Of a stretch of DNA of 64,000 nt, positions 1 to 64,000 are shown piece by piece. A program made the position numbers and the translations under genes. The notes beneath the pieces are model-generated. The model worked only from the letters and a program-made list of their open reading frames with translations. It ran no database searches and had not been told where the DNA came from. Origin of the DNA: an uncultured Gemmatimonadaceae bacterium (lineage in GTDB: Bacteria; Gemmatimonadota; Gemmatimonadetes; Gemmatimonadales; Gemmatimonadaceae); contig CAWAGQ010000008.1 of NCBI GenBank assembly GCA_963781585.1, forward strand, positions 96,001 to 160,000, written 5' to 3'. Positions within the stretch are counted from its first letter, which is position 1. Every line of letters begins with the position of its first letter.

Positions 1-1
1 G

Positions 2-181
2 CTCCGCCGGCTGGGGAAGGAAGCGGTGTGGGTGCAGTACGCCGACGCCGGGCATGGCGCGGGCCGGGCCGGGAACGAGCCGGACTTCCGGGACCACTGG
101 ACGCGGATGTTCGACTGGTTCGGGACGCACTTCGAAAAGTCTGCGGAGAAGAAGAAGGCGGCGACGTCCGGAGCGCGGTGA
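2..181 (+). CDS. C-terminal end of an S9 (prolyl oligopeptidase-like) peptidase, partial at window edge
   Basis: Frame 2 reads LRRLGKEAVWVQYADAGHG...HWTRMFDWF..., the typical S9 catalytic-His region; TGA at 179-181. Confidence 0.7.
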   Translation, partial: LRRLGKEAVWVQYADAGHGAGRAGNEPDFRDHWTRMFDWFGTHFEKSAEKKKAATSGAR

Positions 182-253
182 CGCTGACGCTCGCGTGACG
201 CGTGCGCTCGGAATTGACTCCCCATGTCCACCGCCCGGCCGTACCTTCGGCAC

Positions 254-451
254 ATGTCGTCAGACGTCCTCGTCACCGCAGACGAGCTGCTGAAGCTCGA
301 CATCGCGGGTAAGCAGGCGGAACTCGTTCGGGGGCGGCTGATCATGAGCGAGCCGCGAGGCGCTCGGCATGGTGCCACGGCGCTGGAGCTGGCGTATCTG
401 GTCGCGAGCTACCACCCACAACCAGCCAAGAATTCTCCCTGTGCACCATGA
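254..451 (+). pseudogene. Truncated Uma2 (DUF820) family endonuclease, N-terminal third only
   Basis: MSSDVLVTADELLKL...AELVRGRLIMSEPRGARHG matches a Uma2 N-terminus; similarity stops near 415 and the PD-(D/E)xK core is absent. Confidence 0.7.
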
Positions 452-1328
452 CCGCCTGGGATGGTTCGCGCTGACCGCCGCCGCCGCGGCGATCACCGGC
501 GCCGCCGCGCCGCGTGCCGCCGCGCCGGTGACGTACGACGTGTACGCCGTGCGATACGGCACGATCAAGGATTTCCCCCTCGCCTCATTGATCGCCGGCG
601 CCGACCGCGCCCAGCGCACCGACATCGCGATGATGGTCTGGCTCGTCGAGGGATCCGATGGCCGCAGACTGCTCGTCGACGCCGGCTTTCACCGCGCCGA
701 CTTCGTGAGTCGCTGGAAACCCGTCGACTTCGTCCCGCCTGACGAGGCGGTCGCGCGCGCCGGCGTCCCCGCCGACAGCATCACGGACCTCATCATCACC
801 CACATCCACTGGGACCACCTGGACGGCATCGACCTCTTCCCGCACGCGCACATCTGGATCCAGCGGGAAGAATACGAGCACTATATAGATGCGGACGGAC
901 ACCGGCTCGCGTCCGCGATCGACACCGGCGACGCGCGGTTGCTCGCCGAGGCCAAGGCGTCGGGGCGCGTGACGCTGGTCGACGGCGACGGCCGCGAGAT
1001 TTTCCCCGGAGTCACGGTCTACACCGGCGGGAAGCACACCTTTGCGTCGCAGTACGCCGGCGTGCGCACCACGTTCGGCACCGTGGTGGTGGCATCGGAC
1101 AACGCGTATCTCTACGCCAACCTCGACGAGCATCGCCCCATCGCGCAGACGCTCGACAGCCTGTCGAACCTCCGCGCGCAGCAGCGCATGCGCGAGCTCG
1201 CGAGCGACCCGCAACTCATCGTCCCGGGCCACGATCCCGCCGTGTTCGACCGGTTCCCCGCCCCGGGAAATGGCGTGGCGCACATTCTCCCACCGCGCGG
1301 CGCGGGCCGCGGGGCGTCCATCGATTGA
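441..1328 (+). CDS. Metallo-beta-lactamase-fold hydrolase, N-acyl-homoserine lactonase-like, with signal peptide
   Basis: THIHWDHLDG (HxHxDH), GGKHT, SDN and PGHD motifs; hydrophobic Ala-rich N-terminus; GTG start inferred. Confidence 0.8.
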   Translation: MHHDRLGWFALTAAAAAITGAAAPRAAAPVTYDVYAVRYGTIKDFPLASLIAGADRAQRTDIAMMVWLVEGSDGRRLLVDAGFHRADFVSRWKPVDFVPPDEAVARAGVPADSITDLIITHIHWDHLDGIDLFPHAHIWIQREEYEHYIDADGHRLASAIDTGDARLLAEAKASGRVTLVDGDGREIFPGVTVYTGGKHTFASQYAGVRTTFGTVVVASDNAYLYANLDEHRPIAQTLDSLSNLRAQQRMRELASDPQLIVPGHDPAVFDRFPAPGNGVAHILPPRGAGRGASID

Positions 1329-1547
1329 ACCCGCGTCGCGGGATGACGCGGCAGACCGACCACCCTTTCGAGCGATCGCGGCAATGTCTACTATGGGGGC
1401 GGGAACGGCCGCTTCGAAGCACGCGAATTCCCTGCGGCAGCGCCCCACGAATTGCTGATCGCGACGCAGCCGATGCCGCGCGTTGGACCGGCAACAGGAT
1501 CAGCCGGAGTGGTCTCGAGCACCCTCGCGGTTCCCTGGCGGTGGATC

Positions 1548-2762
1548 ATGATGTTTCCTCCTTCCAGCCGACGGTTTTCGCCGTTCTTCCTTCTCGCCCT
1601 CGCCGCGGGGTGTGCCGGCAGCGGGGAGCGAACAGGAAGCAGCACGATCACTGATTCCGCCGGGGTTCGCATCGTCACGAGCACCGGTAGCGTCTGGGGT
1701 GCACAGGGGCTGCGTGTCGATTCCATTCCCCTGGTCCGAATCGGGTCGGAGGAAGCGGGCCCGTATCAGTTCAGCTTCATCTGGCAGGGCCTCCTGCTGG
1801 ATGGCGGCGGGTTTGCCGTGGCGGAGGCAGCGACGAACGAGGTGCGCCTGTTCGACGCTGATGGTCGGCATCTCAGGAGCTTCGGCCGCCGCGGCAGAGG
1901 ACCAGGCGAATTCCAGGCCATCTCGGGGCTGTTCCGATATCCGGGCGATTCTCTGGCAGCGTACGATCAGATCGAACGCCGGGCAACGATCTTCCCGTTG
2001 TCGAACGGCGAGCCGAGGCTGGTGCGCACCCAGGCGCCGGGCAACCTCAACGCCTTCGGTGCGCTTGGCAGCGGCGGCCTCCTGTTGTACAACCCCGGCT
2101 CTTCGTACCACCCGGAGAAGAGCCCCGGCCTGCAGTGGGACACGACGGACGTTGTCGTCCTCGACCCGGCCGACGGCGCGGCCCAGACCATCATGCGGCT
2201 CCCCTCACGTCAGCAGTTCGTCGAGCCGGATGGCAACACGCGACGCCTCGCGCCGGCCCACAACACGATCAAGGCAGCAACCGATAGCGGGTTTTTCTGG
2301 GCGACGTCGGATCGTTATGAGATCCGGTTCTTCGACCAGGACGGCAGGCTGCGCCGTATCCTGAAGCGCCCGGTCGAGCCGGAATCGGTCGTGCCGTCCA
2401 TGATAGACGCCTGGATCGCCGCCACCCTGGAGGACGTGGCCCGGACCGAGGGCGCGGCGGCCATTCCCAGGGTTCGGCAGGCCCTCCTCGCCGAGGCGTC
2501 GTATGGGACTCAGGTGCCCCTGTTCGATCGGGCATTCGTGGATGGAGAGGGCAGGCTGTGGTTGGGCGCGTCAATCTGGCCCGACCTTCAGGGCACGACC
2601 CGCCGATGGAGCCTCTTTGCTTCAGAGGGTGCGTGGCTCGGCGACCTGGACGCACCCGCACATTTGCAGATTCTCGACTGCCGGGACAATCTCATCCTCG
2701 GGATCCGGCAGGAGGAGGGCGAGGCACCTCATGTGCAGGTGCATCGGCTCCTGAGTCCGTAG
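1548..2762 (+). CDS. Putative 6-bladed beta-propeller (NHL-like) lipoprotein
   Basis: Lipobox LAAGC; DSAGVRIV; FGRRGRGPGEF motif; VDGEGRLW; paralogous to 32964-34142 and 56749-57858. Confidence 0.7.
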   Translation: MMFPPSSRRFSPFFLLALAAGCAGSGERTGSSTITDSAGVRIVTSTGSVWGAQGLRVDSIPLVRIGSEEAGPYQFSFIWQGLLLDGGGFAVAEAATNEVRLFDADGRHLRSFGRRGRGPGEFQAISGLFRYPGDSLAAYDQIERRATIFPLSNGEPRLVRTQAPGNLNAFGALGSGGLLLYNPGSSYHPEKSPGLQWDTTDVVVLDPADGAAQTIMRLPSRQQFVEPDGNTRRLAPAHNTIKAATDSGFFWATSDRYEIRFFDQDGRLRRILKRPVEPESVVPSMIDAWIAATLEDVARTEGAAAIPRVRQALLAEASYGTQVPLFDRAFVDGEGRLWLGASIWPDLQGTTRRWSLFASEGAWLGDLDAPAHLQILDCRDNLILGIRQEEGEAPHVQVHRLLSP

Positions 2763-2871
2763 CCGAACCGCAGATCGCGTCCAGGGGCGCTCTGTGCAAT
2801 CGCGAACATCGATGCATCTTTCGCGAACCCAGGGAGCGCCCACTCATTTCCACCCGCGCGGAGCCGGGGCC

Positions 2872-3729
2872 ATGCACATGCGCAACGTCTGTCTGACATC
2901 GTCAGGTCTCGTCGCGGTCGCGGTGCTTCACTCCGCCTGCACGTCCGAGCTGCCGGAACACCCGGTCGAATACCGCTCCCCGGCCGGCGTCGATTACGTG
3001 GCCCTGTCGGACACCGGAGCCGTGGCGCACGCGGACTCCACCCTGGCGGCGGACCCGGGCAACGTCGGGAAGATCCTCCAGCTCGGCCTCGCCCAGGCCG
3101 GCATCCGCCGTTACCGCGAGGCGATCGCGACCTTCACCCGGGCCATTGCCATCGCGCCCGACAGCGGCATCCTCTACCGCTGGCGCGGCCACCGCTATCT
3201 CTCGGTGCGGCAACTGGACAGCGCGCGCGCCGACCTGGAACACGGGCTCGCCCTCGATTCCACGCTGTACGGCTGCTGGTATCACCTGGGTGTGGTGAAG
3301 TACGTGAGCGGGGACTTCGCCGGTGCCGCCGACGCCTTCGCCCACGCGCTGCCGCTCGCGCCTAACGCCGAAGAGCACGCCGGCTCGATCGACTGGGGCT
3401 GGATGTCCCTGTCACGGGCCGGGCGCTCCGCCGATGCCCAGGCCTGGCTCGACCGCAACAGCGATTCGATCCCGGCGGTGAATGCCTACACGCGGCGGCT
3501 GCAGCTCTATCGCGGCCAGATTCCGCCGGAGCAGCTGATCACGCCGGCCGACACGGACAATATCCAGGTGGCGACGCTGAAATACGGACTGGGCAACTGG
3601 TACCTGCTGCACGGCGACACGGCCCAGGCTCGTGCCGCTTTCGAGCAGTCGGTCGCGTCCGGCGGCTGGCCGGCATTCGGGTTCATTGCATCAGAGGCGG
3701 AGTTGCGGCGCCTGGGCGGCGCGAAGTAG
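2872..3729 (+). CDS. Tetratricopeptide-repeat lipoprotein
   Basis: Lipobox LHSAC; TPR patterns (YREAIATFTRAIAIAP, WYHLGVVKY...AF..AL). Confidence 0.75.
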   Translation: MHMRNVCLTSSGLVAVAVLHSACTSELPEHPVEYRSPAGVDYVALSDTGAVAHADSTLAADPGNVGKILQLGLAQAGIRRYREAIATFTRAIAIAPDSGILYRWRGHRYLSVRQLDSARADLEHGLALDSTLYGCWYHLGVVKYVSGDFAGAADAFAHALPLAPNAEEHAGSIDWGWMSLSRAGRSADAQAWLDRNSDSIPAVNAYTRRLQLYRGQIPPEQLITPADTDNIQVATLKYGLGNWYLLHGDTAQARAAFEQSVASGGWPAFGFIASEAELRRLGGAK

Positions 3730-3782
3730 GTCTCCGGTCCGCCGGCGCCGCTCGTCGCCGGACTGATCAGGCCATCAGAGCC

Positions 3783-4268
3783 TCAGCGGGCGACTCCGGC
3801 CGGCGCGAGGCGCTGGCGGATCGCGCCCAGATGATAGGTCGCGTGCGCGATCGCGCCGACCGCGGCGCCCAACGCGTCCTCGTTCCAGTCGTCGCGACTC
3901 CGCACCACCACGACCAGGCTTTCGTACTCCCGCCGCAGCTGGGCCTGCAGCGCGGCCCACGCGGCGTCGTCCACCACCGACACCGTCCAGCTCTGGCTGC
4001 GATCGCGCGAGGTCCGCTCACCGCGCACCTCCCGCGTGGCGAGCGCGAGGCTGGCCGCCACGTGATGCACGTGTCCGGCGATGCTCGTCTGACCGGGGCC
4101 GCCCTCCTGCGAGGCCTGGGCGAGGCTCAGGCGACTGATCGTCCCCAGTAATCCGGTCCCGGGGCCCGTGTCGCTGAAATAGGTCCAGGGGCCGGGAGGC
4201 CCCTCGAACGCTTCACGCAGCATTCGCAGCAGAAGACCAACCGTTACCGCGCTCGGTGTACCGCTCAT
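3783..4268 (-). CDS. DinB family protein
   Basis: SIAGHVHH and AHATYHLGAIRQ His motifs typical of the DinB four-helix bundle. Confidence 0.75.
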   Translation of the reverse strand: MSGTPSAVTVGLLLRMLREAFEGPPGPWTYFSDTGPGTGLLGTISRLSLAQASQEGGPGQTSIAGHVHHVAASLALATREVRGERTSRDRSQSWTVSVVDDAAWAALQAQLRREYESLVVVVRSRDDWNEDALGAAVGAIAHATYHLGAIRQRLAPAGVAR

Positions 4269-4304
4269 CGCCCCTCGTCCTCCCCGTTAGGCAGCATCCC
4301 GTTG

Positions 4305-5636
4305 CTACATCGCCAGCGCCATCCCCACGAATCCTACCACACTCACGATCAGCGCGCCGGGCACCGCGAAGCGCAGCCATCGGCCGAGCGGCACGCCCGC
4401 GGCCAGCAGCATCGCCAGCAACGCGCCGTTGCTCGGTGTGATCATGTCCATCATCGTCCCGCCGGTGAGATAGGCCATCACCGCCACCTGACGCGGGATC
4501 GACAGCAGGTCGGCCACCGGCGCCATGATCGGCATGGTGAGCACAGCCTGCCCGCTGTTGGACACGACCGCCACGTGCAGCAGCGCCTGAATCGGCACCA
4601 TCATCCCGGCCGCGAGCAGTCGCGGCATGTGATGGAGCGGCTGCGCGAGCCCGTGCACGATGGTGTCGATCACCCGCCCGTCGGTGAGCACCACCGAGAT
4701 GGCGCGAGAGACGCCGACGAACAGCGCCGCAGCCAGCATCGTCTCCATCGATTTCAGGAATTCCACCGCCGTTCCACGCAGTCCCATGCCCGCCACCAGA
4801 CCGACCGCGAACCCGGCCACGAGAAAGAGCGCCGACAGCTCGTTGAATCCCCAGTCGAGAGCGAGCACGCCGTAGACGTACGGACCGAACGGCACGATGA
4901 CCAGCGCCAGCAGCACCCAGTCGCGGGCGCGCACGCCCTGGTGCGAGAGCGCCTCGATCTCCGGACGCACGTCGTCACGCTTCGTCTGGGATGCCGTCCA
5001 CGCGATCCAGAGCGCGACCGCCGCCACCAGCATCGCGAACCGCAGCCCGCCCGACGTCAGCGGCGGAAGCTCCGAGTACCGCAGCGCGACCCCGGACGCG
5101 AACGGATTCGTCGGCCCGAACGATGCCCCCACCACCGCCGACCCGACGCTCATCGCGAGCGCCGTCACTGCCCCGAATCCGAGTCCGCGACTCAACACCA
5201 GCATCACCGGAACGAGCGCAATGATCTCCTCGTGCATGTTCTCGAGCGCGCCGAGTGACGCAAACAGCGAGCAGACGATCGCCATCACGACGACCGGCCG
5301 CCCCGACCGGCCCACCAGTGCGCCGACCAGGCGACCCAGGGCGCCGGTGCGGTCGAGGAGCGCGAACGCGCCGCCGACAAAGAGGATCACGCAGATCACG
5401 TCGGCGCCGTCGACGATTCCTCTCGGCACGGCAATCACCGCGGCCATCGGTCGCACGGCCGCCGGCGGCACGGCGTGATAGGTTCCCGCCTGGACGATGC
5501 GCCGTCCGGTCTGTGGATCCTCGCGGCGATCGTACTGGCCGGCCGGAAGCACCCACGTGAGCACGGCGGCGACCGCGACGCCACCGAGCAGGAGGACGAG
5601 TGGGTGGGGAAGCGACAGGCGGAACCGCGCCATCAA
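4305..5636 (-). CDS. YfcC / DcuC-like (C4-dicarboxylate anaerobic carrier family) transporter
   Basis: LPHPLVLL, LTWVLPAGQYDR, NPF and SNSGQAVLTMPIMAPVADL motifs; many TM helices. Confidence 0.85.
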   Translation of the reverse strand: MMARFRLSLPHPLVLLLGGVAVAAVLTWVLPAGQYDRREDPQTGRRIVQAGTYHAVPPAAVRPMAAVIAVPRGIVDGADVICVILFVGGAFALLDRTGALGRLVGALVGRSGRPVVVMAIVCSLFASLGALENMHEEIIALVPVMLVLSRGLGFGAVTALAMSVGSAVVGASFGPTNPFASGVALRYSELPPLTSGGLRFAMLVAAVALWIAWTASQTKRDDVRPEIEALSHQGVRARDWVLLALVIVPFGPYVYGVLALDWGFNELSALFLVAGFAVGLVAGMGLRGTAVEFLKSMETMLAAALFVGVSRAISVVLTDGRVIDTIVHGLAQPLHHMPRLLAAGMMVPIQALLHVAVVSNSGQAVLTMPIMAPVADLLSIPRQVAVMAYLTGGTMMDMITPSNGALLAMLLAAGVPLGRWLRFAVPGALIVSVVGFVGMALAM

Positions 5637-5835
5637 CGCACTGCGCCGTGGCTCAACGCTTCATCGCCTCGGCCATCTGCAGATCATCGTGGGGCATGAG
5701 CCGTTATCCGGGAGCGGGGCACGCGAAGCGGGGAAGCGGAGGGACAGGGATGCCGTCGGCGCGTAGGAGGATGCACGCCGATCCGGTGAGCAGCAAGATG
5801 GCAGGCATCGCTCGCGAGCGACCAGGCAGTCGCGG

Positions 5836-6165
5836 TCAGCCGTGGAATCTTGCGGGCAGATAGTTCCATCGAATGAGGAACGCGACGATCAACACCGCCA
5901 GCAGCGCGGTCGCCGAGAACAGCGAGCGCCGCGCCGGATCCCACCATCGTCGTCGCCAGGAGACGATCGCACCCACGACCACGACCACCGCGAGTGCCGT
6001 CAGCGCCCACGGCACCAGCGCCAATGCGCGCCACGCCGGCGTAACGCCGAATACCAAACCCGTGGCGCGCTCGAACATCCGCACCGACCGCGCGATGAAC
6101 CCGAAGGCGAAGACAGGCCAGCCCAGCGCCAGCAGGTGACCGGCCGCAATGCCGGGAAGCGGTAA
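5836..6165 (-). pseudogene. Orphan 3-TM C-terminal fragment, probably the tail of a membrane-anchored hydrolase
   Basis: Frame reads GIAAGHLLALGWPVFAFGF...WRRRWW...LIRWNYLP; closed upstream by TAA with no convincing start. Confidence 0.4.
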
Positions 6166-6250
6166 CCCGGTGTGACGTCGCCCTCGCGGAGGCTGTCCGC
6201 CATCCCCGATGCCGGGTTATGATTGCGGCACCCGATCCAGAGGACCGCCA

Positions 6251-7648
6251 GTGTCTTCCATCATACGCGTGCTCGTGGCCAGCGGCGTCCTGCTCCGCGG
6301 CGTCGCCGGCCTGGCGGCGCAGGAACCATCTCGCACCGCCCTGGTCGCACGCCTCGACTCGATCGCCGGGGCACCGGTGAAAGGCGGCGCTGTGGCCGGG
6401 ATGGCGGTCGCGGTGGTCAAGGGCCGCGACACGCTCCTGTTCAAGGGCTACGGCCTGTCCGATCTGGAGAATCAGGTCCCGGTGACGCCGCAGACTGTAT
6501 TCCGCATCGGCTCCATCACCAAGCAGTTCACCTCCTCGGCGGTGATGCAGCTTGTGGAGCAGGGCAGGATCGGACTGGACGACGAGATCACGAGATACCT
6601 GCCGACGTTTCCGACCCACGGGCACCGGATTCTGGTGCGACACCTGCTGAATCACACGTCGGGTATTCCGAGCTACACCGACATCGGCCCGAGCTTCGGC
6701 CGCGTCGCGCGCCTCGACCTGGCGCATGATTCGCTTCTCGCCATCGTCGCGCCGGACTCCCTGATGTTCGAGCCGGGAACGCACTTCTACTACAACAACA
6801 CCGGCTACTTCATGCTCGGCATGATTCTCGAGCACGTCACCGGTCAGAAGTACGGCGACTATCTCGCGGAGCGGTTGTTCACGCCGAACGGGCTGACGCA
6901 GACGACGTACTGCGATACGCGGAAGCTCATTCCGCATCGCGCGCAGGGTTACGATCGCACCCCGGCCGGTCCCGTGAATACCGGCTTCCTGAGCATGGAT
7001 CTGCCGTTTGCCGCCGGGTCACTGTGTTCGACGGTCGGAGATCTCGTGTCGTGGACGCGGCTGCTGTCGTCGGGCGCCATCGTCGGCGCTGCGTCGTACC
7101 GGCAGATGACGACGCCCGTGGCGTTACCCAGCGGCCGGCCGATGAACTACGGATTCGGCCTCACGTCCGACTCGGTCGGTGACCACCGCATGATCGCGCA
7201 TGGCGGGGGAATCAATGGCTTCATCTCGCAGCTGGCGTATTTCCCGCAGGATTCGCTGACCATTGCCGTACTCGCCAACACATCGCCCGCGCCATCGGGC
7301 GCTGTCGCCGAGGCGATCGCGCGGACCGTGCTTGGCGTGCCGCCGCCCGCGCCGACGCCGCCGAAGGACCTTCCGGTCACGCCGGAGGACCGGGCGCGGT
7401 ACGCGGGCGACTACGCGATGACGCGACCCGACGGATCGAAGCAGGCCGTTCGCGTCTTCGACGACAACGGCCAGCTCATGTTCCAGCCCAATGGACAACG
7501 AGCGGTGAAGTTGACCAGCCAGGGTGGCACCGTGTTCCTGGCCGTCGGCGCGGGCCGGGTGGCGTTCGACGTCGTCGACGGCCGGGCGGTCGGCTTCGTC
7601 TTCGGCGGCGGCGCGCGCGCGCTCGAGGCGACCCGGCGTTCCCCCTAG
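6251..7648 (+). CDS. Serine hydrolase, class C beta-lactamase / S12 family, secreted
   Basis: FRIGSITK (SxxK), LLNHTSG, YYNNTGY (YxN) and HGGGINGF; signal peptide. Confidence 0.9.
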   Translation: MSSIIRVLVASGVLLRGVAGLAAQEPSRTALVARLDSIAGAPVKGGAVAGMAVAVVKGRDTLLFKGYGLSDLENQVPVTPQTVFRIGSITKQFTSSAVMQLVEQGRIGLDDEITRYLPTFPTHGHRILVRHLLNHTSGIPSYTDIGPSFGRVARLDLAHDSLLAIVAPDSLMFEPGTHFYYNNTGYFMLGMILEHVTGQKYGDYLAERLFTPNGLTQTTYCDTRKLIPHRAQGYDRTPAGPVNTGFLSMDLPFAAGSLCSTVGDLVSWTRLLSSGAIVGAASYRQMTTPVALPSGRPMNYGFGLTSDSVGDHRMIAHGGGINGFISQLAYFPQDSLTIAVLANTSPAPSGAVAEAIARTVLGVPPPAPTPPKDLPVTPEDRARYAGDYAMTRPDGSKQAVRVFDDNGQLMFQPNGQRAVKLTSQGGTVFLAVGAGRVAFDVVDGRAVGFVFGGGARALEATRRSP

Positions 7649-8613
7649 CCTAACGATACCACCGCTTTCCCCCGGGCGTGGCCTTCCTCGAGCCAGCGGA
7701 TGGCGTGGGAGACCTGCATCAGCGTGTAGCGCCTGCCAATGACCGGCCTGACCTTGTTCGCCTCCATCAACTCAGCGAGGGCGACCAGGTCGTCCTTCTT
7801 CATCGACGCCGCGCCCAGGACCAGAGTCCGGCTCACGAATCGCGACAACACCAGTGTCTTGAGCGCGCCGGCCAGCGGTCCAATCCAGCGCCCGGCAGGA
7901 CCTCCGATCCAGACAAAGGTCCCGCCGAGGTTCATCACGCGGCGGTAGGCCGACCACGCGCGGTTCCCCGCGGTGGTGAAGATCAGGTCGTATCGCTCAC
8001 TGCTCCGCGTGAAATCTTCCCGGGTGTAGTCGATGACATGGTCCGCGCCGATCGATCGCACGTGGTCCACGTTCGCGGTGCTGCACACCCCGGTGACCTG
8101 CGCGCCGACCGACTTGGCGATCTGCACGGCGAAATGGCCGATCCCTCCCGCCGCACCGGTGATCAGGACCTTCTGTCCCGACTGAAGCCGCCCTTTGTCG
8201 CGAAGCCCCTGCAGCGCGGTCACCCCCGCGGTGGGTGCGGCCGCCGCCTGCTCGAATGTGACGTTGGCGGGCTTCATCGCCAGATGGTGCTCGCGGGCAC
8301 AGACGTACTCTGCACAGGCGCCCCGGCCGGCGCCGAAGACCGCAGCACCCGGTTGAAACTGCTTGACGTTCCTGCCGACGCCTTCGACCTCGCCGGCCAG
8401 ATCGACTCCGAACCGCGTCGTCTTCGGCCTGCGCAGCCCGGTCATGACGCGAATCGGATACGGTTCCCCTCGCATGAAGTGACAATCCATTTGATTGACG
8501 GAAGCCGCCCGAACCCTCACCAGGACGTCATCGTCACCGGGCGTGGGCTTGTCGATTTCCTCACAACAGAGAACATCGGGCGGGCCATACCCGTGATAGA
8601 CGATGGCTTTCAT
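7645..8613 (-). CDS. NAD(P)-dependent alcohol dehydrogenase / quinone oxidoreductase (MDR family)
   Basis: VLVRVRAASVN, GAAGGIGHFAVQIAK, GADHVIDYTRED and HARGKAVV. Confidence 0.9.
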   Translation of the reverse strand: MKAIVYHGYGPPDVLCCEEIDKPTPGDDDVLVRVRAASVNQMDCHFMRGEPYPIRVMTGLRRPKTTRFGVDLAGEVEGVGRNVKQFQPGAAVFGAGRGACAEYVCAREHHLAMKPANVTFEQAAAAPTAGVTALQGLRDKGRLQSGQKVLITGAAGGIGHFAVQIAKSVGAQVTGVCSTANVDHVRSIGADHVIDYTREDFTRSSERYDLIFTTAGNRAWSAYRRVMNLGGTFVWIGGPAGRWIGPLAGALKTLVLSRFVSRTLVLGAASMKKDDLVALAELMEANKVRPVIGRRYTLMQVSHAIRWLEEGHARGKAVVSLG

Positions 8614-8815
8614 TCGTCAGGCAGAGTCTCCCGCACGCCCTTGATCAGCATCCAGCCCATGAACCCGCCCTCTCCAGCAGCTGGGCGGGAACCAGGCCTC
8701 GGTGAACAGCGCGTCCTGTCTCGTGGCGTATCCGGATCCCGCGTCGTTTTTCTCGCGCGTTCAAGCGGTGGACGGGCGCAGTCCGCGCGCGGCACTACGC
8801 CCGTCCTGGCCGCTT

Positions 8816-9319
8816 CTAGCCCTTCGCCGCCGGCGCCGGTCCGTCGGCGTTGACCTCATATGTCACCCGCCACGCACCGTCAGAACCCTTCTTCCAGCTG
8901 TCGGCGAACGGGTTCATTCGGCTCTCGGGCTTCTTCCCCTTTACGGTCATCGTATAAGCGCCGTGGGAGAACGTGACGGCCTCGGAGTCGCTGACCACGA
9001 TCAGCTTGTCGATGACCACCTGACTGTACGTGAACGACTCGAAGCTCCCGAAGAAAGCCTTCGCCCCGGCCGCGATGTTGGCGCGCCCCGTAAAGGTGCT
9101 GGCGTCCGGAAGGATCCACGTCGCGTCCTCGGTGAAGATATTGGCTATGGCGGCCGCGTCCTTGGAGGCGATGGCAGGGGCAAACTTCCCGAGCGCGTCG
9201 GTGAGCGCGGCCCGGATCGCGCTCTCATCGGGCGGCGGCGGCGGCGGTGCGGGCGTCGGGGCACATGCGGTGACCACTGCGGCGAGGACGGCCAGGCGCA
9301 GGGCGGCTGAGGCGTTCAT
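8816..9319 (-). CDS. NTF2-like (DUF4440/SnoaL-like) lipoprotein
   Basis: Lipobox VVTAC, Pro linker, DAAAIANIFTEDA...GRANI and WKKGSDGAWR. Confidence 0.75.
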   Translation of the reverse strand: MNASAALRLAVLAAVVTACAPTPAPPPPPPDESAIRAALTDALGKFAPAIASKDAAAIANIFTEDATWILPDASTFTGRANIAAGAKAFFGSFESFTYSQVVIDKLIVVSDSEAVTFSHGAYTMTVKGKKPESRMNPFADSWKKGSDGAWRVTYEVNADGPAPAAKG

Positions 9320-9525
9320 GGGTGTCTCTGGTCGGGGTGAGCGTGAAATCGGGGGAGACTATCCTACGGCAACCCGGTGGCGGGCACAACGCGGGTGGCG
9401 ACGGCCGTTCGCACCGGGTGCGACGGAAACGGTGTCAGGGTTCGCCGGATAGTGCCCGGGTGCGATGAGCCCCACGCTGTGAACGGTGGCCTGGAACTTC
9501 GTGTCTCACTTACGACCCTGATGCG

Positions 9526-11961
9526 ATGCGCCCCGTGACTCCGCTCACCCTCCTCATCCGCGACTTCGTCCACGATATCCGCCACGCCGTGCGCACGATG
9601 CGTGTGCGCCCCGGATTCGTCGCAGTCGTCGTACTCACGCTCGCCCTGGGAATCGGCGCCACCACGTCCATCTTCTCGGTGGTCAACGGGGTCATCCTTC
9701 ACCCACTCGGCTTCCCCAACGAAGGCCGCCTGTTCACGCTGTGCGAGCAGTATCCGGGCTCGCCTGCCGACTGGTGCTCGATCTCTCCGCCGAACGTCAG
9801 CGAGATTGCCGAGCGCGCGACTTCGATCGAGACCATCGGCTTCGGTCGCTCGTGGGAATCGCACATGACCACTGCCGGCGGCGAGCTCGCCGTTCGCAGC
9901 GGAATCGCGACGCCCGGCCTCTTCCGCGCGCTGGGCGTGCGGGTGGTGCGCGGGCGGATGATCGACTCCACCGACCTGCTCGGCCGCGAAAGCGACGTCG
10001 CGCTGCTCACGTACGAGATGTGGCAGGGGCGGTTCAACGCAGACCCGGCCGTCGTCGGCAGCCTCGTCACCCTCGACAAGCATTCCGTGCAAATCGTCGG
10101 CATCCTGCAGCCGGGGTTTCACCTGCCGCTCTTCGAGACGATCGAGCTCTGGCGCCCCGTTCACGTGCTGCCGCGGGACGAGCGGAACCGCGAGTGGCGC
10201 GGCTTCGTCGCCTACGGACTGCTGAAGCCGGGACGAACGATCGCACAGTTGCGGGCCGAGCTGGCGGGGATCACGTCCACGATCCGAAAGGAGCACTTCG
10301 CCGCCGTCCCGGTCTGGGGCGTCACGCCGATGCCGATGCGTGACCTCGTGATCCGCCACGTCCGCCCGATGCTCCTCCTCTTTCTCGGCGCGGTGTCGCT
10401 GGTGCTGCTCATCGCCTGTGCCAACGTGAGCAACCTCCTGCTCGCGCGCTCTGCAGAACGTGGCCGCGAGATGGCCATGCGCGCCGCGCTCGGTGCCGGG
10501 AAGGGACGGATCGTGCGCGCTCTGCTCGCCGAGAGTCTCGTGATGGCCGTCGCCGGAGCCGCGGCCGGCCTGGCGATCGCTGAGGGAGGTGTGCGTGCCT
10601 TCCGTGCGCTCGCGCCGCAGGGAATCCCGCGTGTATCGGAGGTCGGGATCGATGGCGCGGTCCTGGCGTTCGTGACCGCGCTTGCAGTGGTCACCGCGGT
10701 GCTCACCGGGTTCGTCCCCGCGCTGCGCGCAGGCCGTGTGGACCTCGCGCAGATGCTGCGCGAGGGCGGACGATCCGGCCCGGCGGCGCGCTCGCGGCTC
10801 AGCACGGCGCTGGTGGTGGCCGAGCTCGCGATGGCAGTGGTGATCATCGCCTGTGCCGGAACGCTGGCGCGGAGCTTCGCGCGATTCGTCTCCTGGGATC
10901 CCGGGTTCGATCGCGAACACGTCGTGCTGTTCTCGCTCTCGCCGCCCACGGCCACCTACGGCACGAAAGAGAAGCTCGACCTCCTCTGGGATCGCACCGA
11001 GTCGGCCGTCGGCGCGATTCCGGGCGTGCGCGCGGTGGGAACGGCCAGTGCCGGACCGCTGTTCGGAGGGCGCGAGACATGGGAGATGGAGGTCGAAGGG
11101 CGGGCGCCGGACCAGCGGGAGTCGGTGCGGTGGTACGATGCGAGTCCCGGGTTCTCTGCGGCGGTGGGCGTACCACTGGTGACCGGGCGTCCGCTCGACG
11201 GGCACGATACTCCCAACTCGCCGCTCGTCGCGCTGGCGAACCAGACCCTCGCTCGTCGCTTCTGGCCCAGCTCGAGCTCGATCGGCAAGCACCTCGTCTT
11301 CGCGATCGGTCAGGAGCGCGCGGAATTCACGATCGTGGGAGTGGTTGCCGACGTGCCGCCGGTGCAGCCGGGCACCCTGCCGGAGCCAGAACTGTACTGG
11401 TCGAACCGTCAGATTCCGCGTCCCTTCACCTGGGTCTGGGTGCGGACCACCGTGCCCCCGGCAACGGTGACCGGGGCCATCACGAGCGCGGTGCAGTCGA
11501 TCGACCGTGACCTCGTTCCGAGCACCTTCCGCACGCTTCCCGAGCTCCTCGACCGCGAGCTCGCGTCGCCGCGCTTTGCGTCGTTGCTGTTCGCCAGTCT
11601 GAGCGGCGTGGCGCTGCTGCTCTCGGCAATCGGGACGTACGGACTGCTCGCGTACGTCGTGACGCGGCGGCAGCGGGAATTCGGGATCCGGCTGGCAGTC
11701 GGCGCACAGCGTGGCGACGTGATGCGCGACGTCCTGTTGCGCGGCCTCGGCATGGCCGGCGCCGGGCTGGTCATCGGGCTGATCGCGTTCGTCGCGCTCG
11801 CTTCGACGCTCGCGGCGTTTGCTCCAGGCGTGCCCCCCCGCGATCCGCGCATACTCGCGTTGGCCAGTACGGTGCTGCTCGTCGTGGTCGTACTCGCCTG
11901 CGTCCTGCCGGCTTGGCGCGCGGGACGGGTGGACCCCGCGCTCACGCTCGCCGCCGAGTAG
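9526..11961 (+). CDS. Duplicated MacB/FtsX-type ABC permease (ADOP-like)
   Basis: LTLALGIGATTSIFSVVNGV, LLIACANVSNLLLAR, REFGIRLAVGA and RAGRVDP..L.AE. Confidence 0.9.
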   Translation: MRPVTPLTLLIRDFVHDIRHAVRTMRVRPGFVAVVVLTLALGIGATTSIFSVVNGVILHPLGFPNEGRLFTLCEQYPGSPADWCSISPPNVSEIAERATSIETIGFGRSWESHMTTAGGELAVRSGIATPGLFRALGVRVVRGRMIDSTDLLGRESDVALLTYEMWQGRFNADPAVVGSLVTLDKHSVQIVGILQPGFHLPLFETIELWRPVHVLPRDERNREWRGFVAYGLLKPGRTIAQLRAELAGITSTIRKEHFAAVPVWGVTPMPMRDLVIRHVRPMLLLFLGAVSLVLLIACANVSNLLLARSAERGREMAMRAALGAGKGRIVRALLAESLVMAVAGAAAGLAIAEGGVRAFRALAPQGIPRVSEVGIDGAVLAFVTALAVVTAVLTGFVPALRAGRVDLAQMLREGGRSGPAARSRLSTALVVAELAMAVVIIACAGTLARSFARFVSWDPGFDREHVVLFSLSPPTATYGTKEKLDLLWDRTESAVGAIPGVRAVGTASAGPLFGGRETWEMEVEGRAPDQRESVRWYDASPGFSAAVGVPLVTGRPLDGHDTPNSPLVALANQTLARRFWPSSSSIGKHLVFAIGQERAEFTIVGVVADVPPVQPGTLPEPELYWSNRQIPRPFTWVWVRTTVPPATVTGAITSAVQSIDRDLVPSTFRTLPELLDRELASPRFASLLFASLSGVALLLSAIGTYGLLAYVVTRRQREFGIRLAVGAQRGDVMRDVLLRGLGMAGAGLVIGLIAFVALASTLAAFAPGVPPRDPRILALASTVLLVVVVLACVLPAWRAGRVDPALTLAAE

Positions 11962-12019
11962 CTGCGCTCGTCAGGCAGGCGGATTCGCCGTCCGGCCACC
12001 CCACAGGGGGAGCGCGCGC

Positions 12020-14728
12020 CTACTCGGCGCGCAACGCCGCCGCCGGATCGACCCGCGCCGCGCGAGCGGCCGGGAGCCAGCAAGCGGCCACCCCCACCAC
12101 CGCGAGCATGAAAGCGACGCCGACCAGCGTGGTTGGATCGTGCGGCGTGACTCCGAACAGGAGGCCGCGCAACAGCCGGGCCGCGGCCAGCGCACCGGTC
12201 GCGCCGACCGCCAGCCCCGCCGCGAGCAGCACGCCTCCCTCGCCGAGTACCATGCGATGGACGCGTCCCGCGCCCGCCCCGAGACTCATCCGGATGCCGA
12301 TCTCCGCGGTGCGTGAGCTCACCGAGAACGCCAGCACGCCGGCGATGCCGACCATCGCAATTACGAACGCCAGCGTGCCGAACGACGTGATGAACAGCGC
12401 ATTCAGGCGGCGCGGCGCCACCGACTGGTCGCGAATCTGCTCGAGCGTCTCCACGTGCTCGATCAATTGCAGCGGATACATCTCGTGAATCGCTGCGACA
12501 ATCGCCGGACCGATCAGCGCCGGATCCGACGTCGTTCTCACAACCAGCGCGCCGTTGACAATCATCTCCTGCGCGAACGGCAGGTACACCGCGGGTGTCG
12601 GATCGCTGTCGAGGCCCGCGTCGCGGGTGTCACCCACGACGCCCACCACCGTGCGCCAGTCATCGGTGAACGGAGTGAACCTCAACACCGCGCCCGTCCA
12701 GGCGATGTGACGGCCGATCGGATCCTGGTCGCCGAAGAGTTGTCTGGCGAAGGACTGGCTCAGCACAGCGACCAGCTCCGTACCGCGCCGGTCGGTCGTC
12801 CCGAATCCATGGCCTTCGACCAGCGGAATGCCGGCCGCCGTGAAGTAGTCGGGATCGACCATCTTCATGTCGGCGTGGGGTGTCGGCCGGTTCGGGGGAA
12901 CGGTGCGGCCTTCGGCCTTTACGTCGAAGCCGACCATCGAATTGCGGAGCGGCACACCGGTCCCGATCGCCGCCAGACGGACACCGGGTAGTGCGGCCAC
13001 GCGGTCCCGGATGCGGTCGTACTTCGCGAGGTTCTCGGGTTGCTTCAATATTTCGCGGAGCAGATCTCCCTGGAGCGGGAGATCGAGCGTCAGCACATGA
13101 TTGACGCGCACGCCCGCGTCCACCGCCTGCAGCTTGTCCAGCGTGCGCATCAGGAGTCCTGCGCCGGTGAGCAGCACCATGCAGAGGGCGACTTGCGCGA
13201 CGACCAGCGACCGCTGAACGCGCTGTCGCCCGCGGCCCAGCGTCGTACGGCGGCCTCCGCCCGTGGGAGTCAGAGACGCGGCGACCACGCGCTCTCCGCC
13301 AATACGGGGAACGAACGACAGCGCGACCGCCACCACCACGCTCGTGGCCAGTCCGACCGCGAGCACGACGCCGTCGACCCGAATCTCGCTGGCGCGCGGC
13401 GAGAACTGCCCGGCGAACGCCACCAGCAGCTTGAGCCCGGCGAGCGCCACCAGCACTCCCAGCGCAGCACCGATCAATGCGAGCACGAGGTTCTCGACCA
13501 GCAACAGGCGCCGCAGCCGTCCCCTCCCCGCACCGAGGGCCGCGCGCAGGTGCATCTCGCGCTCGCGGCCCACGCCGCGCATCAGTGTGAGGTTGGAGAC
13601 GTTGGCGCATGCAATCAGGAGCACGAATGCCGCCGCGCCCATCAGCAGCCAGAAGGTGAGCGACGCGCGCTCGTTCTCCGCCTCCTTGAGCGGTGACAGG
13701 CTGATCTCGTAGTGCGCCGCCTTCTCGTACGCGTCCGGGTGATCGCGGAACACGTTCGACGCGAGGCGGCTGATCTCCTCACGCGCCTGCTCGACCGCCG
13801 TGTTCGGGGCGAGGCGCGCGAAGACCTCGGTCATGCGATGGCTGCGGTCGGTGACCATCGTCGCGCTGAGATGGTGCGGGCTCGTCACGGTGTTCACGAA
13901 CACGTCGGTGGCCTGCGGATACTGCGGCGCCGGCTGCATCACGCCGATGATCGTGGAGATCTGATCGTTCATGCGGACCGTGCTGCCGAGGATGCCGGAG
14001 TCTCCACCGAAGTGCTCCATCCAGTACTGAAATGACAGGACGGAAACGGACGCCGCGGCCGCGCCGTCGTCACGGGGAGTCGTGAGCCGGCCCAGCACCG
14101 GCTCGAGGCCCATCACGTCGAAGTAGTTGCCGCTCACGACCGCGGCCCGCACGCGCACCGGATACCCGTCGCTGCCCACGAGGGTGAACGGCATGACGTT
14201 GGAATACTCGGCGATGGCCGAAAGCGTCTTCGAGCCCGTTCGGTAGTCGGCGATCTCGGGAATGGAGAAGAGGACGTTGTGTTCCTTCGCCCCAGGCGCC
14301 GATTGTCGCAGGTACACGAGCCGCTGGCCATCGCGATTGGGCAACGGCCGCAGGAGCGTGCCACGCAGCAGCGTGAACATCGCCGTGTTCGCCCCGATTC
14401 CGAGCGCGAGCGTCAGGACGACCGTCGTCGTGAAGCCCTTTGCGCGCCGGAGACTGCGCAAGGCGAAGGCGATGTCGCGAGCCAGTTCCTCGAGCCACCG
14501 GGTGCCGCGGGTGTCGCGCACCCGCTCCTTCTGGAGCTCGAGTCCGCCCAGGGCGCGCATCGCGGCGTACCGTGCTGCTTCAGCCGGCATGCCGCGGGCG
14601 ATGTTCTCGGCGATCTGACGTTCCAGGTGGTACCGCAGCTCCTCGTCCAGCTCGCGCTCCACGGTGGCTCGCCGAAACAGCGAACGAAGACGGAGGGGCA
14701 CAACGCTCAGCAACCGGTCGAGGCTCAT
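12020..14728 (-). CDS. Duplicated MacB/FtsX-type ABC permease with N-terminal prefix domain
   Basis: ERELDEELRYHLE prefix, LTLALGIGANTAMF, LLIACANVSNL and EIGIRMSLGA; starts 1 nt after the PadR stop. Confidence 0.9.
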   Translation of the reverse strand: MSLDRLLSVVPLRLRSLFRRATVERELDEELRYHLERQIAENIARGMPAEAARYAAMRALGGLELQKERVRDTRGTRWLEELARDIAFALRSLRRAKGFTTTVVLTLALGIGANTAMFTLLRGTLLRPLPNRDGQRLVYLRQSAPGAKEHNVLFSIPEIADYRTGSKTLSAIAEYSNVMPFTLVGSDGYPVRVRAAVVSGNYFDVMGLEPVLGRLTTPRDDGAAAASVSVLSFQYWMEHFGGDSGILGSTVRMNDQISTIIGVMQPAPQYPQATDVFVNTVTSPHHLSATMVTDRSHRMTEVFARLAPNTAVEQAREEISRLASNVFRDHPDAYEKAAHYEISLSPLKEAENERASLTFWLLMGAAAFVLLIACANVSNLTLMRGVGREREMHLRAALGAGRGRLRRLLLVENLVLALIGAALGVLVALAGLKLLVAFAGQFSPRASEIRVDGVVLAVGLATSVVVAVALSFVPRIGGERVVAASLTPTGGGRRTTLGRGRQRVQRSLVVAQVALCMVLLTGAGLLMRTLDKLQAVDAGVRVNHVLTLDLPLQGDLLREILKQPENLAKYDRIRDRVAALPGVRLAAIGTGVPLRNSMVGFDVKAEGRTVPPNRPTPHADMKMVDPDYFTAAGIPLVEGHGFGTTDRRGTELVAVLSQSFARQLFGDQDPIGRHIAWTGAVLRFTPFTDDWRTVVGVVGDTRDAGLDSDPTPAVYLPFAQEMIVNGALVVRTTSDPALIGPAIVAAIHEMYPLQLIEHVETLEQIRDQSVAPRRLNALFITSFGTLAFVIAMVGIAGVLAFSVSSRTAEIGIRMSLGAGAGRVHRMVLGEGGVLLAAGLAVGATGALAAARLLRGLLFGVTPHDPTTLVGVAFMLAVVGVAACWLPAARAARVDPAAALRAE

Positions 14729-14729
14729 C

Positions 14730-15065
14730 TCAGACCTCCTGGAGACGCAGCAGCGCGGTGATGGCGCCGGCGAGCCGGTCCCAGTTGCCCGATTCGACCT
14801 GCAGCTGCCTTCGTCCGGCACGCGTGAGGGAGTAGAACTTGGCGCGCCGGTTGTTCTCGCTTTGCCGCCACTCCGAGGTGATCCATCCTTCCTGCTCCAG
14901 CTTGTGGAGCGCCGGATAGAGCGATCCGTCGCTGACCTGCAGCACGTCCGAGGACAACCGCGTCAGCCGTTGCCCGATCGCCCATCCGTTCATCGGCTTG
15001 AGCGCCAGCATCTTGAGAACGAGCAGATCCAGCGTGCCCTGCACCAGGTCTGTCGGCTTGCTCAT
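14730..15065 (-). CDS. PadR family transcriptional regulator
   Basis: LVQGTLDLLVLKML, GSLYPALHKLEQEGWI and NNRRAKFYSLT. Confidence 0.92.
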   Translation of the reverse strand: MSKPTDLVQGTLDLLVLKMLALKPMNGWAIGQRLTRLSSDVLQVSDGSLYPALHKLEQEGWITSEWRQSENNRRAKFYSLTRAGRRQLQVESGNWDRLAGAITALLRLQEV

Positions 15066-15069
15066 GGTT

Positions 15070-15120
15070 CCTCACTCGGTTACCGAGATGAGGATACCAT
15101 CGCTCCACTCGGTAAGCAAG
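15070..15120 (-). promoter_or_regulatory. Sigma70-type promoter with probable PadR operators
   Basis: Minus strand TTGCTT-N17-TATCCT; perfect palindrome CTCGGT-T-ACCGAG at 15075-15087; related copy CTCGGTAAGCAAG at 15108-15120 overlapping the -35. Confidence 0.65.
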
Positions 15121-15174
15121 GGGGGACTGCTGGGGCGCAACCGGTCAGGGAGGGGCTGCCGGCCCTTCCGGCAC

Positions 15175-15660
15175 TCAGAGGTTCGGGAGCACGTCGAGTG
15201 CGAGCGCCTTCTCCATGTCCATTTGACTGGCCTGACCCCGGACGCCATAGAGGCGAACGACGAAGGCGACGCTCCCCTTCTTCACGGACAGGGTCGTCAG
15301 GCTGCCGACCGTGGCGTAGACCGCGTCTTCCCCGATACCGCTGGCGGCCGTCTTCGTGACTCCAGGGAGTGGAGTCTGGAAATCCGTAAACGCCTGCGCG
15401 TCCCAGAGCTGGAGCGTGACCCTCGGGACCGTAGTGTTCGGCTTGGGTGCCGCAGCCCACTGGCACCCCGACGTGCCAATTGGCTCTCCTGCCCCGACGG
15501 TCATCCCGACTATGCCGCTGATCTGGGCCTGCGTGAGCATCGCACAGGGATCGGTGGCGGCCCGGGCGAACGCGGTGCGAGCGCTGGCCGCGTCGAGCAC
15601 GAAGACGATACCGGTGCAGACGGTGGCGACAATCAGGATCCTGCAGTGTTTCGACCTCAT
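15175..15660 (-). CDS. Secreted hypothetical protein (DUF3558-like)
   Basis: Signal peptide; DPCAMLTQAQI...GCQW...SGIGEDA pattern. Confidence 0.6.
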   Translation of the reverse strand: MRSKHCRILIVATVCTGIVFVLDAASARTAFARAATDPCAMLTQAQISGIVGMTVGAGEPIGTSGCQWAAAPKPNTTVPRVTLQLWDAQAFTDFQTPLPGVTKTAASGIGEDAVYATVGSLTTLSVKKGSVAFVVRLYGVRGQASQMDMEKALALDVLPNL

Positions 15661-15905
15661 CGGTCAGCCTCCTTCCATCAGCGGACGCATCCCCTACCGC
15701 GCTCCAACACCTCTGCCCGTCGCGAGGCCGGCTGCCTGTTCGCGGTGCTCAAACATGGCCCCTCACTGAACGGACGCAAGCGAGCGCAGGGCGCGGCATG
15801 AGAAGGTCCGGCCGCCGTCCGCCACTCCGGATCCTGGTCAGCAGGTTTGTCCCCGGCCGGCGGAGCGAATCTCTTCCGCGTTTGACAGCGTCATCCACAT
15901 GCCGC

Positions 15906-18881
15906 ATGATCCCCGTCAACGTGCTGCGCCTGTTGACCTTCGGAGGGCTCGCCCTCGACCGACCCGGGGGGCCGCTGCCGCCGCGGCTGCGCCCGCAGCG
16001 GCTGGCGATTCTCGCTGTGCTCGCTTCCGCCGCTGACCGTGGCATGTCGCGCGAGCGCATGGCCGGCCTCTTCTGGCCGGAAGCAGAGGAGGAGCGGGCC
16101 CGTCACTCGCTTCGCCAGGCGCTGTATGCGCTGCGTCAGGAGCTGGGCGCCGACGTGATCCGGTCCGGCGCGCTCCTGTCGCTCGACGGTTCGGCACTGA
16201 GCTCCGACGTCGGTGACTTCCGGGCGGCTCTGGCCGCGGGGGACCGCGCGCGTGCCGCGGCACTCGCGACCGGACCGTTCCTCCTGGGATTCTACCTCGC
16301 GGACAGCCCCGAATTCGAGCGCTGGGTGGAGGAAGAGCGGGCCGCCCTCGCCGTCGACGCCACCCGCGTCGTCCTCGCGCTCACGAAGGAGGCCGAGGCC
16401 GGCGGCGACCAGGACGCCGCCGCCGAGTGGTGGCGCCGGCTCACCATGCTCGACCCGCTGAGCGGCCGCTTCGCGTTAGGCTATCTGAAGGCACTGGCTG
16501 GTCGCGGCGACCGGGCCGGTGCGCTGGCCTTCGCCAGGGCGCACGAGAGCATCGTGCGCCGCGAGCTGGAGGCCGACTCCGATCCGGAGATCCGTCGACT
16601 TGAGGCGGAGTTGCGCGCCATCCCGTCGCCCGCCGTGGTCCGCGTCGCCCCGCCACGCGCGCCCGACGCCGGCGTCGCGGTCGATGGGGCGCCCGCCGCC
16701 ACACCTGACGAGGCAGGGCTCGACGCGAAGCCATCCAGCGTACCGATGCCAGCCCACGGCCCGAATGCCCCACGTGACACCGGTGCGGATGCAACGCCAT
16801 CGCGCGCCGACGCCATCCCGCCGGCGCGCTCACGGAAGCGACCCTGGCTCATCCCGAGCGTGGCAACCGCGGGCGTGTTGGTCGTCGTGTCCATCCTGAC
16901 CGCCGACCGGTGGGGCCCGCCGCTGGGCCTCGGCGTTCATCGTAGTTCACCGACGTTTGCGGTCGGGATGATCCGCGAGGAAGGCGTCCCCGACAGCCTG
17001 CGCATCGGCGGTGTGCTCACCGACATGCTCGCGACCAATCTGGCGCGCGTGGGCGGGCTCTCGGTGCTCTCCAACGCGCGGCTCTTCGAGTTGATGCTCC
17101 CTGGTCAGGATACGCTCGCCACCGGATACCTCGAGGCGGCACGGCGGGCCGGCGCCACCGAGATCTTTCAGGGGCGTTTGCTCTCCGGCCCGCAGTGGAG
17201 CCTGGCAATGGAGATCCAGCGCGTGGATCTCGCGACCGGCCTTGTTCGGAGCGGTTATCGCGTCGCCGCCAGCGACCGCTATGCGCTGATCGACAGCATG
17301 ACGGCGGCGATCGCACGCGACTTGCACGTCGGACTACCCAGCAGCTCGGTAGCCGACGCGACGACCGATTCGCCAATGGCATATCGCCTCTACGAGGAGG
17401 GACTCCGCGCCTACTATCAGTACGACGATCCTGCCGCTCGGCGCCTGATGCAGGCGGCGCTCCAGGAAGACTCGAGCTTCGCCATGGCGGCCTACTACGA
17501 CGCACTGCTCGCTCCGGGTGGAGGCGCTGAGGAGGTCGACACCCGCCGACGGGCGTTGCGGCTCGCCGCCCGCGCGCCCGAACGCGAACGCCTGACGATC
17601 ACGGCCGATTTGCTCACACTGAACATGGAACCGGCGGCGCTCGCCGTCGCCGACTCCTTGACCACCAGATATCCCACCAACCCGCGCGCGTTCGCGGTGG
17701 ATGCAACAGCCCTGTACATTGCCGGCGAATGGCGCGACGCCGTGACGGCGATCGAGCGTGCGATCGCGCTGGACTCGGCGTCGGAGCCCGTAGAGCGACG
17801 CAATTGCAGGCTCTGCTCGGACCTCGGGCAGCTTGCCGAGGTCTACTTCTGGTGGGATTCGCTGCCCGCGGCGGAGCGCACCGCGCAGCGCTTCCTCCGG
17901 CTTCGGCCGGGCTCGCACTATCCGTGGCATCTCCTGGTCCGTTCGGCGGCCGCGCGCGGGGACCTGAGCGCCTTCCGCGAGTACCTGCGACGCTTCGACG
18001 AGGCGAATCCGTCGATCACGTCGGCGAACTACCTGCTCCACTTCGTGACGCTCGCCGAGGATTACGACGAGGTCGAACGGAGCGTGCAGAAGGCCCTGGA
18101 CTCTCCGAGAGCGGACGACGCCGGCGAGGCCCGGTGGTTTCGCTCCATTTCGCTCCGGAACGAGGGACGACTGGAGGAAGCTCTCAGGCTGGCGCGCGTG
18201 CGTCCGAACCCTAACGACCTGGCCGAAGGATTGATCGCGCTCGAACGTGGGGATCCCCGTACCGCCGTCTCGATCTTTCGTGCGCGGGCTCGCGTGAGTC
18301 AGTCCATGTGGCCATCCGGGATCCGAGCACGGCATGAGGCCTGGGACAGGACGCTCCTGGGCATGGCACTGGCCTCCGCGGGGGACACGATTGCCCTCCG
18401 CGCTCTCGCCGATACCGTGGAGAACCTGGGACGCCGGAGCATCTACGGACGCGACCGGCGCGCGCATCACTACTTGCGTGGGATGCTGCTGGTGGCCGAG
18501 CACCGGGACCCGGAAGCGGTTGAGGAGCTGCGCCAGGCGATTCACTCATCGACCAACGGCTTCACGCGGGTCAACTACGAGCTGGGGAAGACGCTCATGC
18601 GGCTGGGTCGCCCTGCCGAGGCCGCACCGATCGTGCGGTCCGCCCTGCACGGCGACATCGATGGATCGAATCTGTATGTCACACGAACCGACCTCCACGA
18701 GCTCCTCGCACAGGTATTCGATCGACTGGGGAGTCGCGACAGCGCAGCCGTGCACTACCGGGCAGTAGTCAAGGCCTGGGAGCACGCCGACCCGCTCTAC
18801 CAGGCGCGGCGCGAGGCGGCACGCGCGTGGCTCGCTCGGCATCCAGAGCCGCAGACCACCGGTACAGCCAAGGACCGTTAG
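15906..18881 (+). CDS. Membrane-anchored SARP-type regulator: wHTH + BTAD, TM helix, TolB-N-like domain and TPRs
   Basis: LRLLTFGGL, SRERMAGLFWPE...ARHSLRQALYALR and GPFLLGFYL..SPEFERWVEEER; Pro/Ala linker; TM helix near 16845-16900; TPR C-terminus. Confidence 0.85.
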   Translation: MIPVNVLRLLTFGGLALDRPGGPLPPRLRPQRLAILAVLASAADRGMSRERMAGLFWPEAEEERARHSLRQALYALRQELGADVIRSGALLSLDGSALSSDVGDFRAALAAGDRARAAALATGPFLLGFYLADSPEFERWVEEERAALAVDATRVVLALTKEAEAGGDQDAAAEWWRRLTMLDPLSGRFALGYLKALAGRGDRAGALAFARAHESIVRRELEADSDPEIRRLEAELRAIPSPAVVRVAPPRAPDAGVAVDGAPAATPDEAGLDAKPSSVPMPAHGPNAPRDTGADATPSRADAIPPARSRKRPWLIPSVATAGVLVVVSILTADRWGPPLGLGVHRSSPTFAVGMIREEGVPDSLRIGGVLTDMLATNLARVGGLSVLSNARLFELMLPGQDTLATGYLEAARRAGATEIFQGRLLSGPQWSLAMEIQRVDLATGLVRSGYRVAASDRYALIDSMTAAIARDLHVGLPSSSVADATTDSPMAYRLYEEGLRAYYQYDDPAARRLMQAALQEDSSFAMAAYYDALLAPGGGAEEVDTRRRALRLAARAPERERLTITADLLTLNMEPAALAVADSLTTRYPTNPRAFAVDATALYIAGEWRDAVTAIERAIALDSASEPVERRNCRLCSDLGQLAEVYFWWDSLPAAERTAQRFLRLRPGSHYPWHLLVRSAAARGDLSAFREYLRRFDEANPSITSANYLLHFVTLAEDYDEVERSVQKALDSPRADDAGEARWFRSISLRNEGRLEEALRLARVRPNPNDLAEGLIALERGDPRTAVSIFRARARVSQSMWPSGIRARHEAWDRTLLGMALASAGDTIALRALADTVENLGRRSIYGRDRRAHHYLRGMLLVAEHRDPEAVEELRQAIHSSTNGFTRVNYELGKTLMRLGRPAEAAPIVRSALHGDIDGSNLYVTRTDLHELLAQVFDRLGSRDSAAVHYRAVVKAWEHADPLYQARREAARAWLARHPEPQTTGTAKDR

Positions 18882-18950
18882 GCTGTTGCCGCGCAGGGCG
18901 TGTTCCTCGAGGGGGCGGCCCGCCCTGGGAGCCCGGGAACACCGCACGCC

Positions 18951-19628
18951 CTATTGGCTCGATTCGCTCGTCTCGATCCACCGCTCCAGCAGGGCGAGAT
19001 GCCGCGTCATGACGGCCTCGGCATCGAGGACGCCCTGGTCCGATGGATCACGCGGTCCCGTTCGCTGCATCGCGAGGTCCGCATCCATGAAGAACGCCGC
19101 ACCGTCCGCCCTGCCCTCGGTGTCCACGCCTGGCATGTCATCGACGCCGCCCGGAGCGCGTTCGTCGAGAAGCCTGCGATACATCGCGTAGTACCGGTCA
19201 GCGGCAGCGATGTACGGCTCCACCGCCTGTGACTCGAGGTAGTCGCCCACGGTCCCGTCCGCGCCGTACACTCCTTCTGTCTCGGGGTGCGGTTCGTTCT
19301 CGACGAACGATTCGCTTCCATCGGCCTGCACGATCCGGCCGAGGGGGTAGAGGCGGCAGACGAGCGGACGGTCGGCGTGGACGCTGCAGCCATGCGGTCC
19401 GAGAAAGACGCACGCACTGTCCGGACGCGAGGCCAGTGCGACGCCGCCGTCCACGGTGAAATGTGCGATTACCTCCGTGGTCGTTGTGCCGAGATACCGC
19501 GCCAGTCGTGCGAGCTCGTATGGATTGACCTGGATGCGCTTGCCGTAGCAGCACCGGCTGCACGCGCGGCACCGATACGCGAACGCCGATGATCGCGCGT
19601 GCAGCACGGGCAGGGGCGCTGCCGCCAC
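18951..19628 (-). CDS. YkgJ family cysteine-cluster (CxxCxxCC, putative Fe-S/Zn) protein
   Basis: CRACSRCC, CVFL...GCSVHADRPLVCRLYPLGR; GTG directly after the upstream TGA. Confidence 0.85.
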   Translation of the reverse strand: MAAAPLPVLHARSSAFAYRCRACSRCCYGKRIQVNPYELARLARYLGTTTTEVIAHFTVDGGVALASRPDSACVFLGPHGCSVHADRPLVCRLYPLGRIVQADGSESFVENEPHPETEGVYGADGTVGDYLESQAVEPYIAAADRYYAMYRRLLDERAPGGVDDMPGVDTEGRADGAAFFMDADLAMQRTGPRDPSDQGVLDAEAVMTRHLALLERWIETSESSQ

Positions 19629-19991
19629 TCAGTCTCCCGGCGCTGACATCACGGCGCGCACCTTGTCCTGGATCATCGACGGAATGCCCATCGTGCCCAG
19701 CTCACGCGACAGCGAGTCGTACCACTTGACCTGCGTGCGGGCTCCGGCGGGTGATCCCACAAACATGCTGACCGCGTCCGTGAGGTCGAAGCCGCCCACG
19801 AGGGCACCGCCATCCCCCGGTGCCTTGTAGAACTTGATCTGCAGTCGCACGGCGCTGGGCGCCGCGGCCAGGAGTTCCGCCGGCACGCCCAGGCCCGCTC
19901 CCAGTGCCAGGGCCGCGGCCAGCCGGACGCTGTCACGTCGGGAGACGGCAGGAGCGTCGTCGCGCTTTGGTCCGATCTTCTCGTCAGGCAT
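19629..19991 (-). CDS. Small (120 aa) protein with twin-arginine signal
   Basis: GGAGG RBS; VSRRDSVRLAAALALGAGLG Tat-like leader; two Q[IV]K[FW]Y motifs. Confidence 0.7.
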   Translation of the reverse strand: MPDEKIGPKRDDAPAVSRRDSVRLAAALALGAGLGVPAELLAAAPSAVRLQIKFYKAPGDGGALVGGFDLTDAVSMFVGSPAGARTQVKWYDSLSRELGTMGIPSMIQDKVRAVMSAPGD

Positions 19992-20129
19992 GACCGCCTC
20001 CATGTGCGGGTTGCTGTGAAACGCCGTCGTGCGTCCCGGCCAGACGTCCAGGTCGTGCTCGCACCGCATCGTGACGCCCGCACCTGGGGGGCTGTGGAGC
20101 CCGCAATGAACGACTTCCCGTCCGTGGCG

Positions 20130-20969
20130 TCATGGCTTCTTCGCGCTGTCGGGGTCGGGAGGGCGGCGGGTGCGGTAGCCGTCGGCCGCCTTCGTCAGGA
20201 AGTAGTTCACCGCATCGTAGCCGGCAGTCGACTGGAACTCGGATGCGGCGTCACCCATCACCATGACCATCTGCTGGACGCTGGCCCGCTCATACTCTTC
20301 GAGCTTGGGAACGACGTTCGTCCTGAGGTATTCTCCGTAGGCGCTCAGCCAGGTCTGGAGCCTGCCCTCCGGACCCAGATATCCCATGCAGGCCTTGTCG
20401 TACTCCGTCTTCAGCTGCGCCAGCAGCGTGTCGTACTTCTTCTGATCGGCCGCATCCGGAAAATAGAACTCGGCTTCGGCGGGCTTCGACCTGGTATCGA
20501 TGAGCTGTTTTATCGCCTGCTGGACCGGTACCTGCGCCTTCTTGGTCGCCGCGCCGAACTCCTCCAGCAGTCCCTTGAATTCCTCATCCTTGTACACATC
20601 CTTCCCGCCAAAGAGTGATGTGATGTCCGCCGACGCGGTTTTCGCGGCCTGCATGGCCTTCATGGCCTCCTGCGGGTTCTTCATCATGTACGCTTGCATG
20701 TTCTGCGCCTTGGTGGCGCCATCTATTGAACCGAACCGCTCTCTGACGTCGCCGTTGATTTTCTCCTGCTTCGCTTCGTCCGCCTTGTTGGCCTCGATGG
20801 CCTTGTCCAACCGGTCGGCGATGTCGTTGGCCGGATCGCACGTCTTCGGAAGGTCCGGGACGACCCGCCACGGATCAGCCTTCGTCCCGGACTGCGCGCC
20901 GAGCGTGCCGTGCAGCAACGGCAGGGCGGCGAGCACACAGGTGGCGATGCGAGACGCGAGTCTTGTCAT
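20130..20969 (-). CDS. Secreted helical hypothetical protein
   Basis: GGAG RBS, signal peptide ending LGAQ, codon usage typical of the window. Confidence 0.75.
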   Translation of the reverse strand: MTRLASRIATCVLAALPLLHGTLGAQSGTKADPWRVVPDLPKTCDPANDIADRLDKAIEANKADEAKQEKINGDVRERFGSIDGATKAQNMQAYMMKNPQEAMKAMQAAKTASADITSLFGGKDVYKDEEFKGLLEEFGAATKKAQVPVQQAIKQLIDTRSKPAEAEFYFPDAADQKKYDTLLAQLKTEYDKACMGYLGPEGRLQTWLSAYGEYLRTNVVPKLEEYERASVQQMVMVMGDAASEFQSTAGYDAVNYFLTKAADGYRTRRPPDPDSAKKP

Positions 20970-21051
20970 GGTGATCCGCTCCGGGGTTGCCGCGCCAGCG
21001 GCGTCGGTGGATTGTTTCGATACTGCGCTCATTCGCTGCGGGGACTCCGGG

Positions 21052-22236
21052 TCACGACCCTGAATACCGCGCCCACGGAGCGGGCCAGAGGCGGCCATCG
21101 AGCCCGACCCCGACCACCTGGTATTCGTAGATCAGGCCGGGGGTTGGAATGGCGTCGACGAAGCCGGGGGTGGGTATCGGCCGCGGCGTGAGCTGCGTCA
21201 GATCAGCGGTCGTTCCGTCTGTTCGCACCGTTCGGCGCCACACGACGTAGCCGGCTACCGCCCAGGCGGCGCACCACGTGACGCCCACCTTGCCGCCGGC
21301 GCCGGCCGCGAGGACATTCCCGGGCGTCGTGTAGGCCGGGGTGAAATACGGGACGTTAGGCGACTTGACAGTCGACATGTCCGGCATCACTGCGGTGACC
21401 GTGTACCCGTACGGTGTCCCTGGCGCGGGGAGCGCGTCGGTGAACGTCAGCGCCGCGAGCGTCCCCTGCGTGAGCATCACTGCGGGGCCCAGTCTGCCCA
21501 TGGCATCGATTGGCGCCCGGGACAGTGAGTAGCCGACCGCGCCGGCGGTGGCCGTCCAGCTGAGCGTTGCCTTGTCGCCCGCGCCGACGACCGTCACCAC
21601 CGGCGGGGTCGCCGCTGCCGGAGCGGAGTAGCGCACCCAAGTCGACGGGTACGTCGCACCGGAGGGATCGGCGGAGACTACCTGATACTCGTAGGTCGTG
21701 CCCAGCGCCGGGAGTGCGTCGGCAAAACTGGTTGCCGCGATCGGCGCCGGCGTGCGTTGACTGAGATCGGCCACGCTGCCGTCGGTCTTCACGGTGCGCC
21801 GCCAGACGTTGTAGCCGGTCACGCTCATCGCCGCGGCCCACGAAACGGTCGCCTGGCTGCTGGCGCCGCTGACCGCGACGTTCGTGGCGGTCGTGAACGC
21901 CGGAGTCGCATACCGAACCGGCGCACTCGACACCGTCCCCGTCCGTGCTGTCGCGTCGATGCGGTATTCATAGAGTGCGGACGGCTTCGGCAGCACATCG
22001 GAGTACGTTCCAATGGTGAGCGTGGCGACCGACGCCCAGTCGGTCAGGCTCCGCACCATCCCTCTCGGATCGACGCTGATTTCGTGCCGCATCACTGCAT
22101 ACCGCGTCGGACCCGCGAGCTGACTCCAGCTGAGGGTGGCCTGGTTCGCGGTGCCGTTGACCGTGACGCTGATCGTGGGGGTCTGCGCCGCGAGGGGAGC
22201 GGCAAGGAAGGCCGCCAGCAGTACAGCGTGCGTCAT
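21052..22236 (-). CDS. Secreted protein with four tandem fibronectin type III-like repeats
   Basis: Four ~95-aa units with W...Y.V.R...F.D.LP.....YEY.V pattern; ATGA overlap with the OmpA-family gene. Confidence 0.75.
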   Translation of the reverse strand: MTHAVLLAAFLAAPLAAQTPTISVTVNGTANQATLSWSQLAGPTRYAVMRHEISVDPRGMVRSLTDWASVATLTIGTYSDVLPKPSALYEYRIDATARTGTVSSAPVRYATPAFTTATNVAVSGASSQATVSWAAAMSVTGYNVWRRTVKTDGSVADLSQRTPAPIAATSFADALPALGTTYEYQVVSADPSGATYPSTWVRYSAPAAATPPVVTVVGAGDKATLSWTATAGAVGYSLSRAPIDAMGRLGPAVMLTQGTLAALTFTDALPAPGTPYGYTVTAVMPDMSTVKSPNVPYFTPAYTTPGNVLAAGAGGKVGVTWCAAWAVAGYVVWRRTVRTDGTTADLTQLTPRPIPTPGFVDAIPTPGLIYEYQVVGVGLDGRLWPAPWARYSGS

Positions 22237-23513
22237 TGCTTCACCACCTCCACCCGGCGATTCTGCGCCCGCCCCGCCGCCGTGGCATTCGGAACGGCCG
22301 GCTTGGTGTCGCCGAATCCCTTCGTCGTGATGCGGTCCGCGTCGGCGCCGAAGTCGGACACCAACGCCGTCTTCACCGCCGCGGCACGCGCGTCACTCAG
22401 TGTGAGATTGTTCGCCGCCGAGCCCACGTTGTCGGTATGCCCTTCGATCAGGATCTTCAGGTCCGCATGCTGCTTCATGGTCGCGGCGATCTCCTTCAGC
22501 ACCGGCCGCGATTCGGGCTCGAGGTCCGCCTTTCCGGTGGCGAACAGAATTCCCTGCGTCACCCACCGGCCCTTGGCCGTGAGCGCGTCGTACAGCACGT
22601 CGGTCTCGCTCTCGGCCACCCGGATGCTGGTGATGAACAGCGCCTGATCCTTCTCCTCGCTCCCGCCCAGCAGCACGCGGATGACGGTGTCGCGCTTGAA
22701 CTGGAGCTCGGGATTGTTGTAGAGGCGCTTTTCGTTCGTGTACATCTTGAAGTACGCGCTGTCCATCAGGATCCGGAGGTGGGCTACCTTGCCGTAGTAC
22801 TGCTCGGCCACTTCGGCCGGGGGATGCAGCTGGCTGGTGCTCATGTTCTGCCCGCCCCCGATGATGAACGCATTATGCGTATGCCAGTTGATTTCGGCCG
22901 AGTTCGGGCTCCGGTCCATCGCCACGCCGCCCTCCACGCTCACCAGCGGCGAGGTGCTCGGATAGACCGACGGGATGAGGACGTCGATCTCCAGGGTGAA
23001 CCGCTGGGGGAGTGTCCGCCCGAGCGGGATCAGGAGTGTCGAGGCTCCGATCGCCCGGAGCATCTTCACGTCATCGCGCTCCACCACGTCCATGGGGCCG
23101 CCCACGTACTTCAACCCGCGGGCGAAGTTCCCGACCTTGTCCTCGGAGAAGTCGGTGTAGAAGAGCACCTTGTTCCCGGGGACGAAGTCGTAGTTCTCCC
23201 AGATCTTCGGATCGGCCTTCGCCGCGGGTTGCGACCCGCCGGGGGTTGCCGCGGTGGGGGCCTGCCCGGACGGCGGCGCCTGTCCGGATGCCGGCGCCGC
23301 TCCTCCCGCCGCGGTAGGCTTCGCGGAATCGGCGGCGGCTTTCGCCTTGGCACTGTCGTCCGCGGACTTCTTGGCCGCGTCGTCGATCTTCTTCTTCGCG
23401 GCTTCGGCCTTCTTCTTCAGCGAACCGAGTCCCTGCGCGGAACCGGCGCCGGGAGATGCGACGGCGAACGCAATCGCCGCCAGACCGATTGCAGACCACC
23501 TCATGACGTGCAT
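22233..23513 (-). CDS. OmpA/MotB C-terminal domain protein (peptidoglycan-binding)
   Basis: ILFATGKADL, IEGHTDNVG, LSDARAAAV and GRAQNRRVE; N-terminal YDFVPGNKVLFYTDFS domain; signal peptide. Confidence 0.9.
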   Translation of the reverse strand: MHVMRWSAIGLAAIAFAVASPGAGSAQGLGSLKKKAEAAKKKIDDAAKKSADDSAKAKAAADSAKPTAAGGAAPASGQAPPSGQAPTAATPGGSQPAAKADPKIWENYDFVPGNKVLFYTDFSEDKVGNFARGLKYVGGPMDVVERDDVKMLRAIGASTLLIPLGRTLPQRFTLEIDVLIPSVYPSTSPLVSVEGGVAMDRSPNSAEINWHTHNAFIIGGGQNMSTSQLHPPAEVAEQYYGKVAHLRILMDSAYFKMYTNEKRLYNNPELQFKRDTVIRVLLGGSEEKDQALFITSIRVAESETDVLYDALTAKGRWVTQGILFATGKADLEPESRPVLKEIAATMKQHADLKILIEGHTDNVGSAANNLTLSDARAAAVKTALVSDFGADADRITTKGFGDTKPAVPNATAAGRAQNRRVEVVKQ

Positions 23514-23577
23514 CGCTTCCTCCTTGCACCAGTCCCGTCGGGTTGGAGCGATCCTGACCTGCGATTCTGAGCCGCGC

Positions 23578-24609
23578 TCACGGCCGTGCCCCCTCTCCCC
23601 TCAACCGCACCACCTGATTCCGCTTGAACTCCGCACCGCTTACCACCTTCGCCGTGGAGTACCGGGCCTCGACACTCTCGATCACCACCTCGCCCACCAG
23701 CTTGTCCGGTGAACCCAGGTTCCGGCCGGTCTCCGGATCGAGCAGCTCCGGCTGCGGATCGAAGATCTCGAGCGCCATGCCCGGCTGCATCCCGTAGCCC
23801 GCGCCGGCGTTCACGTACACCACGCCGTCACGGAAATCGATCACCCGGGCGCTCCACTTCATCTTCGGGACGCTGGCGATGATCCCGGCGACCGACTTCT
23901 GGATCGCCTCGCGCGAAGCCCTGCCTAACGGCGTGGACAGCGCCACCGAGCCGTCGTAGTGCTTCTCGTCCCTGGTGAGGTCGGCGGTCACGCCCTGCTG
24001 CGCTGCGCTGCCGTCCCCCTTGATCGACGCGATCACCTCGCCCGTCACCGCGTCGATCAGTCGCAGATCGATGCTCACCGACGCCGCAACGCGCTCAATG
24101 CCGGCGTCAAGTCCCTTGATCACGTTGGTGAGCTTCCCGCCGACCGCCGAGCGGTTGAAGGCGAAGCTCGTGATGTCACCGGAGATCAGCACCTGCGCGC
24201 CCATCAGCTTTCCCACTTCGGCCGCCGTCTCCTTGTTCACACGCCCCGAAGCGCCAAGGTCCTGCTCCTGCTGCACCTGCGACAGCGCCTGCCGCTCCAG
24301 CACGATGAAGCGGGAGGTCGCGACCAGCGACGTGGTGAGCGCCTCGGTCAGCGAGCGCGCGAATTCCGCTGGCGCCGGAATCGCGATCGTGGTCTGAGTG
24401 GTCTGCTGGTATCCGCCGCCCGGCGCCATCCCCGGTTGCCCCATCTGCGTCATCTGTATCCGCAGGGCGGTCCCCGACAGGTCCATGACCGCGACCCGCA
24501 GCCGCGGCGTGACCATCGGCGCCGTCGGCGTCGCTGGCACTTGCGCGTTGCCGCTAGCGGGTGGCGCCAGCATCGTCACCAGGGCGAGACCGCGCAGGAC
24601 ATGCCTCAC
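23578..24609 (-). CDS. CsgG/HfaB family protein with FlgT-C-like C-terminal domain
   Basis: RFIVLERQALSQVQQEQDLGASG...GKLMGAQVLISGDITSF and IDLRLIDAVTGEVI; GTGA overlap with the upstream gene. Confidence 0.85.
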   Translation of the reverse strand: MRHVLRGLALVTMLAPPASGNAQVPATPTAPMVTPRLRVAVMDLSGTALRIQMTQMGQPGMAPGGGYQQTTQTTIAIPAPAEFARSLTEALTTSLVATSRFIVLERQALSQVQQEQDLGASGRVNKETAAEVGKLMGAQVLISGDITSFAFNRSAVGGKLTNVIKGLDAGIERVAASVSIDLRLIDAVTGEVIASIKGDGSAAQQGVTADLTRDEKHYDGSVALSTPLGRASREAIQKSVAGIIASVPKMKWSARVIDFRDGVVYVNAGAGYGMQPGMALEIFDPQPELLDPETGRNLGSPDKLVGEVVIESVEARYSTAKVVSGAEFKRNQVVRLRGEGARP

Positions 24610-25070
24610 GGAATCGTCCTCTCCGCATAGTTGTTTCCCGGTACCGGGTCCGGCGTGCTGCTGTACGTGAACACGCCGAAGCGCTTGCGCAGGCCATCGG
24701 CCGGGAGCGTGGTAGAGACGGCGACCTCGCGGAATCCGCCATTGGGAATGGCACCGAGGTCGCACAGTACCGTGGCGCGTAACGCGGGGACCATGGACGG
24801 ACCGGCCGAGGCCGCGCACCCGGGTCCGAGGCGCTCGATGTCGACGCCCACCGGGAGCAGAAACAGGAGACGCGCATCGCGGGCGTCGTCCTTGTTCTCC
24901 GTATAGATGATCACGCGCGCGCTCATGTTCGTGCGCGTCCGTGTCACCTCGAGTGTGCGGATCTGGATGTCGGCCTGCCACAACTGCGACTGCGGCATGC
25001 CCGACGGCAGGCCGGCACCGAGGGCGACCAGCAGGAGCCCCAGGGCAGTGAAGGTGCGTGCGACTCTCAT
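24606..25070 (-). CDS. Secreted DUF11-like Ig-fold protein
   Basis: Signal peptide; ADIQI, CDLGAIPNG and STPDPVPGNNYA resemble DUF11 repeats. Confidence 0.6.
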   Translation of the reverse strand: MRVARTFTALGLLLVALGAGLPSGMPQSQLWQADIQIRTLEVTRTRTNMSARVIIYTENKDDARDARLLFLLPVGVDIERLGPGCAASAGPSMVPALRATVLCDLGAIPNGGFREVAVSTTLPADGLRKRFGVFTYSSTPDPVPGNNYAERTIP

Positions 25071-25078
25071 GGCGGGCG

Positions 25079-25131
25079 ATCTTAGCCTGCGCCTGTCAGC
25101 CGCGCGTCCGGCCTGCGTCAGTGCGGCGTCA
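25079..25131 (-). promoter_or_regulatory. Activator-dependent promoter: four 11-bp-phased direct repeats plus -10 TAAGAT, probably leaderless
   Basis: Minus strand TGACG-N6-TGACG-N6-GGACG-N6-TGACA-N9-TAAGAT-N8-ATG (start codon at 25070). Confidence 0.65.
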
Positions 25132-25222
25132 ACCCCCTCGTGCTAATCGAGTTGGATAGTCGAGACCCCGCGGCGACCACTCCAGTGTCTTCGTCGATCT
25201 GATGGCGCCTGGCCTCGCCGCG

Positions 25223-26392
25223 TCAGTCGCAGTCGAGCGACGGATCGATCTCGCACGCGAGCGGCGACGCATCCCCGGTTGCTGCCCGACGAGGCTCGGT
25301 CGTCACATGAAGCGTCTCGTCCGCCGAGAGCAGATAGTGGCGGTAGTGCGCCATCGCCGTGATCTCGAATCGGCCAGGCGAGAGGAGCGTGTAGCTCATC
25401 GCGGTGGGAAGCGACCATGGCTGCGGGGCGCCGGCCGGCTCCTTGAGATTCACCTCCAACAGACTCCCGCCGTCTTCTGCCGGAGTGCCAGACACGCGAA
25501 TCCGCAGGTCCGGACATGACCGGCGCACTTCGCTTCGCTGAGGCAGGTAGCGCCAGCCCACGTCGACCTCCTGGAGGGACGCCCCCGCCGCGAGGAGACA
25601 GGCGCGCATCCGCTTCATCGCGGGAATCGGGGTTCGGGCAACGCGTGACGGCGCCGAAGCTGAATCCCGGATGCGAAGCAGGTCCCGGCTGTCCAGTTCG
25701 AGGATCGGGCCCGCGCGATTCAGCAGCGGTTCGGGGCGCAACGTGATCAGAAACCCCGGGCCGCCCCAGCGCGACGGGACGTTCGCCGCCGACAGAGTCC
25801 ATCGCCATCCCTTGTCGGCCTCGCGGTGAAAGCGCAGCGGCCACTTTGCGTCGATGTCGCGCGCGTCCCGTCTGAAGCCGCGACAGACATCCGGCTCCGT
25901 CAACTCCATCGCGCCGGGAACGCGACTGCCCGATCCTTCTGCCAACTGCGGTCCGACGCACGTCTCCTCGAACTGCTGCGCTCGAAAGATCGCGGTCTCG
26001 ATGCTGAGCGGTTCATCGCGCCAGGCCGCGAGCCAGGCGCGCTCTTCCTGCGCGTGGCGGCGCGCCATGCGGAGCGGCGCGGTGACCCGCAGAAGGTAGA
26101 ACTGCAACGGCTCCCACCACACCCTGGTGAAGACCCCGCGCTCCGGAAACGTCGCAAGCATCATGACACCGAAGAAGCCGATACTCACCGCGCGTGTGCG
26201 CGGAAGGAGGAGCATCACCGCCGCGACTGCCAACGTGGTCACCACGAAGCCACGCGCCGGCGGTGGGTTGGGCGGCATTCCGGGCATCAGCAGGAGCGTC
26301 AGGCCGAAGCAGGTGACCGCGCCGAGCACGAGGCCAAACGGCCTGGCGAGCAGGAACGTCCACGCCGCGCGGACGACACCTGCGAGACTCAT
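25223..26392 (-). CDS. Hypothetical membrane protein, tandem paralog B (389 aa)
   Basis: Three N-terminal TM helices; shares GWRWTLSA.N.PSRWGGPGFLI..RPEPLL.RAGPILELD and LACEIDP with its neighbour. Confidence 0.7.
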   Translation of the reverse strand: MSLAGVVRAAWTFLLARPFGLVLGAVTCFGLTLLLMPGMPPNPPPARGFVVTTLAVAAVMLLLPRTRAVSIGFFGVMMLATFPERGVFTRVWWEPLQFYLLRVTAPLRMARRHAQEERAWLAAWRDEPLSIETAIFRAQQFEETCVGPQLAEGSGSRVPGAMELTEPDVCRGFRRDARDIDAKWPLRFHREADKGWRWTLSAANVPSRWGGPGFLITLRPEPLLNRAGPILELDSRDLLRIRDSASAPSRVARTPIPAMKRMRACLLAAGASLQEVDVGWRYLPQRSEVRRSCPDLRIRVSGTPAEDGGSLLEVNLKEPAGAPQPWSLPTAMSYTLLSPGRFEITAMAHYRHYLLSADETLHVTTEPRRAATGDASPLACEIDPSLDCD

Positions 26393-26426
26393 GTCGATAC
26401 GGGAGCAATCCCCCGATGCGGGTTCA

Positions 26427-27596
26427 TCACTCGCAGTTGATCTTCGGATCGATCTCGCACGCGAGCGGCGGTGTATCCGTCGTCCGTGCCGGACGATCTT
26501 CGGTGGTGACGTGCAGGGTGCTGTCCGCCGCCAACAGATATCGCCGAAAGTGCTCGGCGCCGTGCAACTCGAAGAGTCCTGGGCCGAGGACGGTGCAGCC
26601 CATCGAAATGGGCCGGGACCAGACCTGCGCCGATCCATCCGGCTCCTTGAAGCTCACCTGGAGTTCCTGGGTGCCCTCGCGCTCCACGGTGCCTGATACG
26701 GTGATGCTCACATCACGGCACGCACGACGTGTTTCGGTGGCGTTCGGCAGGTTCGTCCAGCGTTGCAGATCGTCCGGAATCATCGCTCCGGCCGCAAGCA
26801 GGCATTCGCGCACTCGCTGCATGGCGGGAATCGGCGTGCGTGCGATGCGCCACGGCGCGGAAGACGAATCGCTGATGCGGAGCAGGTCCTGTCCGTCGAG
26901 TTCGAGGATCGGACCGGCCCGGCCGAGGAGCGGCTCGGGCCGGAAGGAGATCAGGAAACCCGGGCCGCCCCAGCGCGACGGCGTGTTCGAGGCAGACAGC
27001 GTCCAGCGCCACCCCTGGTCGCCCCGCTCGCTGAATCGATGCGGCCAGACCATGGGGATGTCGAGCGCATCGTTCCGGAAGCCGCGGTAGTCGTCGGGCT
27101 CGGTGAGCTCCATCGCCGAAGGCACGCCGGGCTGGGTCCGCTGCGCGAGTACCTTGCGTACCACGTCGGATTGCAGCTGGCGCGCCCGGAAGATCCCGGC
27201 GTCGATCGGGAGCGGGGTGTCGCGCCAGCGGGCAAGCCACGCGCGCTGTTCGCGCGAACGCCGCATGGACATCCGGATGGGGGCGGTTGCCACGCCAACG
27301 TAGTGTGCAACCGGCTCTACCCAGATGCGGGTATAGAAGCCGCGTTGGGGAATGGTGGCGATGACCAACGCCCCCAGAAAGCCGAGCGCGAACGCGCGCA
27401 CGAACGGCACGACCAGCAGCGCCGCGACCACGAGCAGCATCGTGAAGATGACGCTGCGTTTGACCCCGTTGCCACCGCTGTCGAACACGTACAGCAGTGG
27501 CGTGAGCACGGCGAACACGAGACCGCCGGCCACGAGGACCGGGCTCCAGTGAAAGAGCCATACCAACGCCAGCTCGAAGACGGACTTGGGCCGCAT
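26427..27596 (-). CDS. Hypothetical membrane protein, tandem paralog A (389 aa)
   Basis: Same architecture and conserved blocks as 25223-26392. Confidence 0.7.
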   Translation of the reverse strand: MRPKSVFELALVWLFHWSPVLVAGGLVFAVLTPLLYVFDSGGNGVKRSVIFTMLLVVAALLVVPFVRAFALGFLGALVIATIPQRGFYTRIWVEPVAHYVGVATAPIRMSMRRSREQRAWLARWRDTPLPIDAGIFRARQLQSDVVRKVLAQRTQPGVPSAMELTEPDDYRGFRNDALDIPMVWPHRFSERGDQGWRWTLSASNTPSRWGGPGFLISFRPEPLLGRAGPILELDGQDLLRISDSSSAPWRIARTPIPAMQRVRECLLAAGAMIPDDLQRWTNLPNATETRRACRDVSITVSGTVEREGTQELQVSFKEPDGSAQVWSRPISMGCTVLGPGLFELHGAEHFRRYLLAADSTLHVTTEDRPARTTDTPPLACEIDPKINCE

Positions 27597-27737
27597 GGGG
27601 ACAGGAATGAGGTCGTTGTGAGAGACTGGTGGCGCCGTCGCTCCGCAACGCAAACCACGCGACATCGGCCACTGACGTCGGCCACGTCCGATGCTCGATC
27701 GTGCCGGTGCCGGCGCCGCCGGCGTTCGTACGTGACC

Positions 27738-28163
27738 CTATGGGTAGAGGCAGGCGGGCCAGGTCGTCCGTACGCCTCGCCTCAGAGAGAATGGCCCGAA
27801 GGACGTCGCGAGGGACGGCACCGTAACCGTGATCGTCATCTCGCTCGCCAGGACCGTGCCCGAGTACGTCGCGGCGTAGGACACCCGGCCCGGATAGACG
27901 CCGGTGAGTTGTGTGTAGGTGCCGGACAGCTGGAAATGGCCCGATGGGATCGGGACGGGGACGTCACCGTAGGAGCCGTAACAACCGCCACTCGCCAGGA
28001 TCTGCAGGACCGCGCCGTCACCGGTGACGCTGAGGCTCGCCTGTTGCGATCCCCAGACTCCCGCAGCACTGGGCGACGTCGGGGAACAGGACGCGGAGCT
28101 CAAGAGCACAACGCACGGCCACAGTGACATCGCGATCGCACGCACGCGCCGGACGCGGAGCAT
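27738..28163 (-). CDS. Small hypothetical lipoprotein
   Basis: Lipobox-like SSASC; GVWGSQQASLSV; beta-rich with paired Cys. Confidence 0.55.
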   Translation of the reverse strand: MLRVRRVRAIAMSLWPCVVLLSSASCSPTSPSAAGVWGSQQASLSVTGDGAVLQILASGGCYGSYGDVPVPIPSGHFQLSGTYTQLTGVYPGRVSYAATYSGTVLASEMTITVTVPSLATSFGPFSLRRGVRTTWPACLYP

Positions 28164-28177
28164 CGCCCAGCCTGTCG

Positions 28178-29651
28178 CTATCGCTGCGCCTGGATCTGTT
28201 TCGCTACGCGCTCCGTCTCTTCCATCACCCGCAGCACGTTTCCGCCCCACAGCTTGATGATCTGGTCCTCCGTGTAGCCGCGCCTCACGAGTTCGGCGGT
28301 CACGTTGATCGCCTCGCTCGTGCAGTTGTAGCCGTCGATGCCGCCGCCCCCGTCGAAGTCAGAGCTGATTCCGACATGATCGATGCCGATGAGTTTCACC
28401 GCGTAGTCGATGTGGTTCACGAAGTCCTGCACGTTCGCGCGCACCGGCGGCGGCGGCGGATATTTCGCGTTGATGTCGTCCAGCCGCGACTGAAAACGCG
28501 CCTGGGTGGCGCTATCCATCGCCGCCAGCGGATTACCGCGGCCGCCGCCCCCGCCCCCGCGCGCTCCGCCTCGACCCGCGCGGCCACCACGCGCGCTGCC
28601 TCGGGCGCCACCTGCTGGGGACGCCGCCGCGGCGTAGCCCACACTGCACGCCGCGCTGCGAACAGGGGCAGTACCAGCGCCGCCACGCGCCGCTCCACCG
28701 CCACGACCCACGGCGGCTACCGGCACGTTGAATTCCTGCGCCAGCGCTGCCAGCGCCGCCGTGCGCTCCGCCGACGGCGGCGCCGCGCATTTCACATATC
28801 CCGAGAATGCCACCGTCTGCATCACGCCGCCGTTCTTCTTCAGCGCCAGCAGCTGCTCGTCGTCCAGATCGCGTGACGCAGTGGGGCACAGCGCGCGCAC
28901 CGCCGAGTGTGACGCGATCACCGGCGCCCTGCTGTTGGCCATCACCCACATGTTCGATTCCTTCGACGGATGGGAGATGTCGAGCATGATCCCCCACTTG
29001 TTCGCCTCGGCCACCACCTGCTTGCCGAGCGGACTCACGCCGTGCCACTTCCACTCGTTGTTCGACTCGCCGGTGTTGGAGTCGGAGAGCTGGTTGTGCC
29101 CGTTGTGGGCAAGCGAGAGGTATCGCCCGCCGCGGTCGTAGAACTCCTTGACTCGCGTGATGTCCTCGCCGATGCCGTAGCCGTTCTCGACACCCATCAG
29201 CGCGATGAGCTTCCCCTTGGCGTGGATCCGCCGCACGTCGGCCGCGGTGAGCGCGAGCTCGATCTGGTCCGGCGCCAGCTTCTCCACCAGGTGGTGGACG
29301 GCATCGAACTTCGCGACATCGGTTTCGTACGCCCGCTGGTATCCCTCGGGGGTGAGATCCCCCTGCCCCACGTAGATACTGAAGAAGATCCCGTTCATCC
29401 CGCCGTTCTTCATCTTCACCAGGTCCACCTGGTGCGGATGGCCGGTGCGATAGTTCGGCGCGGTGTCGCCCATGAACGACGGCTCGATGTCGACGTGAGT
29501 GTCGATCTTGATCGCCTTATCATGGATGGCGCGGGCCCGCGCCATCAGGGCGGCATCGGGCTGCTGGGCGCAGAGCGGGAGCGCAAGGAACGCAACCAGG
29601 GGCGCGACCGCCCACTGCGCAACGCGGGGGCAGTTGAGACGTGCGCGTCAT
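28178..29651 (-). CDS. Membrane dipeptidase (M19) with signal peptide; +1 frameshift in the G5 run at 29626-29630
   Basis: IDTHVD, MGVENGY, DISH, SHS and HVGISSDFDGGG; removing one base restores MTRTSQLPRVAQWAVAPLVAFLALPLCAQQ. Confidence 0.85.
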
Positions 29652-29786
29652 CGGGACCTCGACCGAACGGGTGTAGGAGAGGAGCGCTCGAGGGCGCCCG
29701 CGATAACGTATTCGGTCGCGACAGGTTCGGGGAGGCGGCACCGCCATTCCATTGAATTCGGCTGAGGCGCCGGTGAAATGGGACTG

Positions 29787-30321
29787 TTAGCGGAAGACCT
29801 CCTCGAGGTCGACCGCCAGCGATGTCGCGACGCCCTCCACCGTCCACGTGAGCCGGTCACGGGACTCCCGATCATCCCGTCCCGGGCGCACCGAGGTAAT
29901 GGCGCGCTGCCCGGGATCCACGATCCAGTACTCGGCGACACCCGCATCCATATAGAGGTCTCTCTTCTGCATGCGATCGCGGCGGCGCGTGGAGTCGGAG
30001 AGGACCTCCACGATCAGGATGGGCACGTGGCCAGTCCTCCCAGTCGATGTCAGGGCCCGGTGGCGGCTGACGTACCATGAGGTCGGGCTCCACCTCGGAG
30101 CCTTCGTAGCGCACTACCGCGCGGGGATGGTAGATGAATCCAAGCCCGTGCGTGCGTACGAAGGGTTCGAAGATCCGCGTCAGGCGCGCGAGTACAGTCT
30201 CGTGACCCGTGGTTGGCGTGGGCGTCACGAACAGCTCGCCCCGCACGAGCTCGTACTTGTTGCCGTCGTCGGGGAGGCTGTGCAGTTCCTCGAGCGTCCA
30301 TCTCTTGATCGTCGTGGCCAT
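29787..30321 (-). CDS. Uma2 (DUF820) family endonuclease, frameshifted near 30025
   Basis: WTLEELHSLPDDGNKYELVRGELFVTP and EPDLMV in one frame; PILIVEVLSDST...YWIVDP in the next; total length 3n+1. Confidence 0.85.
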
Positions 30322-30727
30322 GTGCATGACGCCTGTCTCCCCGGCCGATTGCCACACGCGCGCATGCGCCGAGGGTAGCAGCGCGCCGGCAGGTCCCCGC
30401 CATCCCTCCGTCGCGCAGCGCATCACCACCCTGCACGATCGGCAAAGGTGAGTCGTGTGCCGAGCGTACGCTCGGCGGCCGTGCCGAGTCAAGACGGCCA
30501 CACGTCCGGAGTTTCGGAGTGCCGCTGCCGGGAGCGCCTCCGGCCGAGACCTCCGGGCGGCTTCCGTCCGTCCGATCGCGACCCACTCGCCTGGGCCGCA
30601 CGCCATCGCTGCGGCGACGCCGGACGTCCGATCACAGTGGCGGTTCGCGCCTCCTCGCCATGTGCGCCTCCGTGTGCTACCGTGAATGCCGTTGGAGCCC
30701 ATCCCCCCAGGTTCACAGGAGTGCCCC

Positions 30728-30937
30728 ATGGACGACGCAACGCGCGCCAGCGCCGGCACGAGGCGCTCGAACGGCGCCATCGCGCTGAGCATCATCGGGT
30801 CCGGCCTGGCCGGTGTGATCGCGATGCTTGCGGTGATCCCGGCCTGGTTCGCCCGCGACTGGATGGCCGTCGGCGTTCTCCTCGGAGCCGCGGGAATTTC
30901 ATTCGGACTGCTCGCCAACGCGCTCCTGCGGCAGTGA
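30728..30937 (+). CDS. Small two-TM membrane protein
   Basis: AGGAG RBS; two hydrophobic helices. Confidence 0.6.
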   Translation: MDDATRASAGTRRSNGAIALSIIGSGLAGVIAMLAVIPAWFARDWMAVGVLLGAAGISFGLLANALLRQ

Positions 30938-31101
30938 TGCTCGTCGCGGTACATCGGCGGAGGAGCCGGGCGGGAGGCGACACGCGGAGCGCATGGCGCC
31001 TCTCCCCTGTGCGCCCCAGACAAGCAGAAGAGTCCGATGGGGATGCGCCGCCGCCCACCCTTGATTCACATCCACCACGTCATCTCCCCCGGAGCATCAC
31101 G

Positions 31102-32746
31102 ATGAATTCGCGTCGTTCGTTGCGTGCCATGAAGTCCTCCCTTCTTGCCGCCTTCAGCTCGGCCGTGCTCGTGCTCCCCGCATTGGCGCAGGGTGCCGGC
31201 GACGATCCACGGCTCGAGAAGCTCAAGGCCGAGGCGCTGACCCGCGTTGACGCGCGCGCGAAGCTGATTCAGGAGATGGTCGACGAGGTGTTTTCATTCG
31301 GCGAGCTCGGATTTCAGGAATTCGAGACGTCGAAGTACCTCACCGGCATCCTCGAGCAGAACGGGTTCACCGTGGAGCGCGGCGTGGCCGGCATTCCCAC
31401 GGCGTGGGTGGCGCGGTGGGGTTCCGGCAAGCCGGTGATCTCGCTCGGATCGGACCTCGACGACATCCCGCAAGCGAGCCAGAAACCGGCCGTCGGCTAT
31501 CACGACCCGATGATCGCGGGCGCGCCGGGGCATGGCGAAGGGACACAACTCGGGCCAGGCGGTGAACATCGCGGCCGCGCTGGTGGTGAAGGAGATCATG
31601 GAGCGCGAGAAGATCCCCGGGACGCTGGTGCTGTGGCCGGGGGTGGCCGAGGAGCAGCTCGGGTCGAAGGCGTATCTCGTTCGCGCCGGGGTCTTCAAGG
31701 ACGTGGACGTGACGCTCTTCTCGCACGTGGACAGCAATCTGGGCGTCTCGGCGGGGCCGTCGGGTCAGCTCGCGCTGCTGTCCGCGCTCTTCAAGTTCCG
31801 CGGTCAGACGGCGCACGCCGCGGCGGCACCGTGGCGCGGCAAGTCGGCCCTCGATGCGGTGATGCTGATGGCCCAGGCGTGGGAGTTCCACCGCGAGCAC
31901 ATGGAGCCGGCGCAGCGATCGCACTACGTGATTCCCGACGGCGGCGATCAGCCTAACGTGGTTCCGGCGACGGCGTCGATCTGGTTCTACTTCCGCAACG
32001 TCGACTACCAGGGCGTCGAGGAGATGTTCTCGGCCGCCAGGGACATGGCCAAGGGAGCGGCCCTGATGACCGGCGCGCAGCTCGACACCGTCATCATCCT
32101 CGGCTCCGCGTGGAACGGCTGGTTCAACCGGACGATCGCCCAGACGATGCAGAAGAACATCGAGCGCGTGGGGATGCCTTCGTGGGACGCGGCCGACGAG
32201 ACGATGGCGCGCGGGCTGCAACACGAGCTGGGCGTGCGCGAGTCGGGGCTGTCCACGCAGGTCAACCAGCTGCGCGACGCCACGCCCACCGCCGGCCGAG
32301 GTGGCCGCGGCGGCGGTGGAGGCGGCGGCGGTTCCGACGACATCGGCGACGTGTCGTGGACCGTGCCGACGGTGACGCTGCGCTATCCGTCGAACATCCC
32401 CGGCGGGCCGGGGCACAACTGGGCGAACGCGATCTCGATGGCCACTCCCATCGCCCACAAGGGGGCGGTGACGGGAGCCAAGGTCCAGGCGCTGACCATG
32501 CTGGATATTCTGCTCACGCCGAAGGTCGTGGCCGACGCGTGGGACTATTTCCGCAACATCCAGACCAGGGACATCAAGTATACGCCGTTCATCGGGCCTA
32601 ACGACCAGCCGGCGATCTGGCTCAACGCCGAGATCATGGCGAAGTACCGCCCGGAGATGAAGAAGTTCTACTACGACCCGGCGAAGTTCAAAACATATCT
32701 GGAGCAGCTGGGGATCAAGTATCCGACGCTGAGGTCGATTCAATAG
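31102..32746 (+). CDS. M20 amidohydrolase (AbgB-like), secreted; +1 frameshift near 31540
   Basis: ELGFQEFETS, GIPTAW, PGHGEG-HNSG split across frames, GVAEE, GGDQPNVVP and GSDDIGDVSW. Confidence 0.88.
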
Positions 32747-32750
32747 AAAC

Positions 32751-32827
32751 AGCTGTCAGTGGGCAGTTATCAGTGATCAGCGGTGAGCTCACAGCGGTCA
32801 GCAGTCAGCTGTCAGCTCTCGGTCGTC
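32751..32827 (+). repeat. Degenerate heptamer tandem repeat (AGCNGTC-like, 11 units)
   Basis: agctgtc agtgggc agttatc agtgatc agcggtg agctcac agcggtc agcagtc agctgtc agctctc ggtcgtc. Confidence 0.8.
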
Positions 32828-32963
32828 AGGTCTACGTCCCAGATGCCTGTCGCTCGCGGTCAGGAGTTGTTCATCCGGCTCCCATCCACGCGCCCTGATG
32901 TTCCTTGCTCACTCCCGCGTCTGGCATGTCTTTGCGAAACCGCTTGCTGTCGCGAGATCGTGT

Positions 32964-34142
32964 CTACGGCCTGACGATTCGTCGGAGCACAAGAGTCTCT
33001 GTTCCGTCCCCATCGACCTCGTTGAGCAGCATCTGGTCGCGGCGAATGGCCAGGGGAGTCGCGGTGATCGCCATGTTGAGGCGACCGAGTAGTGCTCCCG
33101 CCGCGTTGGTGACGAGCCAGGTTGCCGAGTCGGCGCCGGCGGGCGCGTACGCGCGGATCCAGACGTTGCCGTCTGTATCGATGCGCAACTCGGCCAACAA
33201 TGGCGCTGGCAGAGATTGCCTCCTCTTCCGCATCTCCGCACCAAGCAGCGCGCGCTGCTGCGGATCGCGCATGAATTCCAGTTCCCGCGCCACTTCCGCC
33301 TCGGTGACCCGGCGCGCGGCGAGAGGCACGGTGAAGCGCCGAAGGATCTCAGCGGTTGCCGAATACGCGACGAACTGACCGGTCATGTTCTCGCCGATAA
33401 TGAGCGTGTCGTTCGCCATGGCGACGTGCGCCTGCGCTCCGAACGGCAGTCGAATCGCGCGAAAGCTCCTCCCCGCCTCGTACACGAACCACTCCGCACC
33501 AGGTACACGCACCACGGTGTCACGCGCTTCCCCAGCGGGACTCAGCCTGACGATGCTGATCGTGTCGCGCACCACGCCGCGCACCGTCCGCGGGTCGTAC
33601 GCTCCCGCTTGCACCACCACGATGCTCCCCTCGGCAGTGAAGCCGACGGGGAACGCGCCCACAGGGGCGCCAAACATTCGTGCGAAGCGCCCCACGGGGT
33701 CGAGCACCGTGAATCGACTCGCCAGCACGTCGAACACCAGGATCGAGTCATCGATTCGCCCCATCCAGCCGACGCTGCGGAACTCACCCGGTCCGGATCC
33801 TTCCCGCCCAACGACGGTGCGCAGACGCCCATCCTTGTCGAAGATCAGCACCTGCCGCCTCCCTGAGTTTCCGACGACGATTCCGCCGTCATCACCGAGC
33901 AGAGCCGAGTTCGCGTTGAGCAACTGGAGAGGGCTCACCGGATCGCGGGATCCTATCCGGACGGCGGCGCTGGTATCGAGTGTCCACGTCACGGCCGCGG
34001 GCGGTGGTGATCTGCTCGGTTCGCAGCTCGCAAGGAAGCCCATTGCCATCGCAGCGTGGATCGCCGCACCGCCGCCGCGGCGAACCCTTGCACGAAAGCG
34101 TGTGACAGCCCGGCTGGTTCCGAGAGGCGCGCTCGAGGTCAT
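32964..34142 (-). CDS. Putative beta-propeller lipoprotein (start uncertain)
   Basis: Lipobox FLASC; VGREGSGPGEF; IDTDGNVWI. Confidence 0.7.
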   Translation of the reverse strand: MTSSAPLGTSRAVTRFRARVRRGGGAAIHAAMAMGFLASCEPSRSPPPAAVTWTLDTSAAVRIGSRDPVSPLQLLNANSALLGDDGGIVVGNSGRRQVLIFDKDGRLRTVVGREGSGPGEFRSVGWMGRIDDSILVFDVLASRFTVLDPVGRFARMFGAPVGAFPVGFTAEGSIVVVQAGAYDPRTVRGVVRDTISIVRLSPAGEARDTVVRVPGAEWFVYEAGRSFRAIRLPFGAQAHVAMANDTLIIGENMTGQFVAYSATAEILRRFTVPLAARRVTEAEVARELEFMRDPQQRALLGAEMRKRRQSLPAPLLAELRIDTDGNVWIRAYAPAGADSATWLVTNAAGALLGRLNMAITATPLAIRRDQMLLNEVDGDGTETLVLRRIVRP

Positions 34143-34426
34143 CGAACGGCGAAGGTAAGCTCCAACGGGTTGAGCGACTCGTCGCGTAGGTGGGGGAGGG
34201 GGAACGTTTGCCCGGCGAAACGAGTTAGCAGCATGCATCAGACAGACGGCGGCAATGCCGTTCACGGCTTGTCACCATATTGGACAATCCGAAGCAGGCG
34301 TCAATGGCGACCTCCGGAATCCCGACCGGTCGCAGGGTTCCTCGCCGTCAACTCCCCCCGTTTCCGAGCATCGCCGCATTATCGCAACGACGCGCGACGC
34401 ACGCGGCCTCGCTCACTCGTGAACCA

Positions 34427-35947
34427 ATGCCTTCTTCTCTTCGCACTTCCCTCCACCAGAATCCTCTCGACATTCCGCCTGCCGAGTTCCGGCGGCTGGG
34501 ACATGCGGTCGTCGACGACCTGGCGGACTTCCTCGACGCCCTTCCGCACCGGCGCGTCACGTCCGGGGCGTCGCCCGCGACCCTCCGCACCGCGCTCGGG
34601 GGTGACGGACTTCCTGCTGAGGGCGCCGACCCGGGCGATCTGCTTCGCGAGGCCACGCGGCTGCTCGTGAAGGACTCGCTCTTCAACGGACACCCCCGGT
34701 TTCTGGGCTACATCACCTCGTCGGCATCGCCCACCGGCGCGCTCGCCGACCTGGTCGCCGCCGCGATCAATCCCAACGTGGGCGGCTTTGTCCTTTCCCC
34801 CGTTGCTACCGAGATCGAAGCCCAGGCGATACGGTGGATCGCCGAGTTGTTAGGCTGTTCGCCCTCGTGCGGCGGCCTGTTCGTGAGCGGTGGCAACATG
34901 GCGAACTTCGTCGCGTTCCTGGCCGCCAGGCGAGCGAAGGCGCCATGGGATGTCCGCGCGCTGGGGCTCCGTGGTGGCGACCGCCAGCTCGTCGCCTACG
35001 CCTCGAAGGAAACGCACACCTGGTTCCAGAAGGCGGCCGACCTCTTCGGGCTCGGACTCTCCGCCATCCGGTGGATCGAGGTGGACGCGGAGCAGCGCAT
35101 GATCGTGTCGGATCTCGAGCGGCAGATCGCGGCCGATCGTCAGGCGGGCGCGTTCCCCTTTCTGGTGGTCGGCACCGCCGGCACGGTGAGTACCGGCGCC
35201 GTCGATCCGCTGCGCGAGATCGCCGCCGTCTGCCGGACGCACGACCTCTGGTTTCACGTCGACGGCGCATACGGGGCGCCGGCGGCAGCGCTGCCCGACG
35301 CGCCTGACGATCTCAAGGCGCTCGCACTGGCGGACTCGGTGGCGGTCGATCCTCACAAGTGGCTGTACGCGCCGATCGAGGCAGGGTGCATCCTGGTCCG
35401 CGACCCGCAGCATCTCATGGATGCGTTCAGCTTTCATCCCGAGTACTACCACTTCGCCGAGATGGAGGGCGAGCAGCCGCGCAACTATTACGAGTACGGG
35501 CCACAGAATTCGCGCGGATTCCGGGCGCTCAAGGTGTGGCTGGGTCTGCGCCAGGCCGGCCGCGCCGGACACGCACAGCTGATTCGTGAAGACATCGCGC
35601 TGGCGCGTCACCTTTACGACGAAGTCCGGAAGACGCCCGAACTCGAGGTGCTGACCCACAACCTCAGCATCACGACATTCCGCTACGTCCCCCCGGATCG
35701 TCAGGCGCCCGGCGACGAATCGGCGGACTATCTCAACGACCTGAACGCGGCGCTGCTCGAGCGGCTGCAGGCCGAGGGGGAGGTGTTCCTCTCGAATGCG
35801 CTCATCGACGGGGCGTTCGTGCTGCGCGCGTGCGTGGTGAACTTCCGCACCACCCGGATCGACATCGAGGCCATCCCGGGCATCGTGGTGCGCGTGGGAC
35901 GCGAGGTACACGCGGGGATGGCTCCCTCGCGCTCCTCTTCGACCTGA
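34427..35947 (+). CDS. Group II PLP-dependent decarboxylase (aromatic-L-amino-acid/glutamate decarboxylase family)
   Basis: HPRFLGYI, SGGNMAN, HVDGAYG, DPHKW (PLP lysine) and SRGFRALKVW. Confidence 0.92.
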   Translation: MPSSLRTSLHQNPLDIPPAEFRRLGHAVVDDLADFLDALPHRRVTSGASPATLRTALGGDGLPAEGADPGDLLREATRLLVKDSLFNGHPRFLGYITSSASPTGALADLVAAAINPNVGGFVLSPVATEIEAQAIRWIAELLGCSPSCGGLFVSGGNMANFVAFLAARRAKAPWDVRALGLRGGDRQLVAYASKETHTWFQKAADLFGLGLSAIRWIEVDAEQRMIVSDLERQIAADRQAGAFPFLVVGTAGTVSTGAVDPLREIAAVCRTHDLWFHVDGAYGAPAAALPDAPDDLKALALADSVAVDPHKWLYAPIEAGCILVRDPQHLMDAFSFHPEYYHFAEMEGEQPRNYYEYGPQNSRGFRALKVWLGLRQAGRAGHAQLIREDIALARHLYDEVRKTPELEVLTHNLSITTFRYVPPDRQAPGDESADYLNDLNAALLERLQAEGEVFLSNALIDGAFVLRACVVNFRTTRIDIEAIPGIVVRVGREVHAGMAPSRSSST

Positions 35948-35978
35948 CTTCAAAGCGGCCAGGAATGATCTGTGGTAC

Positions 35979-36150
35979 CTGGCCTCTGGCCGCTGGCCTT
36001 TGGCCCCTGACCTGGGCCGCTGACCTTTGGCCCTTGGCCTTTGGCCTCAAGCCCCATCAAACCCTTTCCGCCGAGACGGTGTCTATTATCCCGACAATGT
36101 CAGTGAAATAGCCCGCTCCTTTCGCCTTTGGCCTTTGACCCTGGACTCTC
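35979..36150 (+). repeat. Heptamer repeat tracts (YTGGCCY) flanking the PadR promoter
   Basis: About 11 units at 35979-36054 and about 4 more at 36121-36150. Confidence 0.75.
36084..36110 (+). promoter_or_regulatory. Probable PadR operator / -10 region
   Basis: Imperfect palindrome TATTATCCCGACA-A-TGTCAGTGAAATA about 45 nt upstream of padR. Confidence 0.5.
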
Positions 36151-36155
36151 GCCCC

Positions 36156-36482
36156 GTGCCCCAGTCCCTCGGTGAATTCGAGCAGCTCGTCCTTCTCGCC
36201 CTCGCCCGGCTGGACGATGCAGCCTACGGCGTCACGGTGCAGCAGGAGATCACGCGACACGCGCGCCGCGAGGTCGGACTCGGCAGTGTCTACAAGACCC
36301 TGAGCCGCCTCGAGACCAAAGGGATGGTCGAGTCGTGGGCCGGCGAACCCCTTCCGATCCGCGGCGGTCGGCGGAAGAAACACTATCGCCTCCTCCCCGC
36401 CGGATCCCGCGAGCTCCAGCGGTCGCTGGCCGCGCTGCGCGGCATGACGCGCGGGCTCGCGCCACGGCTGGAGCTGCGATGA
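36156..36482 (+). CDS. PadR family transcriptional regulator
   Basis: LGEFEQLVLLAL, AYGVTV, GSVYKTLSRLETKG and RGGRRKKHY. Confidence 0.9.
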   Translation: MPQSLGEFEQLVLLALARLDDAAYGVTVQQEITRHARREVGLGSVYKTLSRLETKGMVESWAGEPLPIRGGRRKKHYRLLPAGSRELQRSLAALRGMTRGLAPRLELR

Positions 36483-39142
36483 CGGACCACGAAGGGCGTG
36501 CGCTGCAACCGCCGAGCCTCGCGGTGACGCTCCTGTCGCGCCGCCTCCCCGACCTCGATCGCGAGTTCATTCTCGGCGACCTCGAGGAAGCCTTTCACAA
36601 TCGGGTGAGCGCAGTGGGTCGGCGATCGGCCCGACGCTGGTTCTGGCGCGAGGCCCTTCGGATGCTCCTTTCTCCCTGGCCATCACCTCGGGCGCCTCGC
36701 GTGCCTGACGCTCCACAGGAGACCGGTATGCGCTCGCTCCTCAGTGATCTGCGATTCGCCGTCCGCACCATCGCTCGCACGCCCGGTGTGAGCGCGCTCA
36801 TCGTACTCACGCTGGCGCTCGGCATTGGCGCGGCGAGCGGCATCTTCAGCATCGTCTATCCGGCTCTGTTCGAGCTCCCCGGCCTGCGCGACCCCTCCCG
36901 GGTGGTGCTCCTCTGGGAGCGCGAGCGCGCGGGTACCGAGAGCAACGTCGGCTACCTCACCTTCACCGACCTCCAGCGCGAGACGAAAAGCCTCGAGTCG
37001 GCCGCTGCGATGAGCTATTGGCAGCCGATCATCCGGGGAGGCAGCGAGCCCGAGCGGCTCGACGGCCAACGCGTCACCGCCCGGTTCTTCCACGTACTCG
37101 GCGTCCAGCCGTTGTTAGGCAGGGACTTCGCGCCGGAGGAGGACCGGAACGGCGCCAACCGGGTCCTCATCCTGACCTACGGCCTCTGGCAGCGCCGGTT
37201 CGGCGGCGACAGTGCCATCATCGGCCGGACGGTCCCCCTCGGCGACACGCCCTACACCGTCGTTGGCGTGCTTCCACCGGACTTCGAGAGCGTTCTCGCT
37301 CCCGGCTCGGAGATCTTCGGGCCGCTGGGATATGACGCCTCGCTCCCCTACGCCTGCCGAAGCTGCCGCCACCTCCGGGTGGTCGCCCGTGTTCGCAATG
37401 GCTTCACGATCGCCAGCGCCGAGCGCGAGCTGAGTGCGCTGATGCCCACGATCATCGCGCAGGCGCCGCAGGACTACGACGACAATGGCGTTTCGCTCGT
37501 CCCGCTGCACGACTACATGACTCGCATGGCCAGGCCGGCGCTCCTCGCCCTGGTGGGGGCCGTCGGATTCGTCCTGCTCATCGCCTGCGCAAATGCCGCA
37601 AATCTCATCCTCGGGCGCACGATTCGTCGCGAGTCGGAGTTCGCGGTGCGGACGGCGCTCGGCGCCGGCCGACGCCGCCTGGTTCGACTGATCCTGAGTG
37701 AGAGTCTGGTGCTGGCCCTGGTCGCGGGGGCGCTAGGCGCGGTTCTCGCGGTCGTGGGAGTACGCCTCTTCCTGCGATTCCAGCCCGCAGGCATACCCCG
37801 CATCGAGCACATTCGCGTCAATGGAGTCGTGCTCGCGTTCACCTTCCTGGTGGCGATGCTGACGGGGCTGGCGGCAAGTCTGCTGCCCGCGATCGCGACG
37901 GCCCGCAGCGATCTGCACGGGTTGCTGAAGGCCGGCGCGCGCGGATTGTCGCAGGGGGTGCGTCATCGTCTCCGGGCGATGCTGGTGATCACCGAAGTCG
38001 CGCTCGCCGTCACGTTGCTCGCTGGCGCGACGCTCCTGTTCGAGAGCCTCAGCCGGCTGCTCGCGGTCAATACCGGTTTCGACGTCCACAACCGCCTGAC
38101 GATGGAAGTGCAGGTTTCCGGCTCGAAGTATCGCGACAACGCGCTGGTTCAGCAGTTCTTCCACGATGCGGTGGATGCCGTCGCGGCGGTTCCCGGCGTG
38201 CTGGCGGCGGGAGCCGCGAGCGAGCTCCCGCTGGGCGGAAACATCGACATGTACGGCGTGCACAGTGATGTGAATCCGGACCCCGCTTCCGAGCGGGATC
38301 CGTCCGCCCTCCGGTACTCGATGACAGCCGATTTTCTCCAGGCGATGGGCATCTCCGTGCGCCGTGGACGCACGATCACGGCCGACGAGGTGCGTCGATC
38401 GGACCCGGTCGTGCTGATCAACCAGGTCATGGCACAGCGGCTCTACGGCGCGGCCGATCCACTCGGTCACCGCATCCATATCGGTGGTCCGGACAATCCC
38501 TGGCTGACGATCGTGGGCGTGGTGGGGAACGCGCACCATCGTGGCCTCGACTCGGGCGACGAGCTGCAGATGTATCTGCCGGTTGGCCAGCCCTACACCG
38601 ACGGCGGCATGTCCCTGGTGGCCAGGACGGCGGGCGATCCTTCGTCGTTCGCCTCAGCAATCCGGCGCGCCGTCCGGTCGGTCGATCCCAACGTGGCGAT
38701 CGAAAAGGTGGCGACGATGGAATCGCTGCTGGCGCAATCGACCTCCCAGCGACGACTCGCGCTCACCACGTTCGGGGTGTTCGCGCTGATCGCGCTGGCG
38801 CTGGCGGCGGCCGGCATTTTTGGCGTCCTCGCCACCTCGGTCGCCGAGCGGACCCGGGAGATCGGAGTTCGCACCGCGTTAGGCGCCCCGCAGTCGCGGA
38901 TCCTCGGCATGGTGGTGCGGCAGGGACTGCGGCTCACGATGGTCGGACTGCTGTTGGGCATCGGGGGTGCGCTCGCCGCCGGCCGGCTGATCGAGCGGCT
39001 GCTGTTCGGCGTGCGCCCCCACGATCCACTGGCACTCCTGCTGGTCAGCGCAGTCCTCGGCGTGATCGCGGTGGTGGCGTGTGCCATCCCGGCCTTGCGC
39101 GCCTCCCGCGTCGATCCGGTGATCGCCCTGCGGGACAGTTAG
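36479..39142 (+). CDS. Duplicated MacB/FtsX-type ABC permease
   Basis: ATGA overlap with padR; ILGDLEE prefix; LTLALGIGA; LLIACANAANL; REIGVRTALGA. Confidence 0.9.
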   Translation: MTDHEGRALQPPSLAVTLLSRRLPDLDREFILGDLEEAFHNRVSAVGRRSARRWFWREALRMLLSPWPSPRAPRVPDAPQETGMRSLLSDLRFAVRTIARTPGVSALIVLTLALGIGAASGIFSIVYPALFELPGLRDPSRVVLLWERERAGTESNVGYLTFTDLQRETKSLESAAAMSYWQPIIRGGSEPERLDGQRVTARFFHVLGVQPLLGRDFAPEEDRNGANRVLILTYGLWQRRFGGDSAIIGRTVPLGDTPYTVVGVLPPDFESVLAPGSEIFGPLGYDASLPYACRSCRHLRVVARVRNGFTIASAERELSALMPTIIAQAPQDYDDNGVSLVPLHDYMTRMARPALLALVGAVGFVLLIACANAANLILGRTIRRESEFAVRTALGAGRRRLVRLILSESLVLALVAGALGAVLAVVGVRLFLRFQPAGIPRIEHIRVNGVVLAFTFLVAMLTGLAASLLPAIATARSDLHGLLKAGARGLSQGVRHRLRAMLVITEVALAVTLLAGATLLFESLSRLLAVNTGFDVHNRLTMEVQVSGSKYRDNALVQQFFHDAVDAVAAVPGVLAAGAASELPLGGNIDMYGVHSDVNPDPASERDPSALRYSMTADFLQAMGISVRRGRTITADEVRRSDPVVLINQVMAQRLYGAADPLGHRIHIGGPDNPWLTIVGVVGNAHHRGLDSGDELQMYLPVGQPYTDGGMSLVARTAGDPSSFASAIRRAVRSVDPNVAIEKVATMESLLAQSTSQRRLALTTFGVFALIALALAAAGIFGVLATSVAERTREIGVRTALGAPQSRILGMVVRQGLRLTMVGLLLGIGGALAAGRLIERLLFGVRPHDPLALLLVSAVLGVIAVVACAIPALRASRVDPVIALRDS

Positions 39143-39320
39143 GTCACAGGCCAGGCCGGTCGGAGTCCATCGACCGGGCCGCGGGGCGGCGGATGACCGA
39201 CGCCCTCGGACCGGCGGGTCGGTTGGTGGCTTTGGCTTTGGCCTTTGGCCCTTCAGTTCCATTGACTCCCTTCACGGAGCAGGCTAGCGTCGTCCTGGTA
39301 CTGGCCCCGAAGGTGTTGTC

Positions 39321-41192
39321 ATGCGTCGACATCCCTGGACCGCCCTGGCGGGGCGCTGTGCGTTCGTCGCTGCCTCGGTACATCTGTTCGCCAGTCGCCC
39401 GCTCCCGGCGCAGGTCGTCACCGGGACGGTCACCGATGCCCTGTCGGGCGCCCCGGTTGGTGGCGCCGTGGTGACGCTCACCGGGCGCGCGGGGAACGCC
39501 GGCCTGCGACGCACCATCAGCGACCGGGACGGAACGTTCGCCCTCGGCGCTCCCGCCGCCGGCTCGTACGCGCTCGACATACGCGCCATCGGTTTCACAC
39601 CGTGGATCGACAGCACCATCACGTTAGGCGCCGGTGAATCACGCGTCGAACCGGTCTCCCTCAGGCCGTTCACCGTCCGGTTGGCGACCGTCCGTGTGCA
39701 GGGGCGCAGCGCCTGTCGCCGGTCCGGCGATCTCGATGTGGTCACCACCGAGGTGTGGGACAACGTGTGGGCGGCACTGGCATCCACGGAAATCGCGCAC
39801 GCCCAACAGGTCCAGGCCGATGTCTTCATGTACACCCGGGAGTACGACGCCGAGTCGGGCGTGGTGCTCCATGAGGACCACAACATTCTGCAGGTGCGGG
39901 ATGAGCGTCCGTTCCGCACCGCGCCGCCGGCCGATCTTGCCCGTTACGGCTACTGGCGCCAGACCCTCGGCGGGCAGATCAACTACTACGGGCCCGACGC
40001 GCAGGTGCTGATGTCGCCGGAGTTTCTCGCCAGCCACTGCTTCTCGCTCGTCCGCGACGACAGCGCCGCAGCCCCGCGAATCGGACTCACCTTCCGGCCC
40101 ACCCGCGCCAACACCAACGACGTGGAAGGGGTGCTGTGGATCGATGCGTTCAGCGGCGAACTGCGCGACCTCGAGTATGCCTACACCGGCCTTCAGCCGC
40201 TGCGCGGGCGCCGCGCCGAAGGCCGCATCTCGTTCTCGCGCCTGCCCAACGGCGTCTGGGTGGACGATCGCTGGCTGATTCGCCACCCGCTGCAGCAGGA
40301 TGGATCCAGGCCGCCTCGTGACGCGCGCTCGCTGGATATTCGCGAGGGCGGCGGCTTCGTGCTGACCAGCCTGTCGAGGCAGGACCATTTCGTCACCGCG
40401 GTGGGTCACATCCGGGATGGCGTGAACCAGCCGGCTCGCGGCGCGACCGTGGAGGTCATCGGCACGGACAAGCGCGTGCTGGTGGATGATGAAGGGGCGT
40501 TCCGCATCGACACGATTCTGGCTGGCACCTACGAGATACGCGTGATGCGTGCCGGCTCGGCGGAGGCCGGCGGTTTCGTATTGCGGGGCACCCTGACCTT
40601 CGAGCCCGGTGGCGCGACGCGGGTGGACGTGAGCATTCCGGACGTCGGCCACATGGCGGCGGACCTGTGTGAGGGAAAGGCACGCGGCGATGGCGTTCCC
40701 CTGTACGGAGTGCTGCGCGACATCCACTCCGGCCGGCCGATCGCCAACTACCGCATGGAGGTCGGGTGGTCCACGCTCCTCGATTCGTCGGCCGGCACGC
40801 CGGTACGTCGCCGGGCCGGCGGAACCACCGTGACGTCGGATTGGCGCGGCGCTTTCCTCGTGTGCAACGTCACCCCGCGAAGTGACGTGCGCTTCCGCGC
40901 CGCTGGCGCGAAGGAGGAGGACTGGAGCCAGTTCCTCCCGGTGGGCTCGCAGCTGTTCGTCATCGAGATCGCGGTGGACACCGCCGCGAAGGGCTCGTCG
41001 GGCATGGGGACTTCAGCCGATCCAGACGCTCGCCGAGATCCCACCGAACAGCAGGCCGTGGAAATGCAGCGGCCCCGGCGCGCGCCGGGGCCGCTGCCTG
41101 ACGAGCCGTCCCCTCCGGTCAGGGGGAACCGGGTGGCCGTCCCGGGCGACCTCCCTGCCCCGGCCCGGCGCCGAAGCCGCGACCATTCTTGA
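39321..41192 (+). CDS. Secreted carboxypeptidase-regulatory-like (Ig/transthyretin-fold) domain protein
   Basis: Signal peptide; VTGTVTDALSGAPVGGAVVTL; YYGPDAQVLMSPEFLASHCF shared with 57965-60421. Confidence 0.7.
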   Translation: MRRHPWTALAGRCAFVAASVHLFASRPLPAQVVTGTVTDALSGAPVGGAVVTLTGRAGNAGLRRTISDRDGTFALGAPAAGSYALDIRAIGFTPWIDSTITLGAGESRVEPVSLRPFTVRLATVRVQGRSACRRSGDLDVVTTEVWDNVWAALASTEIAHAQQVQADVFMYTREYDAESGVVLHEDHNILQVRDERPFRTAPPADLARYGYWRQTLGGQINYYGPDAQVLMSPEFLASHCFSLVRDDSAAAPRIGLTFRPTRANTNDVEGVLWIDAFSGELRDLEYAYTGLQPLRGRRAEGRISFSRLPNGVWVDDRWLIRHPLQQDGSRPPRDARSLDIREGGGFVLTSLSRQDHFVTAVGHIRDGVNQPARGATVEVIGTDKRVLVDDEGAFRIDTILAGTYEIRVMRAGSAEAGGFVLRGTLTFEPGGATRVDVSIPDVGHMAADLCEGKARGDGVPLYGVLRDIHSGRPIANYRMEVGWSTLLDSSAGTPVRRRAGGTTVTSDWRGAFLVCNVTPRSDVRFRAAGAKEEDWSQFLPVGSQLFVIEIAVDTAAKGSSGMGTSADPDARRDPTEQQAVEMQRPRRAPGPLPDEPSPPVRGNRVAVPGDLPAPARRRSRDHS

Positions 41193-44100
41193 CCCGGTTG
41201 GGCACCTTCGCCCACTGGTCGGCGGTGAGGATGGCCTGCACCTGCTTCAGGGCGTCCTGCTGATTTTTCTGGAGCTTGTCGAGCTGCGGCCGGAGCTTCG
41301 GCATCAGCGCCGCCATATCGGGGTTTGCCCCGGCGTTCGACACCTGTTTCTGTACGTCCTGACCAAGCACGGTGTTCTTCGCGTTCAGTGAATCCGCGAT
41401 CACCTGCAGCTTCGCGACCTGATCATCGCTGAGCTTGAGGGTGTCTTTCATCTGAATGATGGAATTCACCGGGTTCACGTTCGCCAGCGCGGTGGCGAAG
41501 GCGGCCGGGCCGCCGCCTCCGGGGCCACCGCCACGGCCGCCGCGGCCACCGAACGCCGCGCCGCGAACCGCGTCGATCGCATCGCGCACGCGGTCGGGGC
41601 CGAGCGTGTAGCGCGCGTTGATGCCCACCTGGAACGGAATCTGGATGCCGTTCTGCCCCTGACGCGACGACCCGAAGCGCTCGTTGACCTGATAGATGTA
41701 GCTCTGCGACGACGGATCGAAGCCACGCACGTAGAGCAGCGTGTTGTCCTCGCCGCGGAACGAGCCCCAGCCATGCAGATTGTTCTTGCCGTGGAGGAGC
41801 TGGTCCATGCCGCCCAGGAAATTCTGGGTCACCACCGACACCATCAGGCGGCGGTTCAGTCCAAGCAGCGCCGGGCGCCAGTTGAGCTGGAACTCCAGGC
41901 TGGTTTGCCACGGTCCACGGCAGGAGTTGCGCTCGGCGATGGTTCCGAGGTTGTTGCTCAGGCACTCCCGCACCCCCGGCGACGCGCCGGCGAGCAGGCG
42001 CTCCATGCCGTTGGCGATCGCGGTATCGCCGACGCTGGATGGGTTGAACAGGAACGCGCGGTCGTTTCGTGCGCCGTCACCGTTGATGTCCGCGCTCACC
42101 ATCGGTGTGAACGGAGCTCCCGACGACAGCCGTCCCACGGCGGTCACTTCCATCCCGAGGTTGATCGGATAGGTGATCGATCCGGTGATCGAGTGCCGGC
42201 GATCGAAGTTGCTCACCGCCCACTCGTGCACGTTGGGGTCGCCGGCGGTGGTGGCCGACGAGAAGCCGCCGCCGCCCGAGGAGAAGCCGCCACCGGTGTT
42301 GCGCCCGAAGCCTCCGCCGCCGAATCCGCCGCCTGACGACTGGTCACGCGAAAAGCCGAGGGCGTATCCCAGGTTGAAGATCGCGCCCCGGGTGGTGATG
42401 CCGTTCAGGGACAGCGACAGCTGCTTCGATTCCGATCCGAGATTGGAGCTCGTCAGCAGCACCTGGCTGAAGTTCGGATTGAGTCGCGAGGCGAGGAGGT
42501 TGGTGGTGCCGCTGGTGGGCACGATCGAGGCTGGATCGGCGTAGACCGGCCGCCCGTCCTCCGCCGCCAGATTGAACTGCGGTGTCTCGCGCAGATTGAG
42601 GTCGCGATAGCCCGTCTGGGCCACCCCGCGCGAGTAGCTGAGGTCGGCGCTGAACGAATAGCGCTCGAAGAACCGGCGCTGAGCACCTAACGAGGCGCGC
42701 CAGGCGCGCGGAGCCTGGAAGTTCCTGTCGAACAGCGTGACGTTGGGCACGCCGGTGGGCGAATACAGATTGCCGCCGCCTGCGCACTCGCTGGGAATGC
42801 CCGACGGGTCGAGCTCGAACGCCGACCAGTCGGGCTGCGGAACGTAGGCCCCGGTGCAAACCAGCTGTGCTTCCGCATTCGCGAGGCCGGTCGCCGCCGC
42901 TGCCGCCGAGAACAGGTTGGAGCTCACCGTGCTGCGGAATTCGCCGACTCCGCCGCGCAGGATGAGCGGATTGCTCCCGCCACCACGACCGCCGAATCCA
43001 CCGCCGAATCCGCCCCCGCCACGGCCGCCGAATCCACCGCCGCCTCGACCGCCAAAGCCGCCGCCACCGCCCCCGCCACCGCGGCCGCCACCGTCCGCTC
43101 CACCAGGACCACCACCGGACGAGCCGAGCGTCATCGTGAATCCCACTCGCGGACTGACGTGCACCTCCTTCGGCAGGAAGTCGGTGCGGTGTCCAAACGC
43201 CTGCTCCACCGCCGGATTCTCCTTCGGCGCATCGCCGAAGCGTCCGCCTTCCAGCCGGCCGCCGTAAGTGACCTGCAGCGACCGCGAGACCCGCCAGACA
43301 TCTCCGAGATAGAGCGCGGCATTGATCTGCGACCCCTGTCGCACGTTAGGCTGCAGCGTCCGGGTGAAGCTCGTCGCCTGGCCGGCGTCGAAATCCGCCA
43401 GCGAGTTGAACATGTAGGTCCCGAACCGGTTCGACGTCACGTCCTGCTTGAACGTCTGCTGGTTGAACAGCCCGCCCAGCTTGAACCGGTGTCCCGGCGT
43501 GAGCCAGGAGACCTCGTCGGTGGCCTCGAATCCGGTGCTGCGTCCGTTCTGCGGCAGCCCCGTGTTTCCCCCGAAGGTGAGGGTGGAAACCGCGCGCGTG
43601 GCGCCGCTGGTCAGATCGGACGCGACCTGGACGCGGCCGGCCGGCAGCGTCAGGAACGCCCCCTGGTCCCGCTGGCTGCCGGAGTAGTACGCCTTCAGTT
43701 CGTTGATGTACTTGCCGGCGAAGATCGACGTGTACGTCGCCATCACCCCGGCGCCCCAGTTCTTCGAGGTGCCGCCCGTCTGCGGCAGGGACAGCGTCCC
43801 GACCCGCGCCGGATCCTGGTCACTCCAGTTCCCGTCCCAGCGCAGCGACAGCGAATGACCGTTCGGCATCAGCCAGTCGGTGCGGACGAGGCCGGAGAGG
43901 TTGTTGGACGTCCGGTTGGGATCGAAATACGACCCCGCCTTCATGCCGTTCTGCGCCGCGATGCTGAAGAACCGCGCCACCGAATCGGAACTCACCCCGA
44001 AGCGCGACAGCGTGGTGGCATCGGCGTTGTACAGTGACGGGAGGATGTCCTGGCGCTGGCGAAGCTGGAGCGACCCGAACGCGAACAGGTTGTCCTGCAC

Positions 44101-44985
44101 GATGGCCCGACCGAACCCGCCCGACAGCTGGTTCTGCGTATAACCCTGCGACAACGGCGACGCATCCTCGCCGCTGATCACGAGCTGATCGTCGCGGAGC
44201 TGGTAGGAGAAGTTCCCCTGCGGACGGTTCGTCCCCGACCGCGTCGTCGACGCGATGAGACCGCCCGAAAACTGCCCGCGGGTGACGTCGTAGGTGCTGG
44301 TGATCACCCGGGTGCTGCGGGTGGCCTCGGACGGAACCTCGGTGGTGCCGAAGCTCACGCCGTCCAGCGTGATGGCGTTCGCCTCGGGGCGCTGCCCCGC
44401 AACCGAGAACCCTGCCGCGGTCGTGTCGGACCCGGTGATCGCCACCACGTTAGGCGACAGGAGTGCCAGGTTCAGCAGATCGCTGGCATCCACCGGGAGC
44501 CTGGCCGCCTGGTCGGGCGTGAACGCCCGCTCGATCGACCCCGGCGTGGGGAGATCGCCGCCACGCGGGAGCGGCTGCCGCCCCGTAACGTTCACACCCT
44601 GCAGCGTGGTCGCGTTCATCGACAGCACCGCGTCGGCCACCAGCCGGTCCTCGTCGGCGATACGAGTGAGCCGCTGCGCGTTAGGCGCGAGACCGATCTG
44701 GCGGATCACCACCTGGTAGTCGCCGCCACCGTCCGGGAACAGGATCGTGTAGCGGCCCTGCGCGTTCGTGCGGGCGCGACGCGTCACGGTGGTCTCGAGC
44801 GACGTGACCTCGACGGTCGCGCCCTCGATTGGGGCGCCGTTCTCGGCCTTGACGGTCCCGGTGATGATGTCGGTGGTGACGCCGATCTGGGCGCGCGCAA
44901 CGGCGGGGGCGGCGAGAAAAAGCGCGAACAGGAGAGCAATGCGGTGCCAGCGTCGGGCGCCGAGCGCCAGGGCACGGAAATGCAC
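41119..44985 (-). CDS. Oar-like TonB-dependent outer-membrane receptor with N-terminal carboxypeptidase-regulatory domain and C-terminal helical extension
   Basis: Signal peptide; ITGTVKAENGAPIEGATV; GQFSGG..ASTTRSGTN; SPRVGF; DINGDG..ND; Gly/Arg-rich loops. Confidence 0.85.
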   Translation of the reverse strand: MHFRALALGARRWHRIALLFALFLAAPAVARAQIGVTTDIITGTVKAENGAPIEGATVEVTSLETTVTRRARTNAQGRYTILFPDGGGDYQVVIRQIGLAPNAQRLTRIADEDRLVADAVLSMNATTLQGVNVTGRQPLPRGGDLPTPGSIERAFTPDQAARLPVDASDLLNLALLSPNVVAITGSDTTAAGFSVAGQRPEANAITLDGVSFGTTEVPSEATRSTRVITSTYDVTRGQFSGGLIASTTRSGTNRPQGNFSYQLRDDQLVISGEDASPLSQGYTQNQLSGGFGRAIVQDNLFAFGSLQLRQRQDILPSLYNADATTLSRFGVSSDSVARFFSIAAQNGMKAGSYFDPNRTSNNLSGLVRTDWLMPNGHSLSLRWDGNWSDQDPARVGTLSLPQTGGTSKNWGAGVMATYTSIFAGKYINELKAYYSGSQRDQGAFLTLPAGRVQVASDLTSGATRAVSTLTFGGNTGLPQNGRSTGFEATDEVSWLTPGHRFKLGGLFNQQTFKQDVTSNRFGTYMFNSLADFDAGQATSFTRTLQPNVRQGSQINAALYLGDVWRVSRSLQVTYGGRLEGGRFGDAPKENPAVEQAFGHRTDFLPKEVHVSPRVGFTMTLGSSGGGPGGADGGGRGGGGGGGGFGGRGGGGFGGRGGGGFGGGFGGRGGGSNPLILRGGVGEFRSTVSSNLFSAAAAATGLANAEAQLVCTGAYVPQPDWSAFELDPSGIPSECAGGGNLYSPTGVPNVTLFDRNFQAPRAWRASLGAQRRFFERYSFSADLSYSRGVAQTGYRDLNLRETPQFNLAAEDGRPVYADPASIVPTSGTTNLLASRLNPNFSQVLLTSSNLGSESKQLSLSLNGITTRGAIFNLGYALGFSRDQSSGGGFGGGGFGRNTGGGFSSGGGGFSSATTAGDPNVHEWAVSNFDRRHSITGSITYPINLGMEVTAVGRLSSGAPFTPMVSADINGDGARNDRAFLFNPSSVGDTAIANGMERLLAGASPGVRECLSNNLGTIAERNSCRGPWQTSLEFQLNWRPALLGLNRRLMVSVVTQNFLGGMDQLLHGKNNLHGWGSFRGEDNTLLYVRGFDPSSQSYIYQVNERFGSSRQGQNGIQIPFQVGINARYTLGPDRVRDAIDAVRGAAFGGRGGRGGGPGGGGPAAFATALANVNPVNSIIQMKDTLKLSDDQVAKLQVIADSLNAKNTVLGQDVQKQVSNAGANPDMAALMPKLRPQLDKLQKNQQDALKQVQAILTADQWAKVPNRVKNGRGFGAGPGQGGRPGRPPGSP

Positions 44986-45023
44986 GGAGAAAATCCTCAC
45001 AGCCGAAGTGGGCCAGCAGGTTC

Positions 45024-45053
45024 TTAGACGCGCAGCCGGCACAGGATGTTAAA
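45024..45053 (-). promoter_or_regulatory. Putative ECF sigma factor promoter
   Basis: Minus strand TTTAAC-N17-CGTCTAA about 40 nt upstream of the receptor start. Confidence 0.45.
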
Positions 45054-45413
45054 CGTGTTCCGACGGCAACTCGCTGTGTGGCTGTCCCTTGGGCCACTCG
45101 AACCGCAGCCCGACGCCCGGGACGCGGAAGCCGCCGCCCCCCCTCACAGCCCGCGCGCCGACGCCCTGCCCCCGGCACCCCCGGGTGTGCAGCGCCAGGC
45201 ACCCCATGGGGTTGGAAGGAAGATTCGGATCCGCGACTGTTTGACAGGCCCCTGTCAGGTCGGCGATGCATTCTCCATGTCGCGCCCGCGAACGGAACTG
45301 GCCGGCGCCGGCGGCGCTCATACCGACCGCCAGCAGTCGGCAGGCGTGCCAGTTCGGTCCTCGGCGTGCTCACCGGTCACTGCTGGACAGATCCACGAAT
45401 CGCGACAGACCAC

Positions 45414-46628
45414 ATGCTGCTTGCCGAGATCATCGCCGTTGCCCTCGCCGCACTCCGCGCGAACAAGCTCCGTTCGCTGCTCACTATGCTCGGGATCATG
45501 ATCGGCGTCGGCTCGGTGATCACCATGGTCGCGCTCGGGAACGGGGCCGAGCGATCGGTGCGCGACCGGATCCAGCGCCTCGGAACGACCATCATCCAGA
45601 TCGATCCGCGGCGGGTGCGCCAGGGCGGCATTAGCACCGCCGACCCCGCGCGCCTGACGACGAAGGACGTGGACATGATTCTCGAGCGCGCACCGAACGT
45701 GGTTGGGGTGAACTACACGCAGGATCGGACCCTCCACGTGGTGTGGGGCGCCCACAATGCCAGCGTCCAGGTGACCGGGAGCAACGCGAACTTCCTGACG
45801 GTGCGCGGATTCCGGCTGGCCTACGGACGGATGTTCACGGAGCTGGAAGATCATCAGAAGCGGCGGGTGGCCGTGATCGGTGCGGGTGTGCTGCCCTACC
45901 TCACCGGTGACGACGGAGCCGGCCTGGTTGGAGAACAGATCCGCATCTCGGGCCGCGCCTTCACCGTGGTCGGCGTGCTGCAGAATCGGGGCGTGACAGG
46001 CGTGGGGGATGCCGACGAGCAGATCCTCATACCCTACGAGACCGGCCGCTTCGAGGTGTTCGGCCAGAACCGCATCGACGACATCTGGGCCCGCGCGGTG
46101 TCCGAGGATTCGCTCATGCGCGCCATGGCCGAGATCCAGTCTGCGCTGCGTCGATCCCAGAGGCTGCGTCCGGGGAGTCCCGACAACTTCAACATGCGCA
46201 ACCAGGCCGACTTCCTGGTCGCCCTGAGCGAGACCACCGCCGTTTTCACGCTGCTGCTGGCGGGCATCGCCGCGGTGAGCCTGCTGGTGGGTGGGATCGG
46301 CATCATGAACATCATGCTCGTCTCCGTCACGGAGCGCACGCGCGAGATCGGCGTGCGGAAGGCACTGGGCGCCACCCGCTCGAACATCCTCCTGCAGTTC
46401 CTGGCGGAGGCCGTGGTGCTCTGTCTGCTCGGCGGGGCGATCGGCATCGCGGTGGGTGTGGGTGCCTCGCAGGTGTCGCAGAGCACCATGGGGTGGAATA
46501 CGGCGGTCGACCCCTGGTCGGTCGCGGTGGCGTTCGGATTCGCGAGCGCGATTGGACTCGTGTTCGGCATCTGGCCGGCGCGGCGGGCTGCGCGCCTCGA
46601 TCCGGTCGAGGCACTGAGGTATGAATGA
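45414..46628 (+). CDS. MacB-family ABC transporter permease
   Basis: NKLRSLLTMLGIMIGV and SLLVGGIGIMNIMLVSVTERTREIGVRKALGA. Confidence 0.93.
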   Translation: MLLAEIIAVALAALRANKLRSLLTMLGIMIGVGSVITMVALGNGAERSVRDRIQRLGTTIIQIDPRRVRQGGISTADPARLTTKDVDMILERAPNVVGVNYTQDRTLHVVWGAHNASVQVTGSNANFLTVRGFRLAYGRMFTELEDHQKRRVAVIGAGVLPYLTGDDGAGLVGEQIRISGRAFTVVGVLQNRGVTGVGDADEQILIPYETGRFEVFGQNRIDDIWARAVSEDSLMRAMAEIQSALRRSQRLRPGSPDNFNMRNQADFLVALSETTAVFTLLLAGIAAVSLLVGGIGIMNIMLVSVTERTREIGVRKALGATRSNILLQFLAEAVVLCLLGGAIGIAVGVGASQVSQSTMGWNTAVDPWSVAVAFGFASAIGLVFGIWPARRAARLDPVEALRYE

Positions 46629-46629
46629 G

Positions 46630-46737
46630 GCAAGGGCATGGGCCATACCATAGGTCATAGGCCATAGCCAAGGCCAGAAAGGTCATGGCGCCGCCTCGGG
46701 GTTTGGCCTCTGGCCTCGGGACTGTGGCCCATGGCGG
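46630..46737. repeat. Heptamer-like repeats in inverted arrangement (AGGCCAT... / ...TGGCCT)
   Basis: Degenerate repeats downstream of the permease, related to the 35979 and 39226 tracts. Confidence 0.5.
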
Positions 46738-46746
46738 TATCCAGCC

Positions 46747-46835
46747 TGCCATCTCGACCAGTGCCCGGTCATGCTGACAAGCCGCGTCGTACCGAGCTTG
46801 CCACGATGACAACTCCTGAGAGGTACGGCTCGTGC
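46747..46835 (+). promoter_or_regulatory. Putative sigma54 promoter with upstream activator-like boxes
   Basis: AGGTACG-gctc-GTGC (GG-N10-GC at 46822-46835); TGYCA-N3-TGRCA-like boxes at 46747, 46767 and 46799. Confidence 0.5.
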
Positions 46836-46936
46836 CTGGTCTCACGGCGGAGTCACTGAGCCGGGCCCCGTTGTGGGTCGGCCGCCTGCTGAAGTCAATC
46901 AGACCGCAACCTTATCAGCACGTCATGGAGGAAGTC

Positions 46937-47395
46937 ATGGTCACGATCTCCCCGATCAATGCGGTGCTCGATCGCATGGTCACGCTCAGCCGCGCGATGG
47001 GCGACATATCTGGACGAACGAATAGCGACGCCTCGAAGGGCAGCCTCGTGGAGCAGTACTGGGTCCCGGCGCTCGATGCCTGGGAGACTGAAAACGCTTT
47101 TCTCGTCAAGCTTGATCTGCCCGGCGTGTCCGCCGAGCACGTCGACATCAACTTCGACCGCAATACCCTGACCATTCAGGGGAATCGTGCTCCCGCGATG
47201 CAGGCGCCGGAGAACGGCGAGCTGCGCGTCTTCTTCGCCGAGCGGGCGTCGGGCTCATTCACGCGTTCGCTGCGGTTCCCGCAGTACGTGGTGGGCGACG
47301 GGATCACGGCCGACTTCACCAGCGGCGTCCTGACGATTACGGTGCCGAAGGCGGAGAGCGCGAAGCCGCGGAAGATTCTGGTCTCTGCGAAGTAG
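46937..47395 (+). CDS. Hsp20 / alpha-crystallin small heat-shock protein
   Basis: GGAGGA RBS; WVPALDAWET, DLPGV, ERASGSFTRSL and GVLTITVPK. Confidence 0.93.
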   Translation: MVTISPINAVLDRMVTLSRAMGDISGRTNSDASKGSLVEQYWVPALDAWETENAFLVKLDLPGVSAEHVDINFDRNTLTIQGNRAPAMQAPENGELRVFFAERASGSFTRSLRFPQYVVGDGITADFTSGVLTITVPKAESAKPRKILVSAK

Positions 47396-47410
47396 GGGAC
47401 TCAGGATGCG

Positions 47411-47458
47411 CAGCTCATAGCTCATAGAGCGAGTAGCGCTGTGAGCTATGCGCTATGA
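47411..47458. terminator. Hairpin between convergent genes, built from AGCTCAT units
   Basis: CATAGCTCATAGAGCG-agtag-CGCTGTGAGCTATG. Confidence 0.5.
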
Positions 47459-47478
47459 CCCGTAGTCCTCGCACCGTT

Positions 47479-49569
47479 CTACCGAGTGGAGGAGTAGACC
47501 CGCAGTCCCACCCACACCGTCCGTCCCGGCCCGGGCTCGAAGAAGCGACCGTTCGACGCGTTCGACACCACGTTCGCGGCATACGTCCTGTCGAAGATGT
47601 TGTCGATGCCGATCACGGGCTGGGCCCCCAGTCTCGTGAGCTCCAGCGCCAGTCGCGCGTTGACCACGGTGTAGGCGTTCGCGTAGTTGGCGTTCGCATC
47701 GTCGGCCGGCTGCCGCGCGGCGTGCTGCAGTTCCACGGCGACCAGGGCCCATGCCGGCCGCGCGGTGGCATAGGCGCTCAAGGTGGCCGGCGCCACGCCC
47801 GGCACGTGGTTGTCACGATAGCTGGTCCCGCTCACCACGAAATCCTGATACGTGTAGCGGAGCCATCCGCCCGACGCACCTAACGAGAAAATGCCGCGGG
47901 CCGCGGAGAGCCCGATCTCGGCGCCGCGCCGTTCGGTGTGTCCGGCGTTCCGGTAGTACCGGCGTCCGCTGCCGTCGGGGACCTCGAACGGGATCAGTTC
48001 ATCCGTCGTGGTGACACGATAGAGCGCCAGGTCGTAGCTCAACTGGCCGTGCCAGATGCCCTTGGCGCCCGCCTCGATCGTGCGTCCGTGCTGCGGCTTG
48101 AGCGCGCGATTGAGCCCACCGCTCCCGTCGGGCTGATTGGCCAACTCGGTGGTCGTCGGTGTCTCGAACGACGACGATACATTCGCGTACAGTGACGCCA
48201 GCGCCGCGACCCGCCAGTTGATCCCCGCCATCGGCGTGACGTCGCTCAGCGTGCGCGACTGTTCGCCCGGCACGCCGGTGGGGCGGTGGTCCAGTACGCC
48301 AAACCGGGTCCGATCGCCCCGCACCGTCGCGGCGAGGGACAGCCGTTCGGTAGGATCCACCTCGGCGCGGGCGTAGGCTCCCAGACCCAGCACGCGCTCG
48401 CGCTGATCCACCGTGATACTCCCCTGATCGGAGGTGCCGGGACAGGTGGCGGGACGGGTGCCGGTGAGCCCGGCGCAGTTCGCGAAGTTCTGCCGGTCGT
48501 CGTCCTGACTGAGCAGGTCGATGCCGGCGGCCAGGCGCACCGGACGCCCGGCGGCTGTGAGATTGTACTGCCCGCGCGCCGATCCGCCTAACGTCATCCG
48601 GTCGAACGACACGATCGCGAAGCTCTGCGGATTGTCGAGCGACCGCAGGCCGCCGTGCAGGTTGACGTTGAGGGAGCCCCGATCGCCGTCGTGAGACGCC
48701 TGGAGCGCCAGGATCGATTGCGTGACCGTCTTGCTCGCTTTCTTTCTGACGTTGGTGGGATCGGCGGCCGTGCGGTCGGAGGCCATTTCCGCGGCGGTGA
48801 GCGATCCCGGATTCTGTGCCAGGGGTGAATCGAACCAGCTGACCTGGGCCAGGTACCGCGTGCCGCCGGCGGCCCATCGGGCGTCGGCGTTGGCGCTGGT
48901 ATTCCGGAAGCGGGAATACTTGCGCGGCCCCTGGCCCTGGTTCCAACTGGACGTCGCCTGCATCCCGACCTTGCGGGCGCGCCCGCCCACGTAGGCCGAC
49001 GCGCGCTTCACCCCGTCGGCGTAGAACGCGCGCACACGCGCCTCGGCGCCGGAATCGGGCGGCGCCTCGGTGCGGAAGTCCACCACGCCGCCTGACGAGT
49101 TGCCGTATAGCGCGCCGGCACTGCCCCGGATGACCTCGACCGCGGCGACCGTCTCGAGGTCCAGGTAGTCGACCGCGGTCTGGCCGTCGGCCTGGGTGAG
49201 CGGAATCCCGTCGCGGAGAATGCGCACGCCGCGGATCCCGAACGCCGAGCGGGCACCGAAGCCCCGGATCGCGAGCCGGGGATCCTGAGTCGGGTTGAAC
49301 CGGTTGGCGACACTGACCCCGGGAACGAACGCCAGCATGTCGGTGAGCGACGCCCGCCTGGTGCCGGCGCGCGACGAGTCGATCGTCAGGCGCGTGAGCG
49401 CGAACGGGAGGTCGAACGTTGACCGGGCCGCATCGCGGGTGACGGTGACGCGCACCGGCGTGATTCGGACGGCGGCGGAGTCCTGGCATTCCACCGGCGG
49501 TGCGCGCAGGACCAGCAGGAGCGCGACAACGCCGCCGGCAACGCGGACTCGCGCGAATATGTCAGGCAC
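47479..49569 (-). CDS. TonB-dependent receptor (YncD-like)
   Basis: IRGFGARSAFGIRGVRILRDGIP, VEVIRGSAGALYGNSSGGVV, FETPTTTEL and FFEPGPGRT. Confidence 0.9.
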   Translation of the reverse strand: MPDIFARVRVAGGVVALLLVLRAPPVECQDSAAVRITPVRVTVTRDAARSTFDLPFALTRLTIDSSRAGTRRASLTDMLAFVPGVSVANRFNPTQDPRLAIRGFGARSAFGIRGVRILRDGIPLTQADGQTAVDYLDLETVAAVEVIRGSAGALYGNSSGGVVDFRTEAPPDSGAEARVRAFYADGVKRASAYVGGRARKVGMQATSSWNQGQGPRKYSRFRNTSANADARWAAGGTRYLAQVSWFDSPLAQNPGSLTAAEMASDRTAADPTNVRKKASKTVTQSILALQASHDGDRGSLNVNLHGGLRSLDNPQSFAIVSFDRMTLGGSARGQYNLTAAGRPVRLAAGIDLLSQDDDRQNFANCAGLTGTRPATCPGTSDQGSITVDQRERVLGLGAYARAEVDPTERLSLAATVRGDRTRFGVLDHRPTGVPGEQSRTLSDVTPMAGINWRVAALASLYANVSSSFETPTTTELANQPDGSGGLNRALKPQHGRTIEAGAKGIWHGQLSYDLALYRVTTTDELIPFEVPDGSGRRYYRNAGHTERRGAEIGLSAARGIFSLGASGGWLRYTYQDFVVSGTSYRDNHVPGVAPATLSAYATARPAWALVAVELQHAARQPADDANANYANAYTVVNARLALELTRLGAQPVIGIDNIFDRTYAANVVSNASNGRFFEPGPGRTVWVGLRVYSSTR

Positions 49570-49980
49570 GATGAGATATCGCCCGGGTCAGGAGTTGGCG
49601 TGCCGCCACCATCGGCATGATGGGGCGACTGTCGCTGCCCGGAACGGTGCACCGATGAATCACGTCACGGAAGATGTTCTCTGCGGCTGTGCGGGGCCTG
49701 ACCGACAGCTTTCGCTCGATGCGCTATCCGGCCGTGCACCCGGACCGGATTCCAGAAGCCGGACGCAACGGGCGCGCCAGGTCCGAGGTGAACGATGGGG
49801 CTCACCATGCGGGTCGTGCTGGTGCTGGCGGCCGTTCTCGCCGTGCTCGCCCTCGATCCGACTGACCCGTCCAAGCTGGCTGTTCCAGTCGGCGTCCCGC
49901 TCAAACCCGCGGGCTCTTGTGGTTGTCCTATTATTCGAGTCACCTGCTTGATTCGAGTCGTCTACCCGGGAACCGCCACG

Positions 49981-50907
49981 ATGCGAACACTTGCTCTTGT
50001 CAGCGCCGCCATGGTGGGCCTCGCCACCACCGCGGCCCTCACCGCGCTCGCACCGATGGCGTCGGCGCAGAACGTGGTCGGGCGCAGTCAGGACGTCTGG
50101 ACCTGGTCCGACCGTGTCGCGCCCGGCGAGTGGTTTCGCTTCAATGCCAGCATGGGCGGTGTGGAAGTGACCGAGGGGTCGAGCGACCAGGTGGAGGTGC
50201 GCGCCGAGAAGGTGCTGAGACGAGGTCGCGCCACGGACATCGGCTTTATCGTCATGCACGGCAACGACGGCACCACCATCTGCGCCGTGTACGAGGATGA
50301 TGACGCGTGCGACACGGACGGGATCCACGGTGGGCGCACGCGCTCATGGCGCGATCGCGCCAGCCTGCGCGTGACCATCCGGCTGCCACACGGCGTGCGT
50401 ATCCGCGCCGCCTCCGGGAACGGCGACGTGAGCGTGAGCGGCGCAACCGACGAAGTGGTGGCCGCCAGCGGGAACGGACGCGTACGCGTGAACGGCTCGG
50501 GCGGCGCGGTGCACGCCTCGTCAGGCAACGGCGCCGTAACCGTGGAAGGAGCGCGTGGTTCGGTCGATGCCAACTCCGGCAACGGCGACGTGTCGATCGC
50601 GACGTCGGTCGGTCCGGTGTCGGCGAACTCCGGGAATGGGGACATCACGGTTTCCATGGACGCGCTGCGCAGCACCGAGGCGATGACCTTCACCACGGGC
50701 AACGGACGGATCACGATCACGCTGCCGTCGGACTATTCGGCCGACCTCGACGCCTCGACGGGGAATGGCAGCATCGAGAGCGATTTCCCGATCACGGTGT
50801 CGGGCCGGATCACCCAGTCCCACGTGCGCGGCACGATCGGCAAGGGCGGCCCCCGCCTGCGGCTGGTGTCGGGGAACGGCCGCATCGAGCTGCGAAAGGG
50901 ACGCTGA
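49981..50907 (+). CDS. DUF4097 (putative adhesin) beta-strand repeat protein
   Basis: Signal peptide; repeated SGNG.V.V units. Confidence 0.85.
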   Translation: MRTLALVSAAMVGLATTAALTALAPMASAQNVVGRSQDVWTWSDRVAPGEWFRFNASMGGVEVTEGSSDQVEVRAEKVLRRGRATDIGFIVMHGNDGTTICAVYEDDDACDTDGIHGGRTRSWRDRASLRVTIRLPHGVRIRAASGNGDVSVSGATDEVVAASGNGRVRVNGSGGAVHASSGNGAVTVEGARGSVDANSGNGDVSIATSVGPVSANSGNGDITVSMDALRSTEAMTFTTGNGRITITLPSDYSADLDASTGNGSIESDFPITVSGRITQSHVRGTIGKGGPRLRLVSGNGRIELRKGR

Positions 50908-50980
50908 GTCCGCGCGGACATCTCCGCGCCGGGCGAAACGTGTGTTCGCGTTCCGCCGAAGGAGGGCCGGGGTAGCGGCA

Positions 50981-52165
50981 TCAGGGAATCGCCGCCCCCG
51001 CGAGATCCCTTCGCAGCGCGAGGAATCCCACCGCCGCCGCGACTTTCAGGATGACCCCGAACACCACGAGTGCGACAATCGAGTGATCGTAGAGGCGGCC
51101 CATGATCACGCTGCCCACGAACCAGAGCACCCCGTACACACCGTTGAAGCTGCCGAATGCCGTTCCGCGCTTGTGCATCGAGACCACGCGCGCAATCCCC
51201 GGCCTGAGGGTCGCATCGGCGGCGCCAAGGCCGATCCCCCAGCAGGTCACGGCAACCGCCACCTCGCCGGGACCACCGAGGAATCCCAGCGGCAGCGCGA
51301 ATACGGAGACGAGTATTCCGGCCGACAGCACGGCTATGCCGTAGCGGTCGAACAGCCGCCCAAATAGCAGCGCCGCGGCGCCGTTCACGGCCATCGCCCC
51401 CGCGTAGAACAGCGGAATCGTCGGCGCGGAGACGAGCGCGGTCTTCTCGAGGTGATACGCGAGCAGGGCGAAGTCGACGAAGCCGCACGCCATGAGTCCG
51501 GCCACCGCGCAGTAGATCCAGAAGACGCGCGGGAGGGATTGCTGGTGGATCGCCGGGGGCGGCGGCGCGCCGCGCGACGGGTGCGTGATGCGAGCCAGCA
51601 CGAGCGCGACGATGCAGGCCACCGCCGGCACGGCAAGGACGAGGAAACCCGGCGCGAAGCGCTGCGAGCGGGCAACGACGGCCGCGACCACGAGCGGACC
51701 CAGCACCGCGCCCGTCTGATCGAGCGCCGTGTGCAGCCCGAAGCCCCAGCCGTGTCCCACCTCCTGGGTGGCTTCGGACAGCAGCACATCCCTCGCCGGT
51801 CCACGCACGCTCTTGCCGAATCGCTCGGCGACCACGAGGAGCGCGGCGGCCTGCCAGCTTCCGGCGAACGCCAGCGCCGGAACGACGATCAGGTTGAGCG
51901 CGTAGCCGCCGATGGTGATTGGCCAGTACGCCCGTGTGCGATCGGCCAGCCGGCCGGTGAAGAAACGAAGGCCCGCCGCGACCATCTCGCCGAACCCCGC
52001 CACGAAGCCCACCTGCATCGCGCTGGCGCCGAACTCGCTCAGGTAGGGGCCGATGATGCTGCGCGCCCCTTCGTAGGTCATGTCGGCGAGCAGGCTGACG
52101 ATGCCCAGCCAGACGATGAAGCGGGTGGCGGCTCGGCGGGCGTCGTGGGAGGGCGTGGCGGTCAC
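50981..52165 (-). CDS. MFS transporter
   Basis: VSLLADMTYEGARS, GRLADR, ERFGKSVRGPARD and FGLHTALDQTGAVLGP. Confidence 0.9.
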   Translation of the reverse strand: MTATPSHDARRAATRFIVWLGIVSLLADMTYEGARSIIGPYLSEFGASAMQVGFVAGFGEMVAAGLRFFTGRLADRTRAYWPITIGGYALNLIVVPALAFAGSWQAAALLVVAERFGKSVRGPARDVLLSEATQEVGHGWGFGLHTALDQTGAVLGPLVVAAVVARSQRFAPGFLVLAVPAVACIVALVLARITHPSRGAPPPPAIHQQSLPRVFWIYCAVAGLMACGFVDFALLAYHLEKTALVSAPTIPLFYAGAMAVNGAAALLFGRLFDRYGIAVLSAGILVSVFALPLGFLGGPGEVAVAVTCWGIGLGAADATLRPGIARVVSMHKRGTAFGSFNGVYGVLWFVGSVIMGRLYDHSIVALVVFGVILKVAAAVGFLALRRDLAGAAIP

Positions 52166-52246
52166 CGAATGTCCCGGGGACGGCAGCCCGGCGCTCTCGC
52201 CGTATCGTGTGTGTGGGTTACCATTTCTCCGGGCGACGAGCACACC

Positions 52247-52425
52247 GTGAGCGACCTGTCCTCGACATTATGCGACGCACGCTCCGGCCGCTACACGATC
52301 GACCAGGAGATTGGACGCGGGGCGAAAACCGCAAGATCACCCGCACCCATATTCGTCTTGTCGGCCGGCCCTTCGGACCAGGAGAAGATCTCTCTGCTGA
52401 GCGCCGGGGCCGACGAGGATGCGGC
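52247..52425 (+). pseudogene. Chimeric remnant: degenerate kinase N-terminus fused to a response-regulator fragment
   Basis: VSDLSSTLCDARSGRYTIDQEIGRG followed by APIFVLSAGPSDQEKISLLSAGADE. Confidence 0.55.
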
Positions 52426-52532
52426 AGGTGCTCGATTCCCACTTCCTCCGCCACGGACGGACAGAGATACTATGGGCGCCGCGGCACGCGCGTCCGGCGC
52501 GTGGCCGGAGTGGCCCATCTCCGCCTCCCGTC

Positions 52533-54918
52533 GTGTCAGATCTCGTCTCCGCATTGCGAGATGCCCTCGCCGGCCGATATACAATCGACCGCGAGATCGG
52601 CCGTGGAGGCATGGCGAGCGTGCTGCTGGCGCATGACGTGCGGCACGACCGTCCGGTCGCGGTCAAGGTGCTTCACCCCCAGATCGCCGCGGCGGTAGGA
52701 TCCGAGCGCTTCCTTCGCGAGATCCAGGTAGCGGCTCGGCTGCGACACCCGCATATCCTGCCGCTGTTCGACTCCGGCGAGGCCGCGGGTCTGCTCTTCT
52801 ACGTGATGCCGTACGTGGGCGGCGAGTCGCTGCGCGAGCGGCTGCGGCGTGTGGGCGCGCTTCCCCTGGCGGACGCGCTGCGGATCGCGCGCGAGGTGGC
52901 GGACGCGCTCGACTACGCGCATCAGCACGGAGTGGTGCATCGCGACATCAAACCGGACAACGTGCTCCTCGACGACCGGCACGCGCTGATCACGGATTTC
53001 GGCATCGCGCGCGCCGTCACGCCCGACGAGACGAGTGAGATGCTCACGTCCACGGGTCTGCTGGTGGGGACGCCGGCGTACATGAGCCCCGAGCAGGTGA
53101 GTGGCGACCGGCTGCTCGATGGCCGGAGCGACCTCTACGCACTGGGGTGCGTGCTACACGAAATGCTCACCGGCGAACCGCCGTTTTCCGGTCCGACGGC
53201 GCAGGCGATCATGGCAAAGCGCTTCGCCGGCGCCGCGCCGGCCATGCCGGCTGGCATCCCGCCGCCGGTGAGGGCGATCGTCGCTACCGCGATGCAGGTG
53301 ACCCCCGAGAAGCGCTACGGCTCCGGGCGGGACATGGCAGATGCTCTCGACGCCGCGGAGAGCGCGAACCGCGGCGTCGTGGCGACGCCCGCGACGACGG
53401 CGGTGAAGCCGCCGCTGCTGCGCCGGCCCGGCGTCGTGCTGGGGGCGGGCGCCGTCCTCGTTGCGGTGACCCTGTCCGCCGTGCTGCTGAGGCAGCACGA
53501 ATCCGTACCCGCACTGCCGGTGCGGGCCGCGTCGATCATCCCCTCGGTGGGCGTGCTCCCGTTCGCGAATCGCAGCGACAGCCGGGAGATGGAGTACTTC
53601 AGTGACGGCGTCACCGACGAGCTCATCACCGCTCTCTCGCGGGTGAACGGCATACAGGTGGCCGGCCGCACATCGTCGTTCTCGCTGAAGAACAAGGGGC
53701 TCACCGCCCAGCAATCGGCCGACACGCTGCACGTGAAATTGCTGATCGACGGCAGCGTGCGAAGCAGCGGCCCCAATGTGCGCGTGACCTGGGGCTTGAT
53801 CGACGGGGCGACCGGGCGGAGTCTCAACACCGGCGATTTCGACGGCGAAATGCGCAACGTGATCGCGCTGCAGGATTCGCTCGCCCACACCATCGTGGCG
53901 CAGCTCCAGCCGGCGTTAGGCATCACGGTCACCGCCTCCACGCCCCGCCATACCACCGCGAACTTCGAGGCGTACAATCTCTATCTGCAGGGGCACTACT
54001 ACTGGAACCAGCGAACGCCAGCCAGCATGCGGCGCGGCATCGACTACTTCAAGCAGGCGATCGCGCGGGATTCCGGCTACGCCCTGGCCTGGGCCGAGCT
54101 TTCCAGCGCCTACACGCTCGAGGCCGGGTTCGGCGACATGCGCCCGGGCGAGGTGCGGGAGGTCGCCCGGTCGGCCGCCGAGCGCGCGGTCCGTCTCGAC
54201 TCCACGCTGTCGGAAGGATACACGGCGTTAGGCATCTGGCATTCGCTGGCCAACCAGGATTGGGCGACGGCGCTGCCCTACCTGGACCGGGCGGTGGCGC
54301 TCGACTCGGCCAACCCGTTCCCGCATCTCTTTCGCACCTGGGCCCTGCTGGCACTGGGACGCGGCGACGAAGCCCTGGCCGAGGTTCGGAAGGCCGTGGC
54401 CCTCGACCCGCTGGCGCCCACCCAGAACGCGCGGCTGGGCACGGTCCTCATCTGCCTGCGTCGTTACGACGAGGCGATCGCCCAGCTGCGGCACGCCCTC
54501 GAGGTCGACCCCTCGAACGTGCAGGCCCGATTCGAACTCGGACATGCGTACGCCATGAAAGGGGCAGTTCGACGAGGCATTCAAGGCATATCCCGACGCG
54601 ATCGAATCGCAGGCCGGCTTCTCCACGGGATGGCTGGCCGCTTCTCTCGGACGGGCAGGGCGGCAGTCGCAGGCCCGTGCGCTCTACGACCGGTTGCTGG
54701 CGCTTTCCAAACAACGCCACGTCACCCACGAGGCGCTTGCCCTCAGCGCACTTGGCGCCGGTGACACCTCGCTCGCCCTCGACTGGCTGGAACGCGGGGT
54801 GCGCGAGCATTCGTTCTATCTCGTTTTTCTGAATGACGATCCCCTGTTCGACCCGCTGCGCAACGAGCCACGGTTCAAGGCGATGCTCCGGCAACTGCGT
54901 TTCCCCCCTGCGGGATAG
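52533..54918 (+). CDS. Hanks-type Ser/Thr kinase with TM helix, TolB-N-like domain and TPRs; +1 frameshift near 54560
   Basis: IGRGGM, VAVKVL, HRDIKPDN, DFGIA, GTPAYMSPEQ and SVGVLPFAN; the TPR frame continues after AAAGGGG to DPLFDPLRNEPRF. Confidence 0.9.
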
Positions 54919-55085
54919 GTCCGTCGGGATCAGCGCCGCGAGCAGCGCGACCAAATCCGAACGGTCCAGCGCGACCAGACCGAGCAGCCGGGTGCGACCA
55001 AGCCGGGGCGGTGCGGGCGGCCAGGTCCTCCGCCGTGGCGCGCGGCGTGGCAGATTCAGAATCCACTCCATCCGGCATCCCCACG

Positions 55086-56675
55086 ATGACGTCCGTTCCG
55101 TCGAGCACCCGCCCACCGCTGGTCGTCTCACTCGTCTGTGCGGCGACCTTCGCGATCCCCATCCCCGCGCAATCGCCCTCCGGCGCCGAGGCGCGCGCGG
55201 CAGCCCGGACGTACCGCGAGGCCAACGAAGCCAAGCTGGTACGCGATTTCGCGACCCTGCTCGCCATGCCTAACGTGGCATCGAATCTCGCCAACGTGCG
55301 TCGGAACGCCGACTATCTGTCGGGCCTGCTGCGCGCCCGTGGCATCACGCCCCGGCTGCTGGAGGTGCCCGACGCCCCTCCAGTGGTGTACGGCGAGCTC
55401 GCCACGCCAGGCGCTACGCGAACCGTAGTCCTTTACGCACACTACGACGGCCAGCCGGTGGATCCGAAGCAATGGTCCGGGGCGCCGTGGACGCCGGCGC
55501 TTCGCGACAAGCCGCTGACCCAGGGCGGCCACGATGTCCCGTTCCCCGCCGTCGGCCAGACGGTGAACGGCGAGTGGCGGATCTACGCCCGCTCGGCCGG
55601 CGACGACAAGGCGTCGATCATGGCGATGCTGACCGCGCTCGACGCGATGCGCGCGGCGAAACTGGCGCCGTCTTTGAACGTCAAGTTCTTCTTCGAGGGC
55701 GAGGAGGAAGCCGGCTCGGGCCACCTCGAGGCCATCCTGCGCAAGTACAAGGACCTGCTGCGCGCCGACGCCTGGCTCTTCTGCGACGGCCCCGAGCACC
55801 AGACCGGGCGGCAGCAGGTGCTGTTCGGGCAGCGCGGGGTGGTGGATCTCGAGCTCACCGTCTACGGGCCCACGCGGCCATTGCACAGCGGCCACTACGG
55901 CAACTGGGCGCCCAACCCGGCGGCGCTGCTGGCCAACCTGATCGCGTCGATGCGCGACGACGACGGGCATATCCGGATCGCCGGCTACTACGACGACGTG
56001 CGTCCGATCAGCGCCGCAGAGCGGCAGGCCCTGGCCGCGTTGCCGGCGATCGACCCCATGCTGCGCGCCTCGTTAGGCCTGGCGCACACCGAGGCCGGGG
56101 ACGCGCCGCTGGTGGAGCGGATCATGATGCCGGCGCTCAACGTGCGCGGGCTGCGCGCTGGCGGGGTGGAGGAGACGTCGGCCAACGTGATCTCTACCGA
56201 AGCACTGGCGTCGTTCGATTTCCGGCTGGTGCCCGATCAGACGCCCGAACACGTGAAGCAGCTTGTCGAGCGGCACATCGCCGCGCAGGGATACCACGTC
56301 GTTCGCGACGTGCCTGACTCGGCCACCCGGGTGACGTACCCGAAGATCGTGCGGATGCGGTGGGGGAGCGGGTATCCGGCGCAGCGGGCGTCGCTTGACG
56401 ATGCATTCGGCCGCGCGCTCATCGCCGCGATTTCCGACGGGGCGCCGCAGGCACCGCTCGTGCTGCCCACCTCGGGCGGGAGCGGGCCGAGCTATCTGTT
56501 CGCGGAGATCCTGGGCGCGCCGGTGGTGGGGCTGCCGATCGCCAACTACGACGACAACCAGCATGCGGCGAACGAGAATCTGCGTCTGCAGAATCTGTGG
56601 GACGGGATCGAGTTATATGCAGGGCTGCTGGTGCAGCTGGGCGCCACGTGGAGGAGCGCCGGCGCGACGCCATGA
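55086..56675 (+). CDS. M20/M25/M40 family metallopeptidase, secreted
   Basis: YAHYDGQP, ARSAGDDK, EGEEEAGS, LHSGHYGNW and NQHAANEN. Confidence 0.92.
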   Translation: MTSVPSSTRPPLVVSLVCAATFAIPIPAQSPSGAEARAAARTYREANEAKLVRDFATLLAMPNVASNLANVRRNADYLSGLLRARGITPRLLEVPDAPPVVYGELATPGATRTVVLYAHYDGQPVDPKQWSGAPWTPALRDKPLTQGGHDVPFPAVGQTVNGEWRIYARSAGDDKASIMAMLTALDAMRAAKLAPSLNVKFFFEGEEEAGSGHLEAILRKYKDLLRADAWLFCDGPEHQTGRQQVLFGQRGVVDLELTVYGPTRPLHSGHYGNWAPNPAALLANLIASMRDDDGHIRIAGYYDDVRPISAAERQALAALPAIDPMLRASLGLAHTEAGDAPLVERIMMPALNVRGLRAGGVEETSANVISTEALASFDFRLVPDQTPEHVKQLVERHIAAQGYHVVRDVPDSATRVTYPKIVRMRWGSGYPAQRASLDDAFGRALIAAISDGAPQAPLVLPTSGGSGPSYLFAEILGAPVVGLPIANYDDNQHAANENLRLQNLWDGIELYAGLLVQLGATWRSAGATP

Positions 56676-56748
56676 TCGAGGGGCACCAGCCGGGAATATT
56701 GGATACGTAGGGCTCCTGCGCCTTAGCGTGCAGTTAGGCGCGCGTTTC

Positions 56749-57858
56749 TCACCCACGGCGCAGCCTGTAGAGAGTCACATGCGGTTCGCCGACGCGATCC
56801 TCGTACGTACCGAGAATGTAGTCGTCGGCAATGTCGAATACTGTGAGGCCGGTCGGTATCCGGACGTCACCCAGCAAACGACCGTCGTCCGCCAACGCCA
56901 ACAGCCGTGTCTCGACGTCTCTCGGCAAGTAGAGTGACACCCACAGTGTACCGGCCCGATCAGTGAATAGCGCTGTGTACGGGGGTACAGTGGCTGGCAT
57001 CGGCCCTTCCAACTCGAGCTCTTTCATTCGCTGCCGAGTCTGTGCATCCTGCCCGTACATGGCGAGAGCGTCTGCGGATGCTTCGTACTGCGCTCTCGAT
57101 GGTCTGCGCGGTCGTACCGGCACACGGATGGATCCGCGTCGCTGGCCATCCAGCGCGAACACTTCAATCACGGCCGAATCGGCGGTGCCTACGTAGAGGC
57201 GATCGTCGGATATGGCTATCACCGGTGCACGACCCAAGGGTCGTGGGACCGCCGCGCCTATGTGCGTGATGCTGTATTCCGGTCCCGGTACCATGCCAAT
57301 CACCGCCAGGGTACTGTCAGCGCCATTCACGACTCGCAGTTTCGCCCGCTCACGCGCAGACACAACGCCTGGTTTCGGAGGCTGAGAAAAGTTCGGTCGA
57401 TCGTGCAGCGCAAATTGGCCTTTGCGATTGCAGCGGATCAGATAAGGCGCGGGATCGAGCCTTCCCGCCGACGGGATGATAAGCTGACGTCCCATGCGCC
57501 CACTCTTGTCAAGCGCTGTCAGTCGCTCATGGAAGAAGTCCCAGACGAAGAGACTGTCTGCTGCGCACTGGCCGAGCCAGGAGATGAGGCGGAATTCTCC
57601 AGGTCCATCACCCGAACGCCCAACAGTGCGCAGCAGCTGCCCTCTGGTGTCAAAGAAGCTGATCCTGTCGCCTCGTCCGTCTGCGATCACAATGGTGCCG
57701 TCCTGCTGTCGAACACCCGCTACCGGCAACTCGAGCAACGGGGCCCCGGTCGGAGACACGCCGTGAATATCAACGGTGGGAACAGAGTCGACGGACCAAT
57801 GCGTTTGTGCGAGTGCGCAAGTTGCTGTAGCAGCGTGCAGTAGTGCGCAGACCACCAC
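56749..57858 (-). CDS. Putative beta-propeller protein with atypical, more AT-rich codon usage (start uncertain)
   Basis: VGRSGDGPGEF; DRAGTLWV; paralog of 1548-2762. Confidence 0.65.
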   Translation of the reverse strand: MVVCALLHAATATCALAQTHWSVDSVPTVDIHGVSPTGAPLLELPVAGVRQQDGTIVIADGRGDRISFFDTRGQLLRTVGRSGDGPGEFRLISWLGQCAADSLFVWDFFHERLTALDKSGRMGRQLIIPSAGRLDPAPYLIRCNRKGQFALHDRPNFSQPPKPGVVSARERAKLRVVNGADSTLAVIGMVPGPEYSITHIGAAVPRPLGRAPVIAISDDRLYVGTADSAVIEVFALDGQRRGSIRVPVRPRRPSRAQYEASADALAMYGQDAQTRQRMKELELEGPMPATVPPYTALFTDRAGTLWVSLYLPRDVETRLLALADDGRLLGDVRIPTGLTVFDIADDYILGTYEDRVGEPHVTLYRLRRG

Positions 57859-57964
57859 CAGTGATGTTAGGGATCGAGAGCACGGCGATGACTCGCCCGC
57901 GATGGACGAACTATAGAAAGAACCCGCCGCCTCAAATCCGTTGTCCTGGCGCGGTAGCAGGGGA

Positions 57965-60421
57965 TCACGGCGCCCGAGTCCACAATACAATCGTCCCGCA
58001 CGCCGCCCCGGTCCCTCCAAACTGGATGGGCGTATTCGCCGGTCCCGGGTAGAGTTCGATCGCCTCGACGCCATTCGGTGCAAAGTCGTCGATATTGGGC
58101 GGCTTCACGAGCCCGCCCGGTTGAAAAATCACCGCTCCGTCCAGGTAGATCTGGAAATAGCACCGGTTCAAGCCATAGGAGCCGTCCGGAAGGGCCTCTG
58201 TCGACTGTCGATCGAGAGTCGACGCGAAAGCTGAGCGGGTGCTCTCGAGAAAGACCGTATTATCAGGCCGGCGCACGAGCTTTACCCCGGGCACCGAGCG
58301 CAGGATGTCGCTCAGGCGCGAGTGCTCGCGTGCGGCGAGTTGCGCCCGGGTGATGAAGTGTCCCCCGGCATTCATCGCGCGCCGCTCCTCGAACCCCCGC
58401 ATCTTCGCCGCCACGGCTGTTCCCGTCACCACCACGCCGGGCAGTTCGGTCACGTTGGGCGTCAGCACGAACTCGCGCACCGCGTCCGCCGGCTGCGGCA
58501 GCGTCACGCGCGCCAGCACCGGCCGGTAGCCCACCGCGCGCACCACCACCGTGTATGTCCCCCAGGGCAGCATCGCGAAGGCGAAGGCGCCGTCGGGCGC
58601 CGGCCGCGCCGCACGGGACATGCCGGGCAGCAGCACCTCCGCCGCCACGGCCGGCCGCATGGTAGAGTCTTGCCTCACGACTACCCGCCCTCGCAGCGTC
58701 GTCGCCTTCGCCGCCGCCGCGCTCAACGCCAGCTCCACCTCGACCGCGCTTGTGGTGTCGTCCGCGGCCACGGTGCGGTCCCCGATTGCCCCGCCCAGTT
58801 CCGCGTGCAGCCGCACGAGGTCCACCCGCGGCGGCCGGCAGAAGGTCACGATCCCGGCCTCGTCGGACTCGGTCTCGATGGTCGAGTCGCTCACTGACGC
58901 ACTCACCATCTCCGTTGCCGCCTGGACGGCGAGCCGCCGCCACGACAGCAACGTTCGCGCCCCGGGGACCGGAGCGTGCGTGAGTGAGTCGACGACGTAC
59001 CCGATAATGAGCTGGGGCCGCTCCCCGCGACCGGCCTCGGCACCGCAATAGCGTGCACGTAGCGTCGCCGCACTCGACACCGTCCAGTTGGCGACCGACT
59101 CGCTCCCCCGGGAGAGCACGACCTCCTGCTGCGCTCCGTGCGTACCGAAGCGCACGAGTCGCGGGTCGTCGGTGGCAAGGATGTAGCGCCCCGCCAAGAC
59201 ACTCCGGAGCCGGTACCGGCCCACGCTATCGGTCACCGCCTCGGCCACTCCGCGTGCCAGGCTGAGGTGCGCGCTCGACATGGGGACTCCGCGCAGACTG
59301 TCGAACGCCACCCCGGTCAGCGCCGGCAGGTCGGCCGGCGCCTCCCGGCCAGCGGCGAGCGCGGCCCACCCGCCCTCCTCACGGTAGCCGAGCAGACTGT
59401 CGCGGGCAGGCACGGTGAGCGCGCCGACGCGTGCCGCGCCCACGCGGCCCAGCCGCGGGAGCCGGATGTACCACTGGCCCACAATCCACTGGCCGTTAGG
59501 CAGGGCTACGAACTCCAGCCGCCCGCCGGCGCGCCCCGCCTCGTTGCGCATGGGCAGGTGCGTGTACGTGTAGTCCAGCCACCGCAGTTCCGCGCTCGGC
59601 TGCTCGACCCAGAGCACCCCGCTCACGTCGCTCACCGTGCGCCCGGGAGCCGGCTCGAAAGCAAGCCCGATCAGCGCGTCGGTCCCGGCGAGCTCCTTCA
59701 CGGCGAAGCAGTGGTCCTGCGTGAAGCGGTCCGACAGGAGGAGCCCCGCGTCGGGGGCGAAGAAGGTGAGCGTACCGTCCACGTCGTGGGCAAAGCCCAG
59801 GCGCGAGAGCTCCTCCGGCGAGGCGGTCGCGAACGGCATCCCTCCCGGAATTCCGTGCGAGGAGGTGGTCTCGGCGACCACGCGCAGCGCCTGGTCGAGG
59901 GTGCGCGTGTAGCGCAAGACCTGGATGGGGAGCCCCTGCGGCGCCGAGAGGACCGTGGCGTCGAGCGCCTTGCGCACTTCCGCCCACAGCCGGGCCGCCG
60001 CCGGGCCGGTCGCCGAATCAAGCCGGCAAGAACGGCGTGCGCGGACGTCCACCTTCTCGAGCGTGAGGGGGCGCGCGACGAGGGCGAGGCGCACCGCCAG
60101 GGGATCGGCCTCCACCACCAGGAGCGCGGAGCTGTCGGCCGCGTACCCAATGCGCTCGGCGCGGATCCGGACGCGGGCGCCTAACGTGGCATGCAGGGTG
60201 GCGCGCCCTTGTTCGTCGGTGAGTGCGGCAGCGGGGCGCGAGCCGTCGGCGAGCACCAGCGAGGCGATCGCGCCCACGAGCGGCGTGTCAGACGCCCGGT
60301 CCACCACCAGCACGCGAACGCTCTGCGCTAACAGGCCACAGCCCGGTAACCCAACCGTGAGGATGGAGGCGATGAGCCCACATACCGCGCGGCGCACTAC
60401 TCTGACTCGCTGCCGGCGCAT
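57965..60421 (-). CDS. Secreted multi-carboxypeptidase-regulatory-domain protein with C-terminal TonB-plug-like domain and no barrel
   Basis: FFAPDAGLLLSDRFTQDHCF; C-terminus GFEERR...ITRAQL...IYLDG...VEAIELYPG...CGTIVLWTR. Confidence 0.75.
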   Translation of the reverse strand: MRRQRVRVVRRAVCGLIASILTVGLPGCGLLAQSVRVLVVDRASDTPLVGAIASLVLADGSRPAAALTDEQGRATLHATLGARVRIRAERIGYAADSSALLVVEADPLAVRLALVARPLTLEKVDVRARRSCRLDSATGPAAARLWAEVRKALDATVLSAPQGLPIQVLRYTRTLDQALRVVAETTSSHGIPGGMPFATASPEELSRLGFAHDVDGTLTFFAPDAGLLLSDRFTQDHCFAVKELAGTDALIGLAFEPAPGRTVSDVSGVLWVEQPSAELRWLDYTYTHLPMRNEAGRAGGRLEFVALPNGQWIVGQWYIRLPRLGRVGAARVGALTVPARDSLLGYREEGGWAALAAGREAPADLPALTGVAFDSLRGVPMSSAHLSLARGVAEAVTDSVGRYRLRSVLAGRYILATDDPRLVRFGTHGAQQEVVLSRGSESVANWTVSSAATLRARYCGAEAGRGERPQLIIGYVVDSLTHAPVPGARTLLSWRRLAVQAATEMVSASVSDSTIETESDEAGIVTFCRPPRVDLVRLHAELGGAIGDRTVAADDTTSAVEVELALSAAAAKATTLRGRVVVRQDSTMRPAVAAEVLLPGMSRAARPAPDGAFAFAMLPWGTYTVVVRAVGYRPVLARVTLPQPADAVREFVLTPNVTELPGVVVTGTAVAAKMRGFEERRAMNAGGHFITRAQLAAREHSRLSDILRSVPGVKLVRRPDNTVFLESTRSAFASTLDRQSTEALPDGSYGLNRCYFQIYLDGAVIFQPGGLVKPPNIDDFAPNGVEAIELYPGPANTPIQFGGTGAACGTIVLWTRAP

Positions 60422-60927
60422 GGTGAATAGCCCTCCGTTCGACCGCCTAGCTGTCCTTCATCAGGGCGCCCTGCTCCCTGAAGTGTGCTTCTGACCCCGG
60501 CCACAGGCTTATGGCAATTCCTTGTAGCGCCGTGCTGGCTGGGTTCCGAACGGCGCCTTCCCCTCGAGGAACTCCGTAATCACATGCTCGAGCTCGGTCG
60601 AATCCGGAATGCTGCGGAACCACCAAGGCTGTCAACGGGAACCGCAACTGGTTGACACGGACCCTTGTTACCTCCTTGCGAATTGTGAGCCTTTCCATCA
60701 GTCGGCGCATTGCATGGGTGCACCTGGCGGTCAAGGCAGAAGGACAGGCGTATCTGAGGATGCTCCATTGTGAGTCACATCACGCTGCTGCGCCATGGAT
60801 CATTGATCTACGCCGACAGCACGATCCTTCAAAGCACCGCAGCTTGTCGCTCGGTGTGGTCGGCTAGCTGCTCGGGCCGACGCGTCCACTCCACAGCGGG
60901 CATTACGGAACTGGGCGCGTAGTCCGA

Positions 60928-61305
60928 CTACCCCCCACTCAGCGGATTGACCACCCGAAGGAACGGGAACTGATGGAAGTCGGTGTCGGCGGTGCGGACT
61001 TCGGAAAGTCCGTGCTCCAGCATCAACGCCGCGGTGTGCAGATCGTGCACGGGATTCCCCGCCAGCCGCGGATGCCGCCCCGCGAGCTCGCGCACGACGT
61101 CGGGATGACGCTCGGTTTCCGTGAGGATGCGACAGCCGGGGCTCGCCCGCACGGCTGATACCCATGACCAGGCCCGCTCGAGGGAGAGCGGCCGGTCGAA
61201 CACCGTGCGATGGGTACTGAGGCGGAGGAATTCGTAGATCACGCCCCAGGTGAGGAACCACAGGTCGTTGCCGCGTCGGTAACGCGCCTGCTGCTTCCGG
61301 GCTCT
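60928..61305 (-). pseudogene. N-terminally truncated VapC/PIN toxin
   Basis: WFLTWGVIYEFLRLSTH, GNPVHDLHTAALMLEHG and TADTDFHQF; the first acidic motif and an antitoxin gene are missing. Confidence 0.75.
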
Positions 61306-61309
61306 GTCG

Positions 61310-62221
61310 CTACTCCTCCATCGTCACCGCCTGGTGCCTGACCAACACCAGCATGCTCGCGCCGGCCACGATCGTCACCGCGCCGGCCACCGTCCACACG
61401 GTGAACCGCTCGCCGAAGAGCAGCACCGCCCACGCTACCGCGAACACGATCTGCAGATATCCAGTCGTAGTTGCCCGCGCGGTGCGCTCGATCTGCAGCC
61501 CGCGCGTCATGTACATCTGGGCCAGCTGCGTCGCACACCCCGCCCCGATCAAGAGCGCCCACTCCGCCACGCCGGGCATCCGCCAGTGCAATGCCACGAA
61601 CGGCAGCGCCATCGGGATCTGCACCAGCGGCAGGTAGAAGACCACCACCATGGGGTGCTCGACCTCGAGCCGGCGAATGGTGGCGTAGGCGGCGCCGCTG
61701 CAGGCCGCGCCCATGAGCGCGATCCCCGCCCAGGCCGGCGGAATGTCGCTCGAGGCGCCGCCGAACAGCAGCGCGGGCCGGGTGATGAGCAGCACCCCCA
61801 CCAGAGACGCCCCCAGTGCCAGCAGCTCGCGCGTTCCGACGTGCTCGTGATACCAGAGCGACGCCAGGATGATCGCGAACACCGGATTGGTGTACTGGAT
61901 CAGCGTTGCCTCGCCTAACGGGAGATGGGTGAGCGAGAAGATGAAGCAGGCCAGCGCCAGCGACCCCCAGATGCCCCGCAGGATCAGCAGCCGCCGCTGG
62001 ACGCCGAAGATCGCCCGTCCCCGCACCCCCCGGCGTCGCAGCACCAGGTAGCTCAGGCCGAGCGTCACCAGACCGCGATACAGGACGATGTCCATGCTCG
62101 GCACGGTCCGGCCGGCGAGCTTCACCAGCACACTCATCACGCTGAACCAGAACGCGCCGATCGCCATGAAGCGGATCCCCGACGGGACGTCGGCCACCGC
62201 GTGGGTGATGGTGCGCGTCAT
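61310..62221 (-). CDS. DMT/EamA family transporter
   Basis: GGAGG RBS; LPLGEATLIQYTNPVF; two EamA repeats. Confidence 0.88.
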   Translation of the reverse strand: MTRTITHAVADVPSGIRFMAIGAFWFSVMSVLVKLAGRTVPSMDIVLYRGLVTLGLSYLVLRRRGVRGRAIFGVQRRLLILRGIWGSLALACFIFSLTHLPLGEATLIQYTNPVFAIILASLWYHEHVGTRELLALGASLVGVLLITRPALLFGGASSDIPPAWAGIALMGAACSGAAYATIRRLEVEHPMVVVFYLPLVQIPMALPFVALHWRMPGVAEWALLIGAGCATQLAQMYMTRGLQIERTARATTTGYLQIVFAVAWAVLLFGERFTVWTVAGAVTIVAGASMLVLVRHQAVTMEE

Positions 62222-62439
62222 CGCCTCCAGCGGCGCCACCAGCAACGTTACGCGACCCACCACCGGCCGGTCGCGGCGCGCGCCGTCAGCGTCGCCGTCG
62301 GGGATGTCCGATGCAGGGTCAGTCATTCAGGCAGGCTTGGCTTCGCGCAACCGGTCATCGGCGCGAACAAGCCGGGGCTGGCCCGGGAACCACCGACCGC
62401 GTCGCATCCGCGCGCCCTTGCCGCCCCACGCAACCTTCG

Positions 62440-64000
62440 TCAGGCATTCGGCCGCTGCTCGCCCGCCTCAGCCGACGCGGCCATCACGCCGTTCGCCGGG
62501 GTCGGGGCCGCGCTCCGCAGCCGCGCCGCCGCGGTCTCCAGCGACCGCGGCTCACCCACCAGCACTACCTCGTCGCGCGGCTGCAGTCGGGTATCGTCAT
62601 CCACGTCGTAATGCACGACCCCGTCCCGGATGATCGCCACCGCACTCACCCCCGCCGGGCGGCGCAGCTCAAGCGCACCGAGCGATCCGCCCGCGGCCTG
62701 TGTGCCGGCGGCGACCGGCACCGTCTTCAGTTCCACGCGTGAGGCGAACGGTGACAGGAAGCCGTCCACCCTGGTGAAGTTGGTCCCCCGCTCGCGCAGC
62801 AGCTCGTAGTGATGGCGCCGGGCCTCTTCGGCCTGCTCGCGAATGCTGCTCTCGGGGATGCTGAACCGGCGCATCACGCGGGCGAAGATCTCGAGCGACG
62901 TCTCGAATTCCTCCGGCACCACCTCGTTCGCCCCAAGAGTGTACAGTTCCTCGATGTCGGCCACATACCGAGTGCGGGCCACGATGTGGACGCGCGGGTT
63001 GAGGTGCCGGGCCACCACGATCCCGCGCTTCTCGTCCTGGTGGGAGGCGATGGCGAACACCAGCACCCGTGCCCGGCGGATGCCCACCCGCTCCAGCATT
63101 TCACCCCGCGTGCCGTCGCCGAAGAAGATCGGCTCGCGGTCGAGGCGCGCCTGCCGCACCACCTGCCCGTTCGACTCGATCACCGCGTACGAGATCCCTG
63201 CGCTGCGCAGCGCTCGCGTCAGGTTCCGCCCGTTGAGCCCGTATCCGATGATCAGCACGTGGTCCTGCAGCGGACTGGCCGCCTGCACCTCCCGGGTGGC
63301 GAACTCCATGGTCGGCAGCCGCCGGAACGACAGCAGCCACTCGGCGATCGCGGGCGCGGCATCCACCAGGAACGGCGCGGCGAGCATGGTCACGACGGCG
63401 GCGCCGAGGAAGACCTGGTACTCCTCGCTCCCCATGAGGCCCAGCGTGAGGGCCACGGAGGCCAGGACGAACGAGAACTCGCCCACCTGCGCTACTCCCA
63501 GTCCGGCGATCAGCCCCACCCGCGACGACCGGCGCACGCCCCGCACGACGCCGTAGCCGGCGGCTGCCTTGAGCACCACCACGCCTGACGCCACTCCGGT
63601 CACCAGCAGTGCATGCGACGCGAAGAAGCGGACGTCGAGCAACATTCCCACCGATGTGAAGAAGATCCCGCTGAAGGTGTCGCGGAACGGAAGGACGTCG
63701 GACAGCGCCTGGAGGCCGTACTCCGACTCGGCGATGATCAGCCCCGCCAGGAACGCGCCGAGGGCGAGTGAAAGCCCGAACAGGGAGGTCAGGAACGCCG
63801 CGCCCAGTCCGATGCCGAGCACGCACAGCGTGAAGATCTCCTGATTGCGCAGCGTCGCCACGCGTTCCAGCGCCTTCGGGACCAGCACCCGGCCGGCCAG
63901 GACCATGCCGCCGGTGACGGCGATGGTCACCGCGACCGCCCGCACCACCGCGAACCAGCCCTGCTGGGTCCCGGCCAGGAGCGGGAGGAGCACCATCAGC
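62440..64000 (-). CDS. CPA2 (Kef-type) monovalent cation:proton antiporter with TrkA-N and TrkA-C domains, partial at window edge
   Basis: SLALGAFLAG, FFTSVGMLLD, AQVGEFSFVL, HVLIIGYGLNG and GANEVVPEEFETS. Confidence 0.92.
   Translation of the reverse strand, partial: LMVLLPLLAGTQQGWFAVVRAVAVTIAVTGGMVLAGRVLVPKALERVATLRNQEIFTLCVLGIGLGAAFLTSLFGLSLALGAFLAGLIIAESEYGLQALSDVLPFRDTFSGIFFTSVGMLLDVRFFASHALLVTGVASGVVVLKAAAGYGVVRGVRRSSRVGLIAGLGVAQVGEFSFVLASVALTLGLMGSEEYQVFLGAAVVTMLAAPFLVDAAPAIAEWLLSFRRLPTMEFATREVQAASPLQDHVLIIGYGLNGRNLTRALRSAGISYAVIESNGQVVRQARLDREPIFFGDGTRGEMLERVGIRRARVLVFAIASHQDEKRGIVVARHLNPRVHIVARTRYVADIEELYTLGANEVVPEEFETSLEIFARVMRRFSIPESSIREQAEEARRHHYELLRERGTNFTRVDGFLSPFASRVELKTVPVAAGTQAAGGSLGALELRRPAGVSAVAIIRDGVVHYDVDDDTRLQPRDEVVLVGEPRSLETAAARLRSAAPTPANGVMAASAEAGEQRPNA

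Follow-up and report, generated by a model that had tools for sequence, protein, structure and literature searches.

The window, as we call the whole 64,000-nucleotide stretch analyzed here, comes from an uncultured Gemmatimonadaceae bacterium and encodes, among others, a BTAD/TPR regulator, a MacB/FtsX permease, a TonB-dependent receptor, a Ser/Thr kinase-TPR protein, and an M20 peptidase. Repeated through it is a non-palindromic octamer, CGTTAGGC (hereafter, the word). An earlier note on this DNA listed 22 copies, and all are exact, 13 on the plus and nine on the minus strand (Table 1); 100 dinucleotide-preserving shuffles of the window gave an expectation of 0.97 copies (SD 0.95, largest 4). 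One-mismatch variants had been reported at 18209, 34848, 37113, 42685, 47878, and 56732, and all six are present; the window contains 54 one-mismatch matches, the majority of them ordinary high-GC words such as CGTCAGGC. The copies were said to occupy three coding frames. They do lie in different frames, but the coding ones number two, with one further copy at a stop codon and one in a spacer; the GTT-AGG frame has no copy in the window and is rare genome-wide (29 copies). The 13:9 strand split, offered as evidence against a strongly polar motif, is numerically correct but uninformative alone, since orientation follows gene orientation via coding opportunity. For the copy at 39622..39629, which lies in an ORF absent from the gene calls, the frame was obtained by arithmetic from the ORF start. 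An Rfam search of the window gave no match.

Table 1. Copies of CGTTAGGC in the window, their gene context, and their state in the homeologous contig C5
Position	Strand	Context	State in C5
3360..3367	-	antisense to TPR gene 2872-3729(+), G-CCT-AAC-G (Pro-Asn)	
4285..4292	+	spacer between genes 3783-4223(-) and 4305-5633(-)	
7648..7655	-	sense, final two codons TTA-GGC of zinc-dehydrogenase-like gene 7645-8613(-)	
16474..16481	+	sense xCG-TTA-GGC, BTAD/TPR regulator gene 15906-18881	identical
18876..18883	+	TAG of the word is the stop codon of gene 15906-18881	identical
21354..21361	+	antisense G-CCT-AAC-G, gene 21052-22236(-)	
23923..23930	-	sense xCG-TTA-GGC, CsgG-like gene 23578-24609(-)	
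31951..31958	-	antisense G-CCT-AAC-G, M20-dimer gene 31532-32746(+)	identical
32596..32603	-	antisense, M20-dimer gene 31532-32746(+)	one base different (GCCGAACG)
38877..38884	+	sense xCG-TTA-GGC, MacB/FtsX permease gene 36479-39142	identical
39622..39629	+	xCG-TTA-GGC in ORF 39321-41192(+), CarboxypepD_reg domains	identical
43344..43351	+	antisense G-CCT-AAC-G, outer-membrane barrel gene 41119-45000(-)	identical
44448..44455	+	antisense, outer-membrane barrel gene 41119-45000(-)	identical
44679..44686	+	antisense, outer-membrane barrel gene 41119-45000(-)	one base different (CGTTTGGC)
48586..48593	-	sense xCG-TTA-GGC, TonB-dependent receptor gene 47479-49569(-)	identical
53914..53921	+	sense, Ser/Thr kinase-TPR gene 52554-54764	identical
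54226..54233	+	sense, Ser/Thr kinase-TPR gene 52554-54764	identical
55268..55275	-	antisense G-CCT-AAC-G, M20 peptidase gene 55086-56675(+)	identical
56071..56078	+	sense xCG-TTA-GGC, M20 peptidase gene 55086-56675(+)	identical
59494..59501	+	antisense, gene 57965-60397(-) (CarboxypepD_reg/Plug)	identical
60179..60186	-	sense, gene 57965-60397(-) (CarboxypepD_reg/Plug)	identical
61913..61920	-	sense xCG-TTA-GGC, EamA transporter gene 61310-62326(-)	identical

The excess is not confined to the window. When k-mers were counted over the whole assembly of this bacterium (G000, 5.715 Mb), 1,442 copies were found, 724 forward and 718 reverse, or about one per 4,000 bases, compared with Markov expectations of 216.6 (order 0), 89.4 (order 1), 44.3 (order 2), and 50.6 (order 3). 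At 28 times the order-3 expectation, the word ranks first among the over-represented 8-mers of the genome. Its last base is C but may be T, and its transition neighbors are mildly enriched (CGTTAGGT 5.4-fold, TGTTAGGC 3.5-fold, and CGCTAGGC 2.3-fold). The flanks show weak preferences only, with no hairpin consensus. A literature search for the octamer returned occurrences in primers only.

Codon usage does not account for these numbers. The enrichment persisted, as the earlier note had required of a genuine signal, when codons were shuffled within genes with amino acids and codon usage preserved: 788 sense and 334 antisense copies were observed, whereas 20 such shuffles gave means of 17.5 and 26.2 (largest, 26 and 34). 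Genome-wide, 759 of 1,340 TTA codons (57%) lie in CG-TTA-GGC, and the word also spans stop codons (70 TAG and 44 TAA). It is present at 15.7% of all [APST]-Leu-Gly sites and, on the opposite strand, at 32% of all compatible x-Pro-Asn-[ADEGV] sites; hence the sense bias reflects coding opportunity rather than a strand-dependent function.

The copies have no polarity relative to replication. Intergenic copies are split 63:64 with respect to GC skew, and sense and antisense per-kilobase densities are alike in leading- and lagging-strand genes (chi-square 0.0). In a window-scale regression, orientation tracked gene bias (coefficient 0.17) and not GC skew (-0.01). The spacing of copies is more even than random: gaps of up to 250 bp numbered 25 (88.6 expected) and those of 250-500 bp numbered 43 (83 expected), while gaps of 1-4 kb were in excess (730 observed versus 592 expected). 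Word density rises 8-fold with GC3: genes with a GC3 below 0.75 have 0.05 copies per kb and those above 0.88 have 0.41. Other TTA codons drop along the same gradient, from 0.63 per kb to 0.10; the biggest word-free stretches have a GC3 of 0.71 compared with the genome mean of 0.826. These data contradict the earlier suggestion of a Chi-like site. Chi and KOPS/SRS are octamers occurring about once per few kilobases, much like the word with its one copy per 4 kb, and a recombination hotspot might well be denser in high-GC3, possibly more recombining, genes. Both Chi and KOPS are, however, defined by their orientation relative to replication, and a Chi-like hotspot or KOPS-like translocase guide, rejected here for lack of polarity, is hardly tenable.

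Among relatives, the word is restricted to particular lineages. Of 301 Gemmatimonadota genomes surveyed, 14 have the word in excess of its reversed control, and all 14 are Gemmatimonadales. These word-rich genomes fall into at least five separate lineages of the RpoB tree and all use one identical word; the form CGTTAGGT is secondary and confined to them. One genus is itself split, with about 4,000 copies in each of two genomes (G240 and G297) and 66 in a third (G293). No replacement word was found in 200 kb of one word-poor genome (G003); apart from a tandem heptamer and a mild 9-mer, 200 kb of another (G035) yielded none either. Hidden variants sharing the GTTAGG core were likewise not seen, there being no word-poor relative with an excess of GTTAGG. 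A search for the word at the universal SALGPGG site of RpoB gave, among the matches listed, 14 loci with a GC content of at least 0.58. Genome-wide counts for ten of these 14 and for one locus added by its title from outside that list (L171) identified a single rich genome, labeled Gemmatimonadaceae. A second scan of the RpoB site returned 17 matches, 16 labeled Gemmatimonadaceae and one an 11.6-kb MAG contig labeled Paraburkholderia.

Individual copies are conserved beyond their surroundings. The collinear contigs C8 and C5 are 87.5% identical, and 74 of 92 and 74 of 89 copies are intact between them, compared with 40.7% of all 8-mer windows (p ~1e-14), so that the word is conserved about twice as well as other 8-mers. 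Among copies of the window alignable to C5, 14 of 16 are intact. Conservation is limited to the word: the flanks are 88.6% conserved at copies and 89.9% around random conserved 8-mers. Identity is not raised around shared copies, and there is thus no sign of word-centered recombination tracts. Comparison of the window with a congener (G001) yielded only paralogous kinase matches of about 70% identity.

Copies originate by point substitution. RpoB has three invariant A/P-Leu-Gly sites at which 7 of 10 word-rich genomes and none of 23 others use TTA; further RpoB copies were created by amino acid replacements (F>L, D>N, and G>R). The inference of the earlier note that selection appears to act on the DNA is supported, as selection or drive on the DNA rather than on the proteins, by the synonymous shuffle, the occupancy of codon sites, the C8/C5 comparison, and the RpoB sites. 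Creation of the word by point substitutions at fixed sites, together with the mild enrichment of transition neighbors, would also be expected if the word simply resulted from biased mutation or repair that is sequence-specific (very-short-patch-like correction toward it), with no reader making use of it. We regard this as highly improbable. Known patch-repair biases shift frequencies about two-fold, as against at least 28-fold here; conversion of CTG or CTC to TTA takes two changes, some RpoB copies need amino acid replacements, and even spacing is not predicted. Moreover, in the 41 relatives used for gene-presence tests (12 word-rich and 29 others), Vsr was present in only 1 of 12 rich genomes and in 4 of 29 others.

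Even spacing, function in either orientation, site-by-site conservation of the 8 bp alone, and the spread of copies across the whole resident chromosome would all fit a binding site for an abundant chromosome organizer (of the nucleoid-associated, condensin-loading, or domain-boundary type) that is kept by selection for regular spacing. We consider such a role, akin to the nucleoid-protein site of the earlier note, possible but unlikely: core chromosome architecture is not expected to differ within a genus as 4,000 copies differ from 66, nor to recur in at least five scattered lineages; the GC3 gradient is not predicted; and there is no protein candidate.

The patchy distribution is typical of mobile methylases, and a non-palindromic N6-adenine (or other) methyltransferase could target the word, whose abundance would then result from a methylation-dependent process. 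A contiguous asymmetric site of 8 bp is unusual for methylases. The C5-methylase/Vsr type of site, covered by the methylase suggestion of the earlier note, was rejected, as neither gene is associated with word richness in the 41 genomes; C5-methylase (PF00145) was found in five of them, two of the 12 rich genomes and three of the 29 others. One parallel is HIP1 of cyanobacteria, which, as far as the available text of PMC13756078 goes, shares hyper-abundance, conservation, and quasi-periodic spacing with the word and has a methylation-dependent effect on transformation; a methylated uptake motif is described for Campylobacter in the accessible part of PMC8468864. Methylation as the primary cause seems to us decidedly unlikely, but the methylation-dependent process may itself be transformation, and this explanation therefore overlaps with that of an uptake tag.

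As the earlier note pointed out, the word contains the integron core consensus GTTRRRY; indeed, its 7-mer GTTAGGC is an attC/attI core. An integron integrase, or a tyrosine recombinase related to it, might thus recognize the dispersed copies and use them for cassette capture, insertion, or formation. In word-poor relatives, copies form clusters that share one orientation and lie some 100 bp behind small co-oriented ORFs, which is the anatomy of a cassette array (one strand carries 26 of 27 copies in the first 24 kb of G027:C95 and 8 of 8 in G025:C3). Integron integrases are common in the order (26 of 41 genomes), and the intI of G000 is intact (C7:185885-186829); G000 also has an attC-like hairpin (C7:160735-160848; arms ACGCCTAACG...CGTTAGGCGT, fold z -2.8). 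Real attC-like sites with CGTTAGGC / GCCTAACG outer boxes occur in the order and in G000 itself. In contrast, more than 98% of the copies in G000 stand alone inside genes, with neither partner box nor hairpin. At most 15 pairs among the 1,442 copies (at most about 2% of copies) have attC geometry, eight of them with both exact cores; copies overall do not form inverted R''/R' boxes 50-150 bp apart with a hairpin, and the word flanks show no hairpin consensus. IntI scored above the cut-off in 8 of the 12 rich genomes and in 18 of the 29 others, and is therefore not associated with word richness; in the densest genome (G009), the only trace of intI is a frameshifted fragment. In addition, genomic insertion sites of integron integrases require only GWT, according to the portion of bioRxiv 10.1101/2022.09.11.507474 available. 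An integron-driven origin was rejected on the lack of association with the integrase and the scarcity of attC-geometry pairs, and reading of dispersed copies by such a recombinase is very doubtful.

The best reading, though a tentative one, is that CGTTAGGC may act as an uptake-sequence-like self tag on double-stranded DNA. The earlier note had proposed such a tag. Of the hallmarks of uptake sequences, hyper-abundance, strand equality, and the presence of uptake machinery are seen here, whereas family-wide sharing with dialects is not. ComEC was found in 40 of 41 relatives and a strong PilM match in 37 of 41; G000 has both, together with four minor-pilin operons and orphan pilins. The machinery is also present in word-poor genomes and leaves the distribution of the word unexplained; being near-universal, ComEC and PilM were rejected as discriminators between rich and poor genomes. 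Two of the receptor candidates were compared with word richness, one being the PilX-like member of a minor-pilin operon and the other a PilA-like orphan pilin; neither showed a rich-only pattern. Our literature search on Gemmatimonadota with uptake sequences or competence found no paper.

The closest known systems are the DUS of Neisseriaceae and the USS of Pasteurellaceae. These are also short non-palindromic words, present in about 1,000-6,000 copies equally on both strands and without replication polarity; like the word studied here, they are mostly intragenic, occupy least-cost codon phases, are made by substitution, are evenly spread, are rare in atypical DNA, and are conserved among close relatives. 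They differ in being family-wide with dialects, whereas our word is patchy within family and genus, is identical in scattered lineages, and has no dialect in the DNA sampled (200 kb from G003, 200 kb from G035, and the GTTAGG core in poor relatives). Its 8-bp core is nearly devoid of flank consensus, and its hosts are uncultured soil Gemmatimonadales. HIP1 (GCGATCGC), too, is a hyper-abundant intragenic octamer, conserved beyond its surroundings, quasi-regular in spacing, and missing from some related genomes; in the available parts of the reports, it is correlated with genes for pili and competence and increases transformation (PMC13756078), and a role for it as a transformation tag has now been put forward (PMC13756078; PMC4390886). 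HIP1 is, however, a palindrome with cognate methylases, whereas our word is asymmetric and only 2 of 12 rich genomes have a C5-methylase; and pilus genes track HIP1 in cyanobacteria, while here ComEC and PilM are near-universal at any word density.

If the word is an uptake tag, it would arise in place through point substitutions, mostly synonymous and sometimes amino acid-changing, and a process reading the 8 bp themselves, in either orientation, would then retain the copies. The most likely such process would be the one known for DUS and USS and now proposed for HIP1: competent cells of word-rich lineages would prefer the uptake or recombination of fragments carrying the word, and word-carrying alleles would replace those without it, a form of molecular drive. 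Copies would accumulate evenly in long-resident, recombining DNA, remain rare in recently acquired DNA, and settle in codon phases that place three of the eight bases at wobble positions. We infer that the reader lies within the transformation machinery and that drive, not selection for a cellular function, keeps the word.

A bolder version would make the word a genuine uptake tag, unprecedented outside Proteobacteria and cyanobacteria, and couple it functionally with integron cassette capture. Every cassette attC bears GCCTAAC...GTTAGGC, and cells reading the word would therefore preferentially import cassettes, in addition to kin DNA, from soil; single strands delivered by transformation are described as efficient substrates for cassette recruitment in the accessible portion of PMC12614218. 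We see this coupling as a long shot. Were it true, it would provide a directed route to cassette capture, and the identity with the integron core would be no coincidence. Whether that identity is coincidence or link is a testable question.

The drive, if this is what maintains the word, would be strong enough to recode invariant RpoB sites and to supply more than half of all TTA codons, which matters for analyses of codon usage and selection. Word density also provides a practical marker that separates resident from acquired DNA and flags mis-binned contigs in Gemmatimonadaceae MAGs. In the search for the reader, natural contrasts are offered by the roughly 4,000 versus 66 copies within one genus and by the scatter of rich lineages, at least five in number. 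DNA exchange guided by sequence tags is documented in two proteobacterial families and has recently been proposed for cyanobacteria. If our interpretation is right, the word would add an independent case, the third or fourth, from soil bacteria that are abundant and mostly uncultured, and would show genome-wide self tags to be a recurrent solution.

Recounting the window recovered, at their positions, all 22 exact copies of the non-palindromic octamer CGTTAGGC (hereafter the word) that the earlier note had counted by hand, 13 on the forward and 9 on the reverse strand, as well as the six one-mismatch variants it named; dinucleotide shuffles gave an expectation of 0.97 copies and a maximum of 4. 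As claimed there, the chromosomal genes of the window are unrelated; they encode permeases of the MacB/FtsX type, TonB-type receptors, a Ser/Thr kinase, peptidases, and transporters. An Rfam search of the window returned no match. The enrichment extends beyond the window: the source assembly (5.715 Mb, 17 contigs, 67% GC) contains 724 forward and 718 reverse copies, compared with Markov expectations of 217, 89, 44, and 51 at orders 0, 1, 2, and 3, and the word and its sub-words top the list of over-represented 8-mers. The flanks are nearly uninformative (C is rare at position -1; G or A at +8) and display a strong three-base periodicity, indicating a preferred codon phase. Short tandem arrays in intergenic DNA, built of the 7-8-base units AGGCCAAA (331 copies across the assembly), AGGTCATA, and AGGCCAGA, form a second over-represented family.

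Using a gene set from our own crude gene caller (4,455 genes, 84% coding), 759 copies were placed in the sense frame xCG-TTA-GGC, 269 in the antisense frame G-CCT-AAC-G, 65 in antisense GC-CTA-ACG, and 29 in sense C-GTT-AGG-C; 219 copies are intergenic and 101 lie at gene edges. The word forms gene ends as CGT-TAG-GC (n = 70) and GCC-TAA-CG (n = 44), so stop-codon frames are also used. It accounts for 759 of the 1,340 TTA codons, a further 150 sit in CG-TTA-GGT or TG-TTA-GGC, and a tRNA-Leu(UAA) gene is present. The enrichment survived 20 within-gene synonymous shuffles (17.5 sense and 26.2 antisense copies expected; 788 and 334 observed). The word is present at 15.7% of peptide-compatible [APST]-L-G sites and 32% of x-P-N-[ADEGV] sites, and in the other frames at 0.9% of V-R and 2.6% of [CGRS]-L-T sites. 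The favored frames, one per strand, share a phase that places wobble bases at word positions 2, 5, and 8; hence the sense excess reflects coding opportunity. The signal is carried by double-stranded DNA, and the shuffles and the per-phase occupancy support the proposal that selection acts on the DNA.

Word orientation correlates with gene orientation in 40-kb windows (r = 0.43) but, with gene bias in the regression, not with GC skew (coefficients of 0.17 for gene bias and -0.01 for GC skew). Intergenic copies are split 63:64 between the G-rich and C-rich strands, and sense and antisense densities are equal between leading- and lagging-strand genes. This lack of polarity contradicts a Chi-like function, one of the candidates in the earlier note, and a KOPS-like function as well. 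Counts per 40-kb window are near-Poisson (mean 10.2, variance 11.0). Gaps between copies are more even than exponential: 25 gaps of up to 250 bp were observed (88.6 expected), 43 of 250-500 bp (83 expected), 730 of 1-4 kb (592 expected), and 112 of 8-16 kb (159 expected).

Word density increases with GC3: it is 0.05 per kb in genes below 0.75 and 0.41 per kb in those above 0.88. Over the same range non-word TTA codons drop from 0.63 to 0.10 per kb; the gradient of the word runs against the prediction from composition. Genome mean GC3 is 0.826 (SD 0.048); the longest word-free stretches and a nearly word-free island are listed in the table below.

Contigs C8 (434 kb, carrying the window at 96001-160000) and C5 (446 kb) are collinear across about 354 kb at 82-97% identity (87.5%) and represent either two related strains in one bin or a duplicated replicon; the listed contamination of the assembly is 7.19%. 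The intact fraction between them is 40.7% for 8-mer windows in general, compared with 74 of the 92 word copies of C8 and 74 of the 89 of C5 (p about 1e-14). Fourteen of the 16 alignable window copies are intact in C5, and most partners of non-intact copies differ from the word by one base. The 100 bp flanking shared copies are 88.6% identical, versus 89.9% next to random conserved 8-mers, and identity stays flat to 3 kb, with no sign over that distance of word-centered recombination tracts. Intact words within flanks of ordinary identity indicate that the word is maintained as the sequence around it diverges.

We call a genome rich when its word count exceeds that of the reversed-word control, and poor otherwise. 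Twelve of 41 relatives, the source included, are rich (G000, the source, G001, G005, G009, G014, G015, G020, G023, G024, G036, G038, and G040), G009 having 6,360 copies in 5.1 Mb; most others have 6-60 copies, far fewer than the control. In a phylum sample, 14 of 301 genomes are rich: 11 of 71 in family f1 (including G240, G297, and G304 with 3,896, 4,141, and 4,469 copies), 3 of 125 in family f2, all in genus g79, 0 of 3 in family f3, and 0 of 102 in nine further families. Genomes flagged as unpublished were counted as single rows (G008 throughout; G085, G124, and G203 in the 301-genome tally). A single genus contains G240 and G297 and also G293, with only 66 copies. On an RpoB tree of 33 genomes (FastTree, midpoint root), the rich ones occupy at least five separate positions among the poor. 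At three invariant A/P-L-G sites of RpoB the tripeptide is kept in 33 of 33 genomes, and TTA is found at one or more of them in 7 of 10 rich genomes versus 0 of 23 others, which have CTC or CTG instead; at other RpoB places F>L, D>N, and G>R replacements made word copies. Copies of the word were thus created in situ, time and again. This could reflect many origins or an ancestral word with many losses, synonymous sites being too diverged to decide. Rich genomes also contain a secondary form, CGTTAGGT (1,540 copies in G009, 183 in the source). The GTTAGG core is not in excess in any poor relative, and 200 kb each of G003 and G035 contained no alternative hyper-abundant dispersed word; the poor G035 (loci L253-L262) has a tandem heptamer (CTCTTAC)n and a mildly enriched CCCAGTCC(C).

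Scanning the universal RpoB SALGPGG site for the word returned, among the matches listed (at least 120), mostly low-GC genomes, where these codons occur by chance. Among the matches listed, 14 loci had GC of at least 0.58 and no second word copy. Genome-wide counts, small samples, covered nine of these and L171, a locus chosen outside the GC list. One of the ten genomes was rich (810 copies, labeled Gemmatimonadaceae) and nine were poor (Cystobacter, an alphaproteobacterial MAG, an unclassified MAG, a Caulobacteraceae genome (unpublished G326), Competibacteraceae, Nocardioidaceae, Acidimicrobiia, and two Acidobacteriota). Of the 17 matches in a second RpoB-site scan, 16 are labeled Gemmatimonadaceae; the remaining one, L264, is an 11.6-kb contig of a Paraburkholderia-labeled MAG and bears a Gemmatimonadaceae-type rpoB end including the word. 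L264 may be mis-binned, in which case the word would be usable as a flag for binning errors.

The earlier note had remarked that the word contains the integron core consensus. The match of the word to the attC core is genuine. The poor genomes G027 and G025 have few copies, in one-strand clusters about 100 bp after small co-oriented ORFs, which is the layout of cassette arrays. The source encodes an intact intI and contains at least one attC-like hairpin, the arms of which end in the word. Integron integrases are frequent in the order (26 of 41 genomes), and according to bioRxiv 10.1101/2022.09.11.507474 their genomic insertion sites require only GWT. The match to the core does not, however, explain the dispersed copies. 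The integrase shows no association with richness (present in 8 of 12 rich genomes vs 18 of 29 others), and only 15 attC-geometry pairs occur in the source; in G009 the integrase is present only as a broken copy. A two-gene element (a 301-aa tyrosine recombinase and a 389-aa protein) occurs in three identical copies in the source and once in G001; at both C7 elements a word copy begins 3 bp past the recombinase stop codon.

ComEC (present in 40 of 41 genomes) and PilM (strong matches in 37 of 41, the four exceptions being 64-81% complete genomes) do not discriminate rich from poor. The source carries four minor-pilin operons and several PilA-like genes, and neither a PilX-like protein nor an orphan pilin showed a rich-only pattern. 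Vsr (1 of 12 rich genomes, 4 of 29 others) and C5-methylase (2 of 12 and 3 of 29) are likewise not linked to richness. The source, G007, and G019 share a module in which a Dcm-type C5-methylase gene lies next to one for a Vsr endonuclease.

Coordinates of features in the source assembly (C5, C7, C8, and C13 are its contigs)
Feature	Location	Remark
Tandem 7-8-base arrays	window 35978-36048, 36127, 39237, 46693-46735, 26331	beside MacB/FtsX permease genes
Longest word-free stretches	C8:283862-322251, C8:332874-357436, C5:298151-324259	62% GC, GC3 0.71
Island common to C8 and C5	C8:283862-357436, C5:276646-324259	~75 kb, 62% GC, GC3 0.71, nearly word-free
PilA-like gene	C8:324679-325062	at edge of island
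Intact intI	C7:185885-186829(-)	
Stretch adjoining intI	C7:150000-185000	35 kb, holds attC-like hairpin
attC-like hairpin	C7:160735-160848	
Word copies outside called genes	C7:152176-183860	12 of 12 copies
Two-gene recombinase element	C7:172353-174475, C7:182952-185074, C13:309021-309851	
Methylase-Vsr module	C7:477177-478451	

The word resembles uptake sequences in several respects: it is hyper-abundant, lies on both strands, uses codon phases economically, originates by substitution, is evenly spaced and rare in atypical DNA, and is conserved in a site-specific manner. The same features also match HIP1, which PMC13756078 connects with pilus genes, competence genes, and the efficiency of transformation. 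The word differs from known systems in being one identical word, patchy across genomes, with no dialects and no receptor found in the genomes sampled. In the literature searched the octamer occurred only inside primers, and we found no paper there linking Gemmatimonadota with uptake sequences or competence. By analogy, the word may be a transformation-linked self tag, a reading we put slightly below an even chance; the rest of the probability falls jointly to a chromosome-organizing site, a methylation-linked process, a recombinase link, a repair bias, and Chi/KOPS. PMC11472951 and PMC6744872 report that transformability can be gained and lost rapidly within a species. For a self tag, such fast turnover could leave the word patchy among these genomes without gain or loss of the reader genes.

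Follow-up and report, generated by a model that had tools for sequence, protein, structure and literature searches.

The SARP family is best known for activating antibiotic genes in Streptomyces, and work on its members has treated them as cytoplasmic proteins that activate biosynthetic clusters of actinobacteria. Here we analyze a 64,000-nucleotide stretch (the window) from an uncultured Gemmatimonadaceae bacterium, whose phylum is abundant in soil and barely studied. The regulator in this window has the wHTH and BTAD domains common to AfsR (8HVR, 8K60, 8JKE) and EmbR (2FEZ), and shares a C-terminal TPR array with AfsR. In place of their NOD or FHA domain it has a membrane helix and a predicted periplasmic sensor. 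The host is also Gram-negative, the repeat core is TGAC, and the genes it is predicted to control encode exported envelope proteins instead of forming biosynthetic clusters. According to PMC10936776, SARPs follow a rule of direct repeats spaced by 11 or 22 bp, the 3′ repeat lying 8 bp from the −10. AfsR/EmbR-type SARPs combine this with a poor −35, as here. The word "membrane" does not occur in a review of the family (PMC10972967).

ToxR/CadC and VtrA/VtrC offer a second comparison (10.1101/2022.04.08.487670). Akin to the window receptor, these have a cytoplasmic wHTH, one transmembrane helix, a predicted periplasmic sensor and a small secreted protein nearby. The window receptor differs by an extra BTAD and a 650-residue TPR-rich part, predicted to be periplasmic. 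Its small neighbor is DUF11-like, not lipocalin-like as for VtrA/VtrC, and is missing from most receptor-bearing genomes (16 of 400 genomes against 123 for the receptor family), so it is not an obligate partner.

Two further systems resemble one of the cluster's products. The type VIII curli channel CsgG (4UV3, 6L7A) shares the PF03783 domain, two predicted amphipathic hairpins and a fold match of ~1e-9. However, the window protein is ~18% identical, has no lipobox or cysteine and carries an extra FlgT_C-like domain, in a genome where neither CsgF nor curlin was found. Vibrio FlgT (3W1E, 8Z5N) has the same order of middle and C-terminal domains, but the window protein lacks the FlgT N-terminal domain and has CsgG-type amphipathic hairpins, and no FlgH was found in the genome. 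We found no description of such a system in the literature on non-curli CsgG-like/FlgT proteins, CsgG/HfaB in these phyla, BTAD-TM-TPR proteins of Gemmatimonadota or transmembrane SARPs, in a search that covered listings of mainly open-access papers.

Organization of the cluster

An ORF check of the window recovers the seven minus-strand genes proposed in an initial annotation. They are listed here with the other features of the region.

15175..15660, minus strand: DUF3558-like secreted gene, divergent from the SARP gene, probably outside the module
15906..18881, plus strand: transmembrane SARP receptor (Pfam, profile, hydropathy); GTG at 15921 is a possible alternative start
18951..19628, minus strand: CxxCxxCC (YkgJ-type) cysteine-cluster protein without signal peptide (Pfam PF03692)
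19629..19991, minus strand: protein with a Tat signal and two QxK(F/W)Y motifs, 120 aa if translated from MPDE
20130..20969, minus strand: secreted protein without known family, likely helical, 279 aa from the MTRL start
21052..22236, minus strand: Fn3-like secreted protein, four repeats, 394 aa (custom HMM)
22233..23513, minus strand: OmpA-C secreted protein (peptidoglycan-binding family), 426 aa (Pfam PF00691)
23578..24609, minus strand: CsgG/FlgT-like protein, 343 aa, signal peptide, C-terminal FlgT_C-like domain (Pfam PF03783, structure match)
24606..25070, minus strand: DUF11-like secreted protein, single-domain, 154 aa, two invariant Cys (orthologue comparison)
25079..25132, minus strand: predicted SARP-dependent promoter (repeat geometry, matrix scan)

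The three coupled junctions reported earlier can be read directly from the sequence (GTGA 24606-9, ATGA 22233-6 and TGA-GTG 19626-31). The remaining three intergenic gaps measure ~65, 83 and 140 bp. A scan of the cluster found no terminator-like site inside it, and a box scan found no internal operator box in the cluster's gaps. The module had been drawn to start at 15175. The gene at 15175-15660 has no box upstream, is absent from the sister contig described below and from all compared loci, and probably does not belong to the module.

A probable transmembrane SARP receptor

The wHTH-BTAD-TM-TPR architecture assigned to the regulator held up. BTAD (6e-7) and TPR_2 (4e-7) lie above the Pfam cut-off, and Trans_reg_C (3e-4) lies below it. 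An N-terminal profile matches AfsR (8HVR, E=3e-10) and EmbR (2FEZ, 2e-8) across the whole wHTH and BTAD region; these matches came from the profile, while a PDB search with the single SARP-domain sequence returned only TPR designs. The wHTH and BTAD (residues ~1-240) are followed by a TM helix (315-333), a predicted periplasmic domain and a TPR array with an invariant CxxC. The helix is the single hydrophobic segment by hydropathy, is preceded by RSRKR and keeps its position in the window protein and 12 other orthologue entries. Hydropathy and the positive residues before the helix suggest an N-in/C-out, ToxR-like topology. The periplasmic domain has no Pfam match and weakly matches TolB_N/CsgG-like domains (hhalign E=0.16). 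SARP-domain genes number only six in this genome, and just 2.3% of all genes have one of them within 10 kb.

A putative SARP operator

Four direct repeats of the (T/C)TGAC(G/A) type with an 11-bp period precede the first gene, at 25132-27, 25121-16, 25110-05 (degenerate) and 25099-94. The last repeat heptamer lies 8 bp from a −10 hexamer, TAAGAT (25084-79), with a poor −35. This geometry equals the SARP rule given in PMC10936776. The ATG lies 8 nt beyond the −10, and the operon transcript is likely leaderless. A consensus sigma-70 scan did not pick up this promoter; its one site, at the SARP start, does not exceed what shuffled sequences yield. The operator at 25079-25132 had been absent from the initial annotation.

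A scoring matrix was built from 20 sites at other loci, with this genome excluded from training. Across 5.7 Mb, the window site has the highest score, 46.8 bits, followed by the site on the sister contig with 42.2; column-permuted matrices reach maxima of 11.7-26.0. A site scoring at least 20 lies within 250 bp of a gene start in 12 of 18 held-out SARP loci, against a genome-wide background of 0.087 such sites per 20 kb. Three of the six loci without one belong to a subclade with diverged repeats. The gene downstream of the box differs between SARP loci; the box stays beside SARP orthologues and accompanies the SARP gene through rearrangements.

Of the 30 genomes whose SARP matches are closest, 7 carry a strict version of the pattern, at 13 sites in all, and 23 lack it; it occurs in 1 of 50 genomes without a match. 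These genomes are relatives, so the box and SARP counts are not independent. Five of the 13 sites had been used to train the matrix, and the eight outside training all precede secreted or lipoprotein genes. G078, a genome without a SARP match at 1e-40, has a site ahead of a secreted gene. In the window's genome, the site ranked third lies on contig C10 before a gene for a Tat-signal protein; within the set of loci compared, homologues of this gene occur only in two CsgG clusters (L022 and L087).

Could another wHTH regulator of the PhoB/OmpR response-regulator type read these repeats, with the SARP gene merely a neighbor? OmpR-type proteins also bind 11-bp repeats, TGACAG is the reverse complement of the Pho-box core, and three small wHTH-bearing proteins were detected in this genome. 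However, the orientation of the box is opposite to that of a Pho box. Strong sites also number only ~3 per genome, and both the rarity of the strict pattern in genomes without a SARP match and the movement of the box with the SARP gene argue against such a reader, which we regard as very improbable. The TGAC box at 25094-25132 is instead a putative, and likely, binding site of the SARP encoded at 15906-18881. The idea that a transmembrane SARP controls the cluster thus gains specific support from a box of SARP geometry that tracks the regulator across genomes.

The CsgG/FlgT-like protein

This protein matches CsgG PF03783 above the Pfam cut-off (E=6e-32). Over the whole chain, its best Foldseek match is Vibrio FlgT (E=4e-13), and its FlgT-like architecture comprises the middle and C-terminal domains only. 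It is non-lipidated, with zero cysteines and no lipobox, and lipobox-like strings occur in only 2 of 120 homologues. It is predicted to form an outer-membrane ring. We rejected a curli operon, given the missing lipobox and the failure to find curlin or CsgF in the genome, and a flagellar T-ring, given that no FlgH was found and the FlgT N-terminal domain is missing. The absence of curlin, noted before for the window, extends to the 93.5%-complete genome, where no curlin, CsgF or FlgH was found. This CsgG subfamily occurs in 16 of 400 Gemmatimonadaceae genomes.

One alternative is dedicated non-curli export. The SARP would induce a CsgG-like pore with Fn3/Ig proteins as cargo; OmpA would provide the anchor to the wall, and the DUF11-like protein would serve as an adaptor like CsgE/CsgF. 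Across 110 homologues both hairpins retain an alternation of hydrophobic residues, and the first can be aligned with CsgG, which favors a pore; half of the second is unresolved in the monomer model. On the other side stand top fold matches to FlgT rather than CsgG and the lack of a lipobox, CsgF and curlin.

A variable cassette of envelope genes

The cluster's genes do co-occur in other Gemmatimonadaceae, but not as the fixed CsgG-OmpA-Fn3-Tat/YkgJ export module once proposed. Most SARP-adjacent operons lack this CsgG, and the cassette is mix-and-match, drawing on DUF11-like, CsgG/FlgT-like, OmpA, Fn3-like and helical proteins, phosphodiester glycosidase, Ig lipoproteins and Tat proteins. What stays constant is the regulator with its operator rather than any CsgG export machine.

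The same genome bin (93.5% complete, 7.2% contamination) holds a second copy of the region on contig C5. A true gene duplication was rejected: C5 is 85-96% syntenic across the whole window and, given the bin contamination, we read it as a sister species. C5 has lost csgG and the Fn3 gene (the latter cleanly absent) and kept ompA between them and the rest. This joint loss fits a pore and its cargo, as does the distribution of Fn3-like genes by a custom HMM: all 13 loci with an intact CsgG have one, often directly 3′ of csgG, compared with 5 of the 19 SARP loci that lack CsgG. The Fn3 label itself stands in part. The custom HMM sees four repeats, Pfam fn3 does not match, and the fold name comes from the W..Y..Y pattern. 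Two genomes (G120, 94% complete, and G255, 99%) have Fn3-like genes in SARP operons and no PF03783 match anywhere, which counts against an obligate pore. The OmpA-C protein (PF00691, 7e-25) has an N-terminal QGLGSLKKK-type helix and a middle domain without assigned family; among the six loci first compared, just two showed an OmpA gene.

The window protein itself does not match DUF11, but 11 of 25 orthologues do (best 6e-6). The gene overlaps csgG by GTGA here and adjoins it in most close loci, again as expected of an export adaptor. Half of the 16 genomes that bear it, however, lack this CsgG, and we consider dedicated export a possible but unlikely reading. It is compatible with an envelope regulon and adds an obligate pore-cargo link.

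In 13 of the 16 genomes the DUF11-like gene lies within ~10.5 kb of SARP; the other three copies are at contig ends. It is also intact in two loci (L001, L103) where csgG is reduced to a remnant. The protein is a candidate periplasmic partner, judged by gene neighborhood, and goes with SARP more than with CsgG. This distribution would suit a scheme in which the CsgG/FlgT-like and DUF11-like proteins act as outer-membrane and periplasmic co-sensors of the receptor, akin to ToxS or VtrC, with the box providing positive feedback. More distant CsgG homologues (44-50% identity) are encoded divergently from other TM-TPR receptors, whose output is a CadC-type wHTH or a kinase plus ECF; this also fits. 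However, a kinase nearby carries little weight, since 16% of genes here have a kinase or wHTH receptor within 10 kb. The receptor family's spread (123/400 against 16/400) means that the receptor does not need the DUF11-like protein. We rate co-sensing as quite improbable.

The Tat protein occurs in 3 of 400 Gemmatimonadaceae genomes, and all 47 aligned homologues retain its twin arginine. In all six loci holding the Tat gene, the YkgJ-type gene (PF03692, 1e-11) follows it. The YkgJ-type protein possibly modifies or loads the Tat protein. We take its family to be linked to FliB-like lysine methylation, and one idea is that the QxK motifs could be so methylated; NCBIfam gave no match supporting this link. 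Homologues of the helical secreted protein occur in other SARP operons (L104, L106). For the Tat and helical proteins, no lead from the ESM Atlas reached 0.9.

Discussion

We favor, with reasonable confidence, an inducible, mix-and-match envelope regulon controlled by a SARP of ToxR topology. The TolB_N-like/TPR part of the receptor would sense a periplasmic cue (step 1). Its SARP domain would then bind the TGAC repeat box (step 2) and may activate transcription through sigma adaptation, by analogy with AfsR (step 3). This would switch on one transcript encoding mostly exported envelope proteins (step 4), whose products may remodel or reinforce the cell surface (step 5). The CsgG/FlgT-like protein would be an optional member that may help display Fn3-like proteins.

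A broader and more speculative proposal, unlikely in our judgment, is a system spanning the envelope that both senses and exports. Its non-lipidated outer-membrane pore of CsgG/FlgT type would secrete Fn3-repeat surface proteins and be coupled to inner-membrane TPR receptors whose outputs can be exchanged, a SARP in Gemmatimonadaceae and a CadC-type wHTH or kinase/ECF in lineages further away. If true, it would amount to type VIII-like secretion of globular beta-sandwich proteins instead of amyloid, under a membrane-tethered SARP that is the first to have its operator mapped.

For the envelope regulon, the operator allows direct regulon tests and the locating of unlinked targets. The cluster also gives a defined context for asking what non-curli CsgG/FlgT-like proteins do. 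The SARP family is present in ~30% of sampled Gemmatimonadaceae genomes, and in a membrane-tethered form, paired with an operator that can be predicted, it would bring envelope sensing under SARP-type activation.

A predicted membrane-anchored regulator beside the gene cluster

The seven minus-strand genes, three coupled junctions and convergent regulator of the initial annotation were all recovered in place, and CsgG, OmpA, CxxCxxCC, BTAD and TPR each have a Pfam match. DUF11 is matched by 11 of 25 orthologues of the first gene's product, and an HMM built in this analysis finds four repeats in the Fn3-like protein (21052..22236), whose fold name comes from a residue pattern that we take to be Fn3 rather than from a database match. 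The regulator is flanked by two presumed ABC-permease genes and a presumed PadR-like gene (9526-15065), named from their sequence. Immediately before the operon lie two tandem paralogues (25223-27596; 389 aa, membrane-anchored), with 68% DNA identity to each other.

In its domain and its promoter geometry the regulator is a SARP; its predicted topology would make it act like ToxR/CadC. A profile of 18 N-terminal domains matched AfsR and EmbR over wHTH and BTAD. A single hydrophobic segment (residues 315-333) follows RSRKR and recurs in 12 of 12 other listed orthologue entries; the C-terminal part is therefore predicted to be periplasmic. This part is TPR-rich, with a CxxC invariant in 11/11 sequences. 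Its first domain gives a weak alignment (E=0.16) to the CsgG/TolB_N helix-strand motif. Of the 4806 genes called in the genome, six encode a SARP domain; the periplasmic domain is shared only by this regulator and its twin on contig C5.

A predicted TGAC operator

Upstream regions of 37 first-operon genes carry (T/C)TGAC(G/A) repeats with an 11-bp period, followed by a TAnnnT hexamer. The array before the DUF11-like gene is the sole such box in the 64-kb window:

25132-27, minus strand, TGAC-type repeat 1
25121-16, minus strand, TGAC-type repeat 2
25110-05, minus strand, TGAC-type repeat 3
25099-94, minus strand, TGAC-type repeat 4, last of the array

The last heptamer lies 8 bp from TAAGAT (25084-79), and the ATG 8 nt beyond it. 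By the rule given in PMC10936776, SARP repeats are spaced by 11 or 22 bp, and 8 bp separate the 3' repeat from the -10; the 11-bp unit of a heptamer plus 4 appears in PMC5930380 and in a SARP review (PMC10972967).

Twenty sites from other loci went into a matrix that excluded 17 of the 37 (2 from this genome, 15 with low seed scores). Its three top-ranked sites across the genome were, in order, the window site, the C5 twin and a site on C10. The window site scored 46.8, against peaks of 11.7-26.0 for ten column-permuted matrices. A flexible model placed a site scoring at least 20 no more than 250 bp from a gene start in 12 of 18 receptor loci outside training and in the other six none, most of the upstream regions of the 18 having been inspected before scoring; the genome background for such sites is 0.087 per 20 kb. 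Among 22 CsgG loci with no receptor in view, only the two close-clade ones had a site, and both were training sources.

Among 30 genomes picked for the best matches to the receptor, 7 had a strict pattern, at 13 sites of which 5 had served in training; it occurred in 1 of 50 outside the receptor-match list (E<=1e-40) and, reversed, in 1 of 80, all box counts being inflated by kinship among genomes. Each of the eight new sites is upstream of a secreted or lipoprotein gene. So is the site in G078, the lone exception; that genome encodes a BTAD protein that is more distant.

The C10 site (G000:C10:227072-227697; L123:5073-5698) has five TGAC-type repeats before a 170-aa Tat-signal gene. The only homologues of this gene among the compared loci are in two CsgG clusters, L022 (55%; this cluster has a box too) and L087 (43%), and to judge from sequence the gene is likely an unlinked regulon member. 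This gene adjoins a polysaccharide gene cluster. At L126 (G094:C5), a box and secreted gene sit beside a SARP remnant with an internal deletion; an intact SARP lies elsewhere in that genome.

The receptor is constant and the cassette varies

Profile searches covered 400 other family genomes, each at least 70% complete. The receptor's periplasmic part was found in 123 (E<=1e-40). The CsgG subfamily (E<=1e-25) and the DUF11-like gene each occurred in 16, and the Tat protein in 3. The receptor lies on the same contig within about 10.5 kb of the DUF11-like gene in 13 of the 16 DUF11-bearing genomes; the other three genes are less than 1.3 kb from a contig end. One of the 13, G008, is an unpublished genome that contributed table rows only. 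Of 20 more regions surrounding a DUF11-like or receptor match, a few had no secreted-protein operon and none an intact csgG. The operons adjoining the receptor draw on a shared pool: OmpA, helical proteins, phosphodiester glycosidase, Fn3-like proteins and Ig lipoproteins. Therefore, the constant element is the receptor next to a variable exported-protein cassette. The conserved neighbourhood anticipated at the outset recurs in this form, but CsgG is not a fixed part of it, being present in 8 of the 16 DUF11-bearing genomes.

The window is G000:C8:96001-160000, and contig C5 of the same assembly (G000:C5:68000-145000, L001) repeats all of it syntenically at 85-96% identity. C5 is probably from a sister species, in a bin (7.2% contamination) that likely mixes two. 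C2 and C6 likewise appear paired. C5 retains intact copies of the regulator gene and of the DUF11-like, ompA, helical, Tat and YkgJ-type genes (74-89% identity). Its csgG survives as a remnant of 74 residues with two deletions, and the Fn3 gene, the 15175-15660 gene and the tandem 389-aa paralogues are missing. The Fn3 gap begins exactly at the ompA stop codon, and the csgG and Fn3 losses are separate events. In G220, a short ORF fuses the csgG start to the YkgJ-type gene end (L103:9101-9313; L134:1281-1415). One deletion removed the cassette and left the DUF11-like gene, SARP and boxes, so this is not an independent co-loss of csgG and Fn3.

A helix, Q(G)(L/I/F)G(G/S)(L/I)(K/I)KK, opens the mature chain of several unrelated co-regulated secreted proteins (window 23430-23330; L011, L022, L027, L087, L091, L106, L109-L113).

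The CsgG/FlgT-like protein and its possible cargo

The CsgG-like protein has a signal peptide and no cysteine. PF03783 is present in 110/110 aligned homologues, and relatives give weak FlgT_C matches in the C-terminal domain. Its monomer model is of middling quality (pLDDT 67.6, pTM 0.51), and pLDDT falls below 50 in the second hairpin's return strand. The top Foldseek match is FlgT, over the whole chain (E=4e-13); CsgG follows at about 1e-9. In both hairpins homologues conserve a hydrophobic face of alternating residues (V156/G158/L160 with L167/A169/I171; V207/A209/L211 with Y218/G220/V222/L224), which a CsgG-type barrel would require. The initial annotation had set a FlgT-type domain lacking hairpins against its export reading; the architecture is FlgT-like yet the hairpins are present, so half of that objection stands. 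The protein likely forms an outer-membrane ring and may form an open channel. A search of the genome, which is 93.5% complete, found no curlin, CsgF or FlgH, and we rejected a curli or flagellar identity for the cluster.

The ring, an optional cassette member, might export or display the Fn3-like proteins, which we consider unlikely. Fn3-like repeats occur in 13/13 long loci with intact receptor/DUF11-type CsgG and in 5/19 receptor loci without intact CsgG, a count that left out short metagenome contigs and one duplicate, includes some short loci among the 19 and used an HMM iterated on these very loci. Two genomes, G120 and G255, speak against an obligate link: they carry Fn3-like genes in receptor operons yet lack any PF03783 match, as did 4 of 5 tested genomes of this kind.

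CsgG homologues of 44-50% identity (L036, L038-L044, L047, L062, L064) adjoin either CadC-type wHTH-TM-TPR regulators or a combination of kinase-TPR and ECF-sigma genes, with other secreted proteins next; these loci have no TGAC box.

The Tat and YkgJ-type genes, adjacent in 6/6 loci holding the Tat gene, are a rare sub-cassette. Our guess is that a cytoplasmic cysteine-cluster enzyme acts on the Tat protein, which would be exported folded. Small twin-arginine proteins in which QLK(F/W)Y motifs recur make up a wider, unnamed family that includes the Tat protein (P0183-P0216; 38 representatives at E<=0.001, two being unrelated repeat proteins).

Proposed mechanism

We found no account of this system in the literature searched, a scope outside which most subscription journals fall. 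The pathway that we consider probable, as read from the genomes, has four steps. A periplasmic cue would activate the membrane-tethered SARP (step 1), which would then bind the predicted TGAC operator (step 2). At the box it would recruit RNA polymerase, by analogy with AfsR (step 3). The result would be induction of a variable set of envelope proteins, encoded both locally and at a few sites elsewhere that are not linked (step 4).
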